From NCBI GenBank assembly GCA_043803765.1, contig JAZDJQ010000018.1:95795-159794 (forward strand): DNA of 64,000 nucleotides. The letters run 5' to 3'. The notes under the pieces were generated by a model. The model was given only the letters and a program-made list of their open reading frames with translations, did no database searches and was not told the DNA's origin. Below, piece after piece: positions 1 to 64,000 of this stretch. The first letter of the stretch is position 1, and each line of letters starts with the position of its first letter. The translations under genes were made by a program, and so were the position numbers. This stretch comes from Candidatus Iainarchaeum sp. Its GTDB lineage: Archaea; Iainarchaeota; Iainarchaeia; Iainarchaeales; VGJJ01.

Positions 1-422
1 CTTAATCGATCCAAACATTGTTGTTTTGCATGACGAGAGTGAACCACAATGAGTTTATCATATTCTACCGCCCATTCAATAAACTGACGAAAAACATGCA
101 TTTGCAATGATTGCTTCTCAGTCGTATCCCCATACAAAAAATCAAGACCGGTTTCTCCAAGGTAAGGAGCATCTTCCACATGACCCTTATACCAAGCAAG
201 CGTTTTTTCTATGAGAGCGGGGGATTTTATCACTTCTTCAGGATGCCAACCCAATCCAATAAGGGTAGGATGCGAAGAAAAACCACCACTAAAAGCATTC
301 CAATTGGAAGGAGAAATGGTATTTTGACACCACCAAGAAACGTTTGCCTTAACGGAATGCCTTGCTGCTTCCTGGGGAGAAGGAGAATCCAAAATATGGG
401 TATGAAAATCAATCCAGGGCAT
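1..422 (-). CDS. tatD: TatD-family metal-dependent DNase (3'-truncated by window edge)
   Basis: Not in the ORF track. Manual translation from ATG 422 gives MPWIDFHTH...LGWHPEE...LGETGLDF...VVHSRHA, the TatD motifs. Confidence 0.85.
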   Translation of the reverse strand, partial: MPWIDFHTHILDSPSPQEAARHSVKANVSWWCQNTISPSNWNAFSGGFSSHPTLIGLGWHPEEVIKSPALIEKTLAWYKGHVEDAPYLGETGLDFLYGDTTEKQSLQMHVFRQFIEWAVEYDKLIVVHSRHAKQQCLDRL

Positions 423-479
423 GGGTACTACTAGCCGGGATAATGCTCATTTTAAAGGAATTCCATAAAAGAAAGGCAT

Positions 480-1616
480 ATGGACCCCACTCTTAACGGG
501 TTATCTGAAAACGAACCAACATCACGGGCGGCAGCCCATACTCCTCGGGCGCTCGCCATCGCAGGAATAATCATTGTTTTGTTATTCATTGTGGGTTTTC
601 TCATATTCTCACGATTAACCACTCCAACACCGGAAGAACCAATTGTTCTGCCCGTGAAGGTAAAACTACTCGCCGACACATCCTGTACACTATGCCCGCA
701 AACGAATACCCTGCTTGCAAAACTAGATGAAGGAAACGTCCAGTATGAGTTAGAAACAGTTGACATTTATTCGGAGGAAGGAAAAGAACTTGCAACCGAA
801 TTCGAAATAAGTTATGCTCCTGCCCTCCTTGTGAGTGTAGCAGGACTAGACCAAAACACGATGATTCAAAGCGCACTCCTTGGAAAATACATCAAGGAAC
901 CGCTCAAAACAAAAAAAGGATGGATTGTTGTTCCAGAAAAATTTTTAGACAAAGAACCTAAACTTCTCACGTTTATCAATCAACCCACTACTTGTGAAGT
1001 ACCAGAAGGAAAAATACTTTTAACCGCATTCATGGATTATGGAGACTGCAAGCCCTGCATCGACGCATACAAAAAATTAACAGCCGTTACGGAAAAATAC
1101 ACGAATGTAGTAGTGGATTACACCCCTATCATGTACCAACGCACTACCATTACGGCGATTAACAAAGCGTTCACTTCAAACAAAGGAGCCGTGTGCGCTG
1201 AAAAACTAGGATTTTTGGATGATTACACCGGATGCAATTATTTCAATTCCCAATTCTATGGAAATCTGGATATTAACTTTATGAAATCCTGCATTGCTGA
1301 AGCAGGAGGAAAAAGCAAAGAAAAGCAGACCGAATTCGTTGAATGCGTAAATGATGCAAATTCTACCACCGATGCACAACTTATCCAAAATAGTCAAACA
1401 AATGAAAAATGGAACCCTATTGAGTATACTCCTTCCTTTGTATTGGATTGCACGTATTCATTTGTAGGGCAGAACAGCATTGAACCCTATCTCTGCTATT
1501 TCCACCCTGAACTAGAAGGGTGTATTTCCATCCTCGACGAGGAAGGCATACTGAATACCCCTATTCAAAATACCCCTATTCAGCAAACAGAAACCGAAGA
1601 CATGAATGATGAGTAA
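480..1616 (+). CDS. Membrane-anchored thioredoxin/DsbA-like protein
   Basis: N-terminal TM helix, two CxxC motifs (CTLC, CKPC), YAP and YTPSF cis-Pro-like loops. Confidence 0.7.
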   Translation: MDPTLNGLSENEPTSRAAAHTPRALAIAGIIIVLLFIVGFLIFSRLTTPTPEEPIVLPVKVKLLADTSCTLCPQTNTLLAKLDEGNVQYELETVDIYSEEGKELATEFEISYAPALLVSVAGLDQNTMIQSALLGKYIKEPLKTKKGWIVVPEKFLDKEPKLLTFINQPTTCEVPEGKILLTAFMDYGDCKPCIDAYKKLTAVTEKYTNVVVDYTPIMYQRTTITAINKAFTSNKGAVCAEKLGFLDDYTGCNYFNSQFYGNLDINFMKSCIAEAGGKSKEKQTEFVECVNDANSTTDAQLIQNSQTNEKWNPIEYTPSFVLDCTYSFVGQNSIEPYLCYFHPELEGCISILDEEGILNTPIQNTPIQQTETEDMNDE

Positions 1617-1657
1617 ATACGCAAGCCTAAAAACAACTCATTACGTTTATTCTACCT

Positions 1658-2794
1658 ATGACCACGAATGTTTCAATCGAATACGCGAATGCACAAGACA
1701 AACTAGACCGTGCCAAAACACCCTATGAAAAACTCGCGGCATTAGAAGAAATGAAAAGTTATGCCCCATCCCATAAAGGAGCAGAAAAACTCCGAGCGGA
1801 AATCAACCACAAAATAGCCCAACTCAAACTCGACATTGAAAAAGACAAAAAACAATCCGCCAAAAGAGGAGGAGGACCCACGCTCGCCGTAAAAAAAGAA
1901 GGAGCGGGACAAATCGTATTAGTAGGACTGCCCAACGCGGGAAAAAGCACATTATTCAATGCCCTCACCGGATTAAACGCACCAGTAGGAGACTATGAAT
2001 ATACTACGGTTCAACCCCAAGTAGGAATGGTTGATTTCAAAGGAGCCAAAATACAACTTGTAGACTTGCCCCCCATTTCCGAAGGAAGCGCAGAAGGAAA
2101 ATTCAATGGAAAAGAAATACTCGCCGTGATACGAAATGCCGATGCCATCGTATTAGTTGTGCGTGCGGAGAACCCCGCCCACGAATACTTACTATTACAA
2201 AAAGAATTAGAAAAAGCAGGCATTTCGCTGAATAGGAAAAAACCAAACGTGAGCATCACCCCCACCCCCTTCCCCGGTTTTTCTCTCACCGGAAAAGAAT
2301 TTCTCAAAATTCCACAAGAACAATTAGTCGAGTATCTCAAAAAAATAGGAATGCACAACGTGCACGTGATTCTACGAGAGAATACCACACTGGATGTGGT
2401 GGCGGAAGTACTAAATGAAAAACTAGTGTATCGAAAAGCCATGATTATTGTCATGAAAAGCGTTGAGAAAAAAGAAACAAAACGAGACGAAAAAGGACTC
2501 ATCGTGTTCACATGGCAGGATGATAAAGAATCAAAAAAAGAAGCGGTTGATTTATTATTCGAGATTCTGGACAAAGTATTCGTTTACACTAAAAAACCGG
2601 GAACGGCTGCCGCGACACTCCCACTAATCGTACCAAAAGGAGCAACCGTATTAAACGTCGCCGAACTCATACACAAAGATATCGTTCAAACACTCAAATC
2701 CGCCAAAATATGGGGAAGCACCAAATTTGAAGGACAACGAGTAGCAAAAGATTATGTAGTGCAGAATGGGGATATTGTCGAATTCTGCTGGTAA
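1658..2794 (+). CDS. DRG/Obg-family GTPase with C-terminal TGS domain
   Basis: GLPNAGKS, YEYTT, DLPP, and TGS-like IHKD...GDIVE. Confidence 0.9.
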   Translation: MTTNVSIEYANAQDKLDRAKTPYEKLAALEEMKSYAPSHKGAEKLRAEINHKIAQLKLDIEKDKKQSAKRGGGPTLAVKKEGAGQIVLVGLPNAGKSTLFNALTGLNAPVGDYEYTTVQPQVGMVDFKGAKIQLVDLPPISEGSAEGKFNGKEILAVIRNADAIVLVVRAENPAHEYLLLQKELEKAGISLNRKKPNVSITPTPFPGFSLTGKEFLKIPQEQLVEYLKKIGMHNVHVILRENTTLDVVAEVLNEKLVYRKAMIIVMKSVEKKETKRDEKGLIVFTWQDDKESKKEAVDLLFEILDKVFVYTKKPGTAAATLPLIVPKGATVLNVAELIHKDIVQTLKSAKIWGSTKFEGQRVAKDYVVQNGDIVEFCW

Positions 2795-2815
2795 AAAAAA
2801 ATGAAAAAAATATTT

Positions 2816-4099
2816 TTATTCGTTCCCTTGCCGTGAGGAAGTAAACAATTCTAACGCTTTCCTACCAATAAGAATAAGGGCAATACCCCCCAAAACAAAT
2901 GCAATACCCGTGATAAGCGTATCCGATGCCGATTGAGAAGAATCCGTTCCATCCGCAATCCCCGCACTCTTAATCTGTTTGACTAATACCTTGGCTTTTT
3001 CCCCTGTTTCTTTTGCCGAAGTGTATTGCTTTTTACCAAATGCACTTACTGCATTATTCCACGCCCCCTCAAAATCATTCACGCCTGATTGGTTTTCCCA
3101 ACGATAACGATTTTCCTCCGCTAAAATAACCTGCGCCGCATGAGACAAAGAAGAAAAACCCGTAATATTCAACAGAGAAGAATCATCCCCATACAATACA
3201 ACGTAGGCAAGGGAACGGGCAACCCGGTTGTTTCCTTCCGCTTCCAACGCGCTCACTTTTGTCTGAATACTCGCAAATTCGGTTGTAATCCTCTGTTTAT
3301 TCTCGGCAGCCAAATCAGCATAATAGGAAAATGAACTCGTAAGCGTTTGATTAGGACCGAGAGGAGACAATAATCCCAACAGTTGGGACTTCGTCTGGGC
3401 ATCCAATGCATTATCTGATGCAATCTGATTTTTTACTTTGGAAATAGACTGGTCATAGGACGCCGCATCTTCTTTCAACGAATCGATTGCATCAAACACC
3501 GCACCATACTTCGTCGAAATCGTATTCACAACCGAGGTGTTAATCGAAACATTAAGAAAAGATGTTTCATCCTCGCTCAATGATTTGATGCCATTCGCAA
3601 CACTGCGAATATCATCCACCATGCTGGCTAATTTTCCCTTAAGTGAAGAAATCTCAACCTGCAATGAAGGATTGGAAACCGTCTCGGAAACAATATCCAC
3701 ATCGAACTCTTCATTTTCCACCGCATTCGCCAGTTCTTCCAACTTGTTCACCGTAGGAAGAGAAACAAGCCAAGATGTTTGCTGTTTAAGGAAAGAAATA
3801 CGCTGCACCAAATAGTTAGCCGAGACCAAATTCGTATGCAGTGTTCCAGCAGGAACCACGGCACTGTCCTTATCCGCAATGGGAATCACCGTACGAAGAA
3901 CATCCCCTTGCAACAATGAAACCACCCAGTATTTCTGCACCCCATTCGTCTGAGGAAGCGCCTTGAAAACAACCGCCTTTTCCCCCGATTCCAAAAAATT
4001 ACGCTCAAGTAATGCATTTTCAGCATCAATCGCCTGCAACCCCCATGCGAGAGGAAGGAAAAGGAATAGCGCTGCGAGAATGACTCTGTAGCTACGCAT
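2816..4099 (-). CDS. Hypothetical exported protein with signal peptide, helical body and C-terminal TM anchor
   Basis: Long ORF with hydrophobic N- and C-terminal segments; ATG 4099 chosen as start. Confidence 0.7.
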   Translation of the reverse strand: MRSYRVILAALFLFLPLAWGLQAIDAENALLERNFLESGEKAVVFKALPQTNGVQKYWVVSLLQGDVLRTVIPIADKDSAVVPAGTLHTNLVSANYLVQRISFLKQQTSWLVSLPTVNKLEELANAVENEEFDVDIVSETVSNPSLQVEISSLKGKLASMVDDIRSVANGIKSLSEDETSFLNVSINTSVVNTISTKYGAVFDAIDSLKEDAASYDQSISKVKNQIASDNALDAQTKSQLLGLLSPLGPNQTLTSSFSYYADLAAENKQRITTEFASIQTKVSALEAEGNNRVARSLAYVVLYGDDSSLLNITGFSSLSHAAQVILAEENRYRWENQSGVNDFEGAWNNAVSAFGKKQYTSAKETGEKAKVLVKQIKSAGIADGTDSSQSASDTLITGIAFVLGGIALILIGRKALELFTSSRQGNE

Positions 4100-4175
4100 C
4101 ACAGGGAGAAAAAAACCCATTATAGGTTATAATCCCTCCCCTACACATAGTGTAGAGAAGGGTCACCTATTTCCC

Positions 4176-4249
4176 GGGGATGTAGTGTAACCTGGTTATC
4201 ACGGCAGGCTCCAGACCTGCAAATCGGGGTTCAAATCCCTGCGTCCCCA
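4176..4249 (+). tRNA. tRNA-Trp (CCA), intronless
   Basis: Acceptor GGGGATG/CGTCCCC, anticodon arm GCAGG-CTCCAGA-CCTGC, T-loop TTCAAAT. Confidence 0.95.
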
Positions 4250-4308
4250 CTTTACCATATACAGAAATTCGCCGTAGGAATAAAACGCCTTCCACTACCC
4301 CTGAGGAA

Positions 4309-4719
4309 ATGGCACGGATGTATTTGGATGCGAATGTATTCATCTCCTATTTCCGTGGGGAAATTGGTGCAAATTACAGGGGGTTATTCGTCGAAGCTGA
4401 AAAAGTATTGGATTTCCTCCATGTAAATGGTCACACGGTGGTCATATCCTCTTTATGCTTAAAAGAAATAGAAACGGTTTCGTACATCCGAAAAACAGAA
4501 CTGGAAGACCTTTTCAAACGAAAAAATATCACAACTGAATTCGTCACTAACCCCGAGTATTTGGATTGGAAACCATTTGAAAAAATAGGAATCCATTACC
4601 CCGATGCACTACATGTAGCTCTTGCAATATACTACCAGTGTGAAGCGATTATAACATTCAATGTCCATGACTTTCTTCCAGCAAAAAAAATTAGAATCAT
4701 TGATCCGCGAGAACTTTAG
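4309..4719 (+). CDS. PIN-domain (VapC-like) ribonuclease
   Basis: YLDANVFI...E...DALHVALA...IITFN acidic PIN motif. Confidence 0.85.
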   Translation: MARMYLDANVFISYFRGEIGANYRGLFVEAEKVLDFLHVNGHTVVISSLCLKEIETVSYIRKTELEDLFKRKNITTEFVTNPEYLDWKPFEKIGIHYPDALHVALAIYYQCEAIITFNVHDFLPAKKIRIIDPREL

Positions 4720-5005
4720 TCGTGTTTACGCTTTTCTTTTTAAGAAACTCGTCCGCAATCTTTGCCCGTTGCTCTCGAGTTAATTCTTCCCCACGATAGC
4801 CCCTATCATAGGCCGTGAGTGCAAGTGTCCTAAGAGCCAACCGAGAGTGCAAACGTTCATCGGACAATGTTTCCAATTCCACTATACACTTACGAATGGC
4901 ATCCTTCAAAAACTCGGAACGAGAAGAATAAAGACCCGAACGAGAAACCAGTGCATCGATTTTACTCGCCATCTTGTCTTCCACCTGAACGGAAAGCATT
5001 TTCAT
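4697..5005 (-). CDS. Ribbon-helix-helix (CopG-like) protein, putative antitoxin
   Basis: MLSVQV...KIDALV...YSSRSEFLKDAIR RHH signature. Confidence 0.8.
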   Translation of the reverse strand: MKMLSVQVEDKMASKIDALVSRSGLYSSRSEFLKDAIRKCIVELETLSDERLHSRLALRTLALTAYDRGYRGEELTREQRAKIADEFLKKKSVNTTKVLADQ

Positions 5006-5006
5006 T

Positions 5007-5024
5007 TTAGTAATGGGCTACTAA
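5007..5024. promoter_or_regulatory. Inverted repeat TTAGTA-N6-TACTAA, putative RHH operator
   Basis: Perfect 6-bp inverted repeat directly upstream of the RHH start codon. Confidence 0.45.
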
Positions 5025-5158
5025 TGGAATAAAAACCTACTCGGAAAAAAGAGCGAACGGCCACTAAAAGTGCTGGCCGCAGTGCAGGGGATGCAACTCG
5101 GTGTTGCCGCCGACAGGGAAAAACCAATAAATAGGAAACCGCATACTAAGTAATCAGC

Positions 5159-5602
5159 ATGCACCCCACCCCCGCCAAAATAGAAGACACTTCTTCAATC
5201 GTTCAATTCATCCAACGTTATTTCCCATATACCACTATTGACGAGCAGGAAGTAAAACACCGCATCCAATCAAACGGGTTCATTTTTAACAAAATAATGC
5301 AAAACAAAAAAATAATCGGATACGCCGAATGGGAAATGGTAGAAGAAAAAAAAGAAACCATTCGATTAAATGGAATTGCGGTGCTTCCAGAATATCAACA
5401 AAAAGGAAATGGAACAATGCTTTTACAAGAAGGAGAGAAGGAAGCAAAAAAAAGAGGAATCAAAAAAATCCAATTATATGTAGGAGAAACAAATATGCCG
5501 GCAAAGCAAGCATATGCAAAGAATGGATACGCATATACTCGACCACACCTACGAAAAATAAATGGGGAAAAGGCGGAAGTGTGGGAGAAAAAAATAGTGT
5601 GA
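5159..5602 (+). CDS. GNAT-family N-acetyltransferase
   Basis: IAVLPEYQQKGNG acetyl-CoA motif; N..A..AY.KNGY. Confidence 0.9.
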   Translation: MHPTPAKIEDTSSIVQFIQRYFPYTTIDEQEVKHRIQSNGFIFNKIMQNKKIIGYAEWEMVEEKKETIRLNGIAVLPEYQQKGNGTMLLQEGEKEAKKRGIKKIQLYVGETNMPAKQAYAKNGYAYTRPHLRKINGEKAEVWEKKIV

Positions 5603-7054
5603 TTAATACGCTTTAGAAAACAACGTATAATATTCGGCACTTTTCCCGCAATGAACACACAAACCGTTTTTCACAGGCTTTTCATCTAACGGAATGCAGC
5701 GAGAAGAAGCCATTGTCTTATCTTTGATGTCTTTTTCACATTCTTTACTACCGCAAAAAAGCATCCGGATAAGTTTTCGCTGTTCAAGTGCATGCTCAAA
5801 CTCGCGCATCGTTTTCACTTCAACCATACTTTCTTTCAAATGCTTCTCTGCTTTTGAAAAAAGAGAATGATGCATCGCATCCAATTCCGACTCAATTATT
5901 TTATCAATTCCATACAATGAAACGATTTTCTTTTCACCCGTATCACGACGAACAAGAACGCACTGATTCTGCCCCACATCACGAGGACCTAGCTCGATGC
6001 GAATAGGAATACCCTTGAGCTCCCACTCATTAAATTTCCAACCCGCCGAATACTGTTCACGAGCATCCACCCACGCGCCAAATGCACGCAGTTCAGAAGA
6101 CAATTTCCGCGCAACATCTAAAACAGTAGTATGGGAATCCGAAAAAAGAATAGGAACGATTACCACTTTGTTCCGAGCCAAGCGTGGAGGAAGAACCAAT
6201 CCTTTATCATCCCCATGCACCATGATTAACGCTCCAATTACCCTCGTTGAAAGACCCCACGAATTCTGCCAAGGAATATGCGGCTGCTCATCCTCTCCAG
6301 CGAATGTAATATTAAATGCTTTAGCAAAATTCTGCCCTAAGTCATGACTCGTACTGCCTTGCAGTGCTTTCCCATCCGGCATCCATGCCTCCAATGTAAA
6401 CGTATCTTGAGCACCGGCAAACTTTTCCAACTGGGTCTTTTTCCCTGCAATCACGGGGATAGCAAGCAGCTCATGATAGACTTTCTGATACTCCATAAGA
6501 AAACGCATGGTCTCATCTAATTCTTCCTCATGAGTCGCATACACGCAATGTCCTTCCTGCCACAAAAACTCGCGCGTGCGAATAAACAATTTAGTCATGG
6601 TGATTTCCCACCGCACAATATTGCACCACTGATTAATACGCAAGGGAAGATCGCGATGCGAACGAATCCACTTGGAATACATATCATACATCAATGTTTC
6701 ACTTGTAGGACGAATAGCTAAACGTTCTCCACCATTCTCTTTTTCATCCTGGGCAATCCACGCCACCTCAGGAGCAAAACCTTCCGCATGCTCTTTCTCC
6801 TTATTGAAAAAAGACTCGGGAATAAGAAGAGGAAAATACGCGTTTTCTACACCTAATTTTTTGATATTCTTATCCAAAAAAGATTGAATGCCTTCCCATA
6901 ATTGCATCCCATGAGGACGAATGACCATGAACCCATGCACGGGAGAATAATCCGCCAGCTCTGCTTTCACCACCACTTGATTATACCATTCTGAAAAGTC
7001 ATCGGATTTCTTGACAGTGATTCCAACCAACTTCGGGGTCTTTTCTGCCGGCAT
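5603..7054 (-). CDS. proS: Proline-tRNA ligase, archaeal/eukaryotic type
   Basis: IRPTSET, RTREFLWQEGH, SWGLSTR, C-terminal Zn domain ending KAY. Confidence 0.97.
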   Translation of the reverse strand: MPAEKTPKLVGITVKKSDDFSEWYNQVVVKAELADYSPVHGFMVIRPHGMQLWEGIQSFLDKNIKKLGVENAYFPLLIPESFFNKEKEHAEGFAPEVAWIAQDEKENGGERLAIRPTSETLMYDMYSKWIRSHRDLPLRINQWCNIVRWEITMTKLFIRTREFLWQEGHCVYATHEEELDETMRFLMEYQKVYHELLAIPVIAGKKTQLEKFAGAQDTFTLEAWMPDGKALQGSTSHDLGQNFAKAFNITFAGEDEQPHIPWQNSWGLSTRVIGALIMVHGDDKGLVLPPRLARNKVVIVPILFSDSHTTVLDVARKLSSELRAFGAWVDAREQYSAGWKFNEWELKGIPIRIELGPRDVGQNQCVLVRRDTGEKKIVSLYGIDKIIESELDAMHHSLFSKAEKHLKESMVEVKTMREFEHALEQRKLIRMLFCGSKECEKDIKDKTMASSRCIPLDEKPVKNGLCVHCGKSAEYYTLFSKAY

Positions 7055-7152
7055 GGAAAAAGAACAACTCCTAAATGGTTAATAATACGCCCCTGCACCA
7101 CCCACCAAAATGATTTATAATGGGTCCCAAACCCCAAGTCATGGAGACAAAT

Positions 7153-7225
7153 GGGGGGGTAGTATAGCCTGGTAGTATACCACCTTGGGGTGGTGGCGAC
7201 CCCGGTTCAAATCCGGGCCCTCCCG
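7153..7225 (+). tRNA. tRNA-Pro (GGG)
   Basis: GGGGGGG/CCCTCCC acceptor, CCACC-TTGGGGT-GGTGG anticodon arm, CCCGG-TTCAAAT-CCGGG T arm. Confidence 0.95.
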
Positions 7226-7267
7226 TTTATTCTTCTTTGCACTAAACGATAAAAAACCATTCAACTA

Positions 7268-7624
7268 TTGTTAGCGCAACGAAAAATAAGTAAGGAAGAA
7301 CGCCCTAGAGGAAGAATGCTGGATAGCTATGTAAGGGGCCGATTGCTGAAAACCTCAACGGGAGATGATGACTTCGATGAATATGATATTCGTCGATTTA
7401 TAAGTGGACCATCCAGCACTTATGATCGAAAAGTCAAACGCGAACAATATCTAGAAGCCGTGCGAAAAGCATTTGCAGAAAATCCGAAACGTGCGGAAGA
7501 AATTCGAAGAGCCATTTTAGATGCACACGATCGTGGAAAACCAGTAACCATAAACCGAGGGAAACCACCCAACAGATTTGTAACATTACGTCGCGCCATC
7601 AAACGCAGATACCGCGGAAAATAG
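7268..7624 (+). CDS. Small Arg/Lys-rich hypothetical protein
   Basis: 118-aa ORF filling the gap after tRNA-Pro; start uncertain (TTG 7268 or ATG 7316). Confidence 0.55.
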   Translation: MLAQRKISKEERPRGRMLDSYVRGRLLKTSTGDDDFDEYDIRRFISGPSSTYDRKVKREQYLEAVRKAFAENPKRAEEIRRAILDAHDRGKPVTINRGKPPNRFVTLRRAIKRRYRGK

Positions 7625-7692
7625 AACGGGTTTATTTTGAAAAAGAAAAATTCTCCTTAATTATTTAAGGTGATCGAAAAATCGTTCACAGA

Positions 7693-8016
7693 ATGGACCG
7701 TGAGTATAATGTACAAGAATGGTTAGATGAAAAAAAGGAAAATATGGTTTTCGTCCGCTATGTTTTCCTTCCCAATTTTTCTAATATTGAACAATTTGCG
7801 GTCATTTATCTCACCAAAGAGGGCAAGAATTGGCGTGAAATAATCAAGATTGATGGTAATCCAGCCGAAGCCGTTCATATCCACGTTTCCTACTCTGACA
7901 AGGAAAAGAAGAACCTGCACAAACCCATCACCTGGGAAACAGTGGAGGAGGCGGTAGATCGTATAAAATCACATTGGCGTGAATATCTGCTCCAACACCA
8001 ACAAGAAGGTTTATAA
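7693..8016 (+). CDS. Putative toxin with EIxKxDG...VHIH motif (resembles DUF6516/TumE-like families)
   Basis: Paralog of 62057..62389; lies upstream of an HTH gene. Confidence 0.6.
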   Translation: MDREYNVQEWLDEKKENMVFVRYVFLPNFSNIEQFAVIYLTKEGKNWREIIKIDGNPAEAVHIHVSYSDKEKKNLHKPITWETVEEAVDRIKSHWREYLLQHQQEGL

Positions 8017-8030
8017 CTTTCACCGTTATA
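8012..8030. promoter_or_regulatory. Inverted repeat TATAAC-N7-GTTATA, putative operator
   Basis: Conserved as ATAAC-N7-GTTAT at the paralogous locus 62386-62402. Confidence 0.55.
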
Positions 8031-8038
8031 TTTGATTT

Positions 8039-8407
8039 ATGGCTATTCGAAAAGTGATCATAAAGGTCGGCGGGGACATGATGGGGGATCTCCGACAAAA
8101 CTTGCAGAAACCAAATCGGAAATTGGCTGGCACACACACTATCTATATAAAAAATCTTGAAGAATTATTCCATCTGCTCACTCCCGAACGACTAAAATTG
8201 ACCTGGGAACTCATAACAAATTCCGAAAAATATACTATTTGCGACCTTGCCGAAAAAACTCGCCGAAAGCAGGCGGCAGTGAGTCGGGATATTGGCATTC
8301 TACATCGGGCTGGGCTGATTGAAAAGAAAAAAGACAAGCAGAAAGTATATCCACGCACCACATTCAAGGAAATACTCATCCAATTCGCGGAACCCAGCCA
8401 GACATAA
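8039..8407 (+). CDS. Winged-HTH protein (HVO_A0114-like), putative antitoxin
   Basis: LLTPERL...ICDLAEKTRRKQAAVSRDIGILHRAGLI; paralog of 62410..62766. Confidence 0.8.
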   Translation: MAIRKVIIKVGGDMMGDLRQNLQKPNRKLAGTHTIYIKNLEELFHLLTPERLKLTWELITNSEKYTICDLAEKTRRKQAAVSRDIGILHRAGLIEKKKDKQKVYPRTTFKEILIQFAEPSQT

Positions 8408-8481
8408 TCACAACAATGGATGGGGTTGCTAAAAATATTAAAAAAAGGGCGATTCTACTACCACAAAAAAATATCCGAATA

Positions 8482-8988
8482 TCAATAGGCCCCAGCCAAA
8501 ATCTTATGGGATGACAACCGAATCCTTCCAACACCCGGAATCAACCGAGGCATGTTCGTGCCCGCAATACGACCTTTACGATCCACGTAAACATATTTGT
8601 ATTTTCCCAAAAAACGCCTCAATTCAATATTATGCAGGGATTCATCCCCCAAACGCTTCCCTACTTCAAGAGTCGCTTGGCGGATCCCGGGAAAATGATA
8701 AGAATGAACTTTTCCAGCTCCAGATCCCATCACACTCAAGGAAATTGTAACTACTCGAGCTAATCTCTCCCTAAATGAAGGATTGGAAACGAAAGTTACC
8801 AGATTCGATGCCCCCAAACCGACGGACGCCGCAACCTTTGTCATTTGCTCCACGCCCCCCGTACGTCTTTTCTGTTCAAGTAATGCATCATACGTCTCTC
8901 TGTCCACCCCTACCCCAAATGATAAAGGACCCGAGAACCGCGGACGACGGAAACGGTCAACCATTCGTTTAACGACTTTCCTAACCAT
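8482..8988 (-). CDS. Basic hypothetical protein
   Basis: 168-aa ATG ORF with an Arg-rich N-terminus. Confidence 0.6.
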   Translation of the reverse strand: MVRKVVKRMVDRFRRPRFSGPLSFGVGVDRETYDALLEQKRRTGGVEQMTKVAASVGLGASNLVTFVSNPSFRERLARVVTISLSVMGSGAGKVHSYHFPGIRQATLEVGKRLGDESLHNIELRRFLGKYKYVYVDRKGRIAGTNMPRLIPGVGRIRLSSHKILAGAY

Positions 8989-9005
8989 GCTTGGAAAAAG
9001 CCGAT

Positions 9006-9026
9006 TATATATATATATATATATAT
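9006..9026. repeat. (TA)10 microsatellite at the TATA-box position of the 8482..8988 gene
   Basis: TATATATATATATATATATAT, 18-38 bp upstream of ATG 8988. Confidence 0.9.
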
Positions 9027-9305
9027 CTTCCGTTCTGGCTGGCTTTGCCTGTAAAGTATAGAAAAAATAACTAAAACAATGGCAGGGTGCCCAATATCAC
9101 GTCTAATTTTTTTTATAATCCACTTTATGGGCAAAGCCGTTCCGGCTTTGGTGAAGTTTCAGAAAAGCAATCACCAGCATATCCTTTAACTTGGCAATGG
9201 ATGAACAACCAGTAATCAACCCCAATCCGACAATCAAAAATAAAGATTTTCAACTAGACCGATGGCAGACGTTTCCTTTTTAAAGCCCAAAATTTTGCAG
9301 GGAGT

Positions 9306-9755
9306 ATGACCTCCAAACGAGCCACTAAAACGAAAAAGAGACACGTCAAGAAACGCGCAGGGAAGGACAAACGAACTGAAATACATTCCGTGCATCATCC
9401 GGAACACCGGGAAAGATATTACCGCGCCAAGCGGGCATTGCGCGCACTAAAGCAAGCAGTATGGAACCCAAAAGCAGTCATTCATTCGTATCGCACCCAC
9501 ATACCCGAAAAAATGTTGAAAGAAATACCCGAACAAGCACTAATTGAACACTGGGAGGCCATTGGCGAATTAAGAGGAAGAGGAATCGACGTACGCGCAA
9601 CTAGGTCACAAAACGCACGACCCCACCTAACAAGAGAAATTGAAATAGACAATCCTGTTTCCTACCATGCGAGAAGCTTCGCCCAAAGACACGGCCTCAT
9701 CCTGCGAGAAAGAAGGCACCCCATTCGAACAACGCTGGAACGGATGTTCGGATAA
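9306..9755 (+). CDS. Basic hypothetical protein
   Basis: 149-aa ORF with a Lys/Arg-rich N-terminus; TTTTTAAA box ~25 bp upstream. Confidence 0.65.
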   Translation: MTSKRATKTKKRHVKKRAGKDKRTEIHSVHHPEHRERYYRAKRALRALKQAVWNPKAVIHSYRTHIPEKMLKEIPEQALIEHWEAIGELRGRGIDVRATRSQNARPHLTREIEIDNPVSYHARSFAQRHGLILRERRHPIRTTLERMFG

Positions 9756-9811
9756 AAAAAACAACGTTGAGCGTCCTGCACGATTAAAAGCAATCACGCT
9801 CTCCATTTCTT

Positions 9812-11656
9812 ATGCGATTTGAACCACTGGCTGAAGCATTCGACCGGATCGAAAAGACGGCAAAAAGACTGGACATGACGGAACAACTGGCAACGCTGTT
9901 CGAAAAAACAACAGTAGAAGACATGCCAAACGTAGTATATTTCCTACAAGGAAGACTTGCTCCTGCCTACGAGAACATCGAAACAGGACTGGGAGAGAAA
10001 TTCGTTATTCAAGCCATAGGAAAAGCAACCGGATACACGAAAGAGGACGTGGAAAAACGATTCAAAAAAACAGGGGATTTGGGAGAAACCGCCGCACAAC
10101 TGGTAGAAAAAAAAACACAACAATCACTCATCCGACAAACACTCACCGTGAAAAAAGTACATGATAATTTCATGAAACTTGCCACTCAAACGGGAGAGGG
10201 AACACAGGAAATGAAAATACGATTCCTTGCAGAACTGCTCAATTCCGCATCTCCCAACGAGGGAAAATTTATCGTACGATTCGCACTAGGAGCATTACGA
10301 TTAGGAGTAGGGGACCCTACATTAATGGATGCCATGGCACAGGTTCACTTGAACGAATACATAGGAAAAAACCCCAAAATAGTAGAGGAGATTGAAGAAA
10401 AAGAAAGCAAGAAAAAACCAGAGGAAATACAGCGCAAAATAAGACTCAAAATGAGAGAAATGATCGAGGCAAAATACAATATCCACTCCGACTTGGGACA
10501 TATCGGAATGCTGCTTGCCGCACACGGATTGAAAGGGATAGACAAAATAGGAATAGAACCCGGCGTCCCCATCCGCCCCACGTTGGCGGAACGCCTTCCG
10601 CTATCAAAAGAAATAATTGAAAAACTAGGAAAATGCATCGTGGAAAGCAAATATGATGGATTTAGACTGCAAGTTCATAAAAAAGGAAAAAAAGTGTGGG
10701 TTTTTTCACGCAACCTAGAAAACATGTCGGATATGTTCCCTGAAATCGTGGAAGCCGCACAAAAACAACTGAAAGCGGATGATTGTATTGTAGAAGGAGA
10801 AGCACTTGCCGTGAACGAGGAAACAGGAGAATTCTTCCCATTCCAGGTTACCATTCAACGAAAAAGAAAATATGATATTGAAATGAAAGCAAAGGAATTA
10901 CCACTCAAGTTATTCCTATTCGATATTATGTACAAAGACGGAAAAAATATTATGCCACTCCCATTCCATGAACGGAGAGAAAAACTCAAAAAAATAATTG
11001 AGAAAGGAGACACGATTGAATTAACAAATGCCATTATCACCGATAAAGAAAAAGAAGTGGATGCATTCTTCAATGAAAACGTTTCAGAAGGATTAGAAGG
11101 AATCATGTGCAAGGACTTGAATGCACCCTACATTGCGGGAGCAAGAAAATTTGCTTGGATTAAACTCAAGAGGTCGTATAAGGGAGAATTGCAGGACTCG
11201 GTGGATTTGGTGATTATAGGGTATTACAAAGGAAAAGGAAAACGCACCACGTTTGGATTGGGAGGATTGCTTGCCGCCGTATATGATGAAAAGAAGGACG
11301 AATTCAAATCCATCACACGCATCGGAACGGGTTTTTCAGAACAGGCATTGGGAGAATGGTATGAACGCCTCATGAAGCACAAAACCGACCACAAACCAGT
11401 ACGAGTCGATAGCGAAGTAATCCCCCACCAGTGGGTAAAACCTGTTTTTGTGGTGGAAGTAAGAGCAGACGAAATAACCCAAAGCCCGATGCATACCGCA
11501 GGAAAAAAAGACAAAGACGACACAGGATACGCACTCCGATTCCCACGAATTATCAAATTACGAAACGATAAAGAACCCGAACAGGCAACAACAGTAAGAG
11601 AAATCATCCGAATGTATGAAAACCAAAAACGAGTAAAAGTGGAGGAAAACAAATGA
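9812..11656 (+). CDS. lig: ATP-dependent DNA ligase
   Basis: ESKYDGFR adenylation motif, EGE, EGIMCK, WIKLK, LRFPR. Confidence 0.97.
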   Translation: MRFEPLAEAFDRIEKTAKRLDMTEQLATLFEKTTVEDMPNVVYFLQGRLAPAYENIETGLGEKFVIQAIGKATGYTKEDVEKRFKKTGDLGETAAQLVEKKTQQSLIRQTLTVKKVHDNFMKLATQTGEGTQEMKIRFLAELLNSASPNEGKFIVRFALGALRLGVGDPTLMDAMAQVHLNEYIGKNPKIVEEIEEKESKKKPEEIQRKIRLKMREMIEAKYNIHSDLGHIGMLLAAHGLKGIDKIGIEPGVPIRPTLAERLPLSKEIIEKLGKCIVESKYDGFRLQVHKKGKKVWVFSRNLENMSDMFPEIVEAAQKQLKADDCIVEGEALAVNEETGEFFPFQVTIQRKRKYDIEMKAKELPLKLFLFDIMYKDGKNIMPLPFHERREKLKKIIEKGDTIELTNAIITDKEKEVDAFFNENVSEGLEGIMCKDLNAPYIAGARKFAWIKLKRSYKGELQDSVDLVIIGYYKGKGKRTTFGLGGLLAAVYDEKKDEFKSITRIGTGFSEQALGEWYERLMKHKTDHKPVRVDSEVIPHQWVKPVFVVEVRADEITQSPMHTAGKKDKDDTGYALRFPRIIKLRNDKEPEQATTVREIIRMYENQKRVKVEENK

Positions 11657-11895
11657 GAAAACAATTCTTACTCGTGCTCGACCATTTCATACGAATTGCA
11701 TTGTTCCTCATCGCAGCCGGACTCGTCATATCCTTCATTGTGGCGATTGACAATTTTTTGATAACACAACGATTGTACTTCCTCCGCACAGGAAACTGGG
11801 ATGATTTAATCACGATTAGTGCATTTGGAATTTTGATTGCATATGTACTCAAACGATTACTCATCATGCAATACCGCTGGGGAGTGAAGCAATGA
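11653..11895 (+). CDS. Small two-TM membrane protein
   Basis: ATGA overlaps with both neighbours; two hydrophobic segments. Confidence 0.7.
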   Translation: MRKQFLLVLDHFIRIALFLIAAGLVISFIVAIDNFLITQRLYFLRTGNWDDLITISAFGILIAYVLKRLLIMQYRWGVKQ

Positions 11896-12872
11896 ACGTA
11901 TTCAAACTCCTTATTACCGCCATTATTGCCATCGCATTAGTAGGAATCATCTTCTTCGATTTTGCATCTTATTTTACGCAGAATGAAAACCTAAACGCGC
12001 ACACTCGGACCGCACTACTCGAAGCTCAAGCCGATTTGGGAACAGCCAAAAACATTACCCTATCCGTAAAAAAAGAACAAACGCTCTACGCACGAAGTTT
12101 AGATGAACCAACACGCACCGTGGCATTTGCTTGTTCAACCAGCGCATGCTGCTCAACATTCAACGAGTGCACACAACCATTATCCGTTACACCGGAACGA
12201 ATGAAAGTAAATCAATCCATTCAAACAACGATTTCCGCGCGCTGTGAGAAAGAATCGGGAATACATATATGCAAAGTATATTTTGGAAAAGCACCCGCGC
12301 AGCTGCAACTCATTGAAACGAGCATTCCCAAAACTATTTCCATAGATGAAGACAACCAGCTTATTAGCACAATCACGGTGCAAAACACGGGAGAAGTAGC
12401 CGGCGGAGAAGGAAACATCGTGTTTGAATTAAAGGAAAACCAAATTTTTGCCGGAAAAGAAGAATGGGTAACAATTCATTCCCAAGAAGCAGCATTAGAG
12501 TCTATTCTCCCTAAAGAAAAAAAAGAATTCACCTTCACGGGAACCATTCCACAAAAAGGAAAATACCAAGTAGTCATTCACGCTACCGCTACTGAAAGCG
12601 GAAGCATCAACCAAACATTTGATATCACCGCAACAGGAGAGGGAATTTCACTCTGCAAACAAGACTATTCCCAAAAAGAAAACCCAACGTTTGACGGAAT
12701 ATCCAACAAATGCCAGCTCAAACGATTCTGCACCGGATGCCACTTTGCATATGAGTGCAAGGACGCATGGAGCAACGTTCCCATGACGGGGGGAGCATAC
12801 TATGATAACGATGGAAGCCAACCCAACTACGTGTATGTGTATTATGACCTTTTACCTAATGGAACATGCTAG
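11892..12872 (+). CDS. Exported Cys-rich protein with CARDB/Ig-like domain
   Basis: N-terminal hydrophobic helix; TVQNTG...F.GT.P.KG.Y pattern; Cys-rich C-terminus. Confidence 0.7.
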   Translation: MNVFKLLITAIIAIALVGIIFFDFASYFTQNENLNAHTRTALLEAQADLGTAKNITLSVKKEQTLYARSLDEPTRTVAFACSTSACCSTFNECTQPLSVTPERMKVNQSIQTTISARCEKESGIHICKVYFGKAPAQLQLIETSIPKTISIDEDNQLISTITVQNTGEVAGGEGNIVFELKENQIFAGKEEWVTIHSQEAALESILPKEKKEFTFTGTIPQKGKYQVVIHATATESGSINQTFDITATGEGISLCKQDYSQKENPTFDGISNKCQLKRFCTGCHFAYECKDAWSNVPMTGGAYYDNDGSQPNYVYVYYDLLPNGTC

Positions 12873-12881
12873 AAAAAAGGC

Positions 12882-13478
12882 CTAAATTTCTCCTCGCCCC
12901 CACCGTACAAACTCATGAATCAACTCTCCATGAAAAAATTCAGGGTGAAACTGGAAACCCATTATTTTTTTGGTTGAATGAACCATTATTTCGTTTGGGT
13001 TTTGATCGGAACACCCTATACGATTGAACCCTTTTGGAAGGGACACTTTGCTTTCATTAAGATGATAAAAAGAAAAAACATTACCCTCTTTTTTTCCCCT
13101 ACCAAACCAGGAAAAGGAGTTCTTCACCAAGCGCACGCGCATCATTCCAATCGAAGGCGTTTTGAGAGAAGATAATTTCCCACCGAAAACAAGCGACAAC
13201 AGCTCATGACCGGCACAAATACCCAATAATGGAACATTGGTTTTGTGCAACCAAGATAATTTTTTGGCATATTGTGTAAAATGATTATCGGCAAGCGGGC
13301 ACCCGGAGAAAATAATCGCATCCACATTCTTCGCATTGCGCGGTGCTAATTTTGATAGTGAAACAACTTGAGTAGGAAAACCCACACTGCGCTGAATCGG
13401 CCAGACAAACTCACGACGGGATAAGATGTCATCCCGCGCCGCACAATTCACCACCAATACTACTCCAAAGTTAGTCAT
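12882..13478 (-). CDS. Class I glutamine amidotransferase (GuaA-A-like)
   Basis: LLGICAGHE nucleophile elbow and GFQFHPE (Cys-His-Glu triad). Confidence 0.85.
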   Translation of the reverse strand: MTNFGVVLVVNCAARDDILSRREFVWPIQRSVGFPTQVVSLSKLAPRNAKNVDAIIFSGCPLADNHFTQYAKKLSWLHKTNVPLLGICAGHELLSLVFGGKLSSLKTPSIGMMRVRLVKNSFSWFGRGKKEGNVFSFYHLNESKVSLPKGFNRIGCSDQNPNEIMVHSTKKIMGFQFHPEFFHGELIHEFVRWGRGEI

Positions 13479-14197
13479 TTTCTTCCCTTCCTCTTTTTTT
13501 CAAGAGAAGCATCCCTTTTTTCTAGATGCGCCTTCAAAACATGACGCGTTCCCTGCAATCCTTTCCACTCATCTTTCCACTTTTCAATATGCACGCGTTT
13601 ACTAAAAAGCGGGGCATCCAAAACAAGAGACTCGAACTCGCCTCCTTCCCCCGAGGGATTAATTCCAATTCGCGGGGAGTCCAACGCAAGGAGCTCCTCC
13701 ACATTTTCAAGCGTAATCACTTTTCCCAACCAATTCTTTTCCAATCCCTTTGCCGCAACACGAACGAGCATGACTTCAAATCCTTGTATTACTAATTCGT
13801 GCCAATGCGCACGAGGAGGAGACAACCAGAGAGGATTGAAACAGGTTAAACCGATTTCATGGCACATTTTTTGAATACGAGAAGACTGATAGGAGGAATG
13901 AATAGCACCGGTTATGATTCCCTGAATCCCTGCATTTTTCTTCAAATCAAGAAGCGCGTTTTTCAAATCCGCTACCTCGTTTTCTTTTTTCCCTTTCGAA
14001 TACACGGTTACGAGGGGAATGTTCATACTCTCTGCTTGCAATGATGTCAGGGAAATGTTGGGCGTGTGATACATATAGGAATTATCATTTTGAGAGGAAA
14101 CCGAAACCAAACACACTATTTGATTTCCAGAACGATGAGCAAGATGGGTTGCGTACACGGAATCCTTTCCACCCGAAAACAAAACAGCAAGACGCAT
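13475..14197 (-). CDS. dph6: Diphthine-ammonia ligase
   Basis: LFSGGKDS, SYMYH, GAIHSSYQ, PLW, GEGGEFES; ATG 14197. Confidence 0.9.
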   Translation of the reverse strand: MRLAVLFSGGKDSVYATHLAHRSGNQIVCLVSVSSQNDNSYMYHTPNISLTSLQAESMNIPLVTVYSKGKKENEVADLKNALLDLKKNAGIQGIITGAIHSSYQSSRIQKMCHEIGLTCFNPLWLSPPRAHWHELVIQGFEVMLVRVAAKGLEKNWLGKVITLENVEELLALDSPRIGINPSGEGGEFESLVLDAPLFSKRVHIEKWKDEWKGLQGTRHVLKAHLEKRDASLEKKRKGRK

Positions 14198-14198
14198 A

Positions 14199-15149
14199 TT
14201 ATACTCCCATTGGGATTTGTTCGAGTATGGTTCGGGCACGCCCTGCCCTTTTCCCTTTTTGCATGGCCGCATCAACAGCAGACAAAAGAATGCCCGGCTT
14301 GGGATAGGACTTATCAAGGGATGCCTTTCCCATTACTGCTGCCGTAAATTGAACGGGATTATTCCATTGTTTAAGGGCAACATGATAAGCGCTTCCCTCT
14401 GGGTGAAACTGCTGAAGATTCTGCCGAAAAACACGTGTAGAAGTAATACGAGCAAATCGCACACGTAAAGAATCCATTATTTCTTTCGCTTTCGTTGGGG
14501 AAACGGGAAGAAAAAACTGATACTCTTCTCCGCCTACACGCCCTGAAAAACCACCATGCCTCGCACACACCTCAGCCAATTTCTCAGAGAAACGCATCAA
14601 AACAAAATTACCGCTTTCCTGACCAAATTTCTTATTTATCTTTCCAAAATAATCCAAATCAATCATCCCCACTGAGAACGGTTGACGATTAGGCCGATTT
14701 AGGCGACTATAAAGCAATGCATCAAATGCCTTTCGATTAAACACGGCAGGAGTACGGTCATGAACGAGACGCTCCTTTTTAGCAATTAGACGAATAGCGG
14801 ATGCCTCTTTGAGAATATGACGATACTTTTCTACAACCGATTGTTGCACATCAAGTTTGAGTCGTTTAAAATCACGGCGAAAAGAAGGAGAATTAAAAAT
14901 TCTCTGCGCATCCCGCGCACGACGCAGGGCGACATTCTCCGCAATATTAAAATCAAAAGGATTCGTAATAGCTGAACGACCCAAACGAGCAACCGAACGA
15001 TGATGAGTATATCCCGTTATTGCCTTTCGAATAGGCAACGCTTGAACCGATTGAAAAGGAGACAATTGCTGAATAAGCTGCTGGCCAAGTAAACGCTCTG
15101 AATTGGTAGAAACGGACCTACGATGACGAGCATTTTTAGGAGGCATCAT
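14199..15149 (-). CDS. GGDEF-domain protein with basic N-terminal region
   Basis: DRTPAVFNRKAF, IDLDYFGKINKKFGQESGN, GRVGGEEY, KRAGRAR; TTTATATA box ~25 bp upstream of ATG 15149/15146. Confidence 0.85.
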   Translation of the reverse strand: MMPPKNARHRRSVSTNSERLLGQQLIQQLSPFQSVQALPIRKAITGYTHHRSVARLGRSAITNPFDFNIAENVALRRARDAQRIFNSPSFRRDFKRLKLDVQQSVVEKYRHILKEASAIRLIAKKERLVHDRTPAVFNRKAFDALLYSRLNRPNRQPFSVGMIDLDYFGKINKKFGQESGNFVLMRFSEKLAEVCARHGGFSGRVGGEEYQFFLPVSPTKAKEIMDSLRVRFARITSTRVFRQNLQQFHPEGSAYHVALKQWNNPVQFTAAVMGKASLDKSYPKPGILLSAVDAAMQKGKRAGRARTILEQIPMGV

Positions 15150-15199
15150 GGAAACGGACGCATTCACCTATATAAATTCCAAACCATTCCCATGGTATA

Positions 15200-16117
15200 A
15201 TGAAACCCATTATTATCGCATTTGGGGGAAATGCCCTCATCCGGGAGAATGAAATAGGGAATTATGCCCAACAAATACACAACTGCAGGGCGGCCGTAAA
15301 AGAACTCGTTCCCCTCATCAAAAAGGAAATCCCAATCGTAATTGTTCATGGAAACGGACCCCAAGTGGGAAATTTAGAAATACAAATGCATTCCACTAGA
15401 AAAATTCCAAGTATGCCATTAGATGTAGAAGTAGGGATGACACAAGGACAGATTGGCCATTTTCTAACAATGGGATTGAAACACTGGCTTCCAAATGTGG
15501 AGGCGGCTGCTATTTTGACCCATGTGGAAGTGGACAAGAAAGACACGGCATTTCGAGTACCAAGCAAACCCATTGGACCATGGGAAGATGAAAAACAAGC
15601 AATGCGTTGGAAAAAAGAAAGAATACATTACCTGTTTGACCCAAAAAAAGGGTATCGAAAAATGGTTGCCTCCCCGCAACCCAAAAAAATAATAGAAATA
15701 GAAACCATACAACAATTATTGGATGCGCATTCCGTTGTGATTGCATGCGGAGGAGGAGGCATTCCCATTGTAAGAGAAAAAAAAGGATGGAAGGGAGTAG
15801 AAGCGGTGATTGACAAAGACCGAGCCGCACAAGTAGTAGCTAATACTCTTCACGCTGAAAAACTAGTCATTCTCACAAACGAAGAAAGAGCGTATCGGGA
15901 TTTTTACTCAAAAAAACCCATTCCATTAGAAAAACTCTCTCTTCACGAGGCACAAATACTATGGAAAAAAGGAGAATTTGGAGAAGGAAGCATGGCACCT
16001 AAAATAGAAGCCTGCATCCGATTCATTCAAAAAGGAGGAAAGACTGCCTACATTGGAAAAACAGGGAAAATGGAGAAGGTGATGCGTCATGAAACCGGAA
16101 CTCGCATTATACGATGA
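15200..16117 (+). CDS. arcC: Carbamate kinase
   Basis: AFGGNAL, HGNGPQVG, GGGGIP, EAVIDKD, GSMAPK. Confidence 0.95.
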   Translation: MKPIIIAFGGNALIRENEIGNYAQQIHNCRAAVKELVPLIKKEIPIVIVHGNGPQVGNLEIQMHSTRKIPSMPLDVEVGMTQGQIGHFLTMGLKHWLPNVEAAAILTHVEVDKKDTAFRVPSKPIGPWEDEKQAMRWKKERIHYLFDPKKGYRKMVASPQPKKIIEIETIQQLLDAHSVVIACGGGGIPIVREKKGWKGVEAVIDKDRAAQVVANTLHAEKLVILTNEERAYRDFYSKKPIPLEKLSLHEAQILWKKGEFGEGSMAPKIEACIRFIQKGGKTAYIGKTGKMEKVMRHETGTRIIR

Positions 16118-17087
16118 AATAGACCGCATACTTGAAACGAAAGAAATGCGCAAACTCAATGGAAAAGATTTTATCCAATTCGATGATGTAAATGCCCACC
16201 AAATATTCATGCTATTCCAAATCGCCGAGCGAATGAAAACACTGCACGCACAAAAAAAACCATTACCCCCGCTCCTGAAACAAAAAACAATCGCATTATT
16301 ATTCGAAAAACCCTCCACACGAACACGAGTATCGTTCGATGTTGGAATCAATTTGCTAGGCGGTCATTCCGTATTCATCGACAAACAATCCACCCAAATG
16401 GGAAGAGGAGAAGACTGGAAAGATACCGCCCACACCCTTTCCCAATACACGGACGCCATCATGGGAAGAGTATTTGAGCATAAAGAATTGGAACTCATGG
16501 CCGACTATTCCCCTCACCCCGTAATTAATGGACTTACCAATGAAGACCACCCCTGCCAAACACTCTCTGATTTGTATACGATACACGAACACTACAAAGG
16601 ATATCACAACATTACGGTCATGTACGCAGGAGTAGCTAACAATGTAAGCAATTCACTCATGGTAGGGTGCGGAATGGTGGGAATCAACATGGATATTGTC
16701 TCACCCAAACCATTTCCTGTCTCACAGAAATATTACCGACTGGCCAAAAAATATTCCAAAAAAACAAACGTGGAAATACGCACGTTTACCTCGATGCCGG
16801 ACAAAAAAACACTCAAAAATGTAAATATTGTATATACCGATGAATGGGAAAGCATGCACATGAAACTGGATAAGAAAAAAATACTCCCACTATTGAAACC
16901 ACTACAAGTGAATGACAAACTGCTTAATCAATGCGCCCGCAATGTGAATGCCATGCACTGCCTCCCCGCAAAAAAAGGGGAAGAAATAACCGAAAACGTG
17001 ATATATGGAAAACGCAGCCTCATTTGGAAGCAAGCACAAAATAGAATGTGGACGCAAATGGCATTGATGAGTACCCTACTAAAGTAG
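16089..17087 (+). CDS. arcB: Ornithine carbamoyltransferase
   Basis: FEKPSTRT, HPCQ, HCLP; follows arcC, which suggests a catabolic role. Confidence 0.9.
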   Translation: MKPELALYDEIDRILETKEMRKLNGKDFIQFDDVNAHQIFMLFQIAERMKTLHAQKKPLPPLLKQKTIALLFEKPSTRTRVSFDVGINLLGGHSVFIDKQSTQMGRGEDWKDTAHTLSQYTDAIMGRVFEHKELELMADYSPHPVINGLTNEDHPCQTLSDLYTIHEHYKGYHNITVMYAGVANNVSNSLMVGCGMVGINMDIVSPKPFPVSQKYYRLAKKYSKKTNVEIRTFTSMPDKKTLKNVNIVYTDEWESMHMKLDKKKILPLLKPLQVNDKLLNQCARNVNAMHCLPAKKGEEITENVIYGKRSLIWKQAQNRMWTQMALMSTLLK

Positions 17088-17189
17088 ATTCGAATACTCC
17101 ATATTATTCTACTAAGAGATTCTTCATCCCAAAGTTCCCCCCACGTGCTTTTATACCCTTTTCTATTCCTCATAGAAAAGGGAAAAGAG

Positions 17190-17882
17190 ATGACACTGCA
17201 CCACTTTATCAACGAGATTCTTGGCCAAGGAAAGAAAGAGAACCAAACCCCCTTGAACGTAGAAAAAACTCCATCCAAACGCACAAGAAAGATCCAAAAA
17301 ATCCAGAAAATATGCATCGACATGGCCATCGACATCGTAAAAGCAGGAGAAGGAGGATTATTCGTCATTGGGGAAACGAAAAACTATTCCATTCTTTTCC
17401 CAAACCTTTTCGAAAACACAACAACAACCATTTTCGACAAGGGAATGGACAAAGTATTAGTCAAACTAGGACAAATCGATGGCGCTATCGTCATCGACTC
17501 CGGAGGAAAAATAAAAGCATACGGCGCCCACCTTACACGACAAATAGCCCACCCCGGGCATGGAACACGGCATGCCGCAGCAAAAGGAATTTCCGTACAA
17601 CCCGGGGTTACCGCAGTGCTCGCATCACAAGAAGACAAAATGGTACGAATATTCAAGGGAGGCGTGCAAATGGTCGAAATCAACCCCCACACCAAAGGAG
17701 TAGAAACCCATTTGGACAAAATAGTAAACTTCATCAACAAGCCTGAAGCGGCACTCGTAACAGGAGCAGCAGTAGGAAGCACCGTGCTAGGGGTTGCACT
17801 ACTTCCCGGAATAGTAGTATTTGCAGGAGGATACCTACTCGCAAGCAAAATATTCGGATTAGCGAAAGATACGCGGAAATAA
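17190..17882 (+). CDS. Diadenylate cyclase (DisA_N/DAC domain) with C-terminal hydrophobic anchor
   Basis: IDGAIVI and GTRHAAA motifs; Gly/Ala-rich TM-like tail. Confidence 0.85.
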   Translation: MTLHHFINEILGQGKKENQTPLNVEKTPSKRTRKIQKIQKICIDMAIDIVKAGEGGLFVIGETKNYSILFPNLFENTTTTIFDKGMDKVLVKLGQIDGAIVIDSGGKIKAYGAHLTRQIAHPGHGTRHAAAKGISVQPGVTAVLASQEDKMVRIFKGGVQMVEINPHTKGVETHLDKIVNFINKPEAALVTGAAVGSTVLGVALLPGIVVFAGGYLLASKIFGLAKDTRK

Positions 17883-18130
17883 ACCAAATGGCTTTCTCCC
17901 CGCCAAAAGGACAAGGTATCAGCCGTTTTTCCTGACCTTCAGTATAATACAGAGGCATTACGATACCCACAATCCGTTAGAATCGCATGGTTCTCAAAAG
18001 GTCAAATGACACCATGACAATAGTAAAAAAAAGGCGTTATTGAACAATAGAATAAAATCCAAGCAAATGGAAAGAATTAACAGGGAGAACACATTGTACT
18101 TGTTTGAATTTCCACTCGGAGGCAATCCAT

Positions 18131-18508
18131 ATGACCGGTTACACTACCAACATCGAAAATAAAACAATCCAAAATGAATTCTACCGAAAAGTATTATTTA
18201 CGGGAAAAAAAATACAACTCGTAGTCATGTCCATTCGCGTAGGAGAAGACATTCCACTCGAAACACACCCCAAAACAGACCAATTCATCCGCATCGAAAA
18301 AGGAACGGCGTTCGTTAAAATAGGAGAAGAAGAACACACGCTCAATGAAGACGAAATCGTCATCATTCCAGCCGGAAATCCCCACTACGTAAAAAATGCC
18401 TCCCCAACTAAAGTATTGAAACTCTATTCATTATACGCCCCACCCGAACACCCGGATGGAACGATTCACAAAACATGCAAAGATGCGGCGAAAGCCGAGC
18501 ATCATTGA
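18131..18508 (+). CDS. Cupin-domain protein
   Basis: ETHPKTDQFIRIEKG...IPAGNPHYV...YAPPEH. Confidence 0.9.
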   Translation: MTGYTTNIENKTIQNEFYRKVLFTGKKIQLVVMSIRVGEDIPLETHPKTDQFIRIEKGTAFVKIGEEEHTLNEDEIVIIPAGNPHYVKNASPTKVLKLYSLYAPPEHPDGTIHKTCKDAAKAEHH

Positions 18509-18516
18509 CAACGAAG

Positions 18517-18542
18517 AAAAACAATACGGGGCGGGAGAGATT
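18517..18542 (-). repeat. Displaced copy of the tRNA-Pro(CGG) 3' end plus flank
   Basis: 25/26 identity to 18609-18634 (offset 92). Confidence 0.85.
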
Positions 18543-18618
18543 CAGAACGCACCCCTTTTTCTTTAAAAGAAAAAGTCGCGCCCGGTCAAAAAGAACAACC
18601 CATTCACAAAAAACAAAA

Positions 18619-18691
18619 CGGGGCGGGAGAGATTTGAACTCTCGCCTGCACCTCCCGAAGGTGCAATCCTACCAGGCTAGACGACCGCCCC
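18619..18691 (-). tRNA. tRNA-Pro (CGG)
   Basis: GGGGCGG/CCGCCCC, GCACC-TTCGGGA-GGTGC, GAGAG-TTCAAAT-CTCTC. Confidence 0.95.
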
Positions 18692-18760
18692 AGTAAAAAC
18701 AGTCGTATCTCACACTGTGTGAAATACCCTTAAAAATGGGCTTTCCATTGGTTGGGCAGT

Positions 18761-19975
18761 ATGGAACCCTTTAAGCGCATCACATTCATTTTTGCCGCAT
18801 ACGCTTTTTGTGTTGTACTCGCGGATCCCATTTTTGGTATTTATTTAACAGGAAAAGGATACGACCCCGCATGGCTGTCCATCATCCTCTCATCGTTTTC
18901 ATTAACCATGATCGCGGCAGCCCCGCTCATCGGAGGAATATCCGACAATTGGGGACGCAGACCACTTGTATTGTTTGGAATTGGAGCAGAAATCATTGCA
19001 CTCTTAACGTATGCGATGTTCACCCACCCGCTCATCATCTTTTTAGCACGAGTATTAGAAGCATGCGCCTATGCAAGCGTTATCTTTGTGGCCATTGCTA
19101 AAATGGAAGACATAGTGGCCGAAAGAAAAGAAACAAAATTAGGAGAAAAAATAGGAAAAAGTCTTTCCATTGGAAAAATAGGATTTGTACTCGGACCAGT
19201 AGTAGGAGCATTCATTGCAACAAAATGGGGACTAACAGCCCCTTTCTATGTTGGTGCAGGATTGCTCGTGATGTTAGGAATATGGTACCTTTTTGAGAAA
19301 CATCACATTCATCCCAAACCACCACTCGAAAAATTAGAATTCAATCTTATTCCACGCTTCCGCGAATACTTAAAAAATCCCCCACTCAGGGGATTGGCAT
19401 TCGTAGAAGTAGCCCACCAAACCAGCATGCCCGTATTGTTCGTATTCTTTCCCCTCTTTTTAGTGCAGGATTTAGGATTATCAATCGAATTAGTAGGAAT
19501 AGCCATTTTAGTAAGAGAAATACCCATGCTACTCCAGTTCTGGACGGGAAAAATAACCGATTCGTGGGGATCACGCAAAAGTATTCTTATTGGAAGCAGC
19601 TTGGCAGGAATCGCCATGATCGGATTATCGCAAGCGCACACATTCGATGCAGTATTAGTCGCATCTTTCCTATTTGGAGCAGGAACCAGTTTGCTTGGAA
19701 TCAGCAGCCTATCACTCATCTCGGGCATCGCAGAAAAAACAAAACAAGAAGGAACATTTCTAGGGACACAAGTGGGAATCAGCAAGGGAGGAGCATTCGT
19801 TTCCTATATTTTAATAGGAGTCCTCGTAGAAATAACCAGTATTCCAACCGCCCTCCTCACCATAGGAGCAATCATCCTATTAGGGGTCATTATTGGAGAA
19901 AACGATTTAGGATACAAGACTTTCCCACTACCCTCACCCAAACGCCTCGTGAGCGGGCTATTCCATCACCGATAA
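18761..19975 (+). CDS. MFS transporter
   Basis: About 12 TM segments; motif A twice (GGISDNWGRR, GKITDSWGSR). Confidence 0.92.
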   Translation: MEPFKRITFIFAAYAFCVVLADPIFGIYLTGKGYDPAWLSIILSSFSLTMIAAAPLIGGISDNWGRRPLVLFGIGAEIIALLTYAMFTHPLIIFLARVLEACAYASVIFVAIAKMEDIVAERKETKLGEKIGKSLSIGKIGFVLGPVVGAFIATKWGLTAPFYVGAGLLVMLGIWYLFEKHHIHPKPPLEKLEFNLIPRFREYLKNPPLRGLAFVEVAHQTSMPVLFVFFPLFLVQDLGLSIELVGIAILVREIPMLLQFWTGKITDSWGSRKSILIGSSLAGIAMIGLSQAHTFDAVLVASFLFGAGTSLLGISSLSLISGIAEKTKQEGTFLGTQVGISKGGAFVSYILIGVLVEITSIPTALLTIGAIILLGVIIGENDLGYKTFPLPSPKRLVSGLFHHR

Positions 19976-20015
19976 AATATAGGCTTTAAAGGGCATTCAA
20001 CCCCCAATCCAGAGT

Positions 20016-21983
20016 ATGAGTGGAACTGAAAAACCATCTGCCCACCATGAAGTCACATGCGGATTAGAAGTACACCAGCAATTAGACACGGGAAAATTAT
20101 TCTCACGATGCCCCACCGTTATGCATGAAAAAGCACCGGATTTCACATTCAAAAGAAAACTACACGCAGTAGCAAGCGAATTAGGAAAAATGGACATCGC
20201 GGCAATAGAAGCCGCAGGAAAAGGAAACACCTACATCTACCAAGGAAACTATGACAATACCAGTCTCGTAGAAATGGATGAGGAACCCCCTTCTTCTATG
20301 GATGACGACGCATTACGCGTGGCAATCGAAGTAGCTCTTTGCTGCCACGCAACCATTGTAGATGATGTTCTAGTCATGCGAAAAAATGTAGTGGATGGAA
20401 GCAACACATCCGGGTTTCAACGGACAACACAACTCGCAATAGGAGGAGAATTAATCATCGCCAATGGAAAAAAAATCAGACTCCAAGGAGTAGCAATTGA
20501 AGAAGACTCGGCACGACCCATGGAACGAAAAGGAAGCGAAGTCACATATCGATTAGACCGACTTGGATTCCCACTCATTGAACTTGCCACGCAACCGGAC
20601 ATTCATACACCCGAGGAAGCAAAACTCACCGCACTCAAAATGGGAGAAGTCATGCGCATCACCGGAAAAGTAAAAAGAGGACTAGGAACAATACGACAAG
20701 ACATTAACATTTCCATTCCGGGAGGAGCTAGAGTAGAATTGAAAGGAGTACAGGAATTAGAACTAATTGATGAATACGTACGAAGAGAAATGAACCGGCA
20801 AAAAAAACTACTCACACTCAAGGAGATGCTCAGCCAAGAAGGACTAACCAAAGAAATGATTGAAAGCCAAAGCGGAGTAGATATAACGCCTATTCTAAAA
20901 AATAACCAAGCAAAAATGATACGAAACGCATTGGAAAAAAAACACGCGATTCACGCGGTAAGACTACCCCACATGAAAGAAAAATTGAGAATAGAAGTCC
21001 AACCAAATAGGCGCGTTGGGAGTGAAATCTCATCCTACGTAAAAGTCAAAACAGGACTCATGGGGCTATTACACGGAGACGAATTACCCGGATATGGAAT
21101 AACACAAGAAGAAGCACAACACATTTACGAGAACATACACGCGAAACAAGAAGATAGTTTTGCTATCGTCATGGGATCGCTCAACCAAGTGGAACACGCC
21201 ATTCATGTAATAAAAGAACGCACTGCACACCTACTGGAAGGAATACCCGAAGAAACAAGGAATGCAATTGAAGGAGGAAATTCGGAATACTCACGACCAC
21301 TACCCGGAGCGTCACGAATGTATCCTGAAACCGACATCAAGCCTATCCATATTGAAGAAGAATGGATAGAAGAAATACGAAAAAATCTGCCAATGTGGGG
21401 AGAAGAGAGAAAAAAATACTACACACAAAAAGGATTATCCGAAAAACTAGCGGAAGAAATGATGCTCGACAACAAAGCACGATTCTTTGAACACTTATTG
21501 AAAGAAGGATACGATCCTACAACCTGCGCAACGCTGCTGCTCTCCACGCTCAACACGATACGAAGAGAAAACCCATTCGTGGATTGCCTCACGAATCAAC
21601 AATTGGAAAACCTCCTCGAGAACGAAAGAAAAAAACTAATCATGCGGGAACATTTTCCTACTATTCTACGTGAATGGGTACAGCGCCCAGAAGAATCACT
21701 AAGCGAAATCATGACACATGTTAAAGTGGAAACCGCCCAGGAAGGAGAAGTAGAACGCATCATCAAACAAATAGTAGACAAAAACGAACACTTAGTATTA
21801 ATCAAAGGAAAGAATGCCCAATCTGCACTAATGGGAATAGCCATGCAAGCATTAAGAGGAAAAGCACAAGGATATTTCATTGCACAAGCGTTAGAAAAAG
21901 AACTCGAAAAACGCACGGAAAAAAATAACACTTTTCATGGAGAAAACTTTTCCCACAACGATACAAATTCTTTTTCAAACTGA
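20016..21983 (+). CDS. gatE: Glu-tRNA(Gln) amidotransferase subunit E
   Basis: GLEVHQQL, DGSNTSGFQRT, RGLGTIRQD, RPLPGASRMYPETD. Confidence 0.96.
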   Translation: MSGTEKPSAHHEVTCGLEVHQQLDTGKLFSRCPTVMHEKAPDFTFKRKLHAVASELGKMDIAAIEAAGKGNTYIYQGNYDNTSLVEMDEEPPSSMDDDALRVAIEVALCCHATIVDDVLVMRKNVVDGSNTSGFQRTTQLAIGGELIIANGKKIRLQGVAIEEDSARPMERKGSEVTYRLDRLGFPLIELATQPDIHTPEEAKLTALKMGEVMRITGKVKRGLGTIRQDINISIPGGARVELKGVQELELIDEYVRREMNRQKKLLTLKEMLSQEGLTKEMIESQSGVDITPILKNNQAKMIRNALEKKHAIHAVRLPHMKEKLRIEVQPNRRVGSEISSYVKVKTGLMGLLHGDELPGYGITQEEAQHIYENIHAKQEDSFAIVMGSLNQVEHAIHVIKERTAHLLEGIPEETRNAIEGGNSEYSRPLPGASRMYPETDIKPIHIEEEWIEEIRKNLPMWGEERKKYYTQKGLSEKLAEEMMLDNKARFFEHLLKEGYDPTTCATLLLSTLNTIRRENPFVDCLTNQQLENLLENERKKLIMREHFPTILREWVQRPEESLSEIMTHVKVETAQEGEVERIIKQIVDKNEHLVLIKGKNAQSALMGIAMQALRGKAQGYFIAQALEKELEKRTEKNNTFHGENFSHNDTNSFSN

Positions 21984-22495
21984 GAGTTTAACTCATTTGA
22001 ATGAATCACGAGAACATTCTCATTATTCCCGCTCACCCCATTTCCCGTCCAATTCATACTGCCCGTAATAACCCCATCATTATCCACCACGGCAAACTTA
22101 TGATGCATTAAATTAGGATTCGTATCAATACGAACCGGAATACCTTTCTCTGCCAGTTCATCATGCAAAGAAAATTGACTACCCGCCTGTTGCTTTTCCA
22201 CAATCACCCGAACGTCTAATCCTCTTTTGTGGGCAGCCATTACCGCATCAGCCAAATTTTGATTCGTAAAAGAATACATGGCAATCCACACACGAGAATG
22301 GGCATTATTAAGAAATTGAATAGGAATAGACTCGCAACTGAGAGAAGGACAGAACGCAGACTGAATACCCGAAAAGGAAACAGAAGAAGAAGGAGCCGAT
22401 ACAAGCCCGGTTAAAGGAAGCCACTGGGGAAAAAACAATCCCACCATAAACGATAGCAAAAGCAACCCAAAAAGGAACTTAATAGAAAAATTCAT
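21935..22495 (-). CDS. Exported phospholipase D-family (Nuc-like) nuclease
   Basis: Signal/anchor helix; single HxK(x4)D (MHHKFAVVD), GSMNWT, NNEN. Confidence 0.88.
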   Translation of the reverse strand: MNFSIKFLFGLLLLSFMVGLFFPQWLPLTGLVSAPSSSVSFSGIQSAFCPSLSCESIPIQFLNNAHSRVWIAMYSFTNQNLADAVMAAHKRGLDVRVIVEKQQAGSQFSLHDELAEKGIPVRIDTNPNLMHHKFAVVDNDGVITGSMNWTGNGVSGNNENVLVIHSNELNSQFEKEFVSLWEKFSP

Positions 22496-22564
22496 TATCC
22501 GAAAAAGGGCTGGGGGGAATTAAAAGCCTATTTAAGGAAAAGTTCCCTATTAACCACACGGAAA

Positions 22565-22637
22565 AGCCCCGTCGTCTAGTGGTCAAGGATATCGGACTTT
22601 GAATCCGAGGACCGGCGTTCGAATCGCCGCGGGGCTA
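22565..22637 (+). tRNA. tRNA-Gln (TTG)
   Basis: AGCCCCG/CGGGGCT (A1-U72, archaeal Gln), TCGGA-CTTTGAA-TCCGA, CGGCG-TTCGAAT-CGCCG. Confidence 0.96.
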
Positions 22638-22711
22638 CTTTCTCACCGGCCTACGGCGGGTGAAAAACACCCGCCTCAGTAGTCCATTAGCGCCGGCTGA
22701 TAATGCGGCCG

Positions 22712-22741
22712 GTTCGGTATCGCTACGAGGCTACTTTCTCA
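22712..22741 (+). repeat. Degenerate displaced copy of the tRNA-Gln 3' end plus flank
   Basis: GGCTACTTTCTCA exact at 22633-22645 and 22729-22741; similarity extends back to GTTCG (~25/30). Confidence 0.75.
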
Positions 22742-22859
22742 TGGGTGGGCAAAACGCCCCTATATTAATCCTCCCTTTCAAGATTGGTAAATACCCATGC
22801 ATTCGATATCTTACACACACCAAGGTATCCATTCTAACATGGAAGAAAACTACCACCCG

Positions 22860-24239
22860 ATGAACACCATCTCTTTTTCTCCATTCGTAAAAAAAGCAGT
22901 CGACGAATTGGGATATATTCAATGGACCCCTATTCAAGAAAAATCGATTCCCATCATTCTTGAAGGAAAAGACATCATTGGGCAATCTCACACTGGAAGC
23001 GGGAAAACGGCCGCATTCGGACTACCTATCATTGAACGCATTCAACCCAATGGACGCGTGCAAGTGCTTATTCTCGTTCCCACCCGTGAATTAGCCGAAC
23101 AAGTCATGCAACAAATGAGAAAATTTTCCAAATACAAACGAGTGAGCATTACATCCGTATATGGAGGAGTAGGATTAGGAGCCCAAATCCAACACCTGCG
23201 AAAAACCGATATTGTAGTAGGAACCCCGGGACGAATACTTGACCATTTATCACGCGGAACATTCAACCCTGAAACAGTAAATGTACTTGTCTTAGACGAA
23301 GCGGACAGAATGCTGGACATGGGATTCATTCGGGATATGAAAAAAATAATGAGCCAACTACCAAAAAAAAGACAAACCATGCTGTTCTCTGCCACCATCA
23401 CAACCGAAGTACAACATATCGCACAACAATTCATGCAACACCCACACATTGTCAAAGCAGAGGAATTCACAGACAAACCAAAATTAGAACAAACATTCTA
23501 TGATTTAGGAAGAAAAGGAGACCAAAAATTCGGATTACTACTCCACATACTCAAAACAGAAAAACCAGCCCATGCTATTATTTTCGCCGGAACAAGAAGA
23601 ATGGTGGACAAAGTAGAACGAAACCTCAACAAACAAAACATTCACGCACAAGCCATTCACGGAGGTTTGTCACAAAACCAACGCAAACGGACGATTGATG
23701 AATTTCACCGAGGAACATTTCATGTGCTGGTTGCGAGCGATATTGCCGCAAGGGGACTCGACATACAGGATGTATCCCATATTATTCATTATAACATTGC
23801 CCGCACGCCAAACGAATACATTCACCGCTCAGGAAGAACAGGAAGAGCAGGAAAAAAAGGAAAAATAATCTCCATTGTAACACCGCCTGACAATGCCTTT
23901 TTCAGGGCAATTTTCAGGGACACAACGCACAACTTGAAAGAGTTGCCCTTGCCCGAATTTGAGAATATTCCATTTGGCAATGCAAAAGGAAACAGGAGAG
24001 AAGAAAATTATTCTCCTCATACAACATATGGACAACAAGGAAGAGGACAACGATTTTTCCCACGAAAAAGAGAAATAGAAGGAAAACCATTCTGGAGAGA
24101 AAAACAAGGGAAAAAAATAGGAAACAAACCCAATTGGAAAGGGAAAAAAACCTTTGCCAAAAAAAATTACACACAACGAGAGGAAATCAAGATAATAAAA
24201 CATTTTGGGTTACAGCACGCACCAAAAGACGATAGATAA
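22860..24239 (+). CDS. DEAD-box RNA helicase
   Basis: Q motif, GSGKT, PTRELA, DEAD, SAT, HRSGRTGR; basic C-terminal tail. Confidence 0.95.
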   Translation: MNTISFSPFVKKAVDELGYIQWTPIQEKSIPIILEGKDIIGQSHTGSGKTAAFGLPIIERIQPNGRVQVLILVPTRELAEQVMQQMRKFSKYKRVSITSVYGGVGLGAQIQHLRKTDIVVGTPGRILDHLSRGTFNPETVNVLVLDEADRMLDMGFIRDMKKIMSQLPKKRQTMLFSATITTEVQHIAQQFMQHPHIVKAEEFTDKPKLEQTFYDLGRKGDQKFGLLLHILKTEKPAHAIIFAGTRRMVDKVERNLNKQNIHAQAIHGGLSQNQRKRTIDEFHRGTFHVLVASDIAARGLDIQDVSHIIHYNIARTPNEYIHRSGRTGRAGKKGKIISIVTPPDNAFFRAIFRDTTHNLKELPLPEFENIPFGNAKGNRREENYSPHTTYGQQGRGQRFFPRKREIEGKPFWREKQGKKIGNKPNWKGKKTFAKKNYTQREEIKIIKHFGLQHAPKDDR

Positions 24240-24253
24240 GGTTGAGTGAAATC

Positions 24254-25761
24254 ATGCATCAACTAGAAAACTTTTTGCAAAAAGCCCGAACGATCGCCGT
24301 TGTCTGCAACCAGTGGGGGGATACGGGAAAAGGAAAACTCGTCGACATGCTCGCCGAAAATTGGGCCGACATTATCGCACGCGGAACGGGAGGAGCAAAT
24401 GCAGGACACACTGTAGTAAACCAAGGAAACGAATACATTTTCCACCTGATTCCATCCGGAATTCTCCACGATCAAAAAGGGAAAATAAACATTTTAGGAG
24501 AAGGAATGGTCATTGACCCTCACATTCTGATTGAGGAAATAGAAAAACTAGAGAACATGGGATTCACCTGCACACATCTACGCATCTCCCACAACGCCAA
24601 ATTAGTAATGCCACACCACATCCTGCTCGACCGAATAAAAGAATCAAAAAAAAAGAAGAAAAAATAGGGACCACCGGCAGAGGAATAGGTCCTGCATATG
24701 AAGACCATATTGGAAGAAGAGGAATAACCGCAAACGACCTAAACAACACGACTATTTTTAATCAAAAAATAACCCAAGCCTGCACACAGGCAAAAAATCA
24801 ATTGAAGGCAATGGAAGCAGAAAAAGAAACGATTGAAACAATCATGAAAAGCCCCGCGCTCCAAAAAGGACGATTTTGGGATGAGGAAAAAATATTCAAT
24901 ATAGAAGAAATCATCCAAACGTATACTCAAGAGTATGGAAAAAAACTCAAACCATTCATCTCAGATACTGAAACATTCATGCGCCAAAACGTGGGAAGAA
25001 AAAATATCCTATTAGAAGGAGCACAAGGGCTACTGCTAAGCGTCGACTATGGAACACGGCCCTATGTCACATCCTCCGATCCATCCATCCGAGGACTCGC
25101 CAAGGGAGTGGGGTTGTTAGAAAGCAATGTGGATTTGACAATTGGAATAGCCAAAGCCTACATGACACGAGTTGGAAAAGGACCATTCCCAACTGAAATG
25201 GGAGGAAAACAATCCGAAATACATTGCGATAATCATGCCAACAACCGAGAATACGAAAAAGCCCAATTCACCGAGGCCAACATCAACCATTCCAACCCCC
25301 TTCTCCAAGGAATTGGATTTAGGATTGCAGGAGGAGAATACGGAGCCACCACCAAACGCCCTAGAAGGACAGGATGGCTCGATTTGGTCGCACTCAAATA
25401 CGCCATGCAAGTAAATGGAAAGGCCCTCTTTCTAACCAAAGTAGACGTATTAGACGCATGTACTGAAATCAAACTCTGCAACCAATACCGATACACGGGA
25501 CCAGATTATTTCTTTGGAGGAAAAACATTCCACGAAGGAGATATCATAAACTCATTCCCAAATGACAGCACCATCCTCGCAAATGTGGAACCGCAATATC
25601 AAACACTCAAAGGATGGAAAAAAGACACATCCAAAATACACCTCGAAAATGAACGACCAACCGAAATGAACGAAATGATTCATATCATCGAAAAAGAAAC
25701 AGGCGGAAAAGTCATTGGCCTGTCAAACGGTGCGGAGAGAGAAAAGATATTGTTCTTCTAA
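24254..25761 (+). CDS. purA: Adenylosuccinate synthetase, interrupted by a -1 frameshift at ~24646-24664
   Basis: QWGDTGKGK and GANAGHT in frame 1; KIGTTGRGIGPAY, EGAQG, GATTKRPRR and TKVDVL in the -1 frame. Confidence 0.92.
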
Positions 25762-25823
25762 CCCGAACCGATTTGGGGCAAGATTGGGAATGGTTTATAA
25801 CCCAAAACCACGCTCTCATTGAA

Positions 25824-27575
25824 ATGAAAACCATTCCAACGTGGAACCTTTCTACCTTATTCAAAACAGAAAAAGAGTTACACCAATTAGTAAAAAAAAT
25901 CGAAGAAAGAGCAAATCGTTTTACGCACTATCGAAAACAACTCGAAAAACCTTCCCGCATGCTGATAAACACCATCATGGAAGAAAAAGAAAAAATTCAC
26001 GAAGAAATGAACAAAGTTGGAGCGTACGCTCACTTACAATTCTCCCAAAATACACAAGACGAAAAAGCCAAAACACTCGAATCACAAATAGGAAAAACGT
26101 TCACACGTATAGGAAACAAGATGCTTTTTTTTGACTTATGGTGGAAAAAACAGGATGAAAAAAAAGCACGCTCATTACTCCCGCAAAATAAAGAATACAC
26201 ATTTATCCTAACCGAATCACGAAAGCACGCAAAATACGCACTAAGCGAAAAAGAAGAACAATTAGCCAACATCAAAGATGATACAGGAGAGGAAGCACTA
26301 TTGAAAGTGTATAACATCCTCACAAACGCCTACACATTCCCATGGAAAAGCGAAGGAAAAACGACTCTTATTTCAGAGGAAGAATTGAAAAAGTATTTCA
26401 AGTCACCAAACCCAAAAGAACGAGAGGAAGCGTATGATTTGTTATGGGAAAAAAGCAAGAAAGAAAGCCCCGTGTTAGGAGAAATATACCGGAACTTGGT
26501 ATTGGATTACTGGAATGAAGGAATCCACCTGCGAAAATACAAAAGCCCCGTCACCATCCGGAACATGGGAAATGACTTACGTGATGAAATAGTAGATACC
26601 TTTCTTGACGTGTGCGAAAAAAACACAGAAATATTCCAGGATTATTTTGAATGGAAAATGAAAAAAATACGCGTTCCATTATCCCGATACCATGTGTATG
26701 CCCCACTTCCCCACCCCAGAGGAAAGTGGACGTTTGAAGAAGGATATGAAACCGTGATGCAGGCATACGAAGAATTTTCCCCCCGATTCAAAGAAGAAGC
26801 CCATCGCGTACTGAAAGAAAAAAGAATGGACGCACAACTTAGAAAAGGAAAAAGAGGAGGGGCATTCTGCATGGGCATTATTCCGGGAGAAACAAGTTTT
26901 GTTCTCCTGAATTGGATGGGAAACTACCACGACCTCTCCACGCTAGCACACGAATTAGGACACGCAACGCATAACCATTTGGCGGGAAAACACTCTATTT
27001 TTACCCATCACGCAGGGCTGCCTCTTGCGGAAACCGCCTCCACTTTTAGTGAAATGCTATTGAATGAAAAAATACTGCGCGAAAGCAAGGATGCACAACT
27101 TAAACAATACATTTTAGCTCACCAAATCGATGACGCATATGCCTCCATTCAAAGACAATCGTATTTTTGCTTATTTGAAAAAGAAGCATTCAACCTTATC
27201 CAAGAAGGAAAAACAATGGATGACGTTCACCATGCCTATTCTTCCAATCTCCGAAAACAATTTGGAAAAAAAATGCACATTCCAAAAGATGCAATGTATG
27301 AATGGCTAAACATCCCCCATTTATTCGAACAGCCATTTTATGTGTATGCATACGCGTTCGGACAATTACTCGTGTATGCGTTCTACCAACAATATGAGAA
27401 GGAAGGAAACGAATTCGTTAAACGCTATGAAAAATTCCTAACGTATGGAGGGAGCGAGCATCCTGAAAAGATGCTAATAGAGATGGGATTCGACCCAGCC
27501 AAAAAAAGAAGCTGGACAAACGGGTTCGATTTCCTTGAAAAAAAACTACAGCACCTCAAAAAAATGGAAGAATGA
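25824..27575 (+). CDS. pepF: Oligoendopeptidase F (M3B)
   Basis: KRGGAFC, HELGH, AETAS, PFYVYAY. Confidence 0.92.
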   Translation: MKTIPTWNLSTLFKTEKELHQLVKKIEERANRFTHYRKQLEKPSRMLINTIMEEKEKIHEEMNKVGAYAHLQFSQNTQDEKAKTLESQIGKTFTRIGNKMLFFDLWWKKQDEKKARSLLPQNKEYTFILTESRKHAKYALSEKEEQLANIKDDTGEEALLKVYNILTNAYTFPWKSEGKTTLISEEELKKYFKSPNPKEREEAYDLLWEKSKKESPVLGEIYRNLVLDYWNEGIHLRKYKSPVTIRNMGNDLRDEIVDTFLDVCEKNTEIFQDYFEWKMKKIRVPLSRYHVYAPLPHPRGKWTFEEGYETVMQAYEEFSPRFKEEAHRVLKEKRMDAQLRKGKRGGAFCMGIIPGETSFVLLNWMGNYHDLSTLAHELGHATHNHLAGKHSIFTHHAGLPLAETASTFSEMLLNEKILRESKDAQLKQYILAHQIDDAYASIQRQSYFCLFEKEAFNLIQEGKTMDDVHHAYSSNLRKQFGKKMHIPKDAMYEWLNIPHLFEQPFYVYAYAFGQLLVYAFYQQYEKEGNEFVKRYEKFLTYGGSEHPEKMLIEMGFDPAKKRSWTNGFDFLEKKLQHLKKMEE

Positions 27576-27585
27576 AAAAAATAAC

Positions 27586-28206
27586 TTATCGCTTGCGAAG
27601 AACATAGAAAAGAAACTTTTCGTGTCCGGGAAAAGAGGATTCCTTAAAATGAATCACATCAAAAAAAGGAGAAACCGCTCTTCTTACTTCCTCATCCGTA
27701 AAAAGACTAAACCACCGTTTCACATCAGGAGAATCAACTTTCCACCCCTCTCCTTGACCCCCAAACAAGCCCAAACCCACCACACCATTGGGTTTAAGCA
27801 TGCGATGAATTTTTTCCAAAATAATGGGTATCCTAACTTTTCGCAGATGCAAAATAGACGCATACGCCCACACCCCATCCACGGTAGAATCGGGCATCGA
27901 AAATTTTTCCATATCGATTAAGTGAGTTTTGAACCCCTTCTCTTTACAATAGGTCAACATGCCCTCCGAATAATCAACGCACACCACGTCATAGCCCTTA
28001 TCCCGAAAATAGCCCGCATGCACTCCAGGGCCGCTTCCCAAATCCACAATACATTTCCCATGCAATTCCCTCAAGAAAAATTGGATATTGAATCGGACGA
28101 ACGTGTCCAAATCCTTTTCATATTGCTCCTTTTTCTTCAAAGCTAATTTATCATAGGCAGCACGCGTCTCCTCTTTATAGGATTCTAATTCACTGGAAAA
28201 AGGCAT
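27586..28206 (-). CDS. Class I SAM-dependent methyltransferase
   Basis: VDLGSGPG, DGVWAYASILH. Confidence 0.9.
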   Translation of the reverse strand: MPFSSELESYKEETRAAYDKLALKKKEQYEKDLDTFVRFNIQFFLRELHGKCIVDLGSGPGVHAGYFRDKGYDVVCVDYSEGMLTYCKEKGFKTHLIDMEKFSMPDSTVDGVWAYASILHLRKVRIPIILEKIHRMLKPNGVVGLGLFGGQGEGWKVDSPDVKRWFSLFTDEEVRRAVSPFFDVIHFKESSFPGHEKFLFYVLRKR

Positions 28207-28241
28207 AATGTATAATAAATCAGGGTGGTTTTTATTCCTAC

Positions 28242-28622
28242 ATGGAACCACCCAAGGAAATCAAGCATATTGTGCACCAGCTTTCCATCCTTCCTGGGAT
28301 TACACGATGGTATGTGTTAAACGATAATGAGAAAAAATACATTATGAATAACGAAGACGTGAACAATGAGGGAGTAAAGGAATCCGTGAAACGCCAATAC
28401 TGCATATGCCTTATTCACGATTCCGCGTGGAGAGAGCCCACGCAAACCATCGTAAAAAAAGAAAACGGGGAAATTATTTTTCCGCCGGTTGTCTTCCCCG
28501 AGGTTCCGGCAAAAAATGTCGTATCTTCCTCACCCGGAATTGCCATTCATACATGGTTAGCCCAAAAGGTACGCATCGAAAAAGAAGAAGCCACATTGCT
28601 CATCGGATTCAATTTGGTTTGA
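28242..28622 (+). CDS. Hypothetical protein
   Basis: 126-aa ATG ORF; no motif recognised. Confidence 0.65.
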   Translation: MEPPKEIKHIVHQLSILPGITRWYVLNDNEKKYIMNNEDVNNEGVKESVKRQYCICLIHDSAWREPTQTIVKKENGEIIFPPVVFPEVPAKNVVSSSPGIAIHTWLAQKVRIEKEEATLLIGFNLV

Positions 28623-28756
28623 AAAACAAACAATGTTCCACAATAGTGGAAGTCACATTCCACGATTGTCGCTCGTTCACGTAAAAAAATAGTCATGTTT
28701 ATAACGATTTTAGTTTTGGTTCAATCTATCTCTATTATTTTGGAGGAGAAAAAACC

Positions 28757-28975
28757 ATGACTGAAATGTACAAATGCAATGCCTGCGGATACACCCAAGA
28801 AATGCCGGGTGAACACTGCGGAGCACCCATGGTGAAAGTGGAGATGCCACAAGAAGAAGCACCCGCCCAACCTACACCTGTAGAAGAAACACCAACAATA
28901 GAAACCGACACAGCCTCTCCTGATACCGCCAACATGGAATCATCCGAGAACGAAACGAATAAACCCGCACAATAA
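28757..28975 (+). CDS. Small metal-binding (desulforedoxin/Zn-ribbon-like) protein with acidic Pro-rich tail
   Basis: YKCNACG...HCGAPM; GGAGG Shine-Dalgarno upstream. Confidence 0.7.
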   Translation: MTEMYKCNACGYTQEMPGEHCGAPMVKVEMPQEEAPAQPTPVEETPTIETDTASPDTANMESSENETNKPAQ

Positions 28976-28987
28976 ATAATGGAAAAA

Positions 28988-29024
28988 CCCGGCCCGCATG
29001 AGCCGGGAAACCCTTTTTCTCTTT
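28988..29024. terminator. Putative terminator between convergent genes
   Basis: CCCGGC-N8-GCCGGG hairpin with flanking A- and T-rich tracts. Confidence 0.4.
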
Positions 29025-29027
29025 ATT

Positions 29028-29663
29028 TCAGAAATTACGATACGCAGGAGAATGGAATGGCTTCACACGAAACAAGAAAGCGTGATAATTTTTTCCATCC
29101 GGAAGCGTTTTGGAAGAATAATGCAACTCATCAAAATGCTTCCCCATCATCAATCGAACATCCTCTAACGTGTAATAGGCAACCCACTGCTTGAACCCTT
29201 CACGAGGAGTATCCTCGTATCCTTCACCTTGTCCATCCGGAAGAGTGAGGAATAATATTCCATTCCCCATAAGAAGACGAGAAAAATGCTGAATAACCGC
29301 AAATGCTTTTTCTTTTGGCATATGATGAAGTGCCGTATTACCCCAAATACCATGAAATGAATGAGGATACAGAATAGGATGTTCAATATCCATACGCTTC
29401 GCATTCAATCCTTTCTCATGGCAACGTTGAATGAAAACATCCGACAAATCAATCCCCATTCCGTCTAACCCTTGATTGCGAAATGCTTCCAAAAAAACAC
29501 CCGGACCACACCCCACATCTAAAATGCGCGGTCCTTGAAGAGATGAAACAAATCGTTCCACATCGTCCTGTGCAAACTTTTCAAGGATTTCATGAAGATA
29601 TGACTCATACTCTTTAGCTTGCGACTCAAACGTGATAACCGTTTCTTTCTTGAAGGCTTCCAT
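29028..29663 (-). CDS. Class I SAM-dependent methyltransferase (paralog of 27586..28206)
   Basis: LDVGCGPG, HGIWGNTALHH, GQGEG shared with the paralog. Confidence 0.9.
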   Translation of the reverse strand: MEAFKKETVITFESQAKEYESYLHEILEKFAQDDVERFVSSLQGPRILDVGCGPGVFLEAFRNQGLDGMGIDLSDVFIQRCHEKGLNAKRMDIEHPILYPHSFHGIWGNTALHHMPKEKAFAVIQHFSRLLMGNGILFLTLPDGQGEGYEDTPREGFKQWVAYYTLEDVRLMMGKHFDELHYSSKTLPDGKNYHAFLFRVKPFHSPAYRNF

Positions 29664-29666
29664 CCA

Positions 29667-30617
29667 TTATTCCCCCTGCGGATTGCAAAGCGCCTCTAGT
29701 GTTACGTCTTTTATTCCATTTAAATCAAGGGCTTTCATTACCCGAACACGGGTGATTTTAGCACGTTTCATCCCCGAAAGCATCCCAACTACTTGAGTCC
29801 TGATATCCGTTAAATCCGTCACAGGATAGTGTTCACATAATTCAAAATAGCGAGTAAGCAGCTCTAAACGAGGAAGGGATTTTTTCCCACCCACCTCCGA
29901 AAAAATATTTGGATCATGCCATGCTGCCCTGCCAATCATGACCAAATCACAATAGTTCTCCTCTATTTTTTCCAATACTTCTTCTGCAGAATGAATATCC
30001 CCATTTCCAATCAAGGGAATGGAAAGCATGGATTTAATTTTCTTAATATACTCCCAATCCGACTTTCCCGAATACCCTTGCTTTGCCGTACGCGCATGCA
30101 AGGCGATTCCTTTCACTCCCGCATTCTCTATTTTTTTTACGAACGTATGCAATACGGGAACGTCCCATCCCATTCTCAATTTACACGTAACGGGTTTTGT
30201 TGAAACTGAAACGGCAGCCTTCACCAATGAAACTATTTTTTCAGGACGCTTCAACAAATACGCACCGCATCCCCCTCCCGCCATTTTAGGAGAAGGACAG
30301 CCAAAATTAATATCAATAATATCAAAATCACGCTCAACAAATTCAATAGCCGTAATCAAATCTTTTTCCTCAGGAGCAAACAATTGCACTCCAACAGGGT
30401 GTTCTTCCTTCACTGTTTCAATGCGATTGAACACCTTGTTGTTCGAAGCATTCCCACTCATGTTGCGCGCAATCGCAATCGCAGAAGCAAACTCCGTATA
30501 CGTTAAACTAGCACCTAACTCCTTGCACAACAAGCGAAAAGGAAGCGTTGAAATTCCCGACATGGGGGCTAATACCGCAGGAGAATGCAGTTGCAGACCC
30601 GCGTAGGAAAAAGACAT
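29667..30617 (-). CDS. dus: tRNA-dihydrouridine synthase
   Basis: LAPMSG, INFGCPS, HART, GNGDI, MIGRA. Confidence 0.92.
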   Translation of the reverse strand: MSFSYAGLQLHSPAVLAPMSGISTLPFRLLCKELGASLTYTEFASAIAIARNMSGNASNNKVFNRIETVKEEHPVGVQLFAPEEKDLITAIEFVERDFDIIDINFGCPSPKMAGGGCGAYLLKRPEKIVSLVKAAVSVSTKPVTCKLRMGWDVPVLHTFVKKIENAGVKGIALHARTAKQGYSGKSDWEYIKKIKSMLSIPLIGNGDIHSAEEVLEKIEENYCDLVMIGRAAWHDPNIFSEVGGKKSLPRLELLTRYFELCEHYPVTDLTDIRTQVVGMLSGMKRAKITRVRVMKALDLNGIKDVTLEALCNPQGE

Positions 30618-30768
30618 GATGAACTACTCGCGCATATGGGGTTATAGACCCGCCCGCGGGATGCCCTTTAAAAGCATTCGGAGGACGATTTCGTGAGCAT
30701 GGGTTGATGCTGGTCTCTTGGGATTTGAATAGTCCCATTGCCCATTCGCGTCAACGCATAATGTGATT

Positions 30769-30842
30769 GCACCGGTAGCTTAGTCTGGTGGAGCACCCGA
30801 CTGATAATCGGGAGGTCGGAGGTTCAAATCCTCCCCGGTGCA
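30769..30842 (+). tRNA. tRNA-Ile (GAT)
   Basis: GCACCGG/CCGGTGC, CCCGA-CTGATAA-TCGGG, GGAGG-TTCAAAT-CCTCC. Confidence 0.96.
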
Positions 30843-31526
30843 TTGGAGTTGGCGGTAAAGTGCCCCAATAAGAAAATTAGAATGGATTAAGGGGCATCCA
30901 TGATTAGTGGTTTGAAATACTTCTGATAGTTTTCTTCCAATGTATTTCCGGTCGGATTAATCACCCATTCTTTTCGAATTATTTCAGCGTGCAGGCATTT
31001 GAGTTGGTGTTGAGCATGCTTGCGCTGTCTGACAATGTTTCCTTGCTCTCGTTTGCGTCCGCGTTTCTTTTGCCGATGGAGCAATTCTTCCACGGTAGGT
31101 CTTAGTATTCGGGTGATGACGTTTATGCGTTTTTTCTTCAATGCGTTTTGATACCAAATAATGGGTTGGGGTGGATTGTCAAACACCACAAATTCGAATA
31201 CGACATTTTTTCCTTTCCTGATTTGTTGCATAATAGACTTGACGCTTAGGGGCTGGACAATGGCTTGTTCATAGGGGTGTCTATAAGTGTAGGGTTTGTG
31301 GTTGATTTTCTTCCAAATGTCATCCTCAGAGATATGTGTCCAATTCTTGTATCGAGCAATGCGCTTGCCCATGCTGGATTTACCGCTTCCTGAAGGGCCA
31401 ATGAGAAGGATGACGGAAGGCATACCGCTTGCAGGTGAATGGTACTTTTATTCACTTCTACCTACTTTTGCAAATTGTTCATTACAAAAGGCAGTTTCCC
31501 GCCATCTTCGCCCCATCCCCGGTGCA
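30832..31526. mobile_element. Non-autonomous one-gene cassette at the tRNA-Ile 3' end
   Basis: Direct repeat TCCCCGGTGCA at 30832-30842 and 31516-31526; 16/20 inverted repeats at 30845-30864 and 31490-31509. Confidence 0.65.
30887..31423 (-). CDS. P-loop small-molecule kinase (AAA_33-like)
   Basis: LIGPSGSGKS Walker A; R..KR lid. Confidence 0.8.
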   Translation of the reverse strand: MPSVILLIGPSGSGKSSMGKRIARYKNWTHISEDDIWKKINHKPYTYRHPYEQAIVQPLSVKSIMQQIRKGKNVVFEFVVFDNPPQPIIWYQNALKKKRINVITRILRPTVEELLHRQKKRGRKREQGNIVRQRKHAQHQLKCLHAEIIRKEWVINPTGNTLEENYQKYFKPLIMDAP

Positions 31527-31567
31527 CTTCATTTTTTTTGAATCTTCCATAAGCGGGAAAAAAACCA

Positions 31568-32203
31568 TTATTCCAAATCCATTAGAAAACGAAGAAAGGA
31601 GGAACCGTGTTTGAGTGTAATTCCCCTCCATCCCATGAGACTGGCGCCCCATGAGTTGAACCACCAATCATCCACGAATACGATATGGTCTTTTCGTGCA
31701 CGCAAACGATGTTCCATTGCTTCATACACTGAAGGAAAAGGCTTCATGAGTCCGGTTTCGCATGAAATGAACGCCTCATCAAATAATTTTACGTGTCCTA
31801 CATCCCGATGATAGGCGGCTTGAGCCGTATTCATATCCGACAAAAGAGCAATCTTCCATCCCTTCTTTTTCAAACGCATTAATTGTTCCACAATGCGCGG
31901 ATCTATCACCGCACGACGAATATAACGATGCATAATCCATACAGCAAATTCTTTCTCCGTAAGCTTTCGTTCTAATATGCGCTCATAGAATGATTTTGCC
32001 CCTAATTTTCCACGCTGTGCATCCGAAAGATTGAGAAACCAACGAAGAACGACAAAAGGAAAAGAAAGATGAAGCCCTTTCGCCACACTCTTCAATATCC
32101 ACTTTTCCGAATTTGGAATAAGAACCCCGTGCATATCCAATACAAGCCAATAAGGAGAAGAGACCGGATGAAGGGTTTTTTTATTACTCGATTTCCGTAC
32201 CAT
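31568..32203 (-). CDS. HAD-superfamily hydrolase
   Basis: LDMHGVL, LLSD, KP, FVDD. Confidence 0.8.
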   Translation of the reverse strand: MVRKSSNKKTLHPVSSPYWLVLDMHGVLIPNSEKWILKSVAKGLHLSFPFVVLRWFLNLSDAQRGKLGAKSFYERILERKLTEKEFAVWIMHRYIRRAVIDPRIVEQLMRLKKKGWKIALLSDMNTAQAAYHRDVGHVKLFDEAFISCETGLMKPFPSVYEAMEHRLRARKDHIVFVDDWWFNSWGASLMGWRGITLKHGSSFLRFLMDLE

Positions 32204-32654
32204 GGTATTGTGGAGGAAGATTGGGCATTAAATGACTTTTCGTTAGTCTTCCCGACCCAATGATTTTCCCGCTCAACGAGATGGCAACAAAACCATCCGA
32301 AAGAACATTTGCCGTATCCACTTTTTCCCTGCTTATTTTATTTCGGGCAAAAAAAGTATCGGCCTGCTCGGAAGAAAGAAGCACGACATTCTGTTTAATA
32401 CGATTTCCCAAAAAAGTGATGAAATGAGACGTGGATTCAAATGAAGTAGCATCCATGAAAGCAAGCAATCCCAATTGGAAAAGATTGGCAGAAGACCGGG
32501 CAATAGGTTGAATATCACGGGAAACAATCCACACGCTTTCCTTATATCGAATCCATGACCACTTTTGCAAATCATCCTTTCCAATACCATAACGGGAATG
32601 AAGATAGGATTGAAAACGCATCACATCCGGAGGAGACGCATATTTTACTCTCAT
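32184..32654 (-). CDS. Putative NIP7/PUA-like partner of the RNA m5C methyltransferase
   Basis: ATGA-coupled to the RsmB gene; C-terminal GFVAI...IIGSG...NLP. Confidence 0.55.
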   Translation of the reverse strand: MRVKYASPPDVMRFQSYLHSRYGIGKDDLQKWSWIRYKESVWIVSRDIQPIARSSANLFQLGLLAFMDATSFESTSHFITFLGNRIKQNVVLLSSEQADTFFARNKISREKVDTANVLSDGFVAISLSGKIIGSGRLTKSHLMPNLPPQYHGTEIE

Positions 32655-33598
32655 TTTTTCCCCTCCCTCAAAAGAAATGCCATGAAAAATGACTGCGTGT
32701 TCGAATCCTGCGGATAGATACGCACCACTTTTTCCATTCCATCTGCAAACGTTCGATTACGAAAAACGGTTAGCCCGGGACGAGTGGAAAAATGAGGGAT
32801 GGTAATAGGAAGCAATGAAAAATCGCTTCGCTCACGCAAAAGATGCGTTATCACTCCCTCGCATTCCTCCGGAGAAAGAGTACACACACTGTATAGGATT
32901 TTCCCACCCGGACGAACTAAATCAGCCGCTTTGAGTAATAGTTTTTCCTGCAACCGCGCCTTATGTTGAACATATTTTTCTGACCAACTCTTAAGCGTCT
33001 GGGGTTTTTTCCTAAGCAGTCCTTCCCCCGAACAAGGAGCATCGAGCAGCACCTTATCAAAAAAAGAATGGGAAAAGGATAATGTCGATGCGTCTTCAAG
33101 CGCAATCGCCGTATTGATAACGCCACCACGGGAAAGCATGAAACGCAATGCTTTGGCTCTCGCCTTATTGGGCTCTACTGCAAGAATGCTTCCCGTATTA
33201 TTCATATGAGAAGCTAACTGAATCGTTTTATTCCCTGGAGCGGCCGCCATATCCAACACCATTTCACCGGGCTGAGGATTAAGCACATAGGAAGGAAGCT
33301 GGGATGCCCACTCCTGGGGATGAAAAAAGCCCGCCTGAACCTCCCACCATGAACCAATTAAGCCTGCACGGGAAACATCTTTGAGAAAAAACGTATGGGG
33401 ATGCCCTTCTATTTGCTCGAATAACACCTTGCGATGATTCAAACGTTCCCTTACCCACTCTGGGGTGGCCTTCAATGTGTTCACGCGCAACGTTTTAGGC
33501 CAATACGTCTTGGAAACATGGCAAAAGGAATCAAAGTCTTCCTTTTGGGGTAGAAGTTCCCGATAGCGGTTTAGCAGGAGAGGAGAAAATTTCACCAT
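32651..33598 (-). CDS. RsmB/NOP2-family RNA cytosine-C5 methyltransferase
   Basis: LRVNTLK, DMAAAPGNKT, DAPCSG, YSVCT. Confidence 0.93.
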   Translation of the reverse strand: MVKFSPLLLNRYRELLPQKEDFDSFCHVSKTYWPKTLRVNTLKATPEWVRERLNHRKVLFEQIEGHPHTFFLKDVSRAGLIGSWWEVQAGFFHPQEWASQLPSYVLNPQPGEMVLDMAAAPGNKTIQLASHMNNTGSILAVEPNKARAKALRFMLSRGGVINTAIALEDASTLSFSHSFFDKVLLDAPCSGEGLLRKKPQTLKSWSEKYVQHKARLQEKLLLKAADLVRPGGKILYSVCTLSPEECEGVITHLLRERSDFSLLPITIPHFSTRPGLTVFRNRTFADGMEKVVRIYPQDSNTQSFFMAFLLREGKK

Positions 33599-33831
33599 CC
33601 AAATGAAAGTAAGGAGCGAGCTTATAATGGATACCGGGCAAAAACAAAAAAGAAAAAAAACATAAAACGTGAAACCCCTTGATTAAGGAAATGCAATGAA
33701 AATGTGGGGGGGTCAAAAACGTTTTAATAGTCGAGAAGACTAAACATGTGCTCCCCCAGTGCGTCCCTTGTGAAAATAAGGGAAGAACGATTGACGATAA
33801 GCCCTATTCGTCAGACTCGAAGGTGGTACAA

Positions 33832-36800
33832 ATGAATGAATCCCAAATCCAAACAAGCATCCCCAACATCAAAAAAAGAAGCGGGGCCGTCGTCTCATTC
33901 AACCAAGAAAAAATAGCCAGCGCCATCACCAAAGCATTTCATGCCATTGGAAAAAATGACGAATCATTGGTATTGAAAATATCCGACAGAGTGTTAGAAC
34001 GATTAATCGAAGAACGCACCGCACGCCCCGAAGAAAGCATACCAACCGTTGAACACATCCAAGATTTGGTAGAAGAAGAACTCATGACAAGCGGCGAAAC
34101 AAAAGTCGCCAAAGCCTACATTCTTTATCGACAAAAAAGAACAGAAGAAAGAGAACTGAAAAGAGCCATGCTCGGATTGAACATGGACACGCATGTAGGA
34201 ATTAATCAATTACGCGTGCTCAAAGAACGATATTTGTTGCGCGACGAAAATGGAAAAATAAAAGAAACGCCTGAACAATTATGGAGACGCGTCGCGGACA
34301 ACATTGCAAGCGCCGAAAAACTATACTATAACGCGGATGATGAAAAAGTGAGCGCACTCGCCAACACATTTTATGAAATGATGGAAAGCATGATTTTCAT
34401 GCCCAACACTCCAACACTAATGAATGCAGGAACAAATATTCAACAATTAAGCGCATGCTTCGTTTTGCCAGTAGAAGACTCGATTGAAGGAATTTATGAT
34501 ACAATGAAACACCAAGCATTAATTCACCAATCAGGAGGAGGAACCGGATTCTCCTTTTCACGCTTACGGCCAAAAGGAAGCATGGTAAAAAGCACCAAAG
34601 GAGTTGCAACAGGACCTGTTGGATTTATGAGCGTGTATAACGCAAGCACGGAAATCATCAAACAAGGAGGAAAACGCAGAGGGGCCAACATGGGAATACT
34701 GCGTATTGACCACCCGGACATACGAGAGTTTATTCACTGCAAGGACGATATCACTAAAATAAACAACTTCAATATTTCCGTTGCCATCACCGAAAAATTC
34801 ATGGAAGCAGTAGAAAAAGGGGAAGAATTTGAATTAATAGACCCGCACACCAAAAAAACAGCACGAACCGAAAACGCATCCACATTGTTTGACGAACTCG
34901 TGATGAGCGCATGGAAATCAGGAGACCCGGGAATCATATTCATCGACCGAATCAACCGAGATAACACGGCGCCCCATATTTATGAGATTGAAGCAACCAA
35001 CCCCTGCGTGACGGGAGACACCCTCGTGAGTACTGAAAGGGGATTGATGCGCATGGAGGAGCTGGTTAACCGATACCCGAACGGGGGAATTGGCATTACC
35101 ACAGACACTCGCGTCCCGCATCCTGTTCAGTCAGGAAAAATGTGGATGCTGATGGATACAAGCGAGAAAGAAGGAGTCTCCAACTATCCTGCACTCCATG
35201 CCTTTTCGAGCGGAACAAAAGAAGTGTTCACATTGGAAACCGAGTCAGGATATGAAATTACCTGCACGGCTGATCACAAGATATACACCAATGCGGGGTT
35301 TATCCCCCTTCGGGAACTTGATGCGACCAAACACCACATTTACATTCAATCAGAAAAAGGAAAATTCGCAACCCAAAAAGAACTTCCATTTGAAATAGTG
35401 AATACACAAAAGGGCAAAAATGGGCGAGTCTACTCATCCAATCTTCCCCGCGTATGGTCGAAGGAGCTGGGCCACGTTCTCGGGTGGCTAGTGGGGGATG
35501 GCTGGCTGCGAACAGGAGACAAGAACTGCCGGGCCGGTTTTGTATTCGCTGAAGAAGATAAGGAAATTCAAGAGTACCTCACACCCATCTTGAATACCTA
35601 TTATGGATACCCCGTACGAGAAGTAGTACGGGAGAACGGGGTCACCCACCTTTCGTATCATTCCCAATTTTTTGTGGACTTCTTTCTCAAATTGGGGGTG
35701 ATGCCTGCCGACTCGGACAAAAAAGTCGTGCCCGAAACAATCTTTCAGGCAACCGAAGAAACCGTGATTGGATTTCTACAGGGGTTATTTACCGCGGATG
35801 GAACGGTGAACTATGATAAGGAACATTCTATCGCATATGCACGACTCACCTCCAAATCCATTCAACTAGTCAAGGGAGTACAACAATTGTTGTTGAATTT
35901 GGGAATAAAATCCCGCATTTATGACCGAAAGCGTGAAGAGCGAAATGTTTTTTCATACACTACCATCAGCGGGAAAATTAAAACATACGCATCGGACGGA
36001 ATATGCTACGAGCTCAATATCAGCGGTCCCGGGTTACGCCGATTCATTAAAACGATTGCTTTCATTGGGAAGAAACACGCGAAAAAAATGGCCGACTGCA
36101 TGGTGATGAATTATCATAATGACTATTTCAAAGAAAAAATAAAAAATATCATTCCAAATGGAATGAAAGAAGTTTATGATTTGACCGAGCCGGTGTCCCA
36201 CTCTTTTATTGGAAATGGAATAGTTATTTCAAATTGCGGGGAACAACCATTAGGACCATACGACTCGTGCAATCTGGGAAGCATTAACCTCGCCAAATAC
36301 GTGAATGAAAATGGAGAAGTAATGTGGGAGAGCCTACGCACTACAATACGAAACGCGGTGCGGTTCCTGGATAACACGATTGACATGAACAAGTATGTCA
36401 TTCCCCAAATAGAAAAAATGAACAAAGGAAACAGGCGCATTGGATTAGGAGTAATGGGATGGGCCGACCTATTATTCATGCTCAACATTCCCTACAACTC
36501 GGAAGAAGGATGTTCGTTTGCAGAAAAAATGGCCAAATTCATACGAGAAGAAGCCGATGCCATGTCACAAGAACTAGGAAAAGAAAAAGGAGTATTTCTC
36601 CACCACAAAGGAAGCGCATATGATACACCGGATGGACCCACTTTTAGGAATTGCGCACGCATCACCATTGCACCGACTGGAACTATATCCATGATTGCAG
36701 ACTGTTCAAGCGGAATCGAACCACTTTTTGCAATTTCTTTCGTTAAACGAGTAATGGACGGACAAGAACTACTATACGTGAATGACATCTTCAGGAAAAC

Positions 36801-37305
36801 CGCCATCAAAAGAGGATTCTACAGCGAAGCACTAATGGAAAAAATAGCAGAAGAAGGAACCGCACAACACTGTACAAGTATTCCAGAAGACGCACGCAAA
36901 GTATTCGTATGCGCACACGACATTTCACCCTACTGGCACATCCGCATGCAGGCCGCATGGCAAAAATACACCGATAATGCGATATCTAAAACAGTAAACT
37001 TTACCCACGACGCAACAGTAGAAGAAGTAAAAGAAGTGTACATGCTCGCATACAAAATGGGGTGCAAAGGCGTCACCATCTATCGCGACGGAAGCAAAGG
37101 ATTCGACCAACAAGTACTCAACCTCAACGTAAAAGGAAAAAGCAACCAACAAATAGAAGAAGAATACAAACAAAAAATAATGAAAGGACACGATACAACC
37201 AAAGGAGAAATGAAAAAATGCGAAAAATGCGGAGGAGACAAGCTCCACATGCAGGAAGGATGCGCCACCTGCATGGACTGCGGGCACAGCTACTGCGCCG
37301 TATAG
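33832..37305 (+). CDS. nrdJ: Class II (adenosylcobalamin-dependent) ribonucleotide reductase with ATP cone, intein and C-terminal Zn ribbon
   Basis: PNTPTLMNAG, SACF, NP|CGEQ, SCNLGS, IAPTG, KGVTIYR; AGGTG SD before ATG 33832. Confidence 0.95.
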   Translation: MNESQIQTSIPNIKKRSGAVVSFNQEKIASAITKAFHAIGKNDESLVLKISDRVLERLIEERTARPEESIPTVEHIQDLVEEELMTSGETKVAKAYILYRQKRTEERELKRAMLGLNMDTHVGINQLRVLKERYLLRDENGKIKETPEQLWRRVADNIASAEKLYYNADDEKVSALANTFYEMMESMIFMPNTPTLMNAGTNIQQLSACFVLPVEDSIEGIYDTMKHQALIHQSGGGTGFSFSRLRPKGSMVKSTKGVATGPVGFMSVYNASTEIIKQGGKRRGANMGILRIDHPDIREFIHCKDDITKINNFNISVAITEKFMEAVEKGEEFELIDPHTKKTARTENASTLFDELVMSAWKSGDPGIIFIDRINRDNTAPHIYEIEATNPCVTGDTLVSTERGLMRMEELVNRYPNGGIGITTDTRVPHPVQSGKMWMLMDTSEKEGVSNYPALHAFSSGTKEVFTLETESGYEITCTADHKIYTNAGFIPLRELDATKHHIYIQSEKGKFATQKELPFEIVNTQKGKNGRVYSSNLPRVWSKELGHVLGWLVGDGWLRTGDKNCRAGFVFAEEDKEIQEYLTPILNTYYGYPVREVVRENGVTHLSYHSQFFVDFFLKLGVMPADSDKKVVPETIFQATEETVIGFLQGLFTADGTVNYDKEHSIAYARLTSKSIQLVKGVQQLLLNLGIKSRIYDRKREERNVFSYTTISGKIKTYASDGICYELNISGPGLRRFIKTIAFIGKKHAKKMADCMVMNYHNDYFKEKIKNIIPNGMKEVYDLTEPVSHSFIGNGIVISNCGEQPLGPYDSCNLGSINLAKYVNENGEVMWESLRTTIRNAVRFLDNTIDMNKYVIPQIEKMNKGNRRIGLGVMGWADLLFMLNIPYNSEEGCSFAEKMAKFIREEADAMSQELGKEKGVFLHHKGSAYDTPDGPTFRNCARITIAPTGTISMIADCSSGIEPLFAISFVKRVMDGQELLYVNDIFRKTAIKRGFYSEALMEKIAEEGTAQHCTSIPEDARKVFVCAHDISPYWHIRMQAAWQKYTDNAISKTVNFTHDATVEEVKEVYMLAYKMGCKGVTIYRDGSKGFDQQVLNLNVKGKSNQQIEEEYKQKIMKGHDTTKGEMKKCEKCGGDKLHMQEGCATCMDCGHSYCAV
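35005..36234 (+). mobile_element. Intein (410 aa) with LAGLIDADG homing endonuclease in nrdJ
   Basis: Starts CVTGDTLV; block B TADH; LGWLVGDG and LQGLFTADG; ends VYDL...ISN before Cys+1. Confidence 0.93.
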
Positions 37306-37426
37306 GGGGACTTGCAAAGTCCCCGTTTATCAAAGCAGCCAGTGAAACTGGCTCATGACACTTGCGAGGAGGGCCGGGGAATTGCGGCTACCCTGAAAAG
37401 GGAGCACCTTTCCCCGGTTCTTTCGC
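37306..37426 (+). other. GC-rich multi-hairpin element directly after the nrdJ stop (candidate ncRNA or ssDNA element)
   Basis: Two short hairpins plus a long GU-containing stem with a capped inner hairpin; see findings. Confidence 0.5.
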
Positions 37427-37499
37427 CTGCTCGGAGAAAAAAAAAGGATTATGCGATTTTCTGCAATCATCAAACCCAAAAAAAATCCAAGACAATACG

Positions 37500-37895
37500 T
37501 CAACGCAAAAATAACGTATCGTGTTTCTTCAAATGCTCATCCTTACTAACAATCCTTACTTTTCGCGTTTCACTCAAAACCACAAGAAGAGCATCCGTAT
37601 AACTAATCCGATTATCCTCTTTCTTTAGAACAGCATGACGAACACCCGCATTGAAATAATCATCACTCGCAACATCGACAAAACGAACCTTTGACTTGAT
37701 GAACGAATAATACGTTTCCGTGTCAACAAATCCCTTCCTCATTAATTTGCTCGCCACCTCACACAGAACAATTCCACACGTAAAACACTCATTCGAAGAG
37801 GAATCCAGCAAACCTTTCACTTTTTCACCAGCAGGCGTACCATCAAAATACTCAATCCAAGCCGAGGTGTCCAACAAGTATCTATTCACGGTCAT
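37500..37895 (-). CDS. vapC: VapC-like PIN toxin
   Basis: LLDTSAWIEY...CEV...SYTDAL...SKDEH. Confidence 0.88.
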   Translation of the reverse strand: MTVNRYLLDTSAWIEYFDGTPAGEKVKGLLDSSSNECFTCGIVLCEVASKLMRKGFVDTETYYSFIKSKVRFVDVASDDYFNAGVRHAVLKKEDNRISYTDALLVVLSETRKVRIVSKDEHLKKHDTLFLR

Positions 37896-38082
37896 CCCAT
37901 CGATCCTCTTTTGCATGATATGGGCCTAATTTCCCCTTGGTCGCACCAAAAAAATCCAAAGAAACGGGCTTTAATTCTACCGATACCACATCGCCAACAC
38001 CAAGATTCAATCGAGCAACCTCTTCCATAGGAATCGTAGCCATGATCGAACCCCCCACCTTCCGCAATTTGAGCAATGCCAT
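37882..38082 (-). CDS. AbrB/MazE-type antitoxin
   Basis: KLRKVGGSIMATIP...LGVGDVV; overlaps vapC. Confidence 0.85.
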   Translation of the reverse strand: MALLKLRKVGGSIMATIPMEEVARLNLGVGDVVSVELKPVSLDFFGATKGKLGPYHAKEDRWDDRE

Positions 38083-38103
38083 GTTATATCACCAAGATAA
38101 CAT
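38081..38103. promoter_or_regulatory. Inverted repeat ATGTTAT-N9-ATAACAT, putative TA operator
   Basis: Perfect 7-bp inverted repeat between the TATA-like tract and the antitoxin start. Confidence 0.5.
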
Positions 38104-38239
38104 ATTATACAAAGGATTATATAAATAGGGCGGGTGGGAGTACGCATACTCACAACCATCCAAAAAAAGGAAAAAAAACAAGCGTTGCACCACCCGGACA
38201 GTAGCACCCTTAAAATCCCTCACTCGCATACAGATTTCC

Positions 38240-39565
38240 ATGTACCGCACCCATACTTGTGGAGAACTACGAAAAGAGAATGCAGGAAAAGAAACGATTC
38301 TAGAGGGATGGACGGACACATTCAGGGGGACGGGAAAAATAGGCTTTCTATTATTACGAGACAGAACGGGAATCGTGCAAGTATTTTTAAACAAAGAATT
38401 AACATCCCAATTCGCCCACCAATTAAAACCCGAAACCGTAGTAAGGGTAAAAGGAAGAGTGAACGCCCGACCCGAAAATCAAATCAAAAAAGAAATGCCC
38501 ACGGGAGAAATAGAAATAGACGCCTCAACAATAGAAATACTATCCGAAGCGGAAACACCCCTACCAATCGATTTAGCACTCGACAATACTACCACCGCAT
38601 TAGACAAACGCATTGATTATCGTTTTTTGGATGTACGAAGAGAAAAAATAAAATCCATCTTCATCGTGCGAAGCAAAGTGTTCGCACTCACAACAATTTT
38701 TTTTGATGAAGAAGAATTCGTGAACATTCAAACACCCAAGCTTACTGCTGCCGGAGTTGAGAGCGGAGCAGAAGAATTCAAACTACCCTATTTCGGAAAA
38801 ACGGCCTCACTCGCACAAAGCCCGCAAATATACAAACAAATGTTTGTTGTGTCGGGACTGGAAAAAGTGTATTCGATTGAACCCATTTTTAGAGCGGAAA
38901 AATCCCACACAACAAGACACTTAACCGAGTTTACAGGAATCGATTTAGAAATGGGATTCATTGAAAGCGAAGAAGACGTGATGAACGTGGTCGAAAAATA
39001 CTTCCAAACACTATTAACTAGAATTAAAGAAGAATGCAGAGAAGAATTAACAAAACTCAACGTGACAATAGACGTTCCGGGAAAAATTCCGCGCATTACC
39101 ATTCAAGAAGCACGCACCCTACTTGCAAAAAAAGGAAAGATAATACCTGAAGATGACGACTTGGATGCGGAAGGAGAAAAAATGATGGGGGAATATGTAC
39201 GGGAAAAATACCAATGCGACTTTGTTTTCATGCTCAATTATCCATGGAAAAAAAGACCATTCTACCACATGCGACCCAAGAACGAACCAAAAGGAACCAA
39301 ATCATTCGACTTATTGTATAAAGGGGTAGAAATAGGAACAGGAGCACAACGAGAACATCGGCTGCCCATCCTTATCGCCCAAGCACAAGAAAAAGGAATC
39401 AGCATGGAAAAAATGACATTCTACCGTGATATTTTCAGATACGGCTGTCCTCCTCACGGAGGAATAGGATTAGGAGTTGACCGAATCGTAAAACAAATGC
39501 TCAACCTCGAAAACGTAAAAGAAGCCATCCTCCTGCCGAGGGATCCGGAAAGGTTAACCCCCTAA
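38240..39565 (+). CDS. aspS: Aspartate-tRNA ligase (archaeal-type catalytic core)
   Basis: LAQSPQIYKQ, FRAE..HTTRHLTEF, GAQR, PPHGGIGLG, PRDP. Confidence 0.95.
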   Translation: MYRTHTCGELRKENAGKETILEGWTDTFRGTGKIGFLLLRDRTGIVQVFLNKELTSQFAHQLKPETVVRVKGRVNARPENQIKKEMPTGEIEIDASTIEILSEAETPLPIDLALDNTTTALDKRIDYRFLDVRREKIKSIFIVRSKVFALTTIFFDEEEFVNIQTPKLTAAGVESGAEEFKLPYFGKTASLAQSPQIYKQMFVVSGLEKVYSIEPIFRAEKSHTTRHLTEFTGIDLEMGFIESEEDVMNVVEKYFQTLLTRIKEECREELTKLNVTIDVPGKIPRITIQEARTLLAKKGKIIPEDDDLDAEGEKMMGEYVREKYQCDFVFMLNYPWKKRPFYHMRPKNEPKGTKSFDLLYKGVEIGTGAQREHRLPILIAQAQEKGISMEKMTFYRDIFRYGCPPHGGIGLGVDRIVKQMLNLENVKEAILLPRDPERLTP

Positions 39566-39690
39566 ATTAAATTCTCCTAGTTTCTGAGCGGTAAAGTAAA
39601 CGTCACCTATATCTAAATTTGGCTAGATTAACATTGCGATTGTCTGAAGTTCTGTGTAGCAGAATTTTGGGATTTTTTGTAGGGAAATAA

Positions 39691-40101
39691 TTACAAAGGT
39701 TTAGTTCCCAATCCTTCAGCAAATCTTAGCAAATATCCGTCCGGATCTTGAATTAGAAATTCTTTATTTCCAAAAAGTTTATTATCTTGTCTATACCAGT
39801 TCTCTTTTGGTTTGATAAAAATAGGATAACTGTTCTTTTTCAAATTATTCAAAATCGGTTGAATTTTATCAACTTCTATTTGAAAATTAATTCCCCTACC
39901 AAAAGGTTTTTCTAATTTGCCTGTGCTCCAATGATTATTTATTTCTTCAATCATTATCTGACTTCCTTGAAAAGAAATCATAGCAAATTTGGATTCGTCT
40001 CTTTTGTATTCCACTTTGAATCCAATTATTTTAGTGTAAAAATCAAGACTTTTTTCAAAATTGCTTACACTTAATTCAGGAATTAATTTGTTGAATTTCA
40101 T
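39691..40101 (-). CDS. VOC/glyoxalase-bleomycin resistance family protein
   Basis: LIPEL...FY...GRGINFQIE...QDPDGYLLRF. Confidence 0.88.
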   Translation of the reverse strand: MKFNKLIPELSVSNFEKSLDFYTKIIGFKVEYKRDESKFAMISFQGSQIMIEEINNHWSTGKLEKPFGRGINFQIEVDKIQPILNNLKKNSYPIFIKPKENWYRQDNKLFGNKEFLIQDPDGYLLRFAEGLGTKPL

Positions 40102-40209
40102 AATGAGATTGAATAGTTGCTATCATATATAAATTTTGCCGACTTCTTCAAAAAAAATAGGCTTTTCTTGATTTCGCGTAATAGGGGCGAATTTCATTTT
40201 TCAAATCTC

Positions 40210-40773
40210 TTAATAATATTTCTCAATTCCGCCAAATCCTATTTGTTTGTTTTCTTTAGTTTTGGCAATGAAATTGTTAAGCCTCTTTTTGAATTCTTCA
40301 GGACGCTCTCGCGCGTCATCTATATACGCAATGCGTATTCTCTTGTAGGTGTCTAAAAACGCTTTGTAATTTTTCCACACCCTACTATCTTTTTTAATAG
40401 CATCAACAATATCTTTTGGAAATACAAATTTTTCAGCGGCAAATTCTTTTGCTTTCTCGAATTGTGAAGGGTGGAGTAAATTGTTCTCTAAAAGCCATTT
40501 CATTCGCTCTTTGTTTAGTTGAGAATAAGCACTTTTTGGATTCCGTGGAGAAAAACGCTGCATACAATTATCTTCATCAAGAGATTTAACCGTGCTGTCA
40601 ATCCAACCAAAACACAATGCTTGTTCTACTGCGTCATTGTATGAAATTCTTTTTTTGCCAGAGGACTTTTTTGGATAAATCAACCAAATCCCTTTTTCTT
40701 TATCAAAATTCTTCGCCAGCCATTTACGCCAGTCTTTTCTATTTGTTGAGTAGAGTGTTTTAAGTTCGCTCAT
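40210..40773 (-). CDS. YdeI/OmpD-associated family protein
   Basis: WRKWL...AVEQALCFGWIDS...FSPR...S.LNK. Confidence 0.88.
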   Translation of the reverse strand: MSELKTLYSTNRKDWRKWLAKNFDKEKGIWLIYPKKSSGKKRISYNDAVEQALCFGWIDSTVKSLDEDNCMQRFSPRNPKSAYSQLNKERMKWLLENNLLHPSQFEKAKEFAAEKFVFPKDIVDAIKKDSRVWKNYKAFLDTYKRIRIAYIDDARERPEEFKKRLNNFIAKTKENKQIGFGGIEKYY

Positions 40774-40880
40774 GAGTTGAGTGTATTGATTAAAATTTAT
40801 AAACAACCAGTTTTCGGAGCGAAGCGGAGAAAGTCTGCTGTAGCCCGCCTCAAGTTTAATAGAAACCATTAAGCCATGGT

Positions 40881-41135
40881 CTAAATCGAGTCATACACAT
40901 TTTCCCTTTTGCCCACTTTGATGATTAGAATCTCCAATTTTTGTTTCGTAATATCGGCCACAATTCGATAATCTCCTATTCTCATACGACTAAATTCTCT
41001 TCCCGTGAGTTTGAAGAAATAAAGAAAAGGATTGATACGTGTCCTCTCAAGAGCAGTAAGAATACGTTCCTGCACATGGTTTTCAAGTTTATCCAACTGT
41101 TTCTTGGCCGTATCCGAGTATAATAGCTCATACAT
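40881..41135 (-). CDS. relE: RelE/ParE-family toxin
   Basis: AKKQLDKL...RMRIGDYRI...VGKRENVY. Confidence 0.9.
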   Translation of the reverse strand: MYELLYSDTAKKQLDKLENHVQERILTALERTRINPFLYFFKLTGREFSRMRIGDYRIVADITKQKLEILIIKVGKRENVYDSI

Positions 41136-41362
41136 TACAAGCCCAACTTTTTCTTTACTTGCTCATGCGTATAGAATTTCCCTTCCCGATATTCTTTGCG
41201 GGCTTGTTCAATTTCTTTAAGTGTTTCTTCATTAAACATTTTGTGATCTTCAATAAGATCCCAAACGACCCCTTCATAGGTATCACGATCATTGAGCTTG
41301 TATTTGTCCAATTCTTTCTTGAGGGCTTGACTGACTTGAATACTCGTTTTCTTTTCCACCAT
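41135..41362 (-). CDS. Antitoxin partner of RelE
   Basis: TSIQVS...TYEGVVWDLIE...THEQVKKKLGL; TAATG coupling with relE. Confidence 0.8.
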   Translation of the reverse strand: MVEKKTSIQVSQALKKELDKYKLNDRDTYEGVVWDLIEDHKMFNEETLKEIEQARKEYREGKFYTHEQVKKKLGL

Positions 41363-41628
41363 AGAACACTATAACGTGCTATAAATTAAAAAGCTATACC
41401 AAAAAAAGGGAATATTCAACTCCCTATTTTAAACCCGAATGGGACATACTAGTACCTAGATGCGTACCTTATTGAGTATCATGACGGGAATAGCCCCTAT
41501 TGCTTTACTTGTACGCATCAACTCTAATCGCCCCTCATTATCCCCCTTTTAGAGGCATTTTACATTGTCTCTCGAAGGCCTATTTTTTAACTCAAATTAT
41601 CATCAAAAAAAAGGAGCGATCAAAAAAT

Positions 41629-42924
41629 ATGGAACGAAAATGGATTGACGCAGTACTGCACACGAAAACGGACAAAGCACTCCTACGAGGGTGGATTAAA
41701 CGAAAACGAGATTTCAAAGGAACACTCATATGGCTGTTGCGCGATGGGAGCGGAGAAATGCAAGCCGTCCTATCAAAAGACATGATTAAAGATACGAAAG
41801 CATACGAGGAAGCACGAAAAGCACTCATGGAAAGCTCCATTGAAGTGGAAGGCATCATCAAAAGCGAAGAACGCGCCCCGGGAGGAAAAGAATTACACGT
41901 AGAAAAAGTAAAAGTCATTCACGCAGGAGAGGAATTCCCAATAGGAAAAGATTTGAGTGAAGATTTCTTGTTAGATGTACGTCATTTATGGCTGCGTTCT
42001 ACCAAAATGCAGCAAGGAATGAAAGCATCTGCCGTTGTATTTGAAGGATTCCATGACTTTTGCAAAAAAGAAGGATACTTAGAAGTACAATGCCCCATGT
42101 TTGTTTCAGGAGCAGTAGAAGGAGGAAACGAGCTTTTTGACGTGGAATACTTCGGCAAAAAAGTACAATTAACCCAATCATCCCAGTTCTACCTCGAAGT
42201 ATACGCCCACGCACTCGAAAAAGTATACACGATTGCACCATCCTTCCGAGCAGAACCCTCCCGCACGAGGAGACACTTGACAGAATTTTGGCACGCGGAA
42301 TGGGAAACCGCATTCTCACATATCGATGAATTAATGGACTGGGAAGAACGAATGATTAAGCACATCGCAAAATACGTATTGGAAAAAGCACCCGCACAAT
42401 TAGAATACTTCGGGAGAAAAAAAGAAGAACTACAAAAAGTAATCAAAGAAAAATTCCCCCGTTACACGTATGATGAAGTATTCAAAATCGCCCGAAAAAA
42501 ATTCCCAGAACTAAAATGGGGAGACGACTTGCAGGAAGCACACGAAAGAGAAATAACAAAAGATTTTGACGTACCCATTCTGGTACACCACTATCCTGCC
42601 ATACTCAAGCCCTTTTACCACCGACCCGACCCTGAAAGAAAAGAAACCGTTCTCTGCTGCGACATGCTCGCACCCGAAGGATATGGAGAAATAATTGGCT
42701 CAGGAGAACGCTGTTGGACGTATGCCGAAATCATAACAAGAATGAAAGAAGCAAAACTAAAAGAAAAAGACTACCAATGGTACGTGGACTTGCGAAAATA
42801 CGGAAGCGTACCCCACACCGGAGGAGGAGTAGGACTCTCACGATTAACCGTATGGCTATTCAAAATGCAGCACATCCGCGACGCAGTAGGATTCCCAAGA
42901 ACAATGAACAGGGTGGCGCCGTAG
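41629..42924 (+). CDS. asnS: Asparagine-tRNA ligase
   Basis: RHLWLRS, LTQSSQFYLE, RRHLTEFWHAE, GEIIG, YGSVPH; GGAG SD before ATG 41629. Confidence 0.93.
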   Translation: MERKWIDAVLHTKTDKALLRGWIKRKRDFKGTLIWLLRDGSGEMQAVLSKDMIKDTKAYEEARKALMESSIEVEGIIKSEERAPGGKELHVEKVKVIHAGEEFPIGKDLSEDFLLDVRHLWLRSTKMQQGMKASAVVFEGFHDFCKKEGYLEVQCPMFVSGAVEGGNELFDVEYFGKKVQLTQSSQFYLEVYAHALEKVYTIAPSFRAEPSRTRRHLTEFWHAEWETAFSHIDELMDWEERMIKHIAKYVLEKAPAQLEYFGRKKEELQKVIKEKFPRYTYDEVFKIARKKFPELKWGDDLQEAHEREITKDFDVPILVHHYPAILKPFYHRPDPERKETVLCCDMLAPEGYGEIIGSGERCWTYAEIITRMKEAKLKEKDYQWYVDLRKYGSVPHTGGGVGLSRLTVWLFKMQHIRDAVGFPRTMNRVAP

Positions 42925-42990
42925 ACAAAAATAGAACAAAAAACAAGGGGGCCCGAATAAGGATTTTTCCCCTTGACTCCCAATTTCAGA

Positions 42991-45135
42991 CTATTGACAG
43001 TTGCTTCCGTCTCCTGTGGGGGTGCAAGTAGCATCAGTGGTTATGAGAACCTTGTCCACGTACATTTCGGATACCTTGTTAGGGACTCCGACCATATCAC
43101 AGTTCACAGTAAGAATCACATTAGCCGAAGTTCCTGTAATCGGCAGGGTGGAAGAAGCAGGCACCCAAGTAAATGCAACTGGAGTAACGAAAGGAGAATT
43201 AGCGGGAAAAGAATAAGACGGCGTACTTCCACCAAATGAGATGCTCCCTCCACTAGCCCCAGTCCCCGCATTGGCCCCCCTAATCCAAACCTTATATGTT
43301 GTAGGAACGGATGCGGGCGCTTTCAATCCAGTGATAGTGTATGTCGCAGTATTGTTGGCCGCAGTACAAATAGTAGGCCCATTTTTCGCATCTATCACCT
43401 GCTGTGAATTGTAACTTGCAGACTGTAACCCACTCTGCAATGTCCACGTCTCCGGCTCGAATATTAGCGCTTCCTTGCTTGAAGTGGTAGGCGATGAAGA
43501 TGCCCAAAGCGCGCAGTTGGGGTATCCATACGCGCTAACCCCATCCAACTTGTCACAGAACAAAACTGCAGAATAATACGGCTGACTTGGAACCAAACCT
43601 GGTCCCGTCTGGTAATCAATAGATTGGTTCACTACTGTATTCCCAGCAGCGGAACCAGTTTTCGTCTTACCTGCCCCAATAATCGCGGGAATCGAACCCG
43701 CCGTAATCAAACTGGAATCATACACAATCCTATAATCCGTAGTAGAAGGCGAATAAGTGGCCCCCAAATAATTATCCAATGGTTCTGTCCAAGACAAATC
43801 AATCACGCCGCCATTCGTGACTCCGGTTGAAACCGAGGGAGTGGGAAGCGGACCGGGTGCCTCGTCATCAACCAAAAATGTTCCAGTAGGCGTATTAGAA
43901 GCCAGTTGGTATTGTGTGTCGGAAGTTACATCCCCTACGATTCCAAATACTGGAGCGGTTAATGGATTATAGACTAAGAAAAGATTTTTGATAAATGCAT
44001 TTGAAAGATTGCCCACACTCGCACCATTCGATGGAGAAAACGATGGATGGGGAGACGCAACAGGGGAACGCGCCAAAAGCGCATCCACCGGAGGATCGAG
44101 GGCGCCTTTGGAAACTGGGAATGATAATCCATTCACCACTGCAATTCCACTTGTATTTGCTCCGATTCCGCTCGTGAATGAGCTGCCGGTCCATGTGAAC
44201 GTGTATTTGAGATATCCAGGAGTAGAATCCAAACTTGGAGAAGAAACTGCCAATGACGAGAATCCAGCAGGCGCAGAAGGTGTTGCTGTAACCGGAGGAG
44301 ATGAAATGGCACAATTAGGAATAGGAGTGACGCTATCACATGCACGCAGAATGAAACTATATTGGGTTCCATTTGTGAGTCCGGTGATGGGCAAGGGCGA
44401 TGTGGTTGTAGGGATGGTAACCATATTTCCAGTTCCATTACTCGTCGCAGAAAATGATGAAATAGTCCCCGAAGCCGTTGTGGCATACCCAATTTCATAA
44501 ACGATAGGGAGCGTGTCCAGTTCGGTAGCCGAAAACGTAGCATCCACCTGCGCATCCCCAGGGATCACAGAAAACAAAATGCCAGATGGAGGAGTCGTAT
44601 CGCTTCCACCCCCCGTAGTACAAGATGATGTATCAAATGTACACGATGTCACGTTGCAACTCAATGTTCCTCCAGTATAACTGCCAGAAATTGTTGTACA
44701 ATCATTTCCCCCTAAATCCGATCCATCACAGTCCTCCGTTCCCTCTTGAACATTATTTCCACAAAATTCAGAAGGCCCACCTGAACATGATGACGTGTCA
44801 TACGTACAATTTGCATTACAACTTAATGAACCACTCGAATATCCTAGTGAAATACAGTCAGATCCATCTAAATCAGCACTATCACAATACTCAGAGGGTT
44901 GATTTTTTTCACCATCTCCACAAAAAGGGTCAGGATCCCCAAACGCCGCATCTATAACGATGTGTTGTTGGTACGCACCGAGTCCTGCGCTCACTTGGTT
45001 CTCCGTGGCGGGATAAATGCCTTGAAAAACAATCCCCAAAACAATCGTTGCTACGAGGACAGCACCCCCAATCAAAAGCAAGTATTCCAATGCACCTTGA
45101 CCTTTCGAATGATTAGCCGAATGACCTCGCGACAA
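42991..45135 (-). CDS. Large class III signal peptide (pilin-like) surface protein with Cys-rich repeats and FN3-like domains
   Basis: KG|QGALEYLLLIGG; two CG.....E.CD..DL.G.DC repeats; GLTNGTQYSF. Confidence 0.85.
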   Translation of the reverse strand: MSRGHSANHSKGQGALEYLLLIGGAVLVATIVLGIVFQGIYPATENQVSAGLGAYQQHIVIDAAFGDPDPFCGDGEKNQPSEYCDSADLDGSDCISLGYSSGSLSCNANCTYDTSSCSGGPSEFCGNNVQEGTEDCDGSDLGGNDCTTISGSYTGGTLSCNVTSCTFDTSSCTTGGGSDTTPPSGILFSVIPGDAQVDATFSATELDTLPIVYEIGYATTASGTISSFSATSNGTGNMVTIPTTTSPLPITGLTNGTQYSFILRACDSVTPIPNCAISSPPVTATPSAPAGFSSLAVSSPSLDSTPGYLKYTFTWTGSSFTSGIGANTSGIAVVNGLSFPVSKGALDPPVDALLARSPVASPHPSFSPSNGASVGNLSNAFIKNLFLVYNPLTAPVFGIVGDVTSDTQYQLASNTPTGTFLVDDEAPGPLPTPSVSTGVTNGGVIDLSWTEPLDNYLGATYSPSTTDYRIVYDSSLITAGSIPAIIGAGKTKTGSAAGNTVVNQSIDYQTGPGLVPSQPYYSAVLFCDKLDGVSAYGYPNCALWASSSPTTSSKEALIFEPETWTLQSGLQSASYNSQQVIDAKNGPTICTAANNTATYTITGLKAPASVPTTYKVWIRGANAGTGASGGSISFGGSTPSYSFPANSPFVTPVAFTWVPASSTLPITGTSANVILTVNCDMVGVPNKVSEMYVDKVLITTDATCTPTGDGSNCQ

Positions 45136-45405
45136 TGTCTCATCTCCCCATCACGGAAATCATTCCCGCCTATATAAACAAATCCTTTTCTTTTCGAGTC
45201 TTGTTTTACTCTTTGAGGGGCGAACCAAAAATGGTATTAAAACCACTCAATCAAAGAGTAGTTGTGCCAGGTTTAATCGGCCTGTCGACTCTCCTCACAA
45301 AAAGTAATGGACCGGCGGATAAGGGGTTCCGGCCCCCCCTTTTTTTCCCAAGCATTAAAAAGAATCAAGAATATATCATTCAGTATAAAGTGAAGAGGTG
45401 AGGAA

Positions 45406-45798
45406 ATGAAAAGAATACTTGGGCTGTTTATAGTAGGAGTACTGCTCCTGCCATTCGCTTATGCTAATGAGTGGGTTGGAATTCTCACTAATCCCCTTCG
45501 TTTTCTAGCGAATGAAGCATTACAGTTTGATTTTATCACCCGCATTATTGTGTTCTTTTTCTCTCTTGCAGTTGCCATGATTGCCATTGCCGCATGGAAA
45601 CGCAAACCCAATTTTAGGTTGAAATGGGTTGCTCTTGCATTCGGATTGCTTGCATTAAAGTGGCTGTTAAAAGTAATGGATTTGTTTGTAAGCTCGGGAC
45701 AATTCTTCCCCGACCATGCGGAAAATGTGATTGAACTCATCAGTTTAGTATTGATTGCGATTGCCATTTTTTCACCACGGATGGAGAGCAAAGGATAA
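45406..45798 (+). CDS. Small multi-TM membrane protein
   Basis: 3-4 hydrophobic helices; GAGGTGA SD. Confidence 0.75.
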   Translation: MKRILGLFIVGVLLLPFAYANEWVGILTNPLRFLANEALQFDFITRIIVFFFSLAVAMIAIAAWKRKPNFRLKWVALAFGLLALKWLLKVMDLFVSSGQFFPDHAENVIELISLVLIAIAIFSPRMESKG

Positions 45799-45811
45799 CG
45801 GGGTTTTCTCT

Positions 45812-46414
45812 ATGGCGGACGACGCATCATTTGCGAAAGCCCTTGAATTAGACGTACGGAGGAAGATTTACCAAATAATTGAATCGTCCCCCGGACTTCA
45901 TTTTAGGGAAATTCAACGACGAAGCGAATTAGCAGTCGGAAGTTTACAATACCACTTGGATTATTTACAAAAACACCATATTATTCGCACGCAAAAAGAA
46001 GGAAAATTTGTACGGTATTATTCCGTACGCGGACCTACCGTGGATAGCGGGAGCGGAACACAAATAGGACAACAAACCATGGCGTTTTTACGCCATGAAT
46101 CAACAAGAAAAATTATGCTATACTTGTTGAATGTCAAAAGAGCCAACAATGAATCCATTGCCAGAGAAATAGGATTATCTCCCTCCACTACGAGCTGGCA
46201 TTTGGATAAGATGGTGGAAGGAAACGTTATTTTGCGCCAGCGGGAAGGAAGAAAAACATATTTTTCGCTTATCAATCCGGAATCTGCCAAACAATTATTA
46301 GTGAATTTCAAACAAAGCTTCTTTGATATCGCCGTGGATAATTTTGTTTCACTCACGGAAGAATTAGCAGGAGAAAATGATGCACCGAATGATTATTCCC
46401 CTGAAGTGCAATGA
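45812..46414 (+). CDS. Double winged-HTH transcriptional regulator
   Basis: RRKIY.II...PGLHFREI...GSLQYHL and IAREIGLSPSTTSWHL. Confidence 0.88.
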   Translation: MADDASFAKALELDVRRKIYQIIESSPGLHFREIQRRSELAVGSLQYHLDYLQKHHIIRTQKEGKFVRYYSVRGPTVDSGSGTQIGQQTMAFLRHESTRKIMLYLLNVKRANNESIAREIGLSPSTTSWHLDKMVEGNVILRQREGRKTYFSLINPESAKQLLVNFKQSFFDIAVDNFVSLTEELAGENDAPNDYSPEVQ

Positions 46415-46893
46415 GCGGCATCCCCAATTTTCACATTGTTCTTTTCAGCCCAGCCTGCATTGACCTCCAAGACGTATCGTGCTTTATCAGAAGGCGTGTA
46501 GAACGGGCACGAGTCTTCCGCGCAGGGAAGCATGTGCAGAATATCAACTACTCGATATTGGTCATCCAACCAAATTCCATCTAATGGAATGAGCGTGTTT
46601 TTCATCCAGAAAGAATACACATCCAATGAGTCAAAAACGAACAACATTCCAGCGTTTTCATCCAATGAATAACGAAACATCAATCCCCTTTCCTTTTCAT
46701 CTGGAGTCGAGGCGATTTCCAATGAAACACAAGAAGAAAAACAAAGCAAGGAAGGTGAAGAAATAGTTGAAATGATAGGAAGGTGTTCCGTTGACGTTCG
46801 TTCAATTGGGGTAGTAAGAAGAATACCTAAAATAATAAGAGCAATAATAATGAGTAGAACACTTGCCCCTAGGAGAATTATTTTGCGCATCAT
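46393..46893 (-). CDS. DUF192 family protein
   Basis: RGLMFR...GMLFVF...FWMKNTLIPLD...VLEVNAG. Confidence 0.92.
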   Translation of the reverse strand: MMRKIILLGASVLLIIIALIILGILLTTPIERTSTEHLPIISTISSPSLLCFSSCVSLEIASTPDEKERGLMFRYSLDENAGMLFVFDSLDVYSFWMKNTLIPLDGIWLDDQYRVVDILHMLPCAEDSCPFYTPSDKARYVLEVNAGWAEKNNVKIGDAAHCTSGE

Positions 46894-46929
46894 GAATAAT
46901 GAAAAGTTGAAAGGACTAATAAAACCAGA

Positions 46930-48123
46930 CTATTTCCCTGAAATAATCTCAATCACGTCACCGGATTTGAGAACGTGTTCTTTTCCTAACAGCATGCGTG
47001 TTTTCACATCAATGGCCTTAATGAAATGCTTCCCGAAGTCGGTGTGCAGGCGAAAAGCAAAATCAAGTGTAGTGGAATGAGGAGGCATGAGGAAACAATC
47101 CGGGAGAACATTTCCGTCTTTATCTGTTAATCCCTTTGTGCCGCCCGGAAAAATAGCCATATAGTTCAATGCAGAAAAAACCGTTTCGTCTAATACTTTT
47201 TGAACACCCGTTCCATTGAGAGGAATAAGGACTTTTTCCCGAATATAGGACAATGCATGCGATTGTGCCTCGCTCAAACCATTGTGAGACACGAAAGAGG
47301 GGTTTCCCTGCACGTATTCGATAAGCTTATTCTTATCCGCTTTTTTTAGAGTAAGTTCAGCCTCCGAGGAACAAGGAATAATCATAAGATGAGGAAACTC
47401 TTTCCTTAATTTTTCAACATTTTCCAATGCATGAGGAAGGTCGCACTTATTCGCCGCAATCACCATGGGCTTGGAAATAATACGCAGTGAGTGAATGAAG
47501 GAACGCTTATGCGTTTCATTCCATTCACTAAGTTTGGTATCGACCAGTTTTGTTTTATTTAATGCGGCATCCACCTGTTTTTCAGTAATACCTAATCCTG
47601 AAAGTCCTTTTGCAACATTCTCAATCAGTTGTTGCTTTCCCTGCACGATGGAACGAGCAAACTTCCCCCAATTACTCTCAAGAATACCCAGCATCCAAAG
47701 TTCTAACTCTTCTTCCAAGAAACGAACATCCATGCAAGGATTATGAGAACCGCTTTCAACCTGTTCTCCTTTCTCGTTGGTACTACCGCTTGCATCCACC
47801 ACATGAATCAATACATCGGCTTGACGCAAATCATCCAAAAACTTGTTTCCCAATCCCTTTCCTTCATGTGCGCCTGGAACAAGACCTGCCACGTCCAACA
47901 ATTCCACTGGAACAAAACGCACATGATGAATACAAAAGCCCGAGCGGGGATTGCACTGCACACTAAAATGGGAGTCTGCACACGGAACACGGACGAAGCC
48001 TATCCCGCGATTGGGCTCAATCGTAGTGAAAGGATAGGATGCGCGCGCCACATCCACTAATGTCGCGGCAGAAAAAAAAGTGCTTTTTCCCGATGAGGGT
48101 TTTCCAACAATCCCGATAAGCAT
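46930..48123 (-). CDS. Archaeal YchF/Ygr210-like Obg-family GTPase
   Basis: [27 protein letters not shown] domain. Confidence 0.92.
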
Positions 48124-48144
48124 ATCATCATTCCAATCAAGAGA

Positions 48145-48786
48145 TTAAGCAATCCTTAGTTTGTTGAATTCTTTAACGGTTTGGTCGGTTTGGGGAGGGG
48201 TCAATGCCAAATCCAATACAGAAGGGTTAGCCGTAATGGTGCATCCTAATGCAAACGCCTTGGAAACATCCTTGGGCGTACGCAAAGAAGCGGCGAGAAT
48301 ATGAGCATCCAATTCATGCGCTTCAAACGCCGCGATCATCTCTTCTATTTCCCCCCATGGATCCAATTTGGCTTCCTGCATGCGCCCCACATAGGGAGCA
48401 ATGTAGTGGCCTCCTGCAAATGCGGAAAGAATGCCCTGCGCGGCTGAAAAAACAGCTGTAAAACAAAGCTCCATTTTATCATGATTAAGAGTAGGAGCAA
48501 TGGAAAAACCATTCCGGTCAGCTGGAATCTTAATAATAGCATGAGGAAGCATTTCATGAATCGTACGAGCATCCTCTAATAACTCGTCAGGTGTTTCCCC
48601 CACGGCTTGAACGAAAAGGATTTGTTCCTTATTGAGCAAATTAGACAAACGTTGAAGGTGACCAAAACGGTCTTTCACACGCAACTTGGAAAGAAGTAAT
48701 GGATTAGTTGTAATGCCCCTAACAAAAGGCTTTTTCAACCAGCGCTCGGCCTCCAAAAGGTTCGCCGTATCCACAAAGATGGTCAT
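48145..48786 (-). CDS. Transaldolase / fructose-6-phosphate aldolase family protein
   Basis: IFVDTAN, GITTNP, IKIP, YIAPYVGR, LAASLR. Confidence 0.9.
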   Translation of the reverse strand: MTIFVDTANLLEAERWLKKPFVRGITTNPLLLSKLRVKDRFGHLQRLSNLLNKEQILFVQAVGETPDELLEDARTIHEMLPHAIIKIPADRNGFSIAPTLNHDKMELCFTAVFSAAQGILSAFAGGHYIAPYVGRMQEAKLDPWGEIEEMIAAFEAHELDAHILAASLRTPKDVSKAFALGCTITANPSVLDLALTPPQTDQTVKEFNKLRIA

Positions 48787-48885
48787 ATAAAAAAGAAAGT
48801 GTCTCGCAAGGGTTTTTAACTAATGGCTTTTGAGAGAAGGATGTTCCTACGTGATTATTTTTAAAAAAAAACAGGCAAATCAAAC

Positions 48886-49398
48886 CTATTTTTTTGGTTT
48901 TCCAAAAAATCCTTTTTGACGCAGCACTTCATGAATGACGATTGGGAGTATCGTTCGAAGCGTATAGAATCGCGTCTGATTCAGCATAGGAACGTTAACT
49001 ATTTTCTCCATCACGGCCATTTTTTCTTTGCTGAGACCGCCCACTTCTGTCCCAAATACAATGAGTTGATTTCCTTTAGCAAAATTAGTATGAAATAATG
49101 ATTCCCCAAAATGAGGGGATGTTCCGATAATGGTGTATCCGATTGATTTTAAGTATTTGATTCGATCAAAAAAATTATGCTCATAGTGAACATTGCTAAC
49201 GGAAGGATTTTTTCTAAATCCGGGTTTCCACGCATCGATTTGTCTCAAAACTTTTGGATGAGTGTGAGAAATGGAATTTCCCGTAACGTCTACTTCACGA
49301 TTAGTTGCGATCGCCAAATGAATAATCTCCGCCATGTCTCTCGGATCCTTAATCGTATCAACAAGGATGCGCGCATCGTTGGTCTTTTTGGTTTTCAT
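48886..49398 (-). CDS. SPOUT (SpoU/TrmH-like) RNA methyltransferase
   Basis: IVFGTEVGGLS...VNVPM. Confidence 0.75.
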   Translation of the reverse strand: MKTKKTNDARILVDTIKDPRDMAEIIHLAIATNREVDVTGNSISHTHPKVLRQIDAWKPGFRKNPSVSNVHYEHNFFDRIKYLKSIGYTIIGTSPHFGESLFHTNFAKGNQLIVFGTEVGGLSKEKMAVMEKIVNVPMLNQTRFYTLRTILPIVIHEVLRQKGFFGKPKK

Positions 49399-49420
49399 GC
49401 TTTACTTCCTTTAGATGAAT

Positions 49421-49550
49421 TAGAATTCAATCCCCTTCCGCGCATATATCTTCTTCACGCCCGCAACCCCGGGCGGCGTGGAAGTTAGGGCTGTCAAGAC
49501 AGCCCAGACAAACTAGAATTCAATCCCCTTCCGCGCATATATCTTCTTCA
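49421..49550 (-). repeat. 37-bp perfect direct repeat of the cobO 3' end flanking a 56-bp palindromic insert
   Basis: TAGAATTCAATCCCCTTCCGCGCATATATCTTCTTCA at 49421-49457 and 49514-49550. Confidence 0.95.
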
Positions 49551-50115
49551 TGTAGGGGTGCCGTTTCAAATCCATCAATGTGATGTAATCCGCCTCGTTG
49601 AGAACTTCCTGCGGGGCATTCCTTCCCGTAATAATCATTTCCATGAAAGGGGGTTTTTCCTTCATAAGGGAAAGCACTTCTTCTAAAGGAACGAGTTTCA
49701 TGTTCAGCGCTACATTCAATTCGTCAAAAATAACCATGTCGTATTTTCCCGATAATACTGCATCTTTCCCTTTTGCAAACGCTTTGACTGCCATAAGCGC
49801 ATCATATTGCGTTGGAATAAAACAATCACGGCAATATCCCTTGAATGTTCCCGCAGCTATTTCGGCATCGTGCAAGGATTGGTTTTTACACTCCACATTA
49901 TAGCTTTCAAAACCCATTGGAAGACCGAATTTCTGCAACGCGAGCAATTCTCCCGTGTATCCTATCTTCATGAACTGCACCATATACACGTTTAATCCGT
50001 GTCCCATGGCACGCAGGGCAAGGCCTAATGATGCAGTGGTTTTCCCTTTACCATCCCCGGTGTAAACGTGAATGAGGCCACGCTCCAATTTTCCAGAAAA
50101 TGATTTTTCGACCAT
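49513..50115 (-). CDS. cobO: Cob(I)alamin adenosyltransferase (CobO/BtuR type)
   Basis: VYTGDGKGKTT, VQFMK, DEL, ITGR, KRHPY...ARKGIEF. Confidence 0.93.
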   Translation of the reverse strand: MVEKSFSGKLERGLIHVYTGDGKGKTTASLGLALRAMGHGLNVYMVQFMKIGYTGELLALQKFGLPMGFESYNVECKNQSLHDAEIAAGTFKGYCRDCFIPTQYDALMAVKAFAKGKDAVLSGKYDMVIFDELNVALNMKLVPLEEVLSLMKEKPPFMEMIITGRNAPQEVLNEADYITLMDLKRHPYMKKIYARKGIEF

Positions 50116-50150
50116 CTAATGAATTAGGAAGAACGAGTAGAAAAAGATGC

Positions 50151-53100
50151 TTATTCCCACTTGCGAATATTGCTTGCTGCACAATAATTGGGAATAGAGC
50201 CTGCGCTACCACAAGAGGCCCATGTGGAGCCACCCACAATGGTGCATTGAGTAGGAACATATCGATACATGACTGCCGGATCCAATGGATCACCCCACGA
50301 GGAAGGAACAGGAGCACCATACCCTCCGGTAACAAGTTGAAGCTGTGTACCGGAAGGATAGGGAATTCCATACTCATTATAGTAGCCTGTTAATGGATAG
50401 TAGGAGAAGAGCGGACACAACAGGTTAACCAACGGCTTTGAACCGGTAATGGGGGAACCTGCTTCCTCTTTGAGCGTGAGAACATCCGATGTTCCAAGGG
50501 GGTTGCCTGTAGCTACGCAATTGTTTCCAGCGATCGAACCATACGAAAAGTATTGCGCTTTCAAATCATCTTTGAGTTTAGTATGATTCCAATACAACTT
50601 GGTTGCACCATCCTTGGTTGAAATGCACGTGTCGCCGGATCCGATAAGGTCAAGTATGCCAAGCAAGCTGGACTTTGCTGTAAAGAGCGTCTCTCTTGCA
50701 CTTGCGTTGACTAATTCCCCTGTCAGAGAAGAGGTAGCATTCGACACAACAATAGTGGGAAGCAAAAATGTTCCGGTGGGCTTGCTTGGACTCGTGTTGC
50801 ACGCCATGTTAAGCGAATAGGACTTGGTTGGAACACGGTAGAATACCGTGGAAAGATATGATTTGTTTTGTGTCCCTCCGCTTGAAGTGAAACCGAATGA
50901 ACTAGTAGTGGTAAAAGGTGTTTTGGGTGAACAAACGCCACTTCCTGCAGGATTCTGGTCTCCTAACGTGCTACTCGTGAATTCGTTGGAACCTGCATCC
51001 AAACAAATGGAGCAATTATTGGCAACACACCCATAGGTATCTTCGCTTTGCTCCGATGCAATAGGAGTCCAAACTGCAAGAGCGGAAGAAGTAGTTGGAA
51101 AATTCACCGGCACCGGATTCGTACCGGGCGTGCTCTCTAAAATCCCATAGAACGCATCTCCAACCCCTGCCTGATTGGAAGACCACTCTACTACTGCAGG
51201 AGTTGGAATGGAAGGACGGTAATCAAAAGAGTGGGATACCGGATTGATATCCACTACGACACCACGGTTAGCAGTATTGAGCTGTGTGAAAGAGGGAACC
51301 GCATTGAGTGTCCACAAATGAAGCGGTGTTGTGCCTGCAAAAGGAGGATACGTTCGAAGAGGGTAGGAAGGAGTCTTCACCAAATCAAGCAAGGGGCCTG
51401 AAAATGCACTGCCATATCCATTCCGGTGGAAGTTTTGATTATTCTCATCATACCCAATTAACCCATCCAGTGGGAAATCATAGAACGCCGAATAATCGAC
51501 TACACTTTGTGCATCGGCTAATGGAGTCAATGTCACATGAACAATGGCGGAAGGAGAACCGGCAACGAAGAAAGTGCCTTCTCCTGCCCCCCATTCTGTT
51601 GAGAGCACGACGCGGTATAATCCAGAATAGGGAAGAGTAGAAGTTCCACCTGCTACTCCGGTAATATTGAAATCCAAATTATCGTTTGCTGGATTAATGT
51701 AATCCTTCCACACTCCTCCTTCATCACTCTTAAAATAATCAAACGCATCCGCAAAACTGCTGTTCACAAAGAACGATACAAAGTCATTACGGAAACTAGT
51801 ATTGAATGCATCTTTCATAAGATAGGCATCAAACGTCTCAAGGGAAGGGATTTCTGCGAACTCGGACGGGGTCGCAATGCTTGAATACGCTTTCTTCAAC
51901 TTTTCAAGCTTCTTCACCAGTGCAATCGTAAACTGTGTCGCATCACAAAAATGATAATTCCCTTCCCCTAATGAGGACTCCTGGCACAAATCATGTGGAA
52001 CATTCGCCCACTTCCAATCAAATGCAATTTTCGGAATCGTATCCGCTCCCGTAAAACCAATGTCGTTGCTCTCACTCTTGCACACATTCGCAGGATGCGC
52101 GGTAAGCTTGACTACAAACTTTGTTTCCTGTACATCAAATATTGTTTGTGCAATACGCTGTGCGACACGATTATTGGCAGCATGATAATAATCGGCAGGA
52201 TTGTTAACCGAAGCAGAAGAACCGTATGGCTGATTGGGCGTAGGAACATATTCGGAATAACTCAATGCTTCGACAAACCCGTTTGTTTGGGAGGAAAACA
52301 ACTCCATCATTTCAACTGCATCATTTTTTGATGTATTCCCATATGCTCCGGTTGAGGTCGACTCAAGGGGAGTATTGTATAATACTATTCCCTTCACTCC
52401 ATTGGATTGCATGGAGGAAATAGCCTCATTCACTAATGCCACTTCTTGGGAACCCTTCCAATAATCATTATTTGCCTGGGGCCCTGTTCCATACGGCTTG
52501 TTATCCGTGATGATGATTAACAACCGATAAGGCTTCGTCCAAAAGGAATCATTCACCACTTGCTTTACCCCATTCGCCCAACTCTCATTCACATCATCCA
52601 ATAAAGAATCAAAACCTGCTATCGAAACAGGATTGGAAACAAACTTTGGAGAAAGGGAATTACATGGAACATCTTTTCCAGTAGGAGAAGAAGAAGGAGT
52701 TTTCATTCCGGGAGGAACATTCAAAAAGAATAATTGACGATTAACCTGTGCATTACTGAAATAAGCAATATCATCCGTCATGTTCTCGATAAGGGAACAA
52801 AGACCATTCTTCGGTTCCTTAGTAAGGGGATAGGTTGCCCCATCCGGTTCATCAAACAGATCCCCTACTATTGATGCCGACGCATCCACGAGTATTCCAA
52901 CATCCACTTGAGGGGTTGTTCCGGGAATTAACCCATAATCCTTTAGCGTGAGAACCCCATAATTCTCCCCATCCAGTCCCACACTTTCTATCATCAACGT
53001 TTGGGCAAGAGTGGGCTGATCGAAACCCATGTATTGCGCATACACCTCGCTTCCCACTCCAAACAAACGAACGCTTGGATTGTCCGAAGTATAATTCGCA

Positions 53101-56100
53101 TAGGCCTTCTGCAAATAATCCACTCCATTCTCATTCAGAAGGATTTCCCGTGCAGTGCCAACCAATGCCCCGATAGTAGCGGGAGCAGAATGATGAAGAG
53201 CCGGTGTCACAAGACCTTGAACATCATCACCAAACAATGAAACAGGCCCATTCGTTACTACGTCATTAACATAGGGCAATCCTGCCTCAGCTGAAATAGT
53301 AAAGCCTATTCCTTGGTCGTCACTAAGCTTTTTGAAATCACTCAAAGAACCGGTTGCCTTATATCGGTAATAGATTTCAATCCAATAATTATTGTTATCG
53401 CTGTCAAAAAAATAGAACTGTACGGCATTCGCTCCAGGATGAAAGTACACATTGTTGAAACACCCATTTGTTGTACCAATTTTTTCTCCATTAACACGAA
53501 TCATTTTGAGATTAATATCAAACGCGTTGGTGCATAATCTATTCAATACAAGTGGTTCTTCAGTAATAAGAGTGGTTTCAAACAACAAGCCCTTTGGACC
53601 CTTATTATAATGAGGAGGATTATCATTCACCATATCCTTATTTTCAATAACAGGATAGTTCTGATCCGACTTGGAGGAAGCATCCGGAATAATAATCTCA
53701 CTTGCCCCAACGAAACCTGATTTATCCTTGAATTTGGACCCATCCTCACTGGTTGCCGGAACATAGTAGCGCTTCCATGTTCCATGCGCAACGATTGGAC
53801 TATGCGCATAGTCAGAAAACAAAGGAATACCCGAAAGAGAACTATCTTCGACAGGAGCGGTAGGCTCGTAATCCAGTGTCACATTCCATTTGAATGAAAG
53901 AGGAGAACCCGGACTCTTCATCTCAGGAGTTGAAAGAGGAGAAACGGCATGCGTGTAGGCATCACCAACAGGAAGCGACACACTCGGATAGAAAGAATGA
54001 TGCACTCCCGGGTTGCACGTGTTATTAATGAAAGCAAAATCACTCCCATTCGTAAGATCAAACCCATATTTGGAAATGGACAGGCAGGGATTGCTTCCCG
54101 TTAGAGGATTTACAAGCACATCAATGTTTTGAATAAACACATAATTCGCTTCGCTTGCGTATTTTGCCTTAAAGTAGAGAGGATACATTCCCACATAGGA
54201 AGGAGAACTAATGGTAATGGATGCACTTCCATTCTTTGGAACAATGATTGGATTACTCTGCGTGACGCCAATCCCATTAAACTTTGTTGCAAGAACAATA
54301 GGATTCCCATCCCCATCTGACACTCCATACGTATACAAGTGTACGTCCTCTGGACAGTTCGTCCCCGTGAGCGTCAGAGAACCAACACCCCCTTGTTGCA
54401 TGGTAACACTTTCCGAAGAAAAACCAATACACGAAAAAGTTGTTGCAAGAGTAACCGCCACATCACCCGTCACCGGAATAATATGCACCCCGGTGATATA
54501 GCCGGACGCAGCAGCCGTAATCTCAAGGGACTGTCCATTGGAAAGAGCATCCACCGACCCAATGAACATTCCGGATGAAGACTGGGTAAAAAGGAAAGGA
54601 TTCCCAACGGGTATTCCAGAAGAATCGAGAATCTGCCCCACCACCAATAAGGATGAAATAGTTCCCTGCGTGGCAATATCGCCCACATTATCTTTCACTA
54701 CTACTTGCACCGCCTGTTCTTCTCCCGAAATAAGGAATGAGGGAGAAGCGTGAATGAATAATTCCTTTTCAGGATACGTATAGAACTGCAACGATTGGGT
54801 AGTAGGCTGCTTCCCCGTACCAACATTCTGCAAGGTTGTAGTGAGAGTAGCACAATAACCTGAACTGCTACTGCAAGGAACGGTTGACTTAATCGTGACA
54901 CTTCCACCAACGGACTTGTTATTACTAAAACCGGGAAGAGAAGCCATGCTGGGAACCACTGAAAACGTGCCAGTGGAAGAAGAAACAAAATTCATGGTAG
55001 CGGAAGGAAAATCCTGTCCCGAAACATTCACAACAAGATATTCCAATACATAGCTCTTGTTCGCTTCCATTTTAGCAGGAGTGCCGGGACTCATCTGCTT
55101 CTTTTCTCCACTCCCTTGAAGAGTGAGGAAGAACAAATAAACAAAATCCTCCTGTGCCGGAAGGGGCTGACCAATCGTATAACTCTCTTCGTACAGAGGA
55201 GAAGTCTCGCTTTCGCTTTTGGCGCGAAAATTAATGAACAGCTTATCCGTGTTGGGAATAGCAGACGAATTGATCTTCACGAGAACAACAACCTCATACC
55301 CTCCTGCGCCCACATCCCCTGCCGCATTAAGAAGGATTTTTGCCGGAACACCCGAGTTCACTGCATTTTGAGGAGAAAACTCATCCGATGGATTATACTT
55401 AGTATAGAATGAAACACCCCCCTTTGCAGCATTCCCTCCGAGAACACTCCCAATGCTAGTAGATAGTTGTTCAAGCACGGCCCCATTGAGACGAACCGCA
55501 CTTGTCAAACCCGATTGACTCGTGGGCGTTTTAACCGCAAAATGAAAAGAGTATGTTTCACCCGGAGAAAGAGATTGAGCATACGATTGCGCACCGGACG
55601 AAGCAATATGATAAATACTCACCAAGCTCATCCCCAAAACAGGAGACGCGGAAGTGAGGCTGACTTCTAATGTAATTTTGTGCGTGTTATCTTTAAGGAT
55701 TTCAAATGGAACGGAAGAAAAAGGAAGATAGGATGGTTTCTCTACTTTTACGTACACATTATGCCCGGTTTCCACTCCTAATGATGCTACCCCTTTGGCA
55801 TTGGTAACTCCCTGAGCGAGAACCACCCCATTCGATACTTTGATCACGGAAACATTCGCATCCGAAACAAGCTGATTCTGCTCCGTCTTTACTGTTACTT
55901 CAACCAACGCTGAACCAATCTCCAACGGAACTTGAAGCACAATAATTTGATTCGTATTCCCACTCACAATTGCACTCGTACCATCCGCATCACTCGTAGA
56001 AGCAGCTGCTTGGTATGTTCCAGCGGGAAGATTCTCAAAACGAGCAATACCGCTCGAATTTGTTTTCTTGTTAACGAATGTAATCCCATTCACATCCGGA

Positions 56101-57548
56101 GTGGAAAGTTCAACCGTTGCACCTAACACAGGAAAACCAATCTCATCCAACACTTTTACATCGGCAATCACAGCATTAGGAATAGCACCACTGCTTCCTT
56201 TTGCTTGAATCGGTTCAAGCAATATGGGAATAGGCGCTGCCGCATCACTCGAAACAATACCGCTCAGGGGGATAAACTGTGTAACAAAATTAGCATGCTG
56301 TACGACAACAGTATAAGAAGAATTGAAATCCCCAGCAGGAGTATCCACTACCCCATTTTTATCCGTAGTATATGTTCCATCCTCCAAATAAACACCCGAG
56401 ACAGACTGAATATACAGCCCTACTTTTGCCCCCAAAATAGAAAGCTGGTTGGACTCATTCAAAATCTTCACCCACAATTTCTTTTGAGTCGAACTTTTGA
56501 ATAAAGAAAGAGTAATCGTATTCGTTTCCCCGGCATTCACTTGAAACTCGGAGCTTGTAATTTGTTTATATCCAATTATGGATGCTATCACCACATATTT
56601 TCCGGGTGTCACTTGCTCAAAAAGAGAAAAACCCGATGCACCGGACAAAGACTGCTTCACCAACACATTACTACCGGAAGAGGAAACCTTGTACAATTTG
56701 ATTTGAACACCCGATAACGATTGCCCGCCATCCTTTTTCACCAACACTTCCACTATTCCAGTATCGGGATTGGCATCAGGCGGGTCATCATCATCCAAGT
56801 CAGCGGAAGACTGCAACTGAATCGCAGTCGTATCACCCAAAATCACTTGAGTCTTAGTGATAAAACCAGCCGATGAAACCGTGACACTCAACCCAATACA
56901 ACTAGGAGACTGTTGAATCGTAACATTCCCATTCGATACCGTTTGGGAAAGAGGAGCCTTTCCAGACTGACATGAAAAAGAAAGAGAAATAGACGCAGGA
57001 GAACTCAGGCCCAAAATAGTGCCGCTCGCATCCTGAATAAGCAATGTGCGCGTTTTCATGGGTACGATCTTGGGTTGGAGTGAAAAAATCTGGGAATTGG
57101 ACTCAGAAAAAGAAATATCCTGGGTAAATAATTCAAATGCATCATCCGCGACCTGCACGATATAATTGCCTGGTGGAACTGAAAACGTCACTTTCCCAGC
57201 AGAACTCGTTTCTTTAGTAAGAGGAAAAACAATTCCATTCACCTCATCACGCACATCATCCACTGGAAGCATCAGCAAAACATCTACCCCGCTCACCGGA
57301 TTCCCATCCGCATCATTAAACGTAAGGGAAAGGGAAACATTCTCTTGCCCAACAAACAAACCACCCAACAGGATGGAAAAAATGCCCAACATGAGAAGGA
57401 AAAAAACACTCAATATGACGGCAAAACTTGGAATTATTTTATCAACGGGATCCACTACATTATAGATTGGAATTTTCCTCTGAATGGCATCGAGGAAAGC
57501 ATAATATTTATCCTCTAATGAAAAATAAAGGCCTTTCAGGGAACCCAT
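50151..57548 (-). CDS. Giant (~2465 aa) membrane-anchored surface protein with repeated beta-sandwich domains and a vWA-like domain
   Basis: N-terminal TM; repeated G.PV.G..V...T...G...F..L.PG.Y units; MIDAS-like VDASAS...IIITD. Confidence 0.85.
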   Translation of the reverse strand: MGSLKGLYFSLEDKYYAFLDAIQRKIPIYNVVDPVDKIIPSFAVILSVFFLLMLGIFSILLGGLFVGQENVSLSLTFNDADGNPVSGVDVLLMLPVDDVRDEVNGIVFPLTKETSSAGKVTFSVPPGNYIVQVADDAFELFTQDISFSESNSQIFSLQPKIVPMKTRTLLIQDASGTILGLSSPASISLSFSCQSGKAPLSQTVSNGNVTIQQSPSCIGLSVTVSSAGFITKTQVILGDTTAIQLQSSADLDDDDPPDANPDTGIVEVLVKKDGGQSLSGVQIKLYKVSSSGSNVLVKQSLSGASGFSLFEQVTPGKYVVIASIIGYKQITSSEFQVNAGETNTITLSLFKSSTQKKLWVKILNESNQLSILGAKVGLYIQSVSGVYLEDGTYTTDKNGVVDTPAGDFNSSYTVVVQHANFVTQFIPLSGIVSSDAAAPIPILLEPIQAKGSSGAIPNAVIADVKVLDEIGFPVLGATVELSTPDVNGITFVNKKTNSSGIARFENLPAGTYQAAASTSDADGTSAIVSGNTNQIIVLQVPLEIGSALVEVTVKTEQNQLVSDANVSVIKVSNGVVLAQGVTNAKGVASLGVETGHNVYVKVEKPSYLPFSSVPFEILKDNTHKITLEVSLTSASPVLGMSLVSIYHIASSGAQSYAQSLSPGETYSFHFAVKTPTSQSGLTSAVRLNGAVLEQLSTSIGSVLGGNAAKGGVSFYTKYNPSDEFSPQNAVNSGVPAKILLNAAGDVGAGGYEVVVLVKINSSAIPNTDKLFINFRAKSESETSPLYEESYTIGQPLPAQEDFVYLFFLTLQGSGEKKQMSPGTPAKMEANKSYVLEYLVVNVSGQDFPSATMNFVSSSTGTFSVVPSMASLPGFSNNKSVGGSVTIKSTVPCSSSSGYCATLTTTLQNVGTGKQPTTQSLQFYTYPEKELFIHASPSFLISGEEQAVQVVVKDNVGDIATQGTISSLLVVGQILDSSGIPVGNPFLFTQSSSGMFIGSVDALSNGQSLEITAAASGYITGVHIIPVTGDVAVTLATTFSCIGFSSESVTMQQGGVGSLTLTGTNCPEDVHLYTYGVSDGDGNPIVLATKFNGIGVTQSNPIIVPKNGSASITISSPSYVGMYPLYFKAKYASEANYVFIQNIDVLVNPLTGSNPCLSISKYGFDLTNGSDFAFINNTCNPGVHHSFYPSVSLPVGDAYTHAVSPLSTPEMKSPGSPLSFKWNVTLDYEPTAPVEDSSLSGIPLFSDYAHSPIVAHGTWKRYYVPATSEDGSKFKDKSGFVGASEIIIPDASSKSDQNYPVIENKDMVNDNPPHYNKGPKGLLFETTLITEEPLVLNRLCTNAFDINLKMIRVNGEKIGTTNGCFNNVYFHPGANAVQFYFFDSDNNNYWIEIYYRYKATGSLSDFKKLSDDQGIGFTISAEAGLPYVNDVVTNGPVSLFGDDVQGLVTPALHHSAPATIGALVGTAREILLNENGVDYLQKAYANYTSDNPSVRLFGVGSEVYAQYMGFDQPTLAQTLMIESVGLDGENYGVLTLKDYGLIPGTTPQVDVGILVDASASIVGDLFDEPDGATYPLTKEPKNGLCSLIENMTDDIAYFSNAQVNRQLFFLNVPPGMKTPSSSPTGKDVPCNSLSPKFVSNPVSIAGFDSLLDDVNESWANGVKQVVNDSFWTKPYRLLIIITDNKPYGTGPQANNDYWKGSQEVALVNEAISSMQSNGVKGIVLYNTPLESTSTGAYGNTSKNDAVEMMELFSSQTNGFVEALSYSEYVPTPNQPYGSSASVNNPADYYHAANNRVAQRIAQTIFDVQETKFVVKLTAHPANVCKSESNDIGFTGADTIPKIAFDWKWANVPHDLCQESSLGEGNYHFCDATQFTIALVKKLEKLKKAYSSIATPSEFAEIPSLETFDAYLMKDAFNTSFRNDFVSFFVNSSFADAFDYFKSDEGGVWKDYINPANDNLDFNITGVAGGTSTLPYSGLYRVVLSTEWGAGEGTFFVAGSPSAIVHVTLTPLADAQSVVDYSAFYDFPLDGLIGYDENNQNFHRNGYGSAFSGPLLDLVKTPSYPLRTYPPFAGTTPLHLWTLNAVPSFTQLNTANRGVVVDINPVSHSFDYRPSIPTPAVVEWSSNQAGVGDAFYGILESTPGTNPVPVNFPTTSSALAVWTPIASEQSEDTYGCVANNCSICLDAGSNEFTSSTLGDQNPAGSGVCSPKTPFTTTSSFGFTSSGGTQNKSYLSTVFYRVPTKSYSLNMACNTSPSKPTGTFLLPTIVVSNATSSLTGELVNASARETLFTAKSSLLGILDLIGSGDTCISTKDGATKLYWNHTKLKDDLKAQYFSYGSIAGNNCVATGNPLGTSDVLTLKEEAGSPITGSKPLVNLLCPLFSYYPLTGYYNEYGIPYPSGTQLQLVTGGYGAPVPSSWGDPLDPAVMYRYVPTQCTIVGGSTWASCGSAGSIPNYCAASNIRKWE

Positions 57549-57597
57549 TCCCTCATGCAACCCATCATGATTTATAAAACTGTTCTAAAAAGAACCG

Positions 57598-58596
57598 CTA
57601 ACATGAAGCAAGAGCCAATTGCCTGGCATCCCCAAGGGGGCGAGCCGGAATCTTCAATTCCCGCATAATAAACTGGGCAAGCTCCCGATCAAAACCATGA
57701 TGCGTAAAAACCTGCTTAGGAGAAGCCTCTTTCACATAGTGTACTAACTGGGCAAAATCCGCATGGTCGGAAAGAGCAAACGTCCGATCATAACTTTCCT
57801 TCCATACCCACCCCGTGCACTTAGCCGAAACAACTGGCTTGTTCGCAGAAACCGAAATAGCATGCAACACATGAGGAGAACACAACGACGGAGGAAGAAT
57901 AAGCAGTTCTGCATCCTTAAGATTATGATCAACCTTCACATATTCCCCCAAATGTATCCCATGCGCATCGTGCACTTCATTCTTCTCAAAAATCGTTTCA
58001 TGCACATAAGGAGTGGCATTCGAATACTCGTTAACTATTTTTGTAATCTCCTGCGCCTTCCCAACAGCATACCCTGCAAGAATAGGAAGCTGATGATGCT
58101 GCAACGCACGATTAATCCACTCACCCATTTCCGCATACACTTCCTCTCTTTTAGGAAAAACAAACCGCTCCAAACCAAAAGTGGACTCCATCACCAAAAC
58201 ATCACACGGAACAATTTCTGCACCATCCTGAACAATGGAATCCTGCAACTTGAAATCCGTCGTCACACACACCTTAACATTGCCTTCTGCTACTATCTGA
58301 CCGCTGCCCAAAATATGACCCGAATTAATTAAAGAAATTTTAGCATCCGGCGTATGCAGATGACGCTTGAATGGCATTTGCTCCGTACGCGCCTTAGGAG
58401 GAATTTTTGGAGAAATAAACGCACGAGTAGGAGAACTCATACAATACGGAAAAGGATTTGCCGAACCAATCGCCACATGATCCGAATGCGCATGCGACAC
58501 AATAACACGATCTGCAATAATACGCTTACGATGAGGATCAATGATGAGCTTTTCCTCTCCCTCAAGCACTACACCGTGAGAATCATACACATTCAT
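57598..58596 (-). CDS. MBL-fold/beta-CASP-like exonuclease
   Basis: SHAHSDH, SGHILGS, ESTFG, LSDHADF, THHG. Confidence 0.88.
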   Translation of the reverse strand: MNVYDSHGVVLEGEEKLIIDPHRKRIIADRVIVSHAHSDHVAIGSANPFPYCMSSPTRAFISPKIPPKARTEQMPFKRHLHTPDAKISLINSGHILGSGQIVAEGNVKVCVTTDFKLQDSIVQDGAEIVPCDVLVMESTFGLERFVFPKREEVYAEMGEWINRALQHHQLPILAGYAVGKAQEITKIVNEYSNATPYVHETIFEKNEVHDAHGIHLGEYVKVDHNLKDAELLILPPSLCSPHVLHAISVSANKPVVSAKCTGWVWKESYDRTFALSDHADFAQLVHYVKEASPKQVFTHHGFDRELAQFIMRELKIPARPLGDARQLALASC

Positions 58597-58675
58597 GGGA
58601 ATCCCACGCAACAAGACAACACCCAATAAAAACAAATGGGATGAACAACCGCCAAAAAAAAATTAGAAAAAAAAA

Positions 58676-58800
58676 CTTGAACGAGCCCCGCTTCCCGCAC
58701 CCACCACATAGAAAAGATTATTCGCACGGCCACCCACCTATCCTTCAGGCTGAGCGCCCTGCAAAGAAAACCACCCCCTGCACGGCATTCACGCCGATAG
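58676..58800 (-). ncRNA. Candidate structured RNA or attenuated 5' leader
   Basis: TATATA at 58827-58832, three GU-containing hairpins on the minus strand, T9 tract at 58667-58675. Confidence 0.35.
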
Positions 58801-58854
58801 ACGAAAGGAAAAGAAACCCTCACGCATATATAGAGGCAACCCATCCATTATTTC

Positions 58855-59934
58855 ATGACTGAGGCAATGCTCCTGCTCGACCAACTCCAAGACGAACTGC
58901 ACAAAATCAAAAACACCCCATTCATACCATGGAATCAGGCCAACCGCACCCAACTAGTAGAAAAACTCCATCAATGGCACGCCCACACCAAGCAAGCAGG
59001 AGAACTACTCACTCTTCTTCAATTGGAACAACTCAAGTACGCGCAACTAAAAGAAGTCGACGTGCGCGAAGCCGAAACATTCATCAAAAAAACAGGAGAA
59101 ATGCTCGAACGCAACATCCAATTCGAAAAAGACAAAACAAAAAGAAAAATAGATTTAACCGAAAAAATAACCACCCCCGCACTCGGAGCCGAAATCGAAG
59201 CACGCATGCATCGGCAATGGATGGCACTACAACGCGTGCATGAACAATTCAATATTGCACTACGCAAAAGCATGAACGATGAACATCCTGTAAAAGGAAT
59301 GGAAGGAGAATTATTTTCCCTCATCCGAACAAAAGAAGACGAAATACAAAAAATCAAGCAAGAACGAGACGTGCTAAAAAGAGAAAAATACTTCGGACCA
59401 AACGAGAAATACTCCCTCACGGATATGGAAAACGAACTCCATGAGTTACTCCAACAATTTGCCATAGAAAAACACGCCGTATTCGACCATTTAGAATTAG
59501 GAAAGAAAAAAATAGACGAATATGCGAACCACCACATGCATTTAGAAAACAAAACAAAAAAATTGGAACACTTAGTAAGCGAATTACAGAAAAAACACCT
59601 AAACATTCTCACCATGCTCAAAAAAGAAAGAGATTACGCAAGAAAACTGGCAATGGATCTGGAAACCGAAACAGCCTCCGTGCGAGCACTCTACTCAAAA
59701 GAACTACTTACCCTCGAAGATAAGAAACACGCCATCAAAAAAGAAATAGAAGAAAAACACGCCCAAAAAATATTCCAATTAGAAAAGAAAGTAAAAGAAC
59801 AAGAATCACTCCTCAAAGAACTCGACGCGCTGGCAAGGGAAAAAGAAAGACAAATCCAACGCATGGCAGAAAAAATGCCATTCGAAAAAAACAAAGAAAC
59901 AATCAAAACAAAAAGACCAAGCGGAGTACAATAA
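58855..59934 (+). CDS. Long coiled-coil protein
   Basis: E/K/L/Q-rich heptad pattern; no catalytic motif seen. Confidence 0.75.
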   Translation: MTEAMLLLDQLQDELHKIKNTPFIPWNQANRTQLVEKLHQWHAHTKQAGELLTLLQLEQLKYAQLKEVDVREAETFIKKTGEMLERNIQFEKDKTKRKIDLTEKITTPALGAEIEARMHRQWMALQRVHEQFNIALRKSMNDEHPVKGMEGELFSLIRTKEDEIQKIKQERDVLKREKYFGPNEKYSLTDMENELHELLQQFAIEKHAVFDHLELGKKKIDEYANHHMHLENKTKKLEHLVSELQKKHLNILTMLKKERDYARKLAMDLETETASVRALYSKELLTLEDKKHAIKKEIEEKHAQKIFQLEKKVKEQESLLKELDALAREKERQIQRMAEKMPFEKNKETIKTKRPSGVQ

Positions 59935-59955
59935 TAAAAAGAATTGGAAAAAAAA

Positions 59956-60402
59956 TCAATTGGAAACCCACGCAACAACCTCAAGAGGAATCGCATTCAC
60001 ATCGGGCTGTTTTGCGTCCGCCGATTTCCACACCTTGACGCGAACCTCAAACGAAGAAGGGAGAGAAGAAACACTTTCATTAAATGAAAGAAACTCAATC
60101 CCACTAGGCGAAAGAGAAACATCCTTCCCACCCGCTTTCTTCCCATTCAACCAATACTCAACCAAATAAGAGGCCTTTTTCTGTTCAAACGAAGAAAGAC
60201 GCGCAACAAACGCAAGAGTGGCACCACGCTCAACGATATTCAGCGAAGGAAGCGCCTCCCACACGAGAGTAGAATACGAAGGAACTTCACGCGTGGGATA
60301 AATAACAAGAAAGGAAAGAACGAACAACAATAGCGCCAACCCGCATATTTTCCATAGACGCAACGCAGCCAATTCCACACTATCAGAGGAAGAAGAACGC
60401 AT
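59956..60402 (-). CDS. Membrane-anchored hypothetical protein
   Basis: ATG 60402 followed by a TM helix and a beta-rich domain. Confidence 0.6.
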   Translation of the reverse strand: MRSSSSDSVELAALRLWKICGLALLLFVLSFLVIYPTREVPSYSTLVWEALPSLNIVERGATLAFVARLSSFEQKKASYLVEYWLNGKKAGGKDVSLSPSGIEFLSFNESVSSLPSSFEVRVKVWKSADAKQPDVNAIPLEVVAWVSN

Positions 60403-60457
60403 ACTACTACTTCTGCAAGCGTGAACCTTTAATAGGCGCTTGCTCCTCTCAACGGGA

Positions 60458-62002
60458 ATGTACGACTCCAATGAACCATCTCCTGAGGAAGAAGAGAAGA
60501 ACACCCCCGAGTATGAAAGCCCATTCGAATCAGGAGGATATGTTCCAAATTCCTCTCCACTGGACCGCGCTAAGGAATTCCTCCAGCAACACGGAAAAAC
60601 AATCGCCATTGTCTTAGTATTAGGAATAATAGGATTTTTCATCTATGATTATTTCCTCGGCTCCCTCGTAACGGTAACCCTTGAAGCACGCAACACAGAA
60701 AATGTGATTATACCACTAGTAGAAGGAAAACTCTACGAGACAAACGGAAATAGTTCCATCAAAACATTTGCAGGAAACACTACGCTATCTTTACGACCGG
60801 GCGAATACCGAGTAGAATGGGATACGGGCATCACCGAATACGAAGACCTGGGGTCTATTTCACTACTCGTTGACCGAGCAAACCAAGAAGGGGGACAAAC
60901 TGAAAAAACAATACTGGAAAAAAACATCCCGGTAAACATCACCAACATTGATTTTCCAAGCGCATTAGTAGTAGGACAGAACGCAGCAGTAGGAACCGTT
61001 ACACTGGAAAACAAATCAACCCAAACCCAAACAATCGAATTAGTTTTTGAAGGAGACCTCGACCCCAAAATAATAGGAATCGCCACACAACCACCTATTA
61101 TTACACTCAACCCGAATGCTATCCTGCCCGTAACACTATCCATATCGGTTCCATCCACATCCATCGTGAAAAACATAAAAAATGGGGATGCAAAAAAAGG
61201 AAACGTACGAGTGAAATACACCAAGCCAAAAAAAGAAGCAAGCTACATTTTATTCAAATCACTCTCTTTGGATGTAACACCCAAAACACCGCAAACATTC
61301 AAGGCAACCGCCAACAAACTCTACACTAAAACGTTTACGTTGCGCAATACAAGCGGAATCGACAGCCCAGAAGGAGCAATCGCCGAAGCACTCGTAAAAA
61401 GTACCCAAAATAATGACATTCCCGACATACAAAAATGGTTCTCGTTCAATCCAACGCCACCCTTTTCTCTACTCAAAAAATCAGAAACAATGCCCGTCGT
61501 GCTCAACATACTCGCACCCATCACGGCAGCTAATGACACCATCACAGGAGAAATACACATCTACACAGGGTATTGGTCAGAACAAATACCCTTCACCCTA
61601 ACAATAGAAGAAGCCCCGATAGGGTTGAAAGTAACACTCGACGGAGGAATCGGAATCAAAAAATACACGATTAACAAGGACAGCATCACCGGACAATGGG
61701 AATTCAAAAACGCGCTGTTGAAACTGGAAAACACAGGAGACTTACCCATTGAGAACACACTATTAGAATTAGAAGGATGCGAAGCATACATCAAACAAGT
61801 AGACGAATCATTCTTCTACGATTTGATACTAAACGAAAATGGAAAAACAGGAGACGCGAAAACAACTACCTTACAAATAACCGCCCCCGCAACCGCATTA
61901 CCCGGAGCAACACAAAACTGCCTATTGCAAGTAACCTACCTCAACCCAAAAGACGGAGAAGCAATACAAGTGGACCCGATTACGGTACAAATCGAGACGT
62001 GA
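60458..62002 (+). CDS. Membrane-anchored Ig-like repeat surface protein
   Basis: Acidic N-terminus, TM helix, repeated L.N.G...I..P...G units. Confidence 0.75.
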   Translation: MYDSNEPSPEEEEKNTPEYESPFESGGYVPNSSPLDRAKEFLQQHGKTIAIVLVLGIIGFFIYDYFLGSLVTVTLEARNTENVIIPLVEGKLYETNGNSSIKTFAGNTTLSLRPGEYRVEWDTGITEYEDLGSISLLVDRANQEGGQTEKTILEKNIPVNITNIDFPSALVVGQNAAVGTVTLENKSTQTQTIELVFEGDLDPKIIGIATQPPIITLNPNAILPVTLSISVPSTSIVKNIKNGDAKKGNVRVKYTKPKKEASYILFKSLSLDVTPKTPQTFKATANKLYTKTFTLRNTSGIDSPEGAIAEALVKSTQNNDIPDIQKWFSFNPTPPFSLLKKSETMPVVLNILAPITAANDTITGEIHIYTGYWSEQIPFTLTIEEAPIGLKVTLDGGIGIKKYTINKDSITGQWEFKNALLKLENTGDLPIENTLLELEGCEAYIKQVDESFFYDLILNENGKTGDAKTTTLQITAPATALPGATQNCLLQVTYLNPKDGEAIQVDPITVQIET

Positions 62003-62056
62003 AAACGGGACAAAATTTTCTCTAGATTTTTAATGCTGCTGGAAATAGAACGATGA

Positions 62057-62389
62057 ATGAAAGGATTCACTGAATTACAATGGAAAGAAAACCTAGATGA
62101 AACAGACAAAAATGTTTTCATTGTACGCATACATGCAAACCTTTCAACACAAACAATACATTCATTTGCACTTATTTTTATCCATATAAAAGAAGACGAA
62201 CCGCATGAAATAGTCAAAGTAGACGGTCATTCATCAGAACGTGTCCACATCCACCAGCAATTCCTCAAACCTACAAGAAAAGAATACCATAGCCGGCCAC
62301 TCACAACCGATACGATAGAGTACTACATCGACTTCATTCACACCAATTGGAGATGGTTTCTCGCGCAATACAACGAAAACTATATATAA
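62057..62389 (+). CDS. Putative toxin, paralog of 7693..8016
   Basis: EIVKVDG...ERVHIH...PLT.DTIE...WR. Confidence 0.6.
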   Translation: MKGFTELQWKENLDETDKNVFIVRIHANLSTQTIHSFALIFIHIKEDEPHEIVKVDGHSSERVHIHQQFLKPTRKEYHSRPLTTDTIEYYIDFIHTNWRWFLAQYNENYI

Positions 62390-62402
62390 CAAAATGGGTT
62401 AT
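62386..62402. promoter_or_regulatory. Inverted repeat ATAAC-N7-GTTAT, putative operator
   Basis: Same motif, spacer and position as 8012-8030. Confidence 0.55.
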
Positions 62403-62409
62403 TTATGTT

Positions 62410-62766
62410 ATGACTCGAAAAAAAATTATTTTCAAAATCGGAGAAAGCATGAAAAAAGACATTCAGGCAGTATTCAAAAATCCAAAACAAGCACGCGATG
62501 GCACCACTACCGTATACCTCAAAAACTGGAAAGAACTCCTCACTGCACTAACTCCCCAGCGGATGGAAATGCTTCAAAAAACACTTGATTTTGCCGACAA
62601 AAAAATGGATGTGTGCGAATTGGCACGTAAAACACAGCGAAAACAGGCAGCCATATCCCGCGACCTCAAAATACTGGAAGCAAACGGACTAATAACCAAA
62701 ACAAAAAAAGGAAAAAACGTTTATCCAAAACTCAATGCAGAAGAAATTGTGATACAATTAAGTTGA
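62410..62766 (+). CDS. Winged-HTH protein, paralog of 8039..8407
   Basis: LTPQRM...VCELARKTQRKQAAISRDLKILEANGLI...VYP. Confidence 0.8.
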   Translation: MTRKKIIFKIGESMKKDIQAVFKNPKQARDGTTTVYLKNWKELLTALTPQRMEMLQKTLDFADKKMDVCELARKTQRKQAAISRDLKILEANGLITKTKKGKNVYPKLNAEEIVIQLS

Positions 62767-62770
62767 GAAT

Positions 62771-63826
62771 TTAAATATCCCTTTTTGTGTTCCTGAAATG
62801 CGAACCATATCTTTCCATACTTTCCCTTAATTGATTGGGAGTTAATTTTTTGCCCATTACTGGAACTACTAATATTGGTCTTCCCAACCCGTCATATACA
62901 GAAGAATATTCATTAACTAGCTTTTCTACTTTTTCAAATGGAACATAAAATCTTTCATTAACTCCCTCTTTAACTATCGTGGCAATTGCATAATAAGGTT
63001 TAATCTGATTTTTTATTAGTTTTTGATTTAATTCATTAAAAGTTTCTTGAGTATCGTTAATTCCCTTAAGAATTGGTGATTGGTTCAGGACCATAATTCC
63101 GTTTTTAGTTAATCTATAAATTGCATCAGTTGAAGATTCACTTAGCTCACTTGGATGAACAAATTGTGTAACGACATAGAATGGTTTTCCCTTACTTTTA
63201 TATTTATTAACTATTTTCAGGAAGGATTCATCTATTCTTGATGGTAAAACAACAGGTGCCCTTGTATGAAATCTAACTATGTCTACGTGCCCAATTTCTC
63301 TTAAACTTCTTAAGATCCCTTCTAATCTGGCATCTGAGGTCAGGAGAGGTTCTCCGCCAGTTAATATCACATCCTTGATGTTTGGATGCTTTGCAATATA
63401 ACCATATATTTGTCTTAATTCTTCTTGGTTTAATGATATATTTTCTTTGTCTCTGAAACACCATAAACAATGGTTCATGCATGAATAATTTGGAGAAACT
63501 AGCACTCTGTCAGGATACATTTGAGTTAATCCTTTTACCGGATTATTATCTAAATGATCATCATCAACTAATGTATGACGCGTTTCAATATTTTGGTCTA
63601 AATTCAATCTCGGTAAGACCATGTTTTTTACCTGTTCTAGCTCTTTCTCACTTTTTATTGAAGCGATTAAATCTTCGAGATATCTTCGGGGGATATTCAC
63701 CCCACTTTTTTGAACAACCTTCTCAATTTCAATTGCTTCTTGTTTGTTTACGCTTAGCGAAACATAATAATTTCTAAGTAAATCTATGCTTCTTATGTTC
63801 GTTCTAAGTTCTTCTTGCCAGTTCAT
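62771..63826 (-). CDS. KamA/EpmB-family radical SAM protein (lysine 2,3-aminomutase-like), AT-rich
   Basis: YPDRVL, CMNHCLWCFR, ILTGGEPL, RFHTR, NQSPILKGIND. Confidence 0.88.
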   Translation of the reverse strand: MNWQEELRTNIRSIDLLRNYYVSLSVNKQEAIEIEKVVQKSGVNIPRRYLEDLIASIKSEKELEQVKNMVLPRLNLDQNIETRHTLVDDDHLDNNPVKGLTQMYPDRVLVSPNYSCMNHCLWCFRDKENISLNQEELRQIYGYIAKHPNIKDVILTGGEPLLTSDARLEGILRSLREIGHVDIVRFHTRAPVVLPSRIDESFLKIVNKYKSKGKPFYVVTQFVHPSELSESSTDAIYRLTKNGIMVLNQSPILKGINDTQETFNELNQKLIKNQIKPYYAIATIVKEGVNERFYVPFEKVEKLVNEYSSVYDGLGRPILVVPVMGKKLTPNQLRESMERYGSHFRNTKRDI

Positions 63827-63969
63827 TTTGTTCTCTTAAGAGCAATAACATATTCCCAATATAGGCTCTGTTGACTTCCTCTTTTAGAGGAAGTTAATCG
63901 TTAAAGTGATTTTTCGGTTGATTATTTCCAAATTGTAGGTTAGTGCCTTTAGGAGTGCTTGTTTTTCTT

Positions 63970-63991
63970 GGTTCCCGCTCGAGCGGGAACC
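63970..63991. repeat. Perfect 22-bp palindrome GGTTCCCGCTCGAGCGGGAACC
   Basis: Identical to its own reverse complement. Confidence 0.9.
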
Positions 63992-64000
63992 CACGAACCC

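Follow-up and report, generated by a model that had tools for sequence, protein, structure and literature searches.

Partial tRNA genes are usually taken as the scars of integrated viruses or plasmids of kilobase size, and the T loop is said to have been set out by Williams in 2002 as a sublocation class of integrases. The tRNA-gene integrative elements of the Thermococcaceae, for example, span 9-23 kb in the examples taken from PMC9897764. The inserts described below resemble such integrase elements and CIMEs in that the 3′ part of a gene stands as a direct repeat, the gene is regenerated, a relic lies on the outer side, the inner boundary falls in the T loop and insertions can be stacked. 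They differ in measuring 45-135 bp and in being non-coding, with neither an integrase nor any other ORF, and also in that one cargo family is shared by many tRNAs, in either orientation, relics exist at 5′ ends too, and repeats and junctions vary. Gene-end repeats are thus shared with that class, but neither an integrase or kilobase parent nor a single att site with a fixed crossover was found.

Other small elements invite comparison. The extragenic palindromes of the REP/BIME-RAYT type and those derived from IS200/IS605 also have covarying stems and, as in one family here (A), tandem arrays, but the present inserts sit strictly at gene ends and no Y1 transposase was found to co-occur with them. 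MITEs, which the account in PMC11602168 defines by terminal inverted repeats and target duplications of 2-10 bp, are likewise small, non-coding, multi-copy and non-autonomous, with lineage-specific copy numbers. In contrast, the duplications here are 9-45 nt long, variable and tied to gene termini, and neither end is an inverted copy of the other (by eye, in 25 copies, a TTTCG-loop hairpin on the left and a T-run/A-run hairpin on the right). Template switching and microhomology end joining (MMBIR, TMEJ) also give short duplications, palindromic filler and variable junctions with small motifs, without a dedicated enzyme; the accounts drawn on here describe one-off mutations, whereas in this case a conserved and structured family with many copies supplies the filler, at the ends of RNA genes. 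Finally, the tRNA introns of the Thermoproteales transpose between loop positions of tRNA genes, and here too related short sequences are found at loop positions of many tRNA genes. Because a complete tRNA precedes each insert and the relic is decaying, with changes that break its pairing, nothing in the present case requires splicing. No published description of such gene-end hairpin cassettes was found.

Genomes and search methods

The window is a stretch of 64,000 nucleotides from the genome of an iainarchaeon (Iainarchaeota, DPANN), a MAG of 1.02 Mb in 19 contigs, 93% complete and with 46 tRNAs (G000 below). The comparison set consists of 17 genomes, or species, of the genus, with one genome (G015) complete in a single contig; even in the closest pair compared the flanks are only ~80% identical. 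Duplicated pairs were located with a repeat finder and tRNAs with ARAGORN. For the 3′-end test, the last 17 nt of each tRNA were compared with its 250-nt flanks and scores of at least 10 were counted, while spacings were scanned genome-wide as exact direct repeats of at least 12 nt lying 20-400 bp apart. For the junctions, 43 cases were pooled from the source genome and its relatives. The tRNA-Ala CGC gene was left out of the count of 3′ duplications, its matching part being entirely flank sequence.

Three gene-end duplications in the window

A sequence-only reading of the window had reported that three unrelated genes, tRNA-Pro(CGG), tRNA-Gln and cobO, have their 3′ ends repeated just downstream at offsets of 92, 96 and 93, and the repeat finder returned all three pairs (Table 1). 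The small palindrome that it noted in each insert can be read directly in the sequence, and folding the inserts as single-stranded DNA gave better folds than shuffled sequences, with z of -2.07 for tRNA-Pro(CGG), -3.11 for tRNA-Gln (none of 200 shuffles equal) and -3.63 for cobO.

Table 1. Features of the three sites in the window and a transposase gene elsewhere in the source genome
Feature	Position	Strand	Basis or remark
Repeat pair at tRNA-Pro(CGG)	18517-18542 / 18609-18634		26 nt, 96% identity, spacing 92; repeat finder
Relic of tRNA-Pro(CGG) 3′ end	18517..18542	-	25/26 nt identical
Junction motif GTTCTG, immediately ahead of the tRNA-Pro relic	18543..18548	-	
Insert behind tRNA-Pro(CGG): T-rich trailer, then truncated B-family hairpin	18549..18608	-	
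tRNA-Pro(CGG), intact	18618..18692	-	ARAGORN; Rfam tRNA, 55.6 bits
tRNA-Gln(TTG), intact	22565..22638	+	ARAGORN; Rfam
Repeat pair at tRNA-Gln(TTG)	22623-22645 / 22719-22741		23 nt, 87% identity, spacing 96
C-family insert behind tRNA-Gln(TTG)	22646..22718	+	
Decaying relic of tRNA-Gln 3′ end	22719..22741	+	20/23 nt identical
Repeat pair at cobO	49413-49457 / 49506-49550		45 nt, 93% identity, spacing 93
Relic of the 3′ end of cobO, including a stop codon (TAA)	49413..49457	-	
F-family insert behind cobO	49458..49505	-	
cobO-type corrinoid adenosyltransferase gene, intact	49513..50115	-	200 aa; PF02572 CobA/CobO/BtuR, E 2.8e-53
Solo Y1 transposase gene	G000:C4:232-591		

At tRNA-Pro(CGG) the proximal copy comprises the final 17 nt of the gene and 9 nt of trailer. 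The hairpin of the insert has a GACCGGGCG core, with a T-run/A-run stem and a 3-nt loop, and the motif GTTCTG corresponds to a T-loop-like half site with one additional pyrimidine. The relic then runs from T-loop position 58 to the gene end and trailer, with native flank beyond, and tracks its own host gene down to the discriminator base (G000 against G002). Homologues of the insert lie behind tRNA-Ala GGC and tRNA-Arg GCG in the same genome, and many more occur in relatives. Across the genomes the relic is present at this site in seven and absent in seven, a contig end cutting one further case.

The insert behind tRNA-Gln(TTG) consists of a hairpin (22651-22682), a linker, a second hairpin (22693-22712) and the junction TTCGGT (22713-22718); its second half has a homologue behind tRNA-Val TAC on contig C3. 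Judged from the sequence, the substitutions in the relic would disrupt pairing in the acceptor and T stems. This relic is found in three genomes and is absent from 12, with one site cut.

Behind cobO, the proximal copy holds the last 38 nt of the gene, the stop codon and 4 nt beyond. A variable hairpin (49488-49505) is followed by the spacer TAACTTCCA and by a GC-rich hairpin (49458-49475) that adjoins the relic, and a gene for a SpoU methylase starts 14 nt past the relic (ATG at 49398). In G006, G004 and G002 the same locus holds a homologue of the insert whose stems show compensatory changes, while G012 has such an insert at a different locus, and the second hairpin is nearly identical to that of elements upstream of tRNA-Arg genes. 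Insert and relic are present in four genomes, one has a different insert and ten are empty.

All three sites are empty in some relatives. Long islands were seen at none of them in up to 16 relatives, the sites being either empty or occupied by other small cassettes. As the sequence-only reading held, the three inserts, which are 48-73 bp long and contain no ORF, are unlike one another, but each has relatives elsewhere, and they are members of multi-copy hairpin families located at the ends of tRNA genes and a few other genes.

Spacing and extent of the duplications

The same reading had treated the spacing of 92-96 bp as near-constant and the inserts as units of about 90 bp, which does not hold beyond these three genes. 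Genome-wide, the 248 direct-repeat spacings are flatly distributed (11 at 70-79 bp, 4 at 80-89, and 9 each at 90-99, 100-109 and 110-119). Spacings at the 14 of 46 tRNAs of the source genome whose 3′ end is repeated downstream are 46, 58, 61, 61, 69, 76, 78, 80, 92, 96, 98, 108, 111 and 211, those of the 43 pooled junctions range from 62 to 236 with a mode at 130-140, and relic spacings in the complete relative G015 lie between 101 and 236. That the three sites agree at 92-96 bp is coincidental, all three holding truncated cassettes: insert length varies because it is set by which cassette, whole or truncated, occupies a site, and a full two-module cassette gives about 125-140 bp.

Enrichment at tRNA 3′ ends, on the other hand, is clear. 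The 17-nt tRNA ends recur in their own downstream flank in 13 of 46 cases and in their own upstream flank in none of 46, with 10 matches among 1974 non-cognate pairs of tRNA and flank, so that tRNA 3′-end duplications far exceed chance. An upstream copy of the own 5′ end was found for a further class of sites (5/46 tRNAs), and the 5S rRNA gene has an exact end duplication of 33 nt, 22 nt of it trailer, which encloses an F-type cassette. Duplication lengths include 9 nt (tRNA-Pro TGG in G008), 14, 16-21, 33 and 45 nt.

Cassette families and their probable mobility

Cassettes are present in 15 of the 17 genomes, and BLAST hits to the full two-module form number between 0 and 21 per genome across the 17 species. 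One family occupies at least 12 different tRNAs, each with the matching relic, while a single tRNA may carry different families in different species. In G015, two copies of 107 nt that are 100% identical lie behind two distinct tRNA-Gly genes. Cassettes occur in both orientations, with the duplication flanking either way, and stacks reach four cassettes with three relics. The ends are rather well defined, the first hairpin starting 0-5 nt from the tRNA end, and small motifs such as GTTCGTTC and TTCTTC are repeated at junctions. A relic accompanies 4 of 10 cassette copies in G015, one further copy has a partial relic and five have none; since about half lack it, the duplication is either not obligatory or soon lost.

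That the source genome is a fragmented MAG raises the question of assembly artefacts, for which the probability is negligible, as the same architecture recurs in those 15 independently assembled genomes, including the single-contig one, and copies differ by point changes. Decay after deletion of an integrated virus or plasmid of kilobase size could also be considered, given that tRNA 3′-end repeats are classic integration scars and that one classical island does exist in the source genome, at tRNA-Met. This is highly improbable in view of the lack of long islands at the three sites in relatives, of the discrete and conserved nature of the inserts, which exist in many copies and have covarying stems, of identical copies at two tRNAs, of 5′ relics and of both orientations; moreover, G015 has about 10 relics, yet its sole tyrosine recombinase is XerA-like and it has no island-type integrase.

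A third possibility is that the hairpins are host-selected modules (bidirectional oligo-T/hairpin terminators or processing signals) spread by tandem duplication and gene conversion, with the relics as by-products. In either orientation, the leading arm of the A and B hairpins contains a T-run, which would place an archaeal-type terminator directly after the gene, and gene end and hairpin form tandem units at tRNA-Pro in G002 and G006 and at tRNA-Met in G015. By manual count, an orthologous cassette is also ~93% conserved between G008 and G015 against ~80% for its flanks. Selection for such a role is nevertheless quite unlikely to account for the families, since many species have empty sites and copy number varies so widely within one genus; insertions ahead of tRNAs and behind a protein gene do not suit a single RNA function, and G-U pairs are unusually scarce for RNA structure (see below). 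Nor did Rfam point to a known RNA, tRNA alone matching in the window at the gathering score and the five cassette loci giving nothing credible at E<=1.

Taken together, the multi-copy families, the empty sites in relatives and the stacks bear out the earlier suggestion that one recurrent process places gene-restoring hairpin inserts. With their lineage-specific copy numbers the inserts look like minimal non-autonomous elements, and they are probably mobile cassettes whose insertion duplicates the target end in place.

Hairpins and candidate enzymes

In 25 aligned cassette copies, 96.4% of the stem cells pair, compared with 75.4% in shuffles (none of 500 as high). Compensatory changes affect 13 of 15 pairs, slid controls reach 37-45%, and G-U occurs in only 1 of 364 cells. 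Two stems that covary strictly by Watson-Crick pairing suggest that the hairpins form in DNA, and because the stems covary with such pairs only, a structure-guided step on single-stranded DNA would be possible.

Transposition of single-stranded DNA by a hairpin-recognising HUH enzyme (Y1, of the IS200/IS605 or RAYT-like kind), comparable to that of REP/BIME or PATE elements, would fit hairpin-based elements with these stems, the BIME-like arrays of the A family with a period of ~47 bp, the short constant spacer between the last hairpin and the junction, and the solo Y1 gene of the source genome. It is very unlikely all the same. Y1_Tnp (PF01797) is found in only 3 of the 17 genomes and is absent from G015, G005, G011 and G008, the genomes richest in cassette hits, which goes against the HUH link proposed in the sequence-only reading. 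IS200/IS605 and REP elements are not known to make target duplications, unlike the present cassettes; the span between the inner junction and the first hairpin varies (~17-21 nt at tRNA 3′ ends as against 35-45 nt at cobO, 5S and tRNA 5′ ends), and no tetranucleotide is common to the cobO, 5S and tRNA 5′ junctions.

Reverse transcription, also proposed earlier, found no backing in the source genome, where RVT_1 (PF00078) had no match at 93% completeness; the relics also lack a CCA tail, which sets them apart from retroelement copies. Integration by a casposon or CRISPR Cas1 was rejected too, with no match to PF01867 and a duplication length that varies. TnpB gave no match. A search for Y2_Tnp gave none either, but as its control genomes also failed to match, this result has no weight. 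A mobilising enzyme could sit on a virus or plasmid, and MAGs are incomplete.

Junctions and the case for a recombinase

Ahead of most relics there is a T-loop-like motif, GTTC followed by one or two pyrimidines and a purine, irrespective of cargo and orientation. At 31 of the 43 junctions a TTC-containing motif falls in the 8 nt ahead of the relic (the share among random 8-mers is 14%), and in 29 of these 31 it stands 2-4 nt from position 58 instead of 1. The host tRNA is not the source of the purine: the base preceding position 58 is G at 18 of the 28 tRNAs with A at their own base 57. This motif resembles a fixed recombination core, of the kind used in site-specific recombination, more than a random repair scar, and the rather well-defined cassette ends suit an enzyme with precise chemistry. 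At a recent insertion in tRNA-Gly TCC, the re-entry junction has no visible microhomology.

These features agree with miniature integrative cassettes bearing an att site, in which a T-loop-like core and a gene-end copy would be used by a tyrosine recombinase acting in trans (XerA-like, or the integrase of an island or virus) through conservative site-specific recombination. Integrase elements are characterised by direct repeats that restore the gene, a GTTC-pyrimidine-purine motif before position 58 with a non-host purine is what would be expected of an attP core with the crossover at 57/58, and an XerA-like recombinase is present in every genome searched. The cobO site speaks both ways. There the gene end and relic of the same genome agree at 37 of 38 positions in G000 and 36 of 38 in G004, with 27-34 of 38 between genomes, which fits duplication in situ. 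In G006, however, the relic resembles the G000 copies (33-34/38) more than the gene end beside it (30/38), and the left junction TAGTTTGTCT is shared, as expected of an imported cassette. In addition, it seems that insertions struck one and the same point of cobO in lineages which do not group on a single-gene tree. This argues for site specificity, although the well-supported branches also allow one origin.

Against such cassettes it can be said that one cargo family sits at at least 12 tRNAs, so that each move would need a new gene-specific att segment, that the cargo lies in both orientations relative to the relic, and that duplication lengths and inner junctions vary, as the extremes at tRNA-Pro TGG and 5S illustrate. 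Double-stranded circles as small as 50-130 bp generally make poor substrates for a recombinase. The core of the tRNA-Met island differs and lacks the junction motif, and 17 pattern hits in viral contigs included no genuine cassette copy. On balance, movement by a tyrosine recombinase is unlikely.

A proposed host-copying model

One end of each cassette joins the terminus of a gene and the other joins a point 9-45 nt inside it (within the T loop where the 3′ end of a tRNA is hit, within the D loop where it is the 5′ end), so that the stretch in between exists twice; the gene-side copy preserves an intact gene and the outer copy is a decaying relic. The cassettes are miniature, non-coding elements of about 45-135 bp with one to three hairpin modules, and in this genus they land at tRNA 3′ and 5′ ends, at the 5S rRNA 3′ end and occasionally at the ends of protein genes. 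Host replication or repair would copy them from gene end to gene end, by copy-choice (template switching) or by capture at staggered breaks in highly transcribed RNA genes, with the DNA hairpins promoting the copying and re-entry taking place in the conserved T-loop or D-loop boxes. We infer host copying from the lack of coding capacity and of a recombinase that tracks the cassettes, the variable junctions and lengths, the two orientations and the Watson-Crick stems.

This combination of mobile hairpin cassettes and host copying is the best explanation as a whole, at a probability of about 0.5. That the moving step itself is recombinase-free host replication or repair is put forward tentatively, at somewhat less than even odds. 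It is possible, if doubtful, that the cassettes are selfish DNA without an enzyme of its own, whose short hairpins induce the replisome or the repair machinery of the host to copy them, and for which the universally conserved T- and D-loop boxes serve as landing pads; duplication of the gene end each time may then be what allows the essential gene to survive.

Implications

Scars of this kind are found on about one third of the tRNAs of the genome, on the 5S rRNA gene and on one protein gene. For annotation, the risk is that a relic is mistaken for a tRNA fragment or for the att site of an island. Should the cassettes be moved by an enzyme, the activity would be an undescribed one, possibly a new role of XerA; if no enzyme is involved, this would be mobile DNA driven by DNA structure and host repair. 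The finding also bears on the reading of tRNA leaders and trailers in DPANN archaea and on how tRNA genes gain insertions at loop positions. If the host-copying model is true, the tRNA gene ends of streamlined archaea would be places of ongoing, recombinase-free cassette turnover, and thereby a possible source of tRNA leaders, trailers and terminators, and perhaps of non-canonical introns and split tRNA genes.

Gene-end duplications in the window

The window holds five tRNA genes (ARAGORN), and a repeat finder with its maximum pair distance set to 200 bp returned 13 families of direct repeats, three of which are the duplications described in the sequence-only reading. These three are real, and their proximal copies, read from the sequence, are the 3′ ends of tRNA-Pro(CGG), tRNA-Gln(TTG) and a 200-aa ORF identified as a CobA/CobO/BtuR adenosyltransferase (PF02572, E 2.8e-53), here cobO. 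The distal copies are termed relics. The small palindromes reported for the intervening inserts are likewise present, and folding of the inserts as single-stranded DNA scored better than that of shuffled versions (z of -2.07, -3.11 and -3.63). A very long ORF on the same strand as cobO lies immediately upstream of it.

Coordinates of the features discussed. G000 is the source genome, G015 a complete genome of the same genus; C numbers are contigs.
Feature	Location	Size, spacing or strand	Evidence
tRNA-Pro(CGG) 3′-end repeat	window 18517/18609	26 nt, spacing 92	repeat finder
tRNA-Gln(TTG) 3′-end repeat	window 22623/22719	23 nt, spacing 96	repeat finder
cobO 3′-end repeat	window 49413/49506	45 nt, spacing 93	repeat finder
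ORF upstream of cobO	window 50151-57560	2469 aa, minus	
5S rRNA with two-hairpin F-type cassette	G000:C12:36123-36360	gene C12:36244-36360, minus	Rfam, 58 bits
A-family array	G000:C18:54734-55016	3-6 units	
A-family array	G000:C6:12328-12510	3-6 units	
A-family array	G000:C11:56155-56300	3-6 units	
A-family array	G000:C1:50100-50250	3-6 units	
tRNA-Thr(GGT) with downstream unit	G000:C14:36900-37002	period ~46 bp	
tRNA-Ile(TAT)	G000:C18:73429-73503		
Solo IS200-type Y1 transposase	G000:C4:202-693		PF01797, 101 bits
Exact repeat behind tRNA-Met	G015:C1:356560-356860	85 nt	

Spacing and genome-wide scope

The near-constant spacing of 92-96 bp, from which a single process had been proposed, is not real. 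Across the whole source genome (1,022,810 bp in 19 contigs, the window lying on C18), the 248 direct repeats that match exactly over 12 nt or more at a spacing of 20-400 bp are distributed flatly, with 11 at 70-79 bp, 9 at 90-99 bp, 9 in each of the next two bins and no peak at 93 bp. When the flanks of each of the 46 tRNAs were searched for copies of its own ends, 14 tRNAs had a downstream copy of the 3′ end, at spacings of 46-211, and five had an upstream copy of the 5′ end, at spacings of 72-93; tRNA-Ala CGC was left out of the former count because its match is confined to flank sequence. This signal is specific: a strict 17-nt query detected it at 13 of 46 tRNAs, compared with 0 of 46 on the wrong flank and 10 of 1974 non-cognate pairs. 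The complete genome G015 (1,048,949 bp) has 3′ relics at about 10 of its 43 tRNAs, with spacings of 101-236, two neighbouring and mutually matching tRNA-Lys genes having been set aside. Pooling of 43 distinct junctions gave spacings of 62-236 with a mode at 130-140, and the three sites of the window show about 93 bp because their cassettes are short or truncated. A very short type of relic, almost missed by the 12-nt repeat scan, was seen at tRNA-Thr(GGT), where a small unit repeated downstream twice finishes with the final 8-10 nt of the tRNA.

Families of hairpin cassettes

Side-by-side comparison of flanks, together with motif searches, defined several families among the inserts. The tRNA-Pro insert is a B hairpin, with a GACCGGGCG core and a stem of a T-run and an A-run, which in the source genome is also found downstream of tRNA-Ala GGC and tRNA-Arg GCG. 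Of the tRNA-Gln insert, the second half is found again downstream of tRNA-Val TAC. In the cobO insert, of the F family, a spacer joins a variable hairpin to a GC-rich one, and the latter is nearly identical to a hairpin found on the opposite strand in elements at three tRNA-Arg genes, located between a 5′ relic and the gene. The longest remaining repeat of the source genome (33 nt exact, spacing 99, on contig C12) surrounds an F-type element immediately downstream of the 5S rRNA gene and comprises the last 11 nt of this gene and 22 nt of its T-rich trailer. An A hairpin lies downstream of seven other tRNAs and is elsewhere repeated in tandem about every 47 bp, in arrays that resemble those of BIMEs; two of the arrays adjoin the 3′ ends of tRNA-Ala TGC and tRNA-Lys TTT, the others being intergenic.

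The full B-family element, of about 125-135 bp, was recognized at 20 loci in seven relatives, downstream of at least 12 different tRNAs. Its first part is a D module, in which a linker connects a hairpin of variable stem and TTTCG loop to another of the type GGTATCG...CGATACC; a T-run containing the invariant TTGACTGG comes next, followed by the B hairpin. At several loci the element is inverted, so that its B end adjoins the functional tRNA and its D end the relic, and one tRNA-Ala is followed by four successive cassettes with three relics. Two cassettes of G015, at tRNA-Gly GCC and tRNA-Gly TCC, are 100% identical over 107 nt despite their differing tRNAs. An ORF bracketed by D and B modules, as an autonomous parent, was not seen on unsystematic inspection of G015. 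In the same genome, the exact repeat behind tRNA-Met contains the tRNA end, a D module and a left hairpin arm; the 21 nt between its copies complete the hairpin, the second copy ends mid-hairpin, and we could not explain this arrangement by any single simple event.

Alignment of 25 full copies showed two hairpins with 96.4% of cells paired, compared with 75.4% after shuffling (0 of 500 shuffles as high) and 37-45% in slid controls. Compensatory changes occur at 13 of 15 pairs, and G-U pairs occupy only 1 of 364 cells. Such strict Watson-Crick covariation suggests that the hairpins act in the form of DNA, or on both strands, and not as a typical RNA, and no Rfam match was found for the cassettes. 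The proposal that they are purely functional terminators is a weaker reading.

The same sites in relatives

Comparison of orthologous sites within the genus revealed both filled and empty ones. Relics accompany tRNA-Pro(CGG) at seven of 15 loci, with seven lacking them and one cut by a contig end, and the filled sites carry differing cassette types, often several in succession. At cobO, where G010 and G007 were left out of the comparison, a homologous F insert with relic and compensatory stem changes is present in the source genome, G006, G004 and G002, G003 has a different two-hairpin insert without relic, and ten genomes have no insert. A metagenome scan with the cobO protein gave 80 loci, of which the three at 72% identity or more repeat the picture of G003, G006 and G001. 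For tRNA-Gln(TTG), relics are found in the source genome, G007 and G002, each with a different cassette, while 12 genomes have none and one site is cut. Empty sites, which the sequence-only reading had proposed to look for, occur at all three genes. Decay of long integrative islands, in which the duplicated tRNA ends would be remnants, is a weaker explanation, as is assembly artefact; no long island was seen at these three sites in any relative inspected.

Turnover is also visible between G008 and G015, near-twins on the cobO tree whose flanks are only about 80% identical. Here an inverted cassette of 118 bp separates tRNA-Pro TGG from a D module that is older and shared; this insertion duplicated only 9 nt. 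A second insertion replaced half of an older cassette and left no relic. Nine of the ten genuine B-containing copies of G015 adjoin a tRNA end; among the ten, an evident duplication accompanies four, a mere T-loop fragment one, and nothing of the kind the other five. BLAST with the full element gave 21, 17, 15, 15 and 12 matches in five genomes and 0-6 in twelve others. In a separate search, 14 relatives from other genera gave tRNA matches only, besides one 24-nt match. A frequent target, present throughout the genus (e.g. G004, G005, G008 and G015), is tRNA-Ile with anticodon TAT, a tRNA uncommon in archaea, where AUA is usually read by a modified CAU anticodon.

The relics are made in place: they track the host gene including its lineage-specific bases. 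The discriminator of tRNA-Pro differs between the source genome and G002, and each relic agrees with its own genome; similarly, the two cobO copies match at 37 of 38 positions in the source genome and 36 of 38 in G004, compared with 27-34 of 38 between genomes, G006 being an exception with 30 of 38 within the genome. The four insert-bearing genomes are scattered on the cobO protein tree (four changes on the best tree), which is only suggestive because two well-supported branches still permit a single origin.

Junctions and the moving step

At tRNA 3′ ends, the part of the relic that derives from the gene itself begins at T-loop position 58. In front of it stands a motif resembling a T loop, and this holds for either orientation of the cargo. 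A TTC motif is found at 31 of 43 junctions, compared with 14% of random 8-mers, and is separated from position 58 by 2 nt (n = 20), 3 nt (n = 8) or 4 nt (n = 1), whereas the corresponding gap in a genuine T loop is 1 nt. Among 28 tRNAs with A as their own base 57, the base in front of position 58 at the junction is G in 18, and therefore this base was not copied from the host tRNA. At tRNA 5′ ends the inner boundary falls within the D loop. The F-type junctions (cobO, 5S and tRNA 5′ ends) have no TTC motif, and the foot of the GC-rich hairpin directly adjoins the relic.

We favour a moving step carried out by host replication or repair, through copy-choice or capture at staggered breaks, which the hairpins would promote as DNA; re-entry would then occur in the T-loop and D-loop boxes and exit at the gene terminus. 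Such a process is compatible with duplications of differing length, with junctions that vary, with insertion in both orientations and at many targets for one cargo, and with the lack of an enzyme. What speaks most strongly against it is that a T-loop-like motif is conserved in front of the relics and that the cassette ends are fairly sharp; both features would suit a site-specific recombinase whose att core lies in the T loop. We consider such a recombinase unlikely. The source genome has three tyrosine recombinases (a XerA-like enzyme encoded in the region G000:C1:34509-34997, that of a tRNA-Met island and one other), the cassette-rich G015 has a single one, and the XerA-like enzyme is the only universal candidate; in the tRNA-Met island the repeat cores start further inside the T stem, with no T-loop-like motif.

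Transposition by an HUH enzyme (TnpA/RAYT), also raised in the sequence-only reading, is weaker still: Y1_Tnp occurs in only three of the 17 genomes of the genus. The source genome has one solo Y1 transposase, whose gene stands at a contig start between small hairpins, about 260 bp from tRNA-Arg(CCT). A Y2_Tnp search gave no match, but neither did it in control genomes. The suggested reverse-transcription system found no counterpart, as RVT_1 had no match in the source genome; nor had Cas1 or TnpB.

Other candidates were rejected. For a viral origin, a 22-nt degenerate B-core pattern matched 17 viral contigs, none with the hairpin; the pattern is too loose, only 19 of 80 matches listed and checked in genome contigs being genuine, and these 19 among the matches listed are all titled uncultured archaeon or Candidatus Iainarchaeum, so that the pattern carries no information on occurrence beyond the genus. 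A C/D-box sRNA, a split-tRNA half, a primer-binding site, an integron attC, an IS91-like GTTC target and copying from an RNA template in which inosine-57 is read as G were dropped by eye, because box motifs are missing, the upstream tRNA is complete, and CCA, a reverse transcriptase and any fixed geometry are all absent.

Relation to known systems

The layout of the cassette sites works like the attL/attR duplication of integrases, yet the cassettes do not belong with integrative elements, MITEs, REP/RAYT, IS200/IS605 derivatives, retroelements, casposons or tRNA introns. They are discrete, structured, multi-copy, non-coding elements that insert at gene termini in either orientation. Individual sites have been hit more than once, insertion is usually accompanied by an in situ duplication of 9-45 nt of the gene end, and turnover within the genus is fast, with no element-borne or co-varying recombinase found. 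No published description of such elements was found in the openly accessible literature searched. The phenomenon underlying the three duplications is a family of miniature, gene-end-regenerating hairpin cassettes, apparently undescribed.
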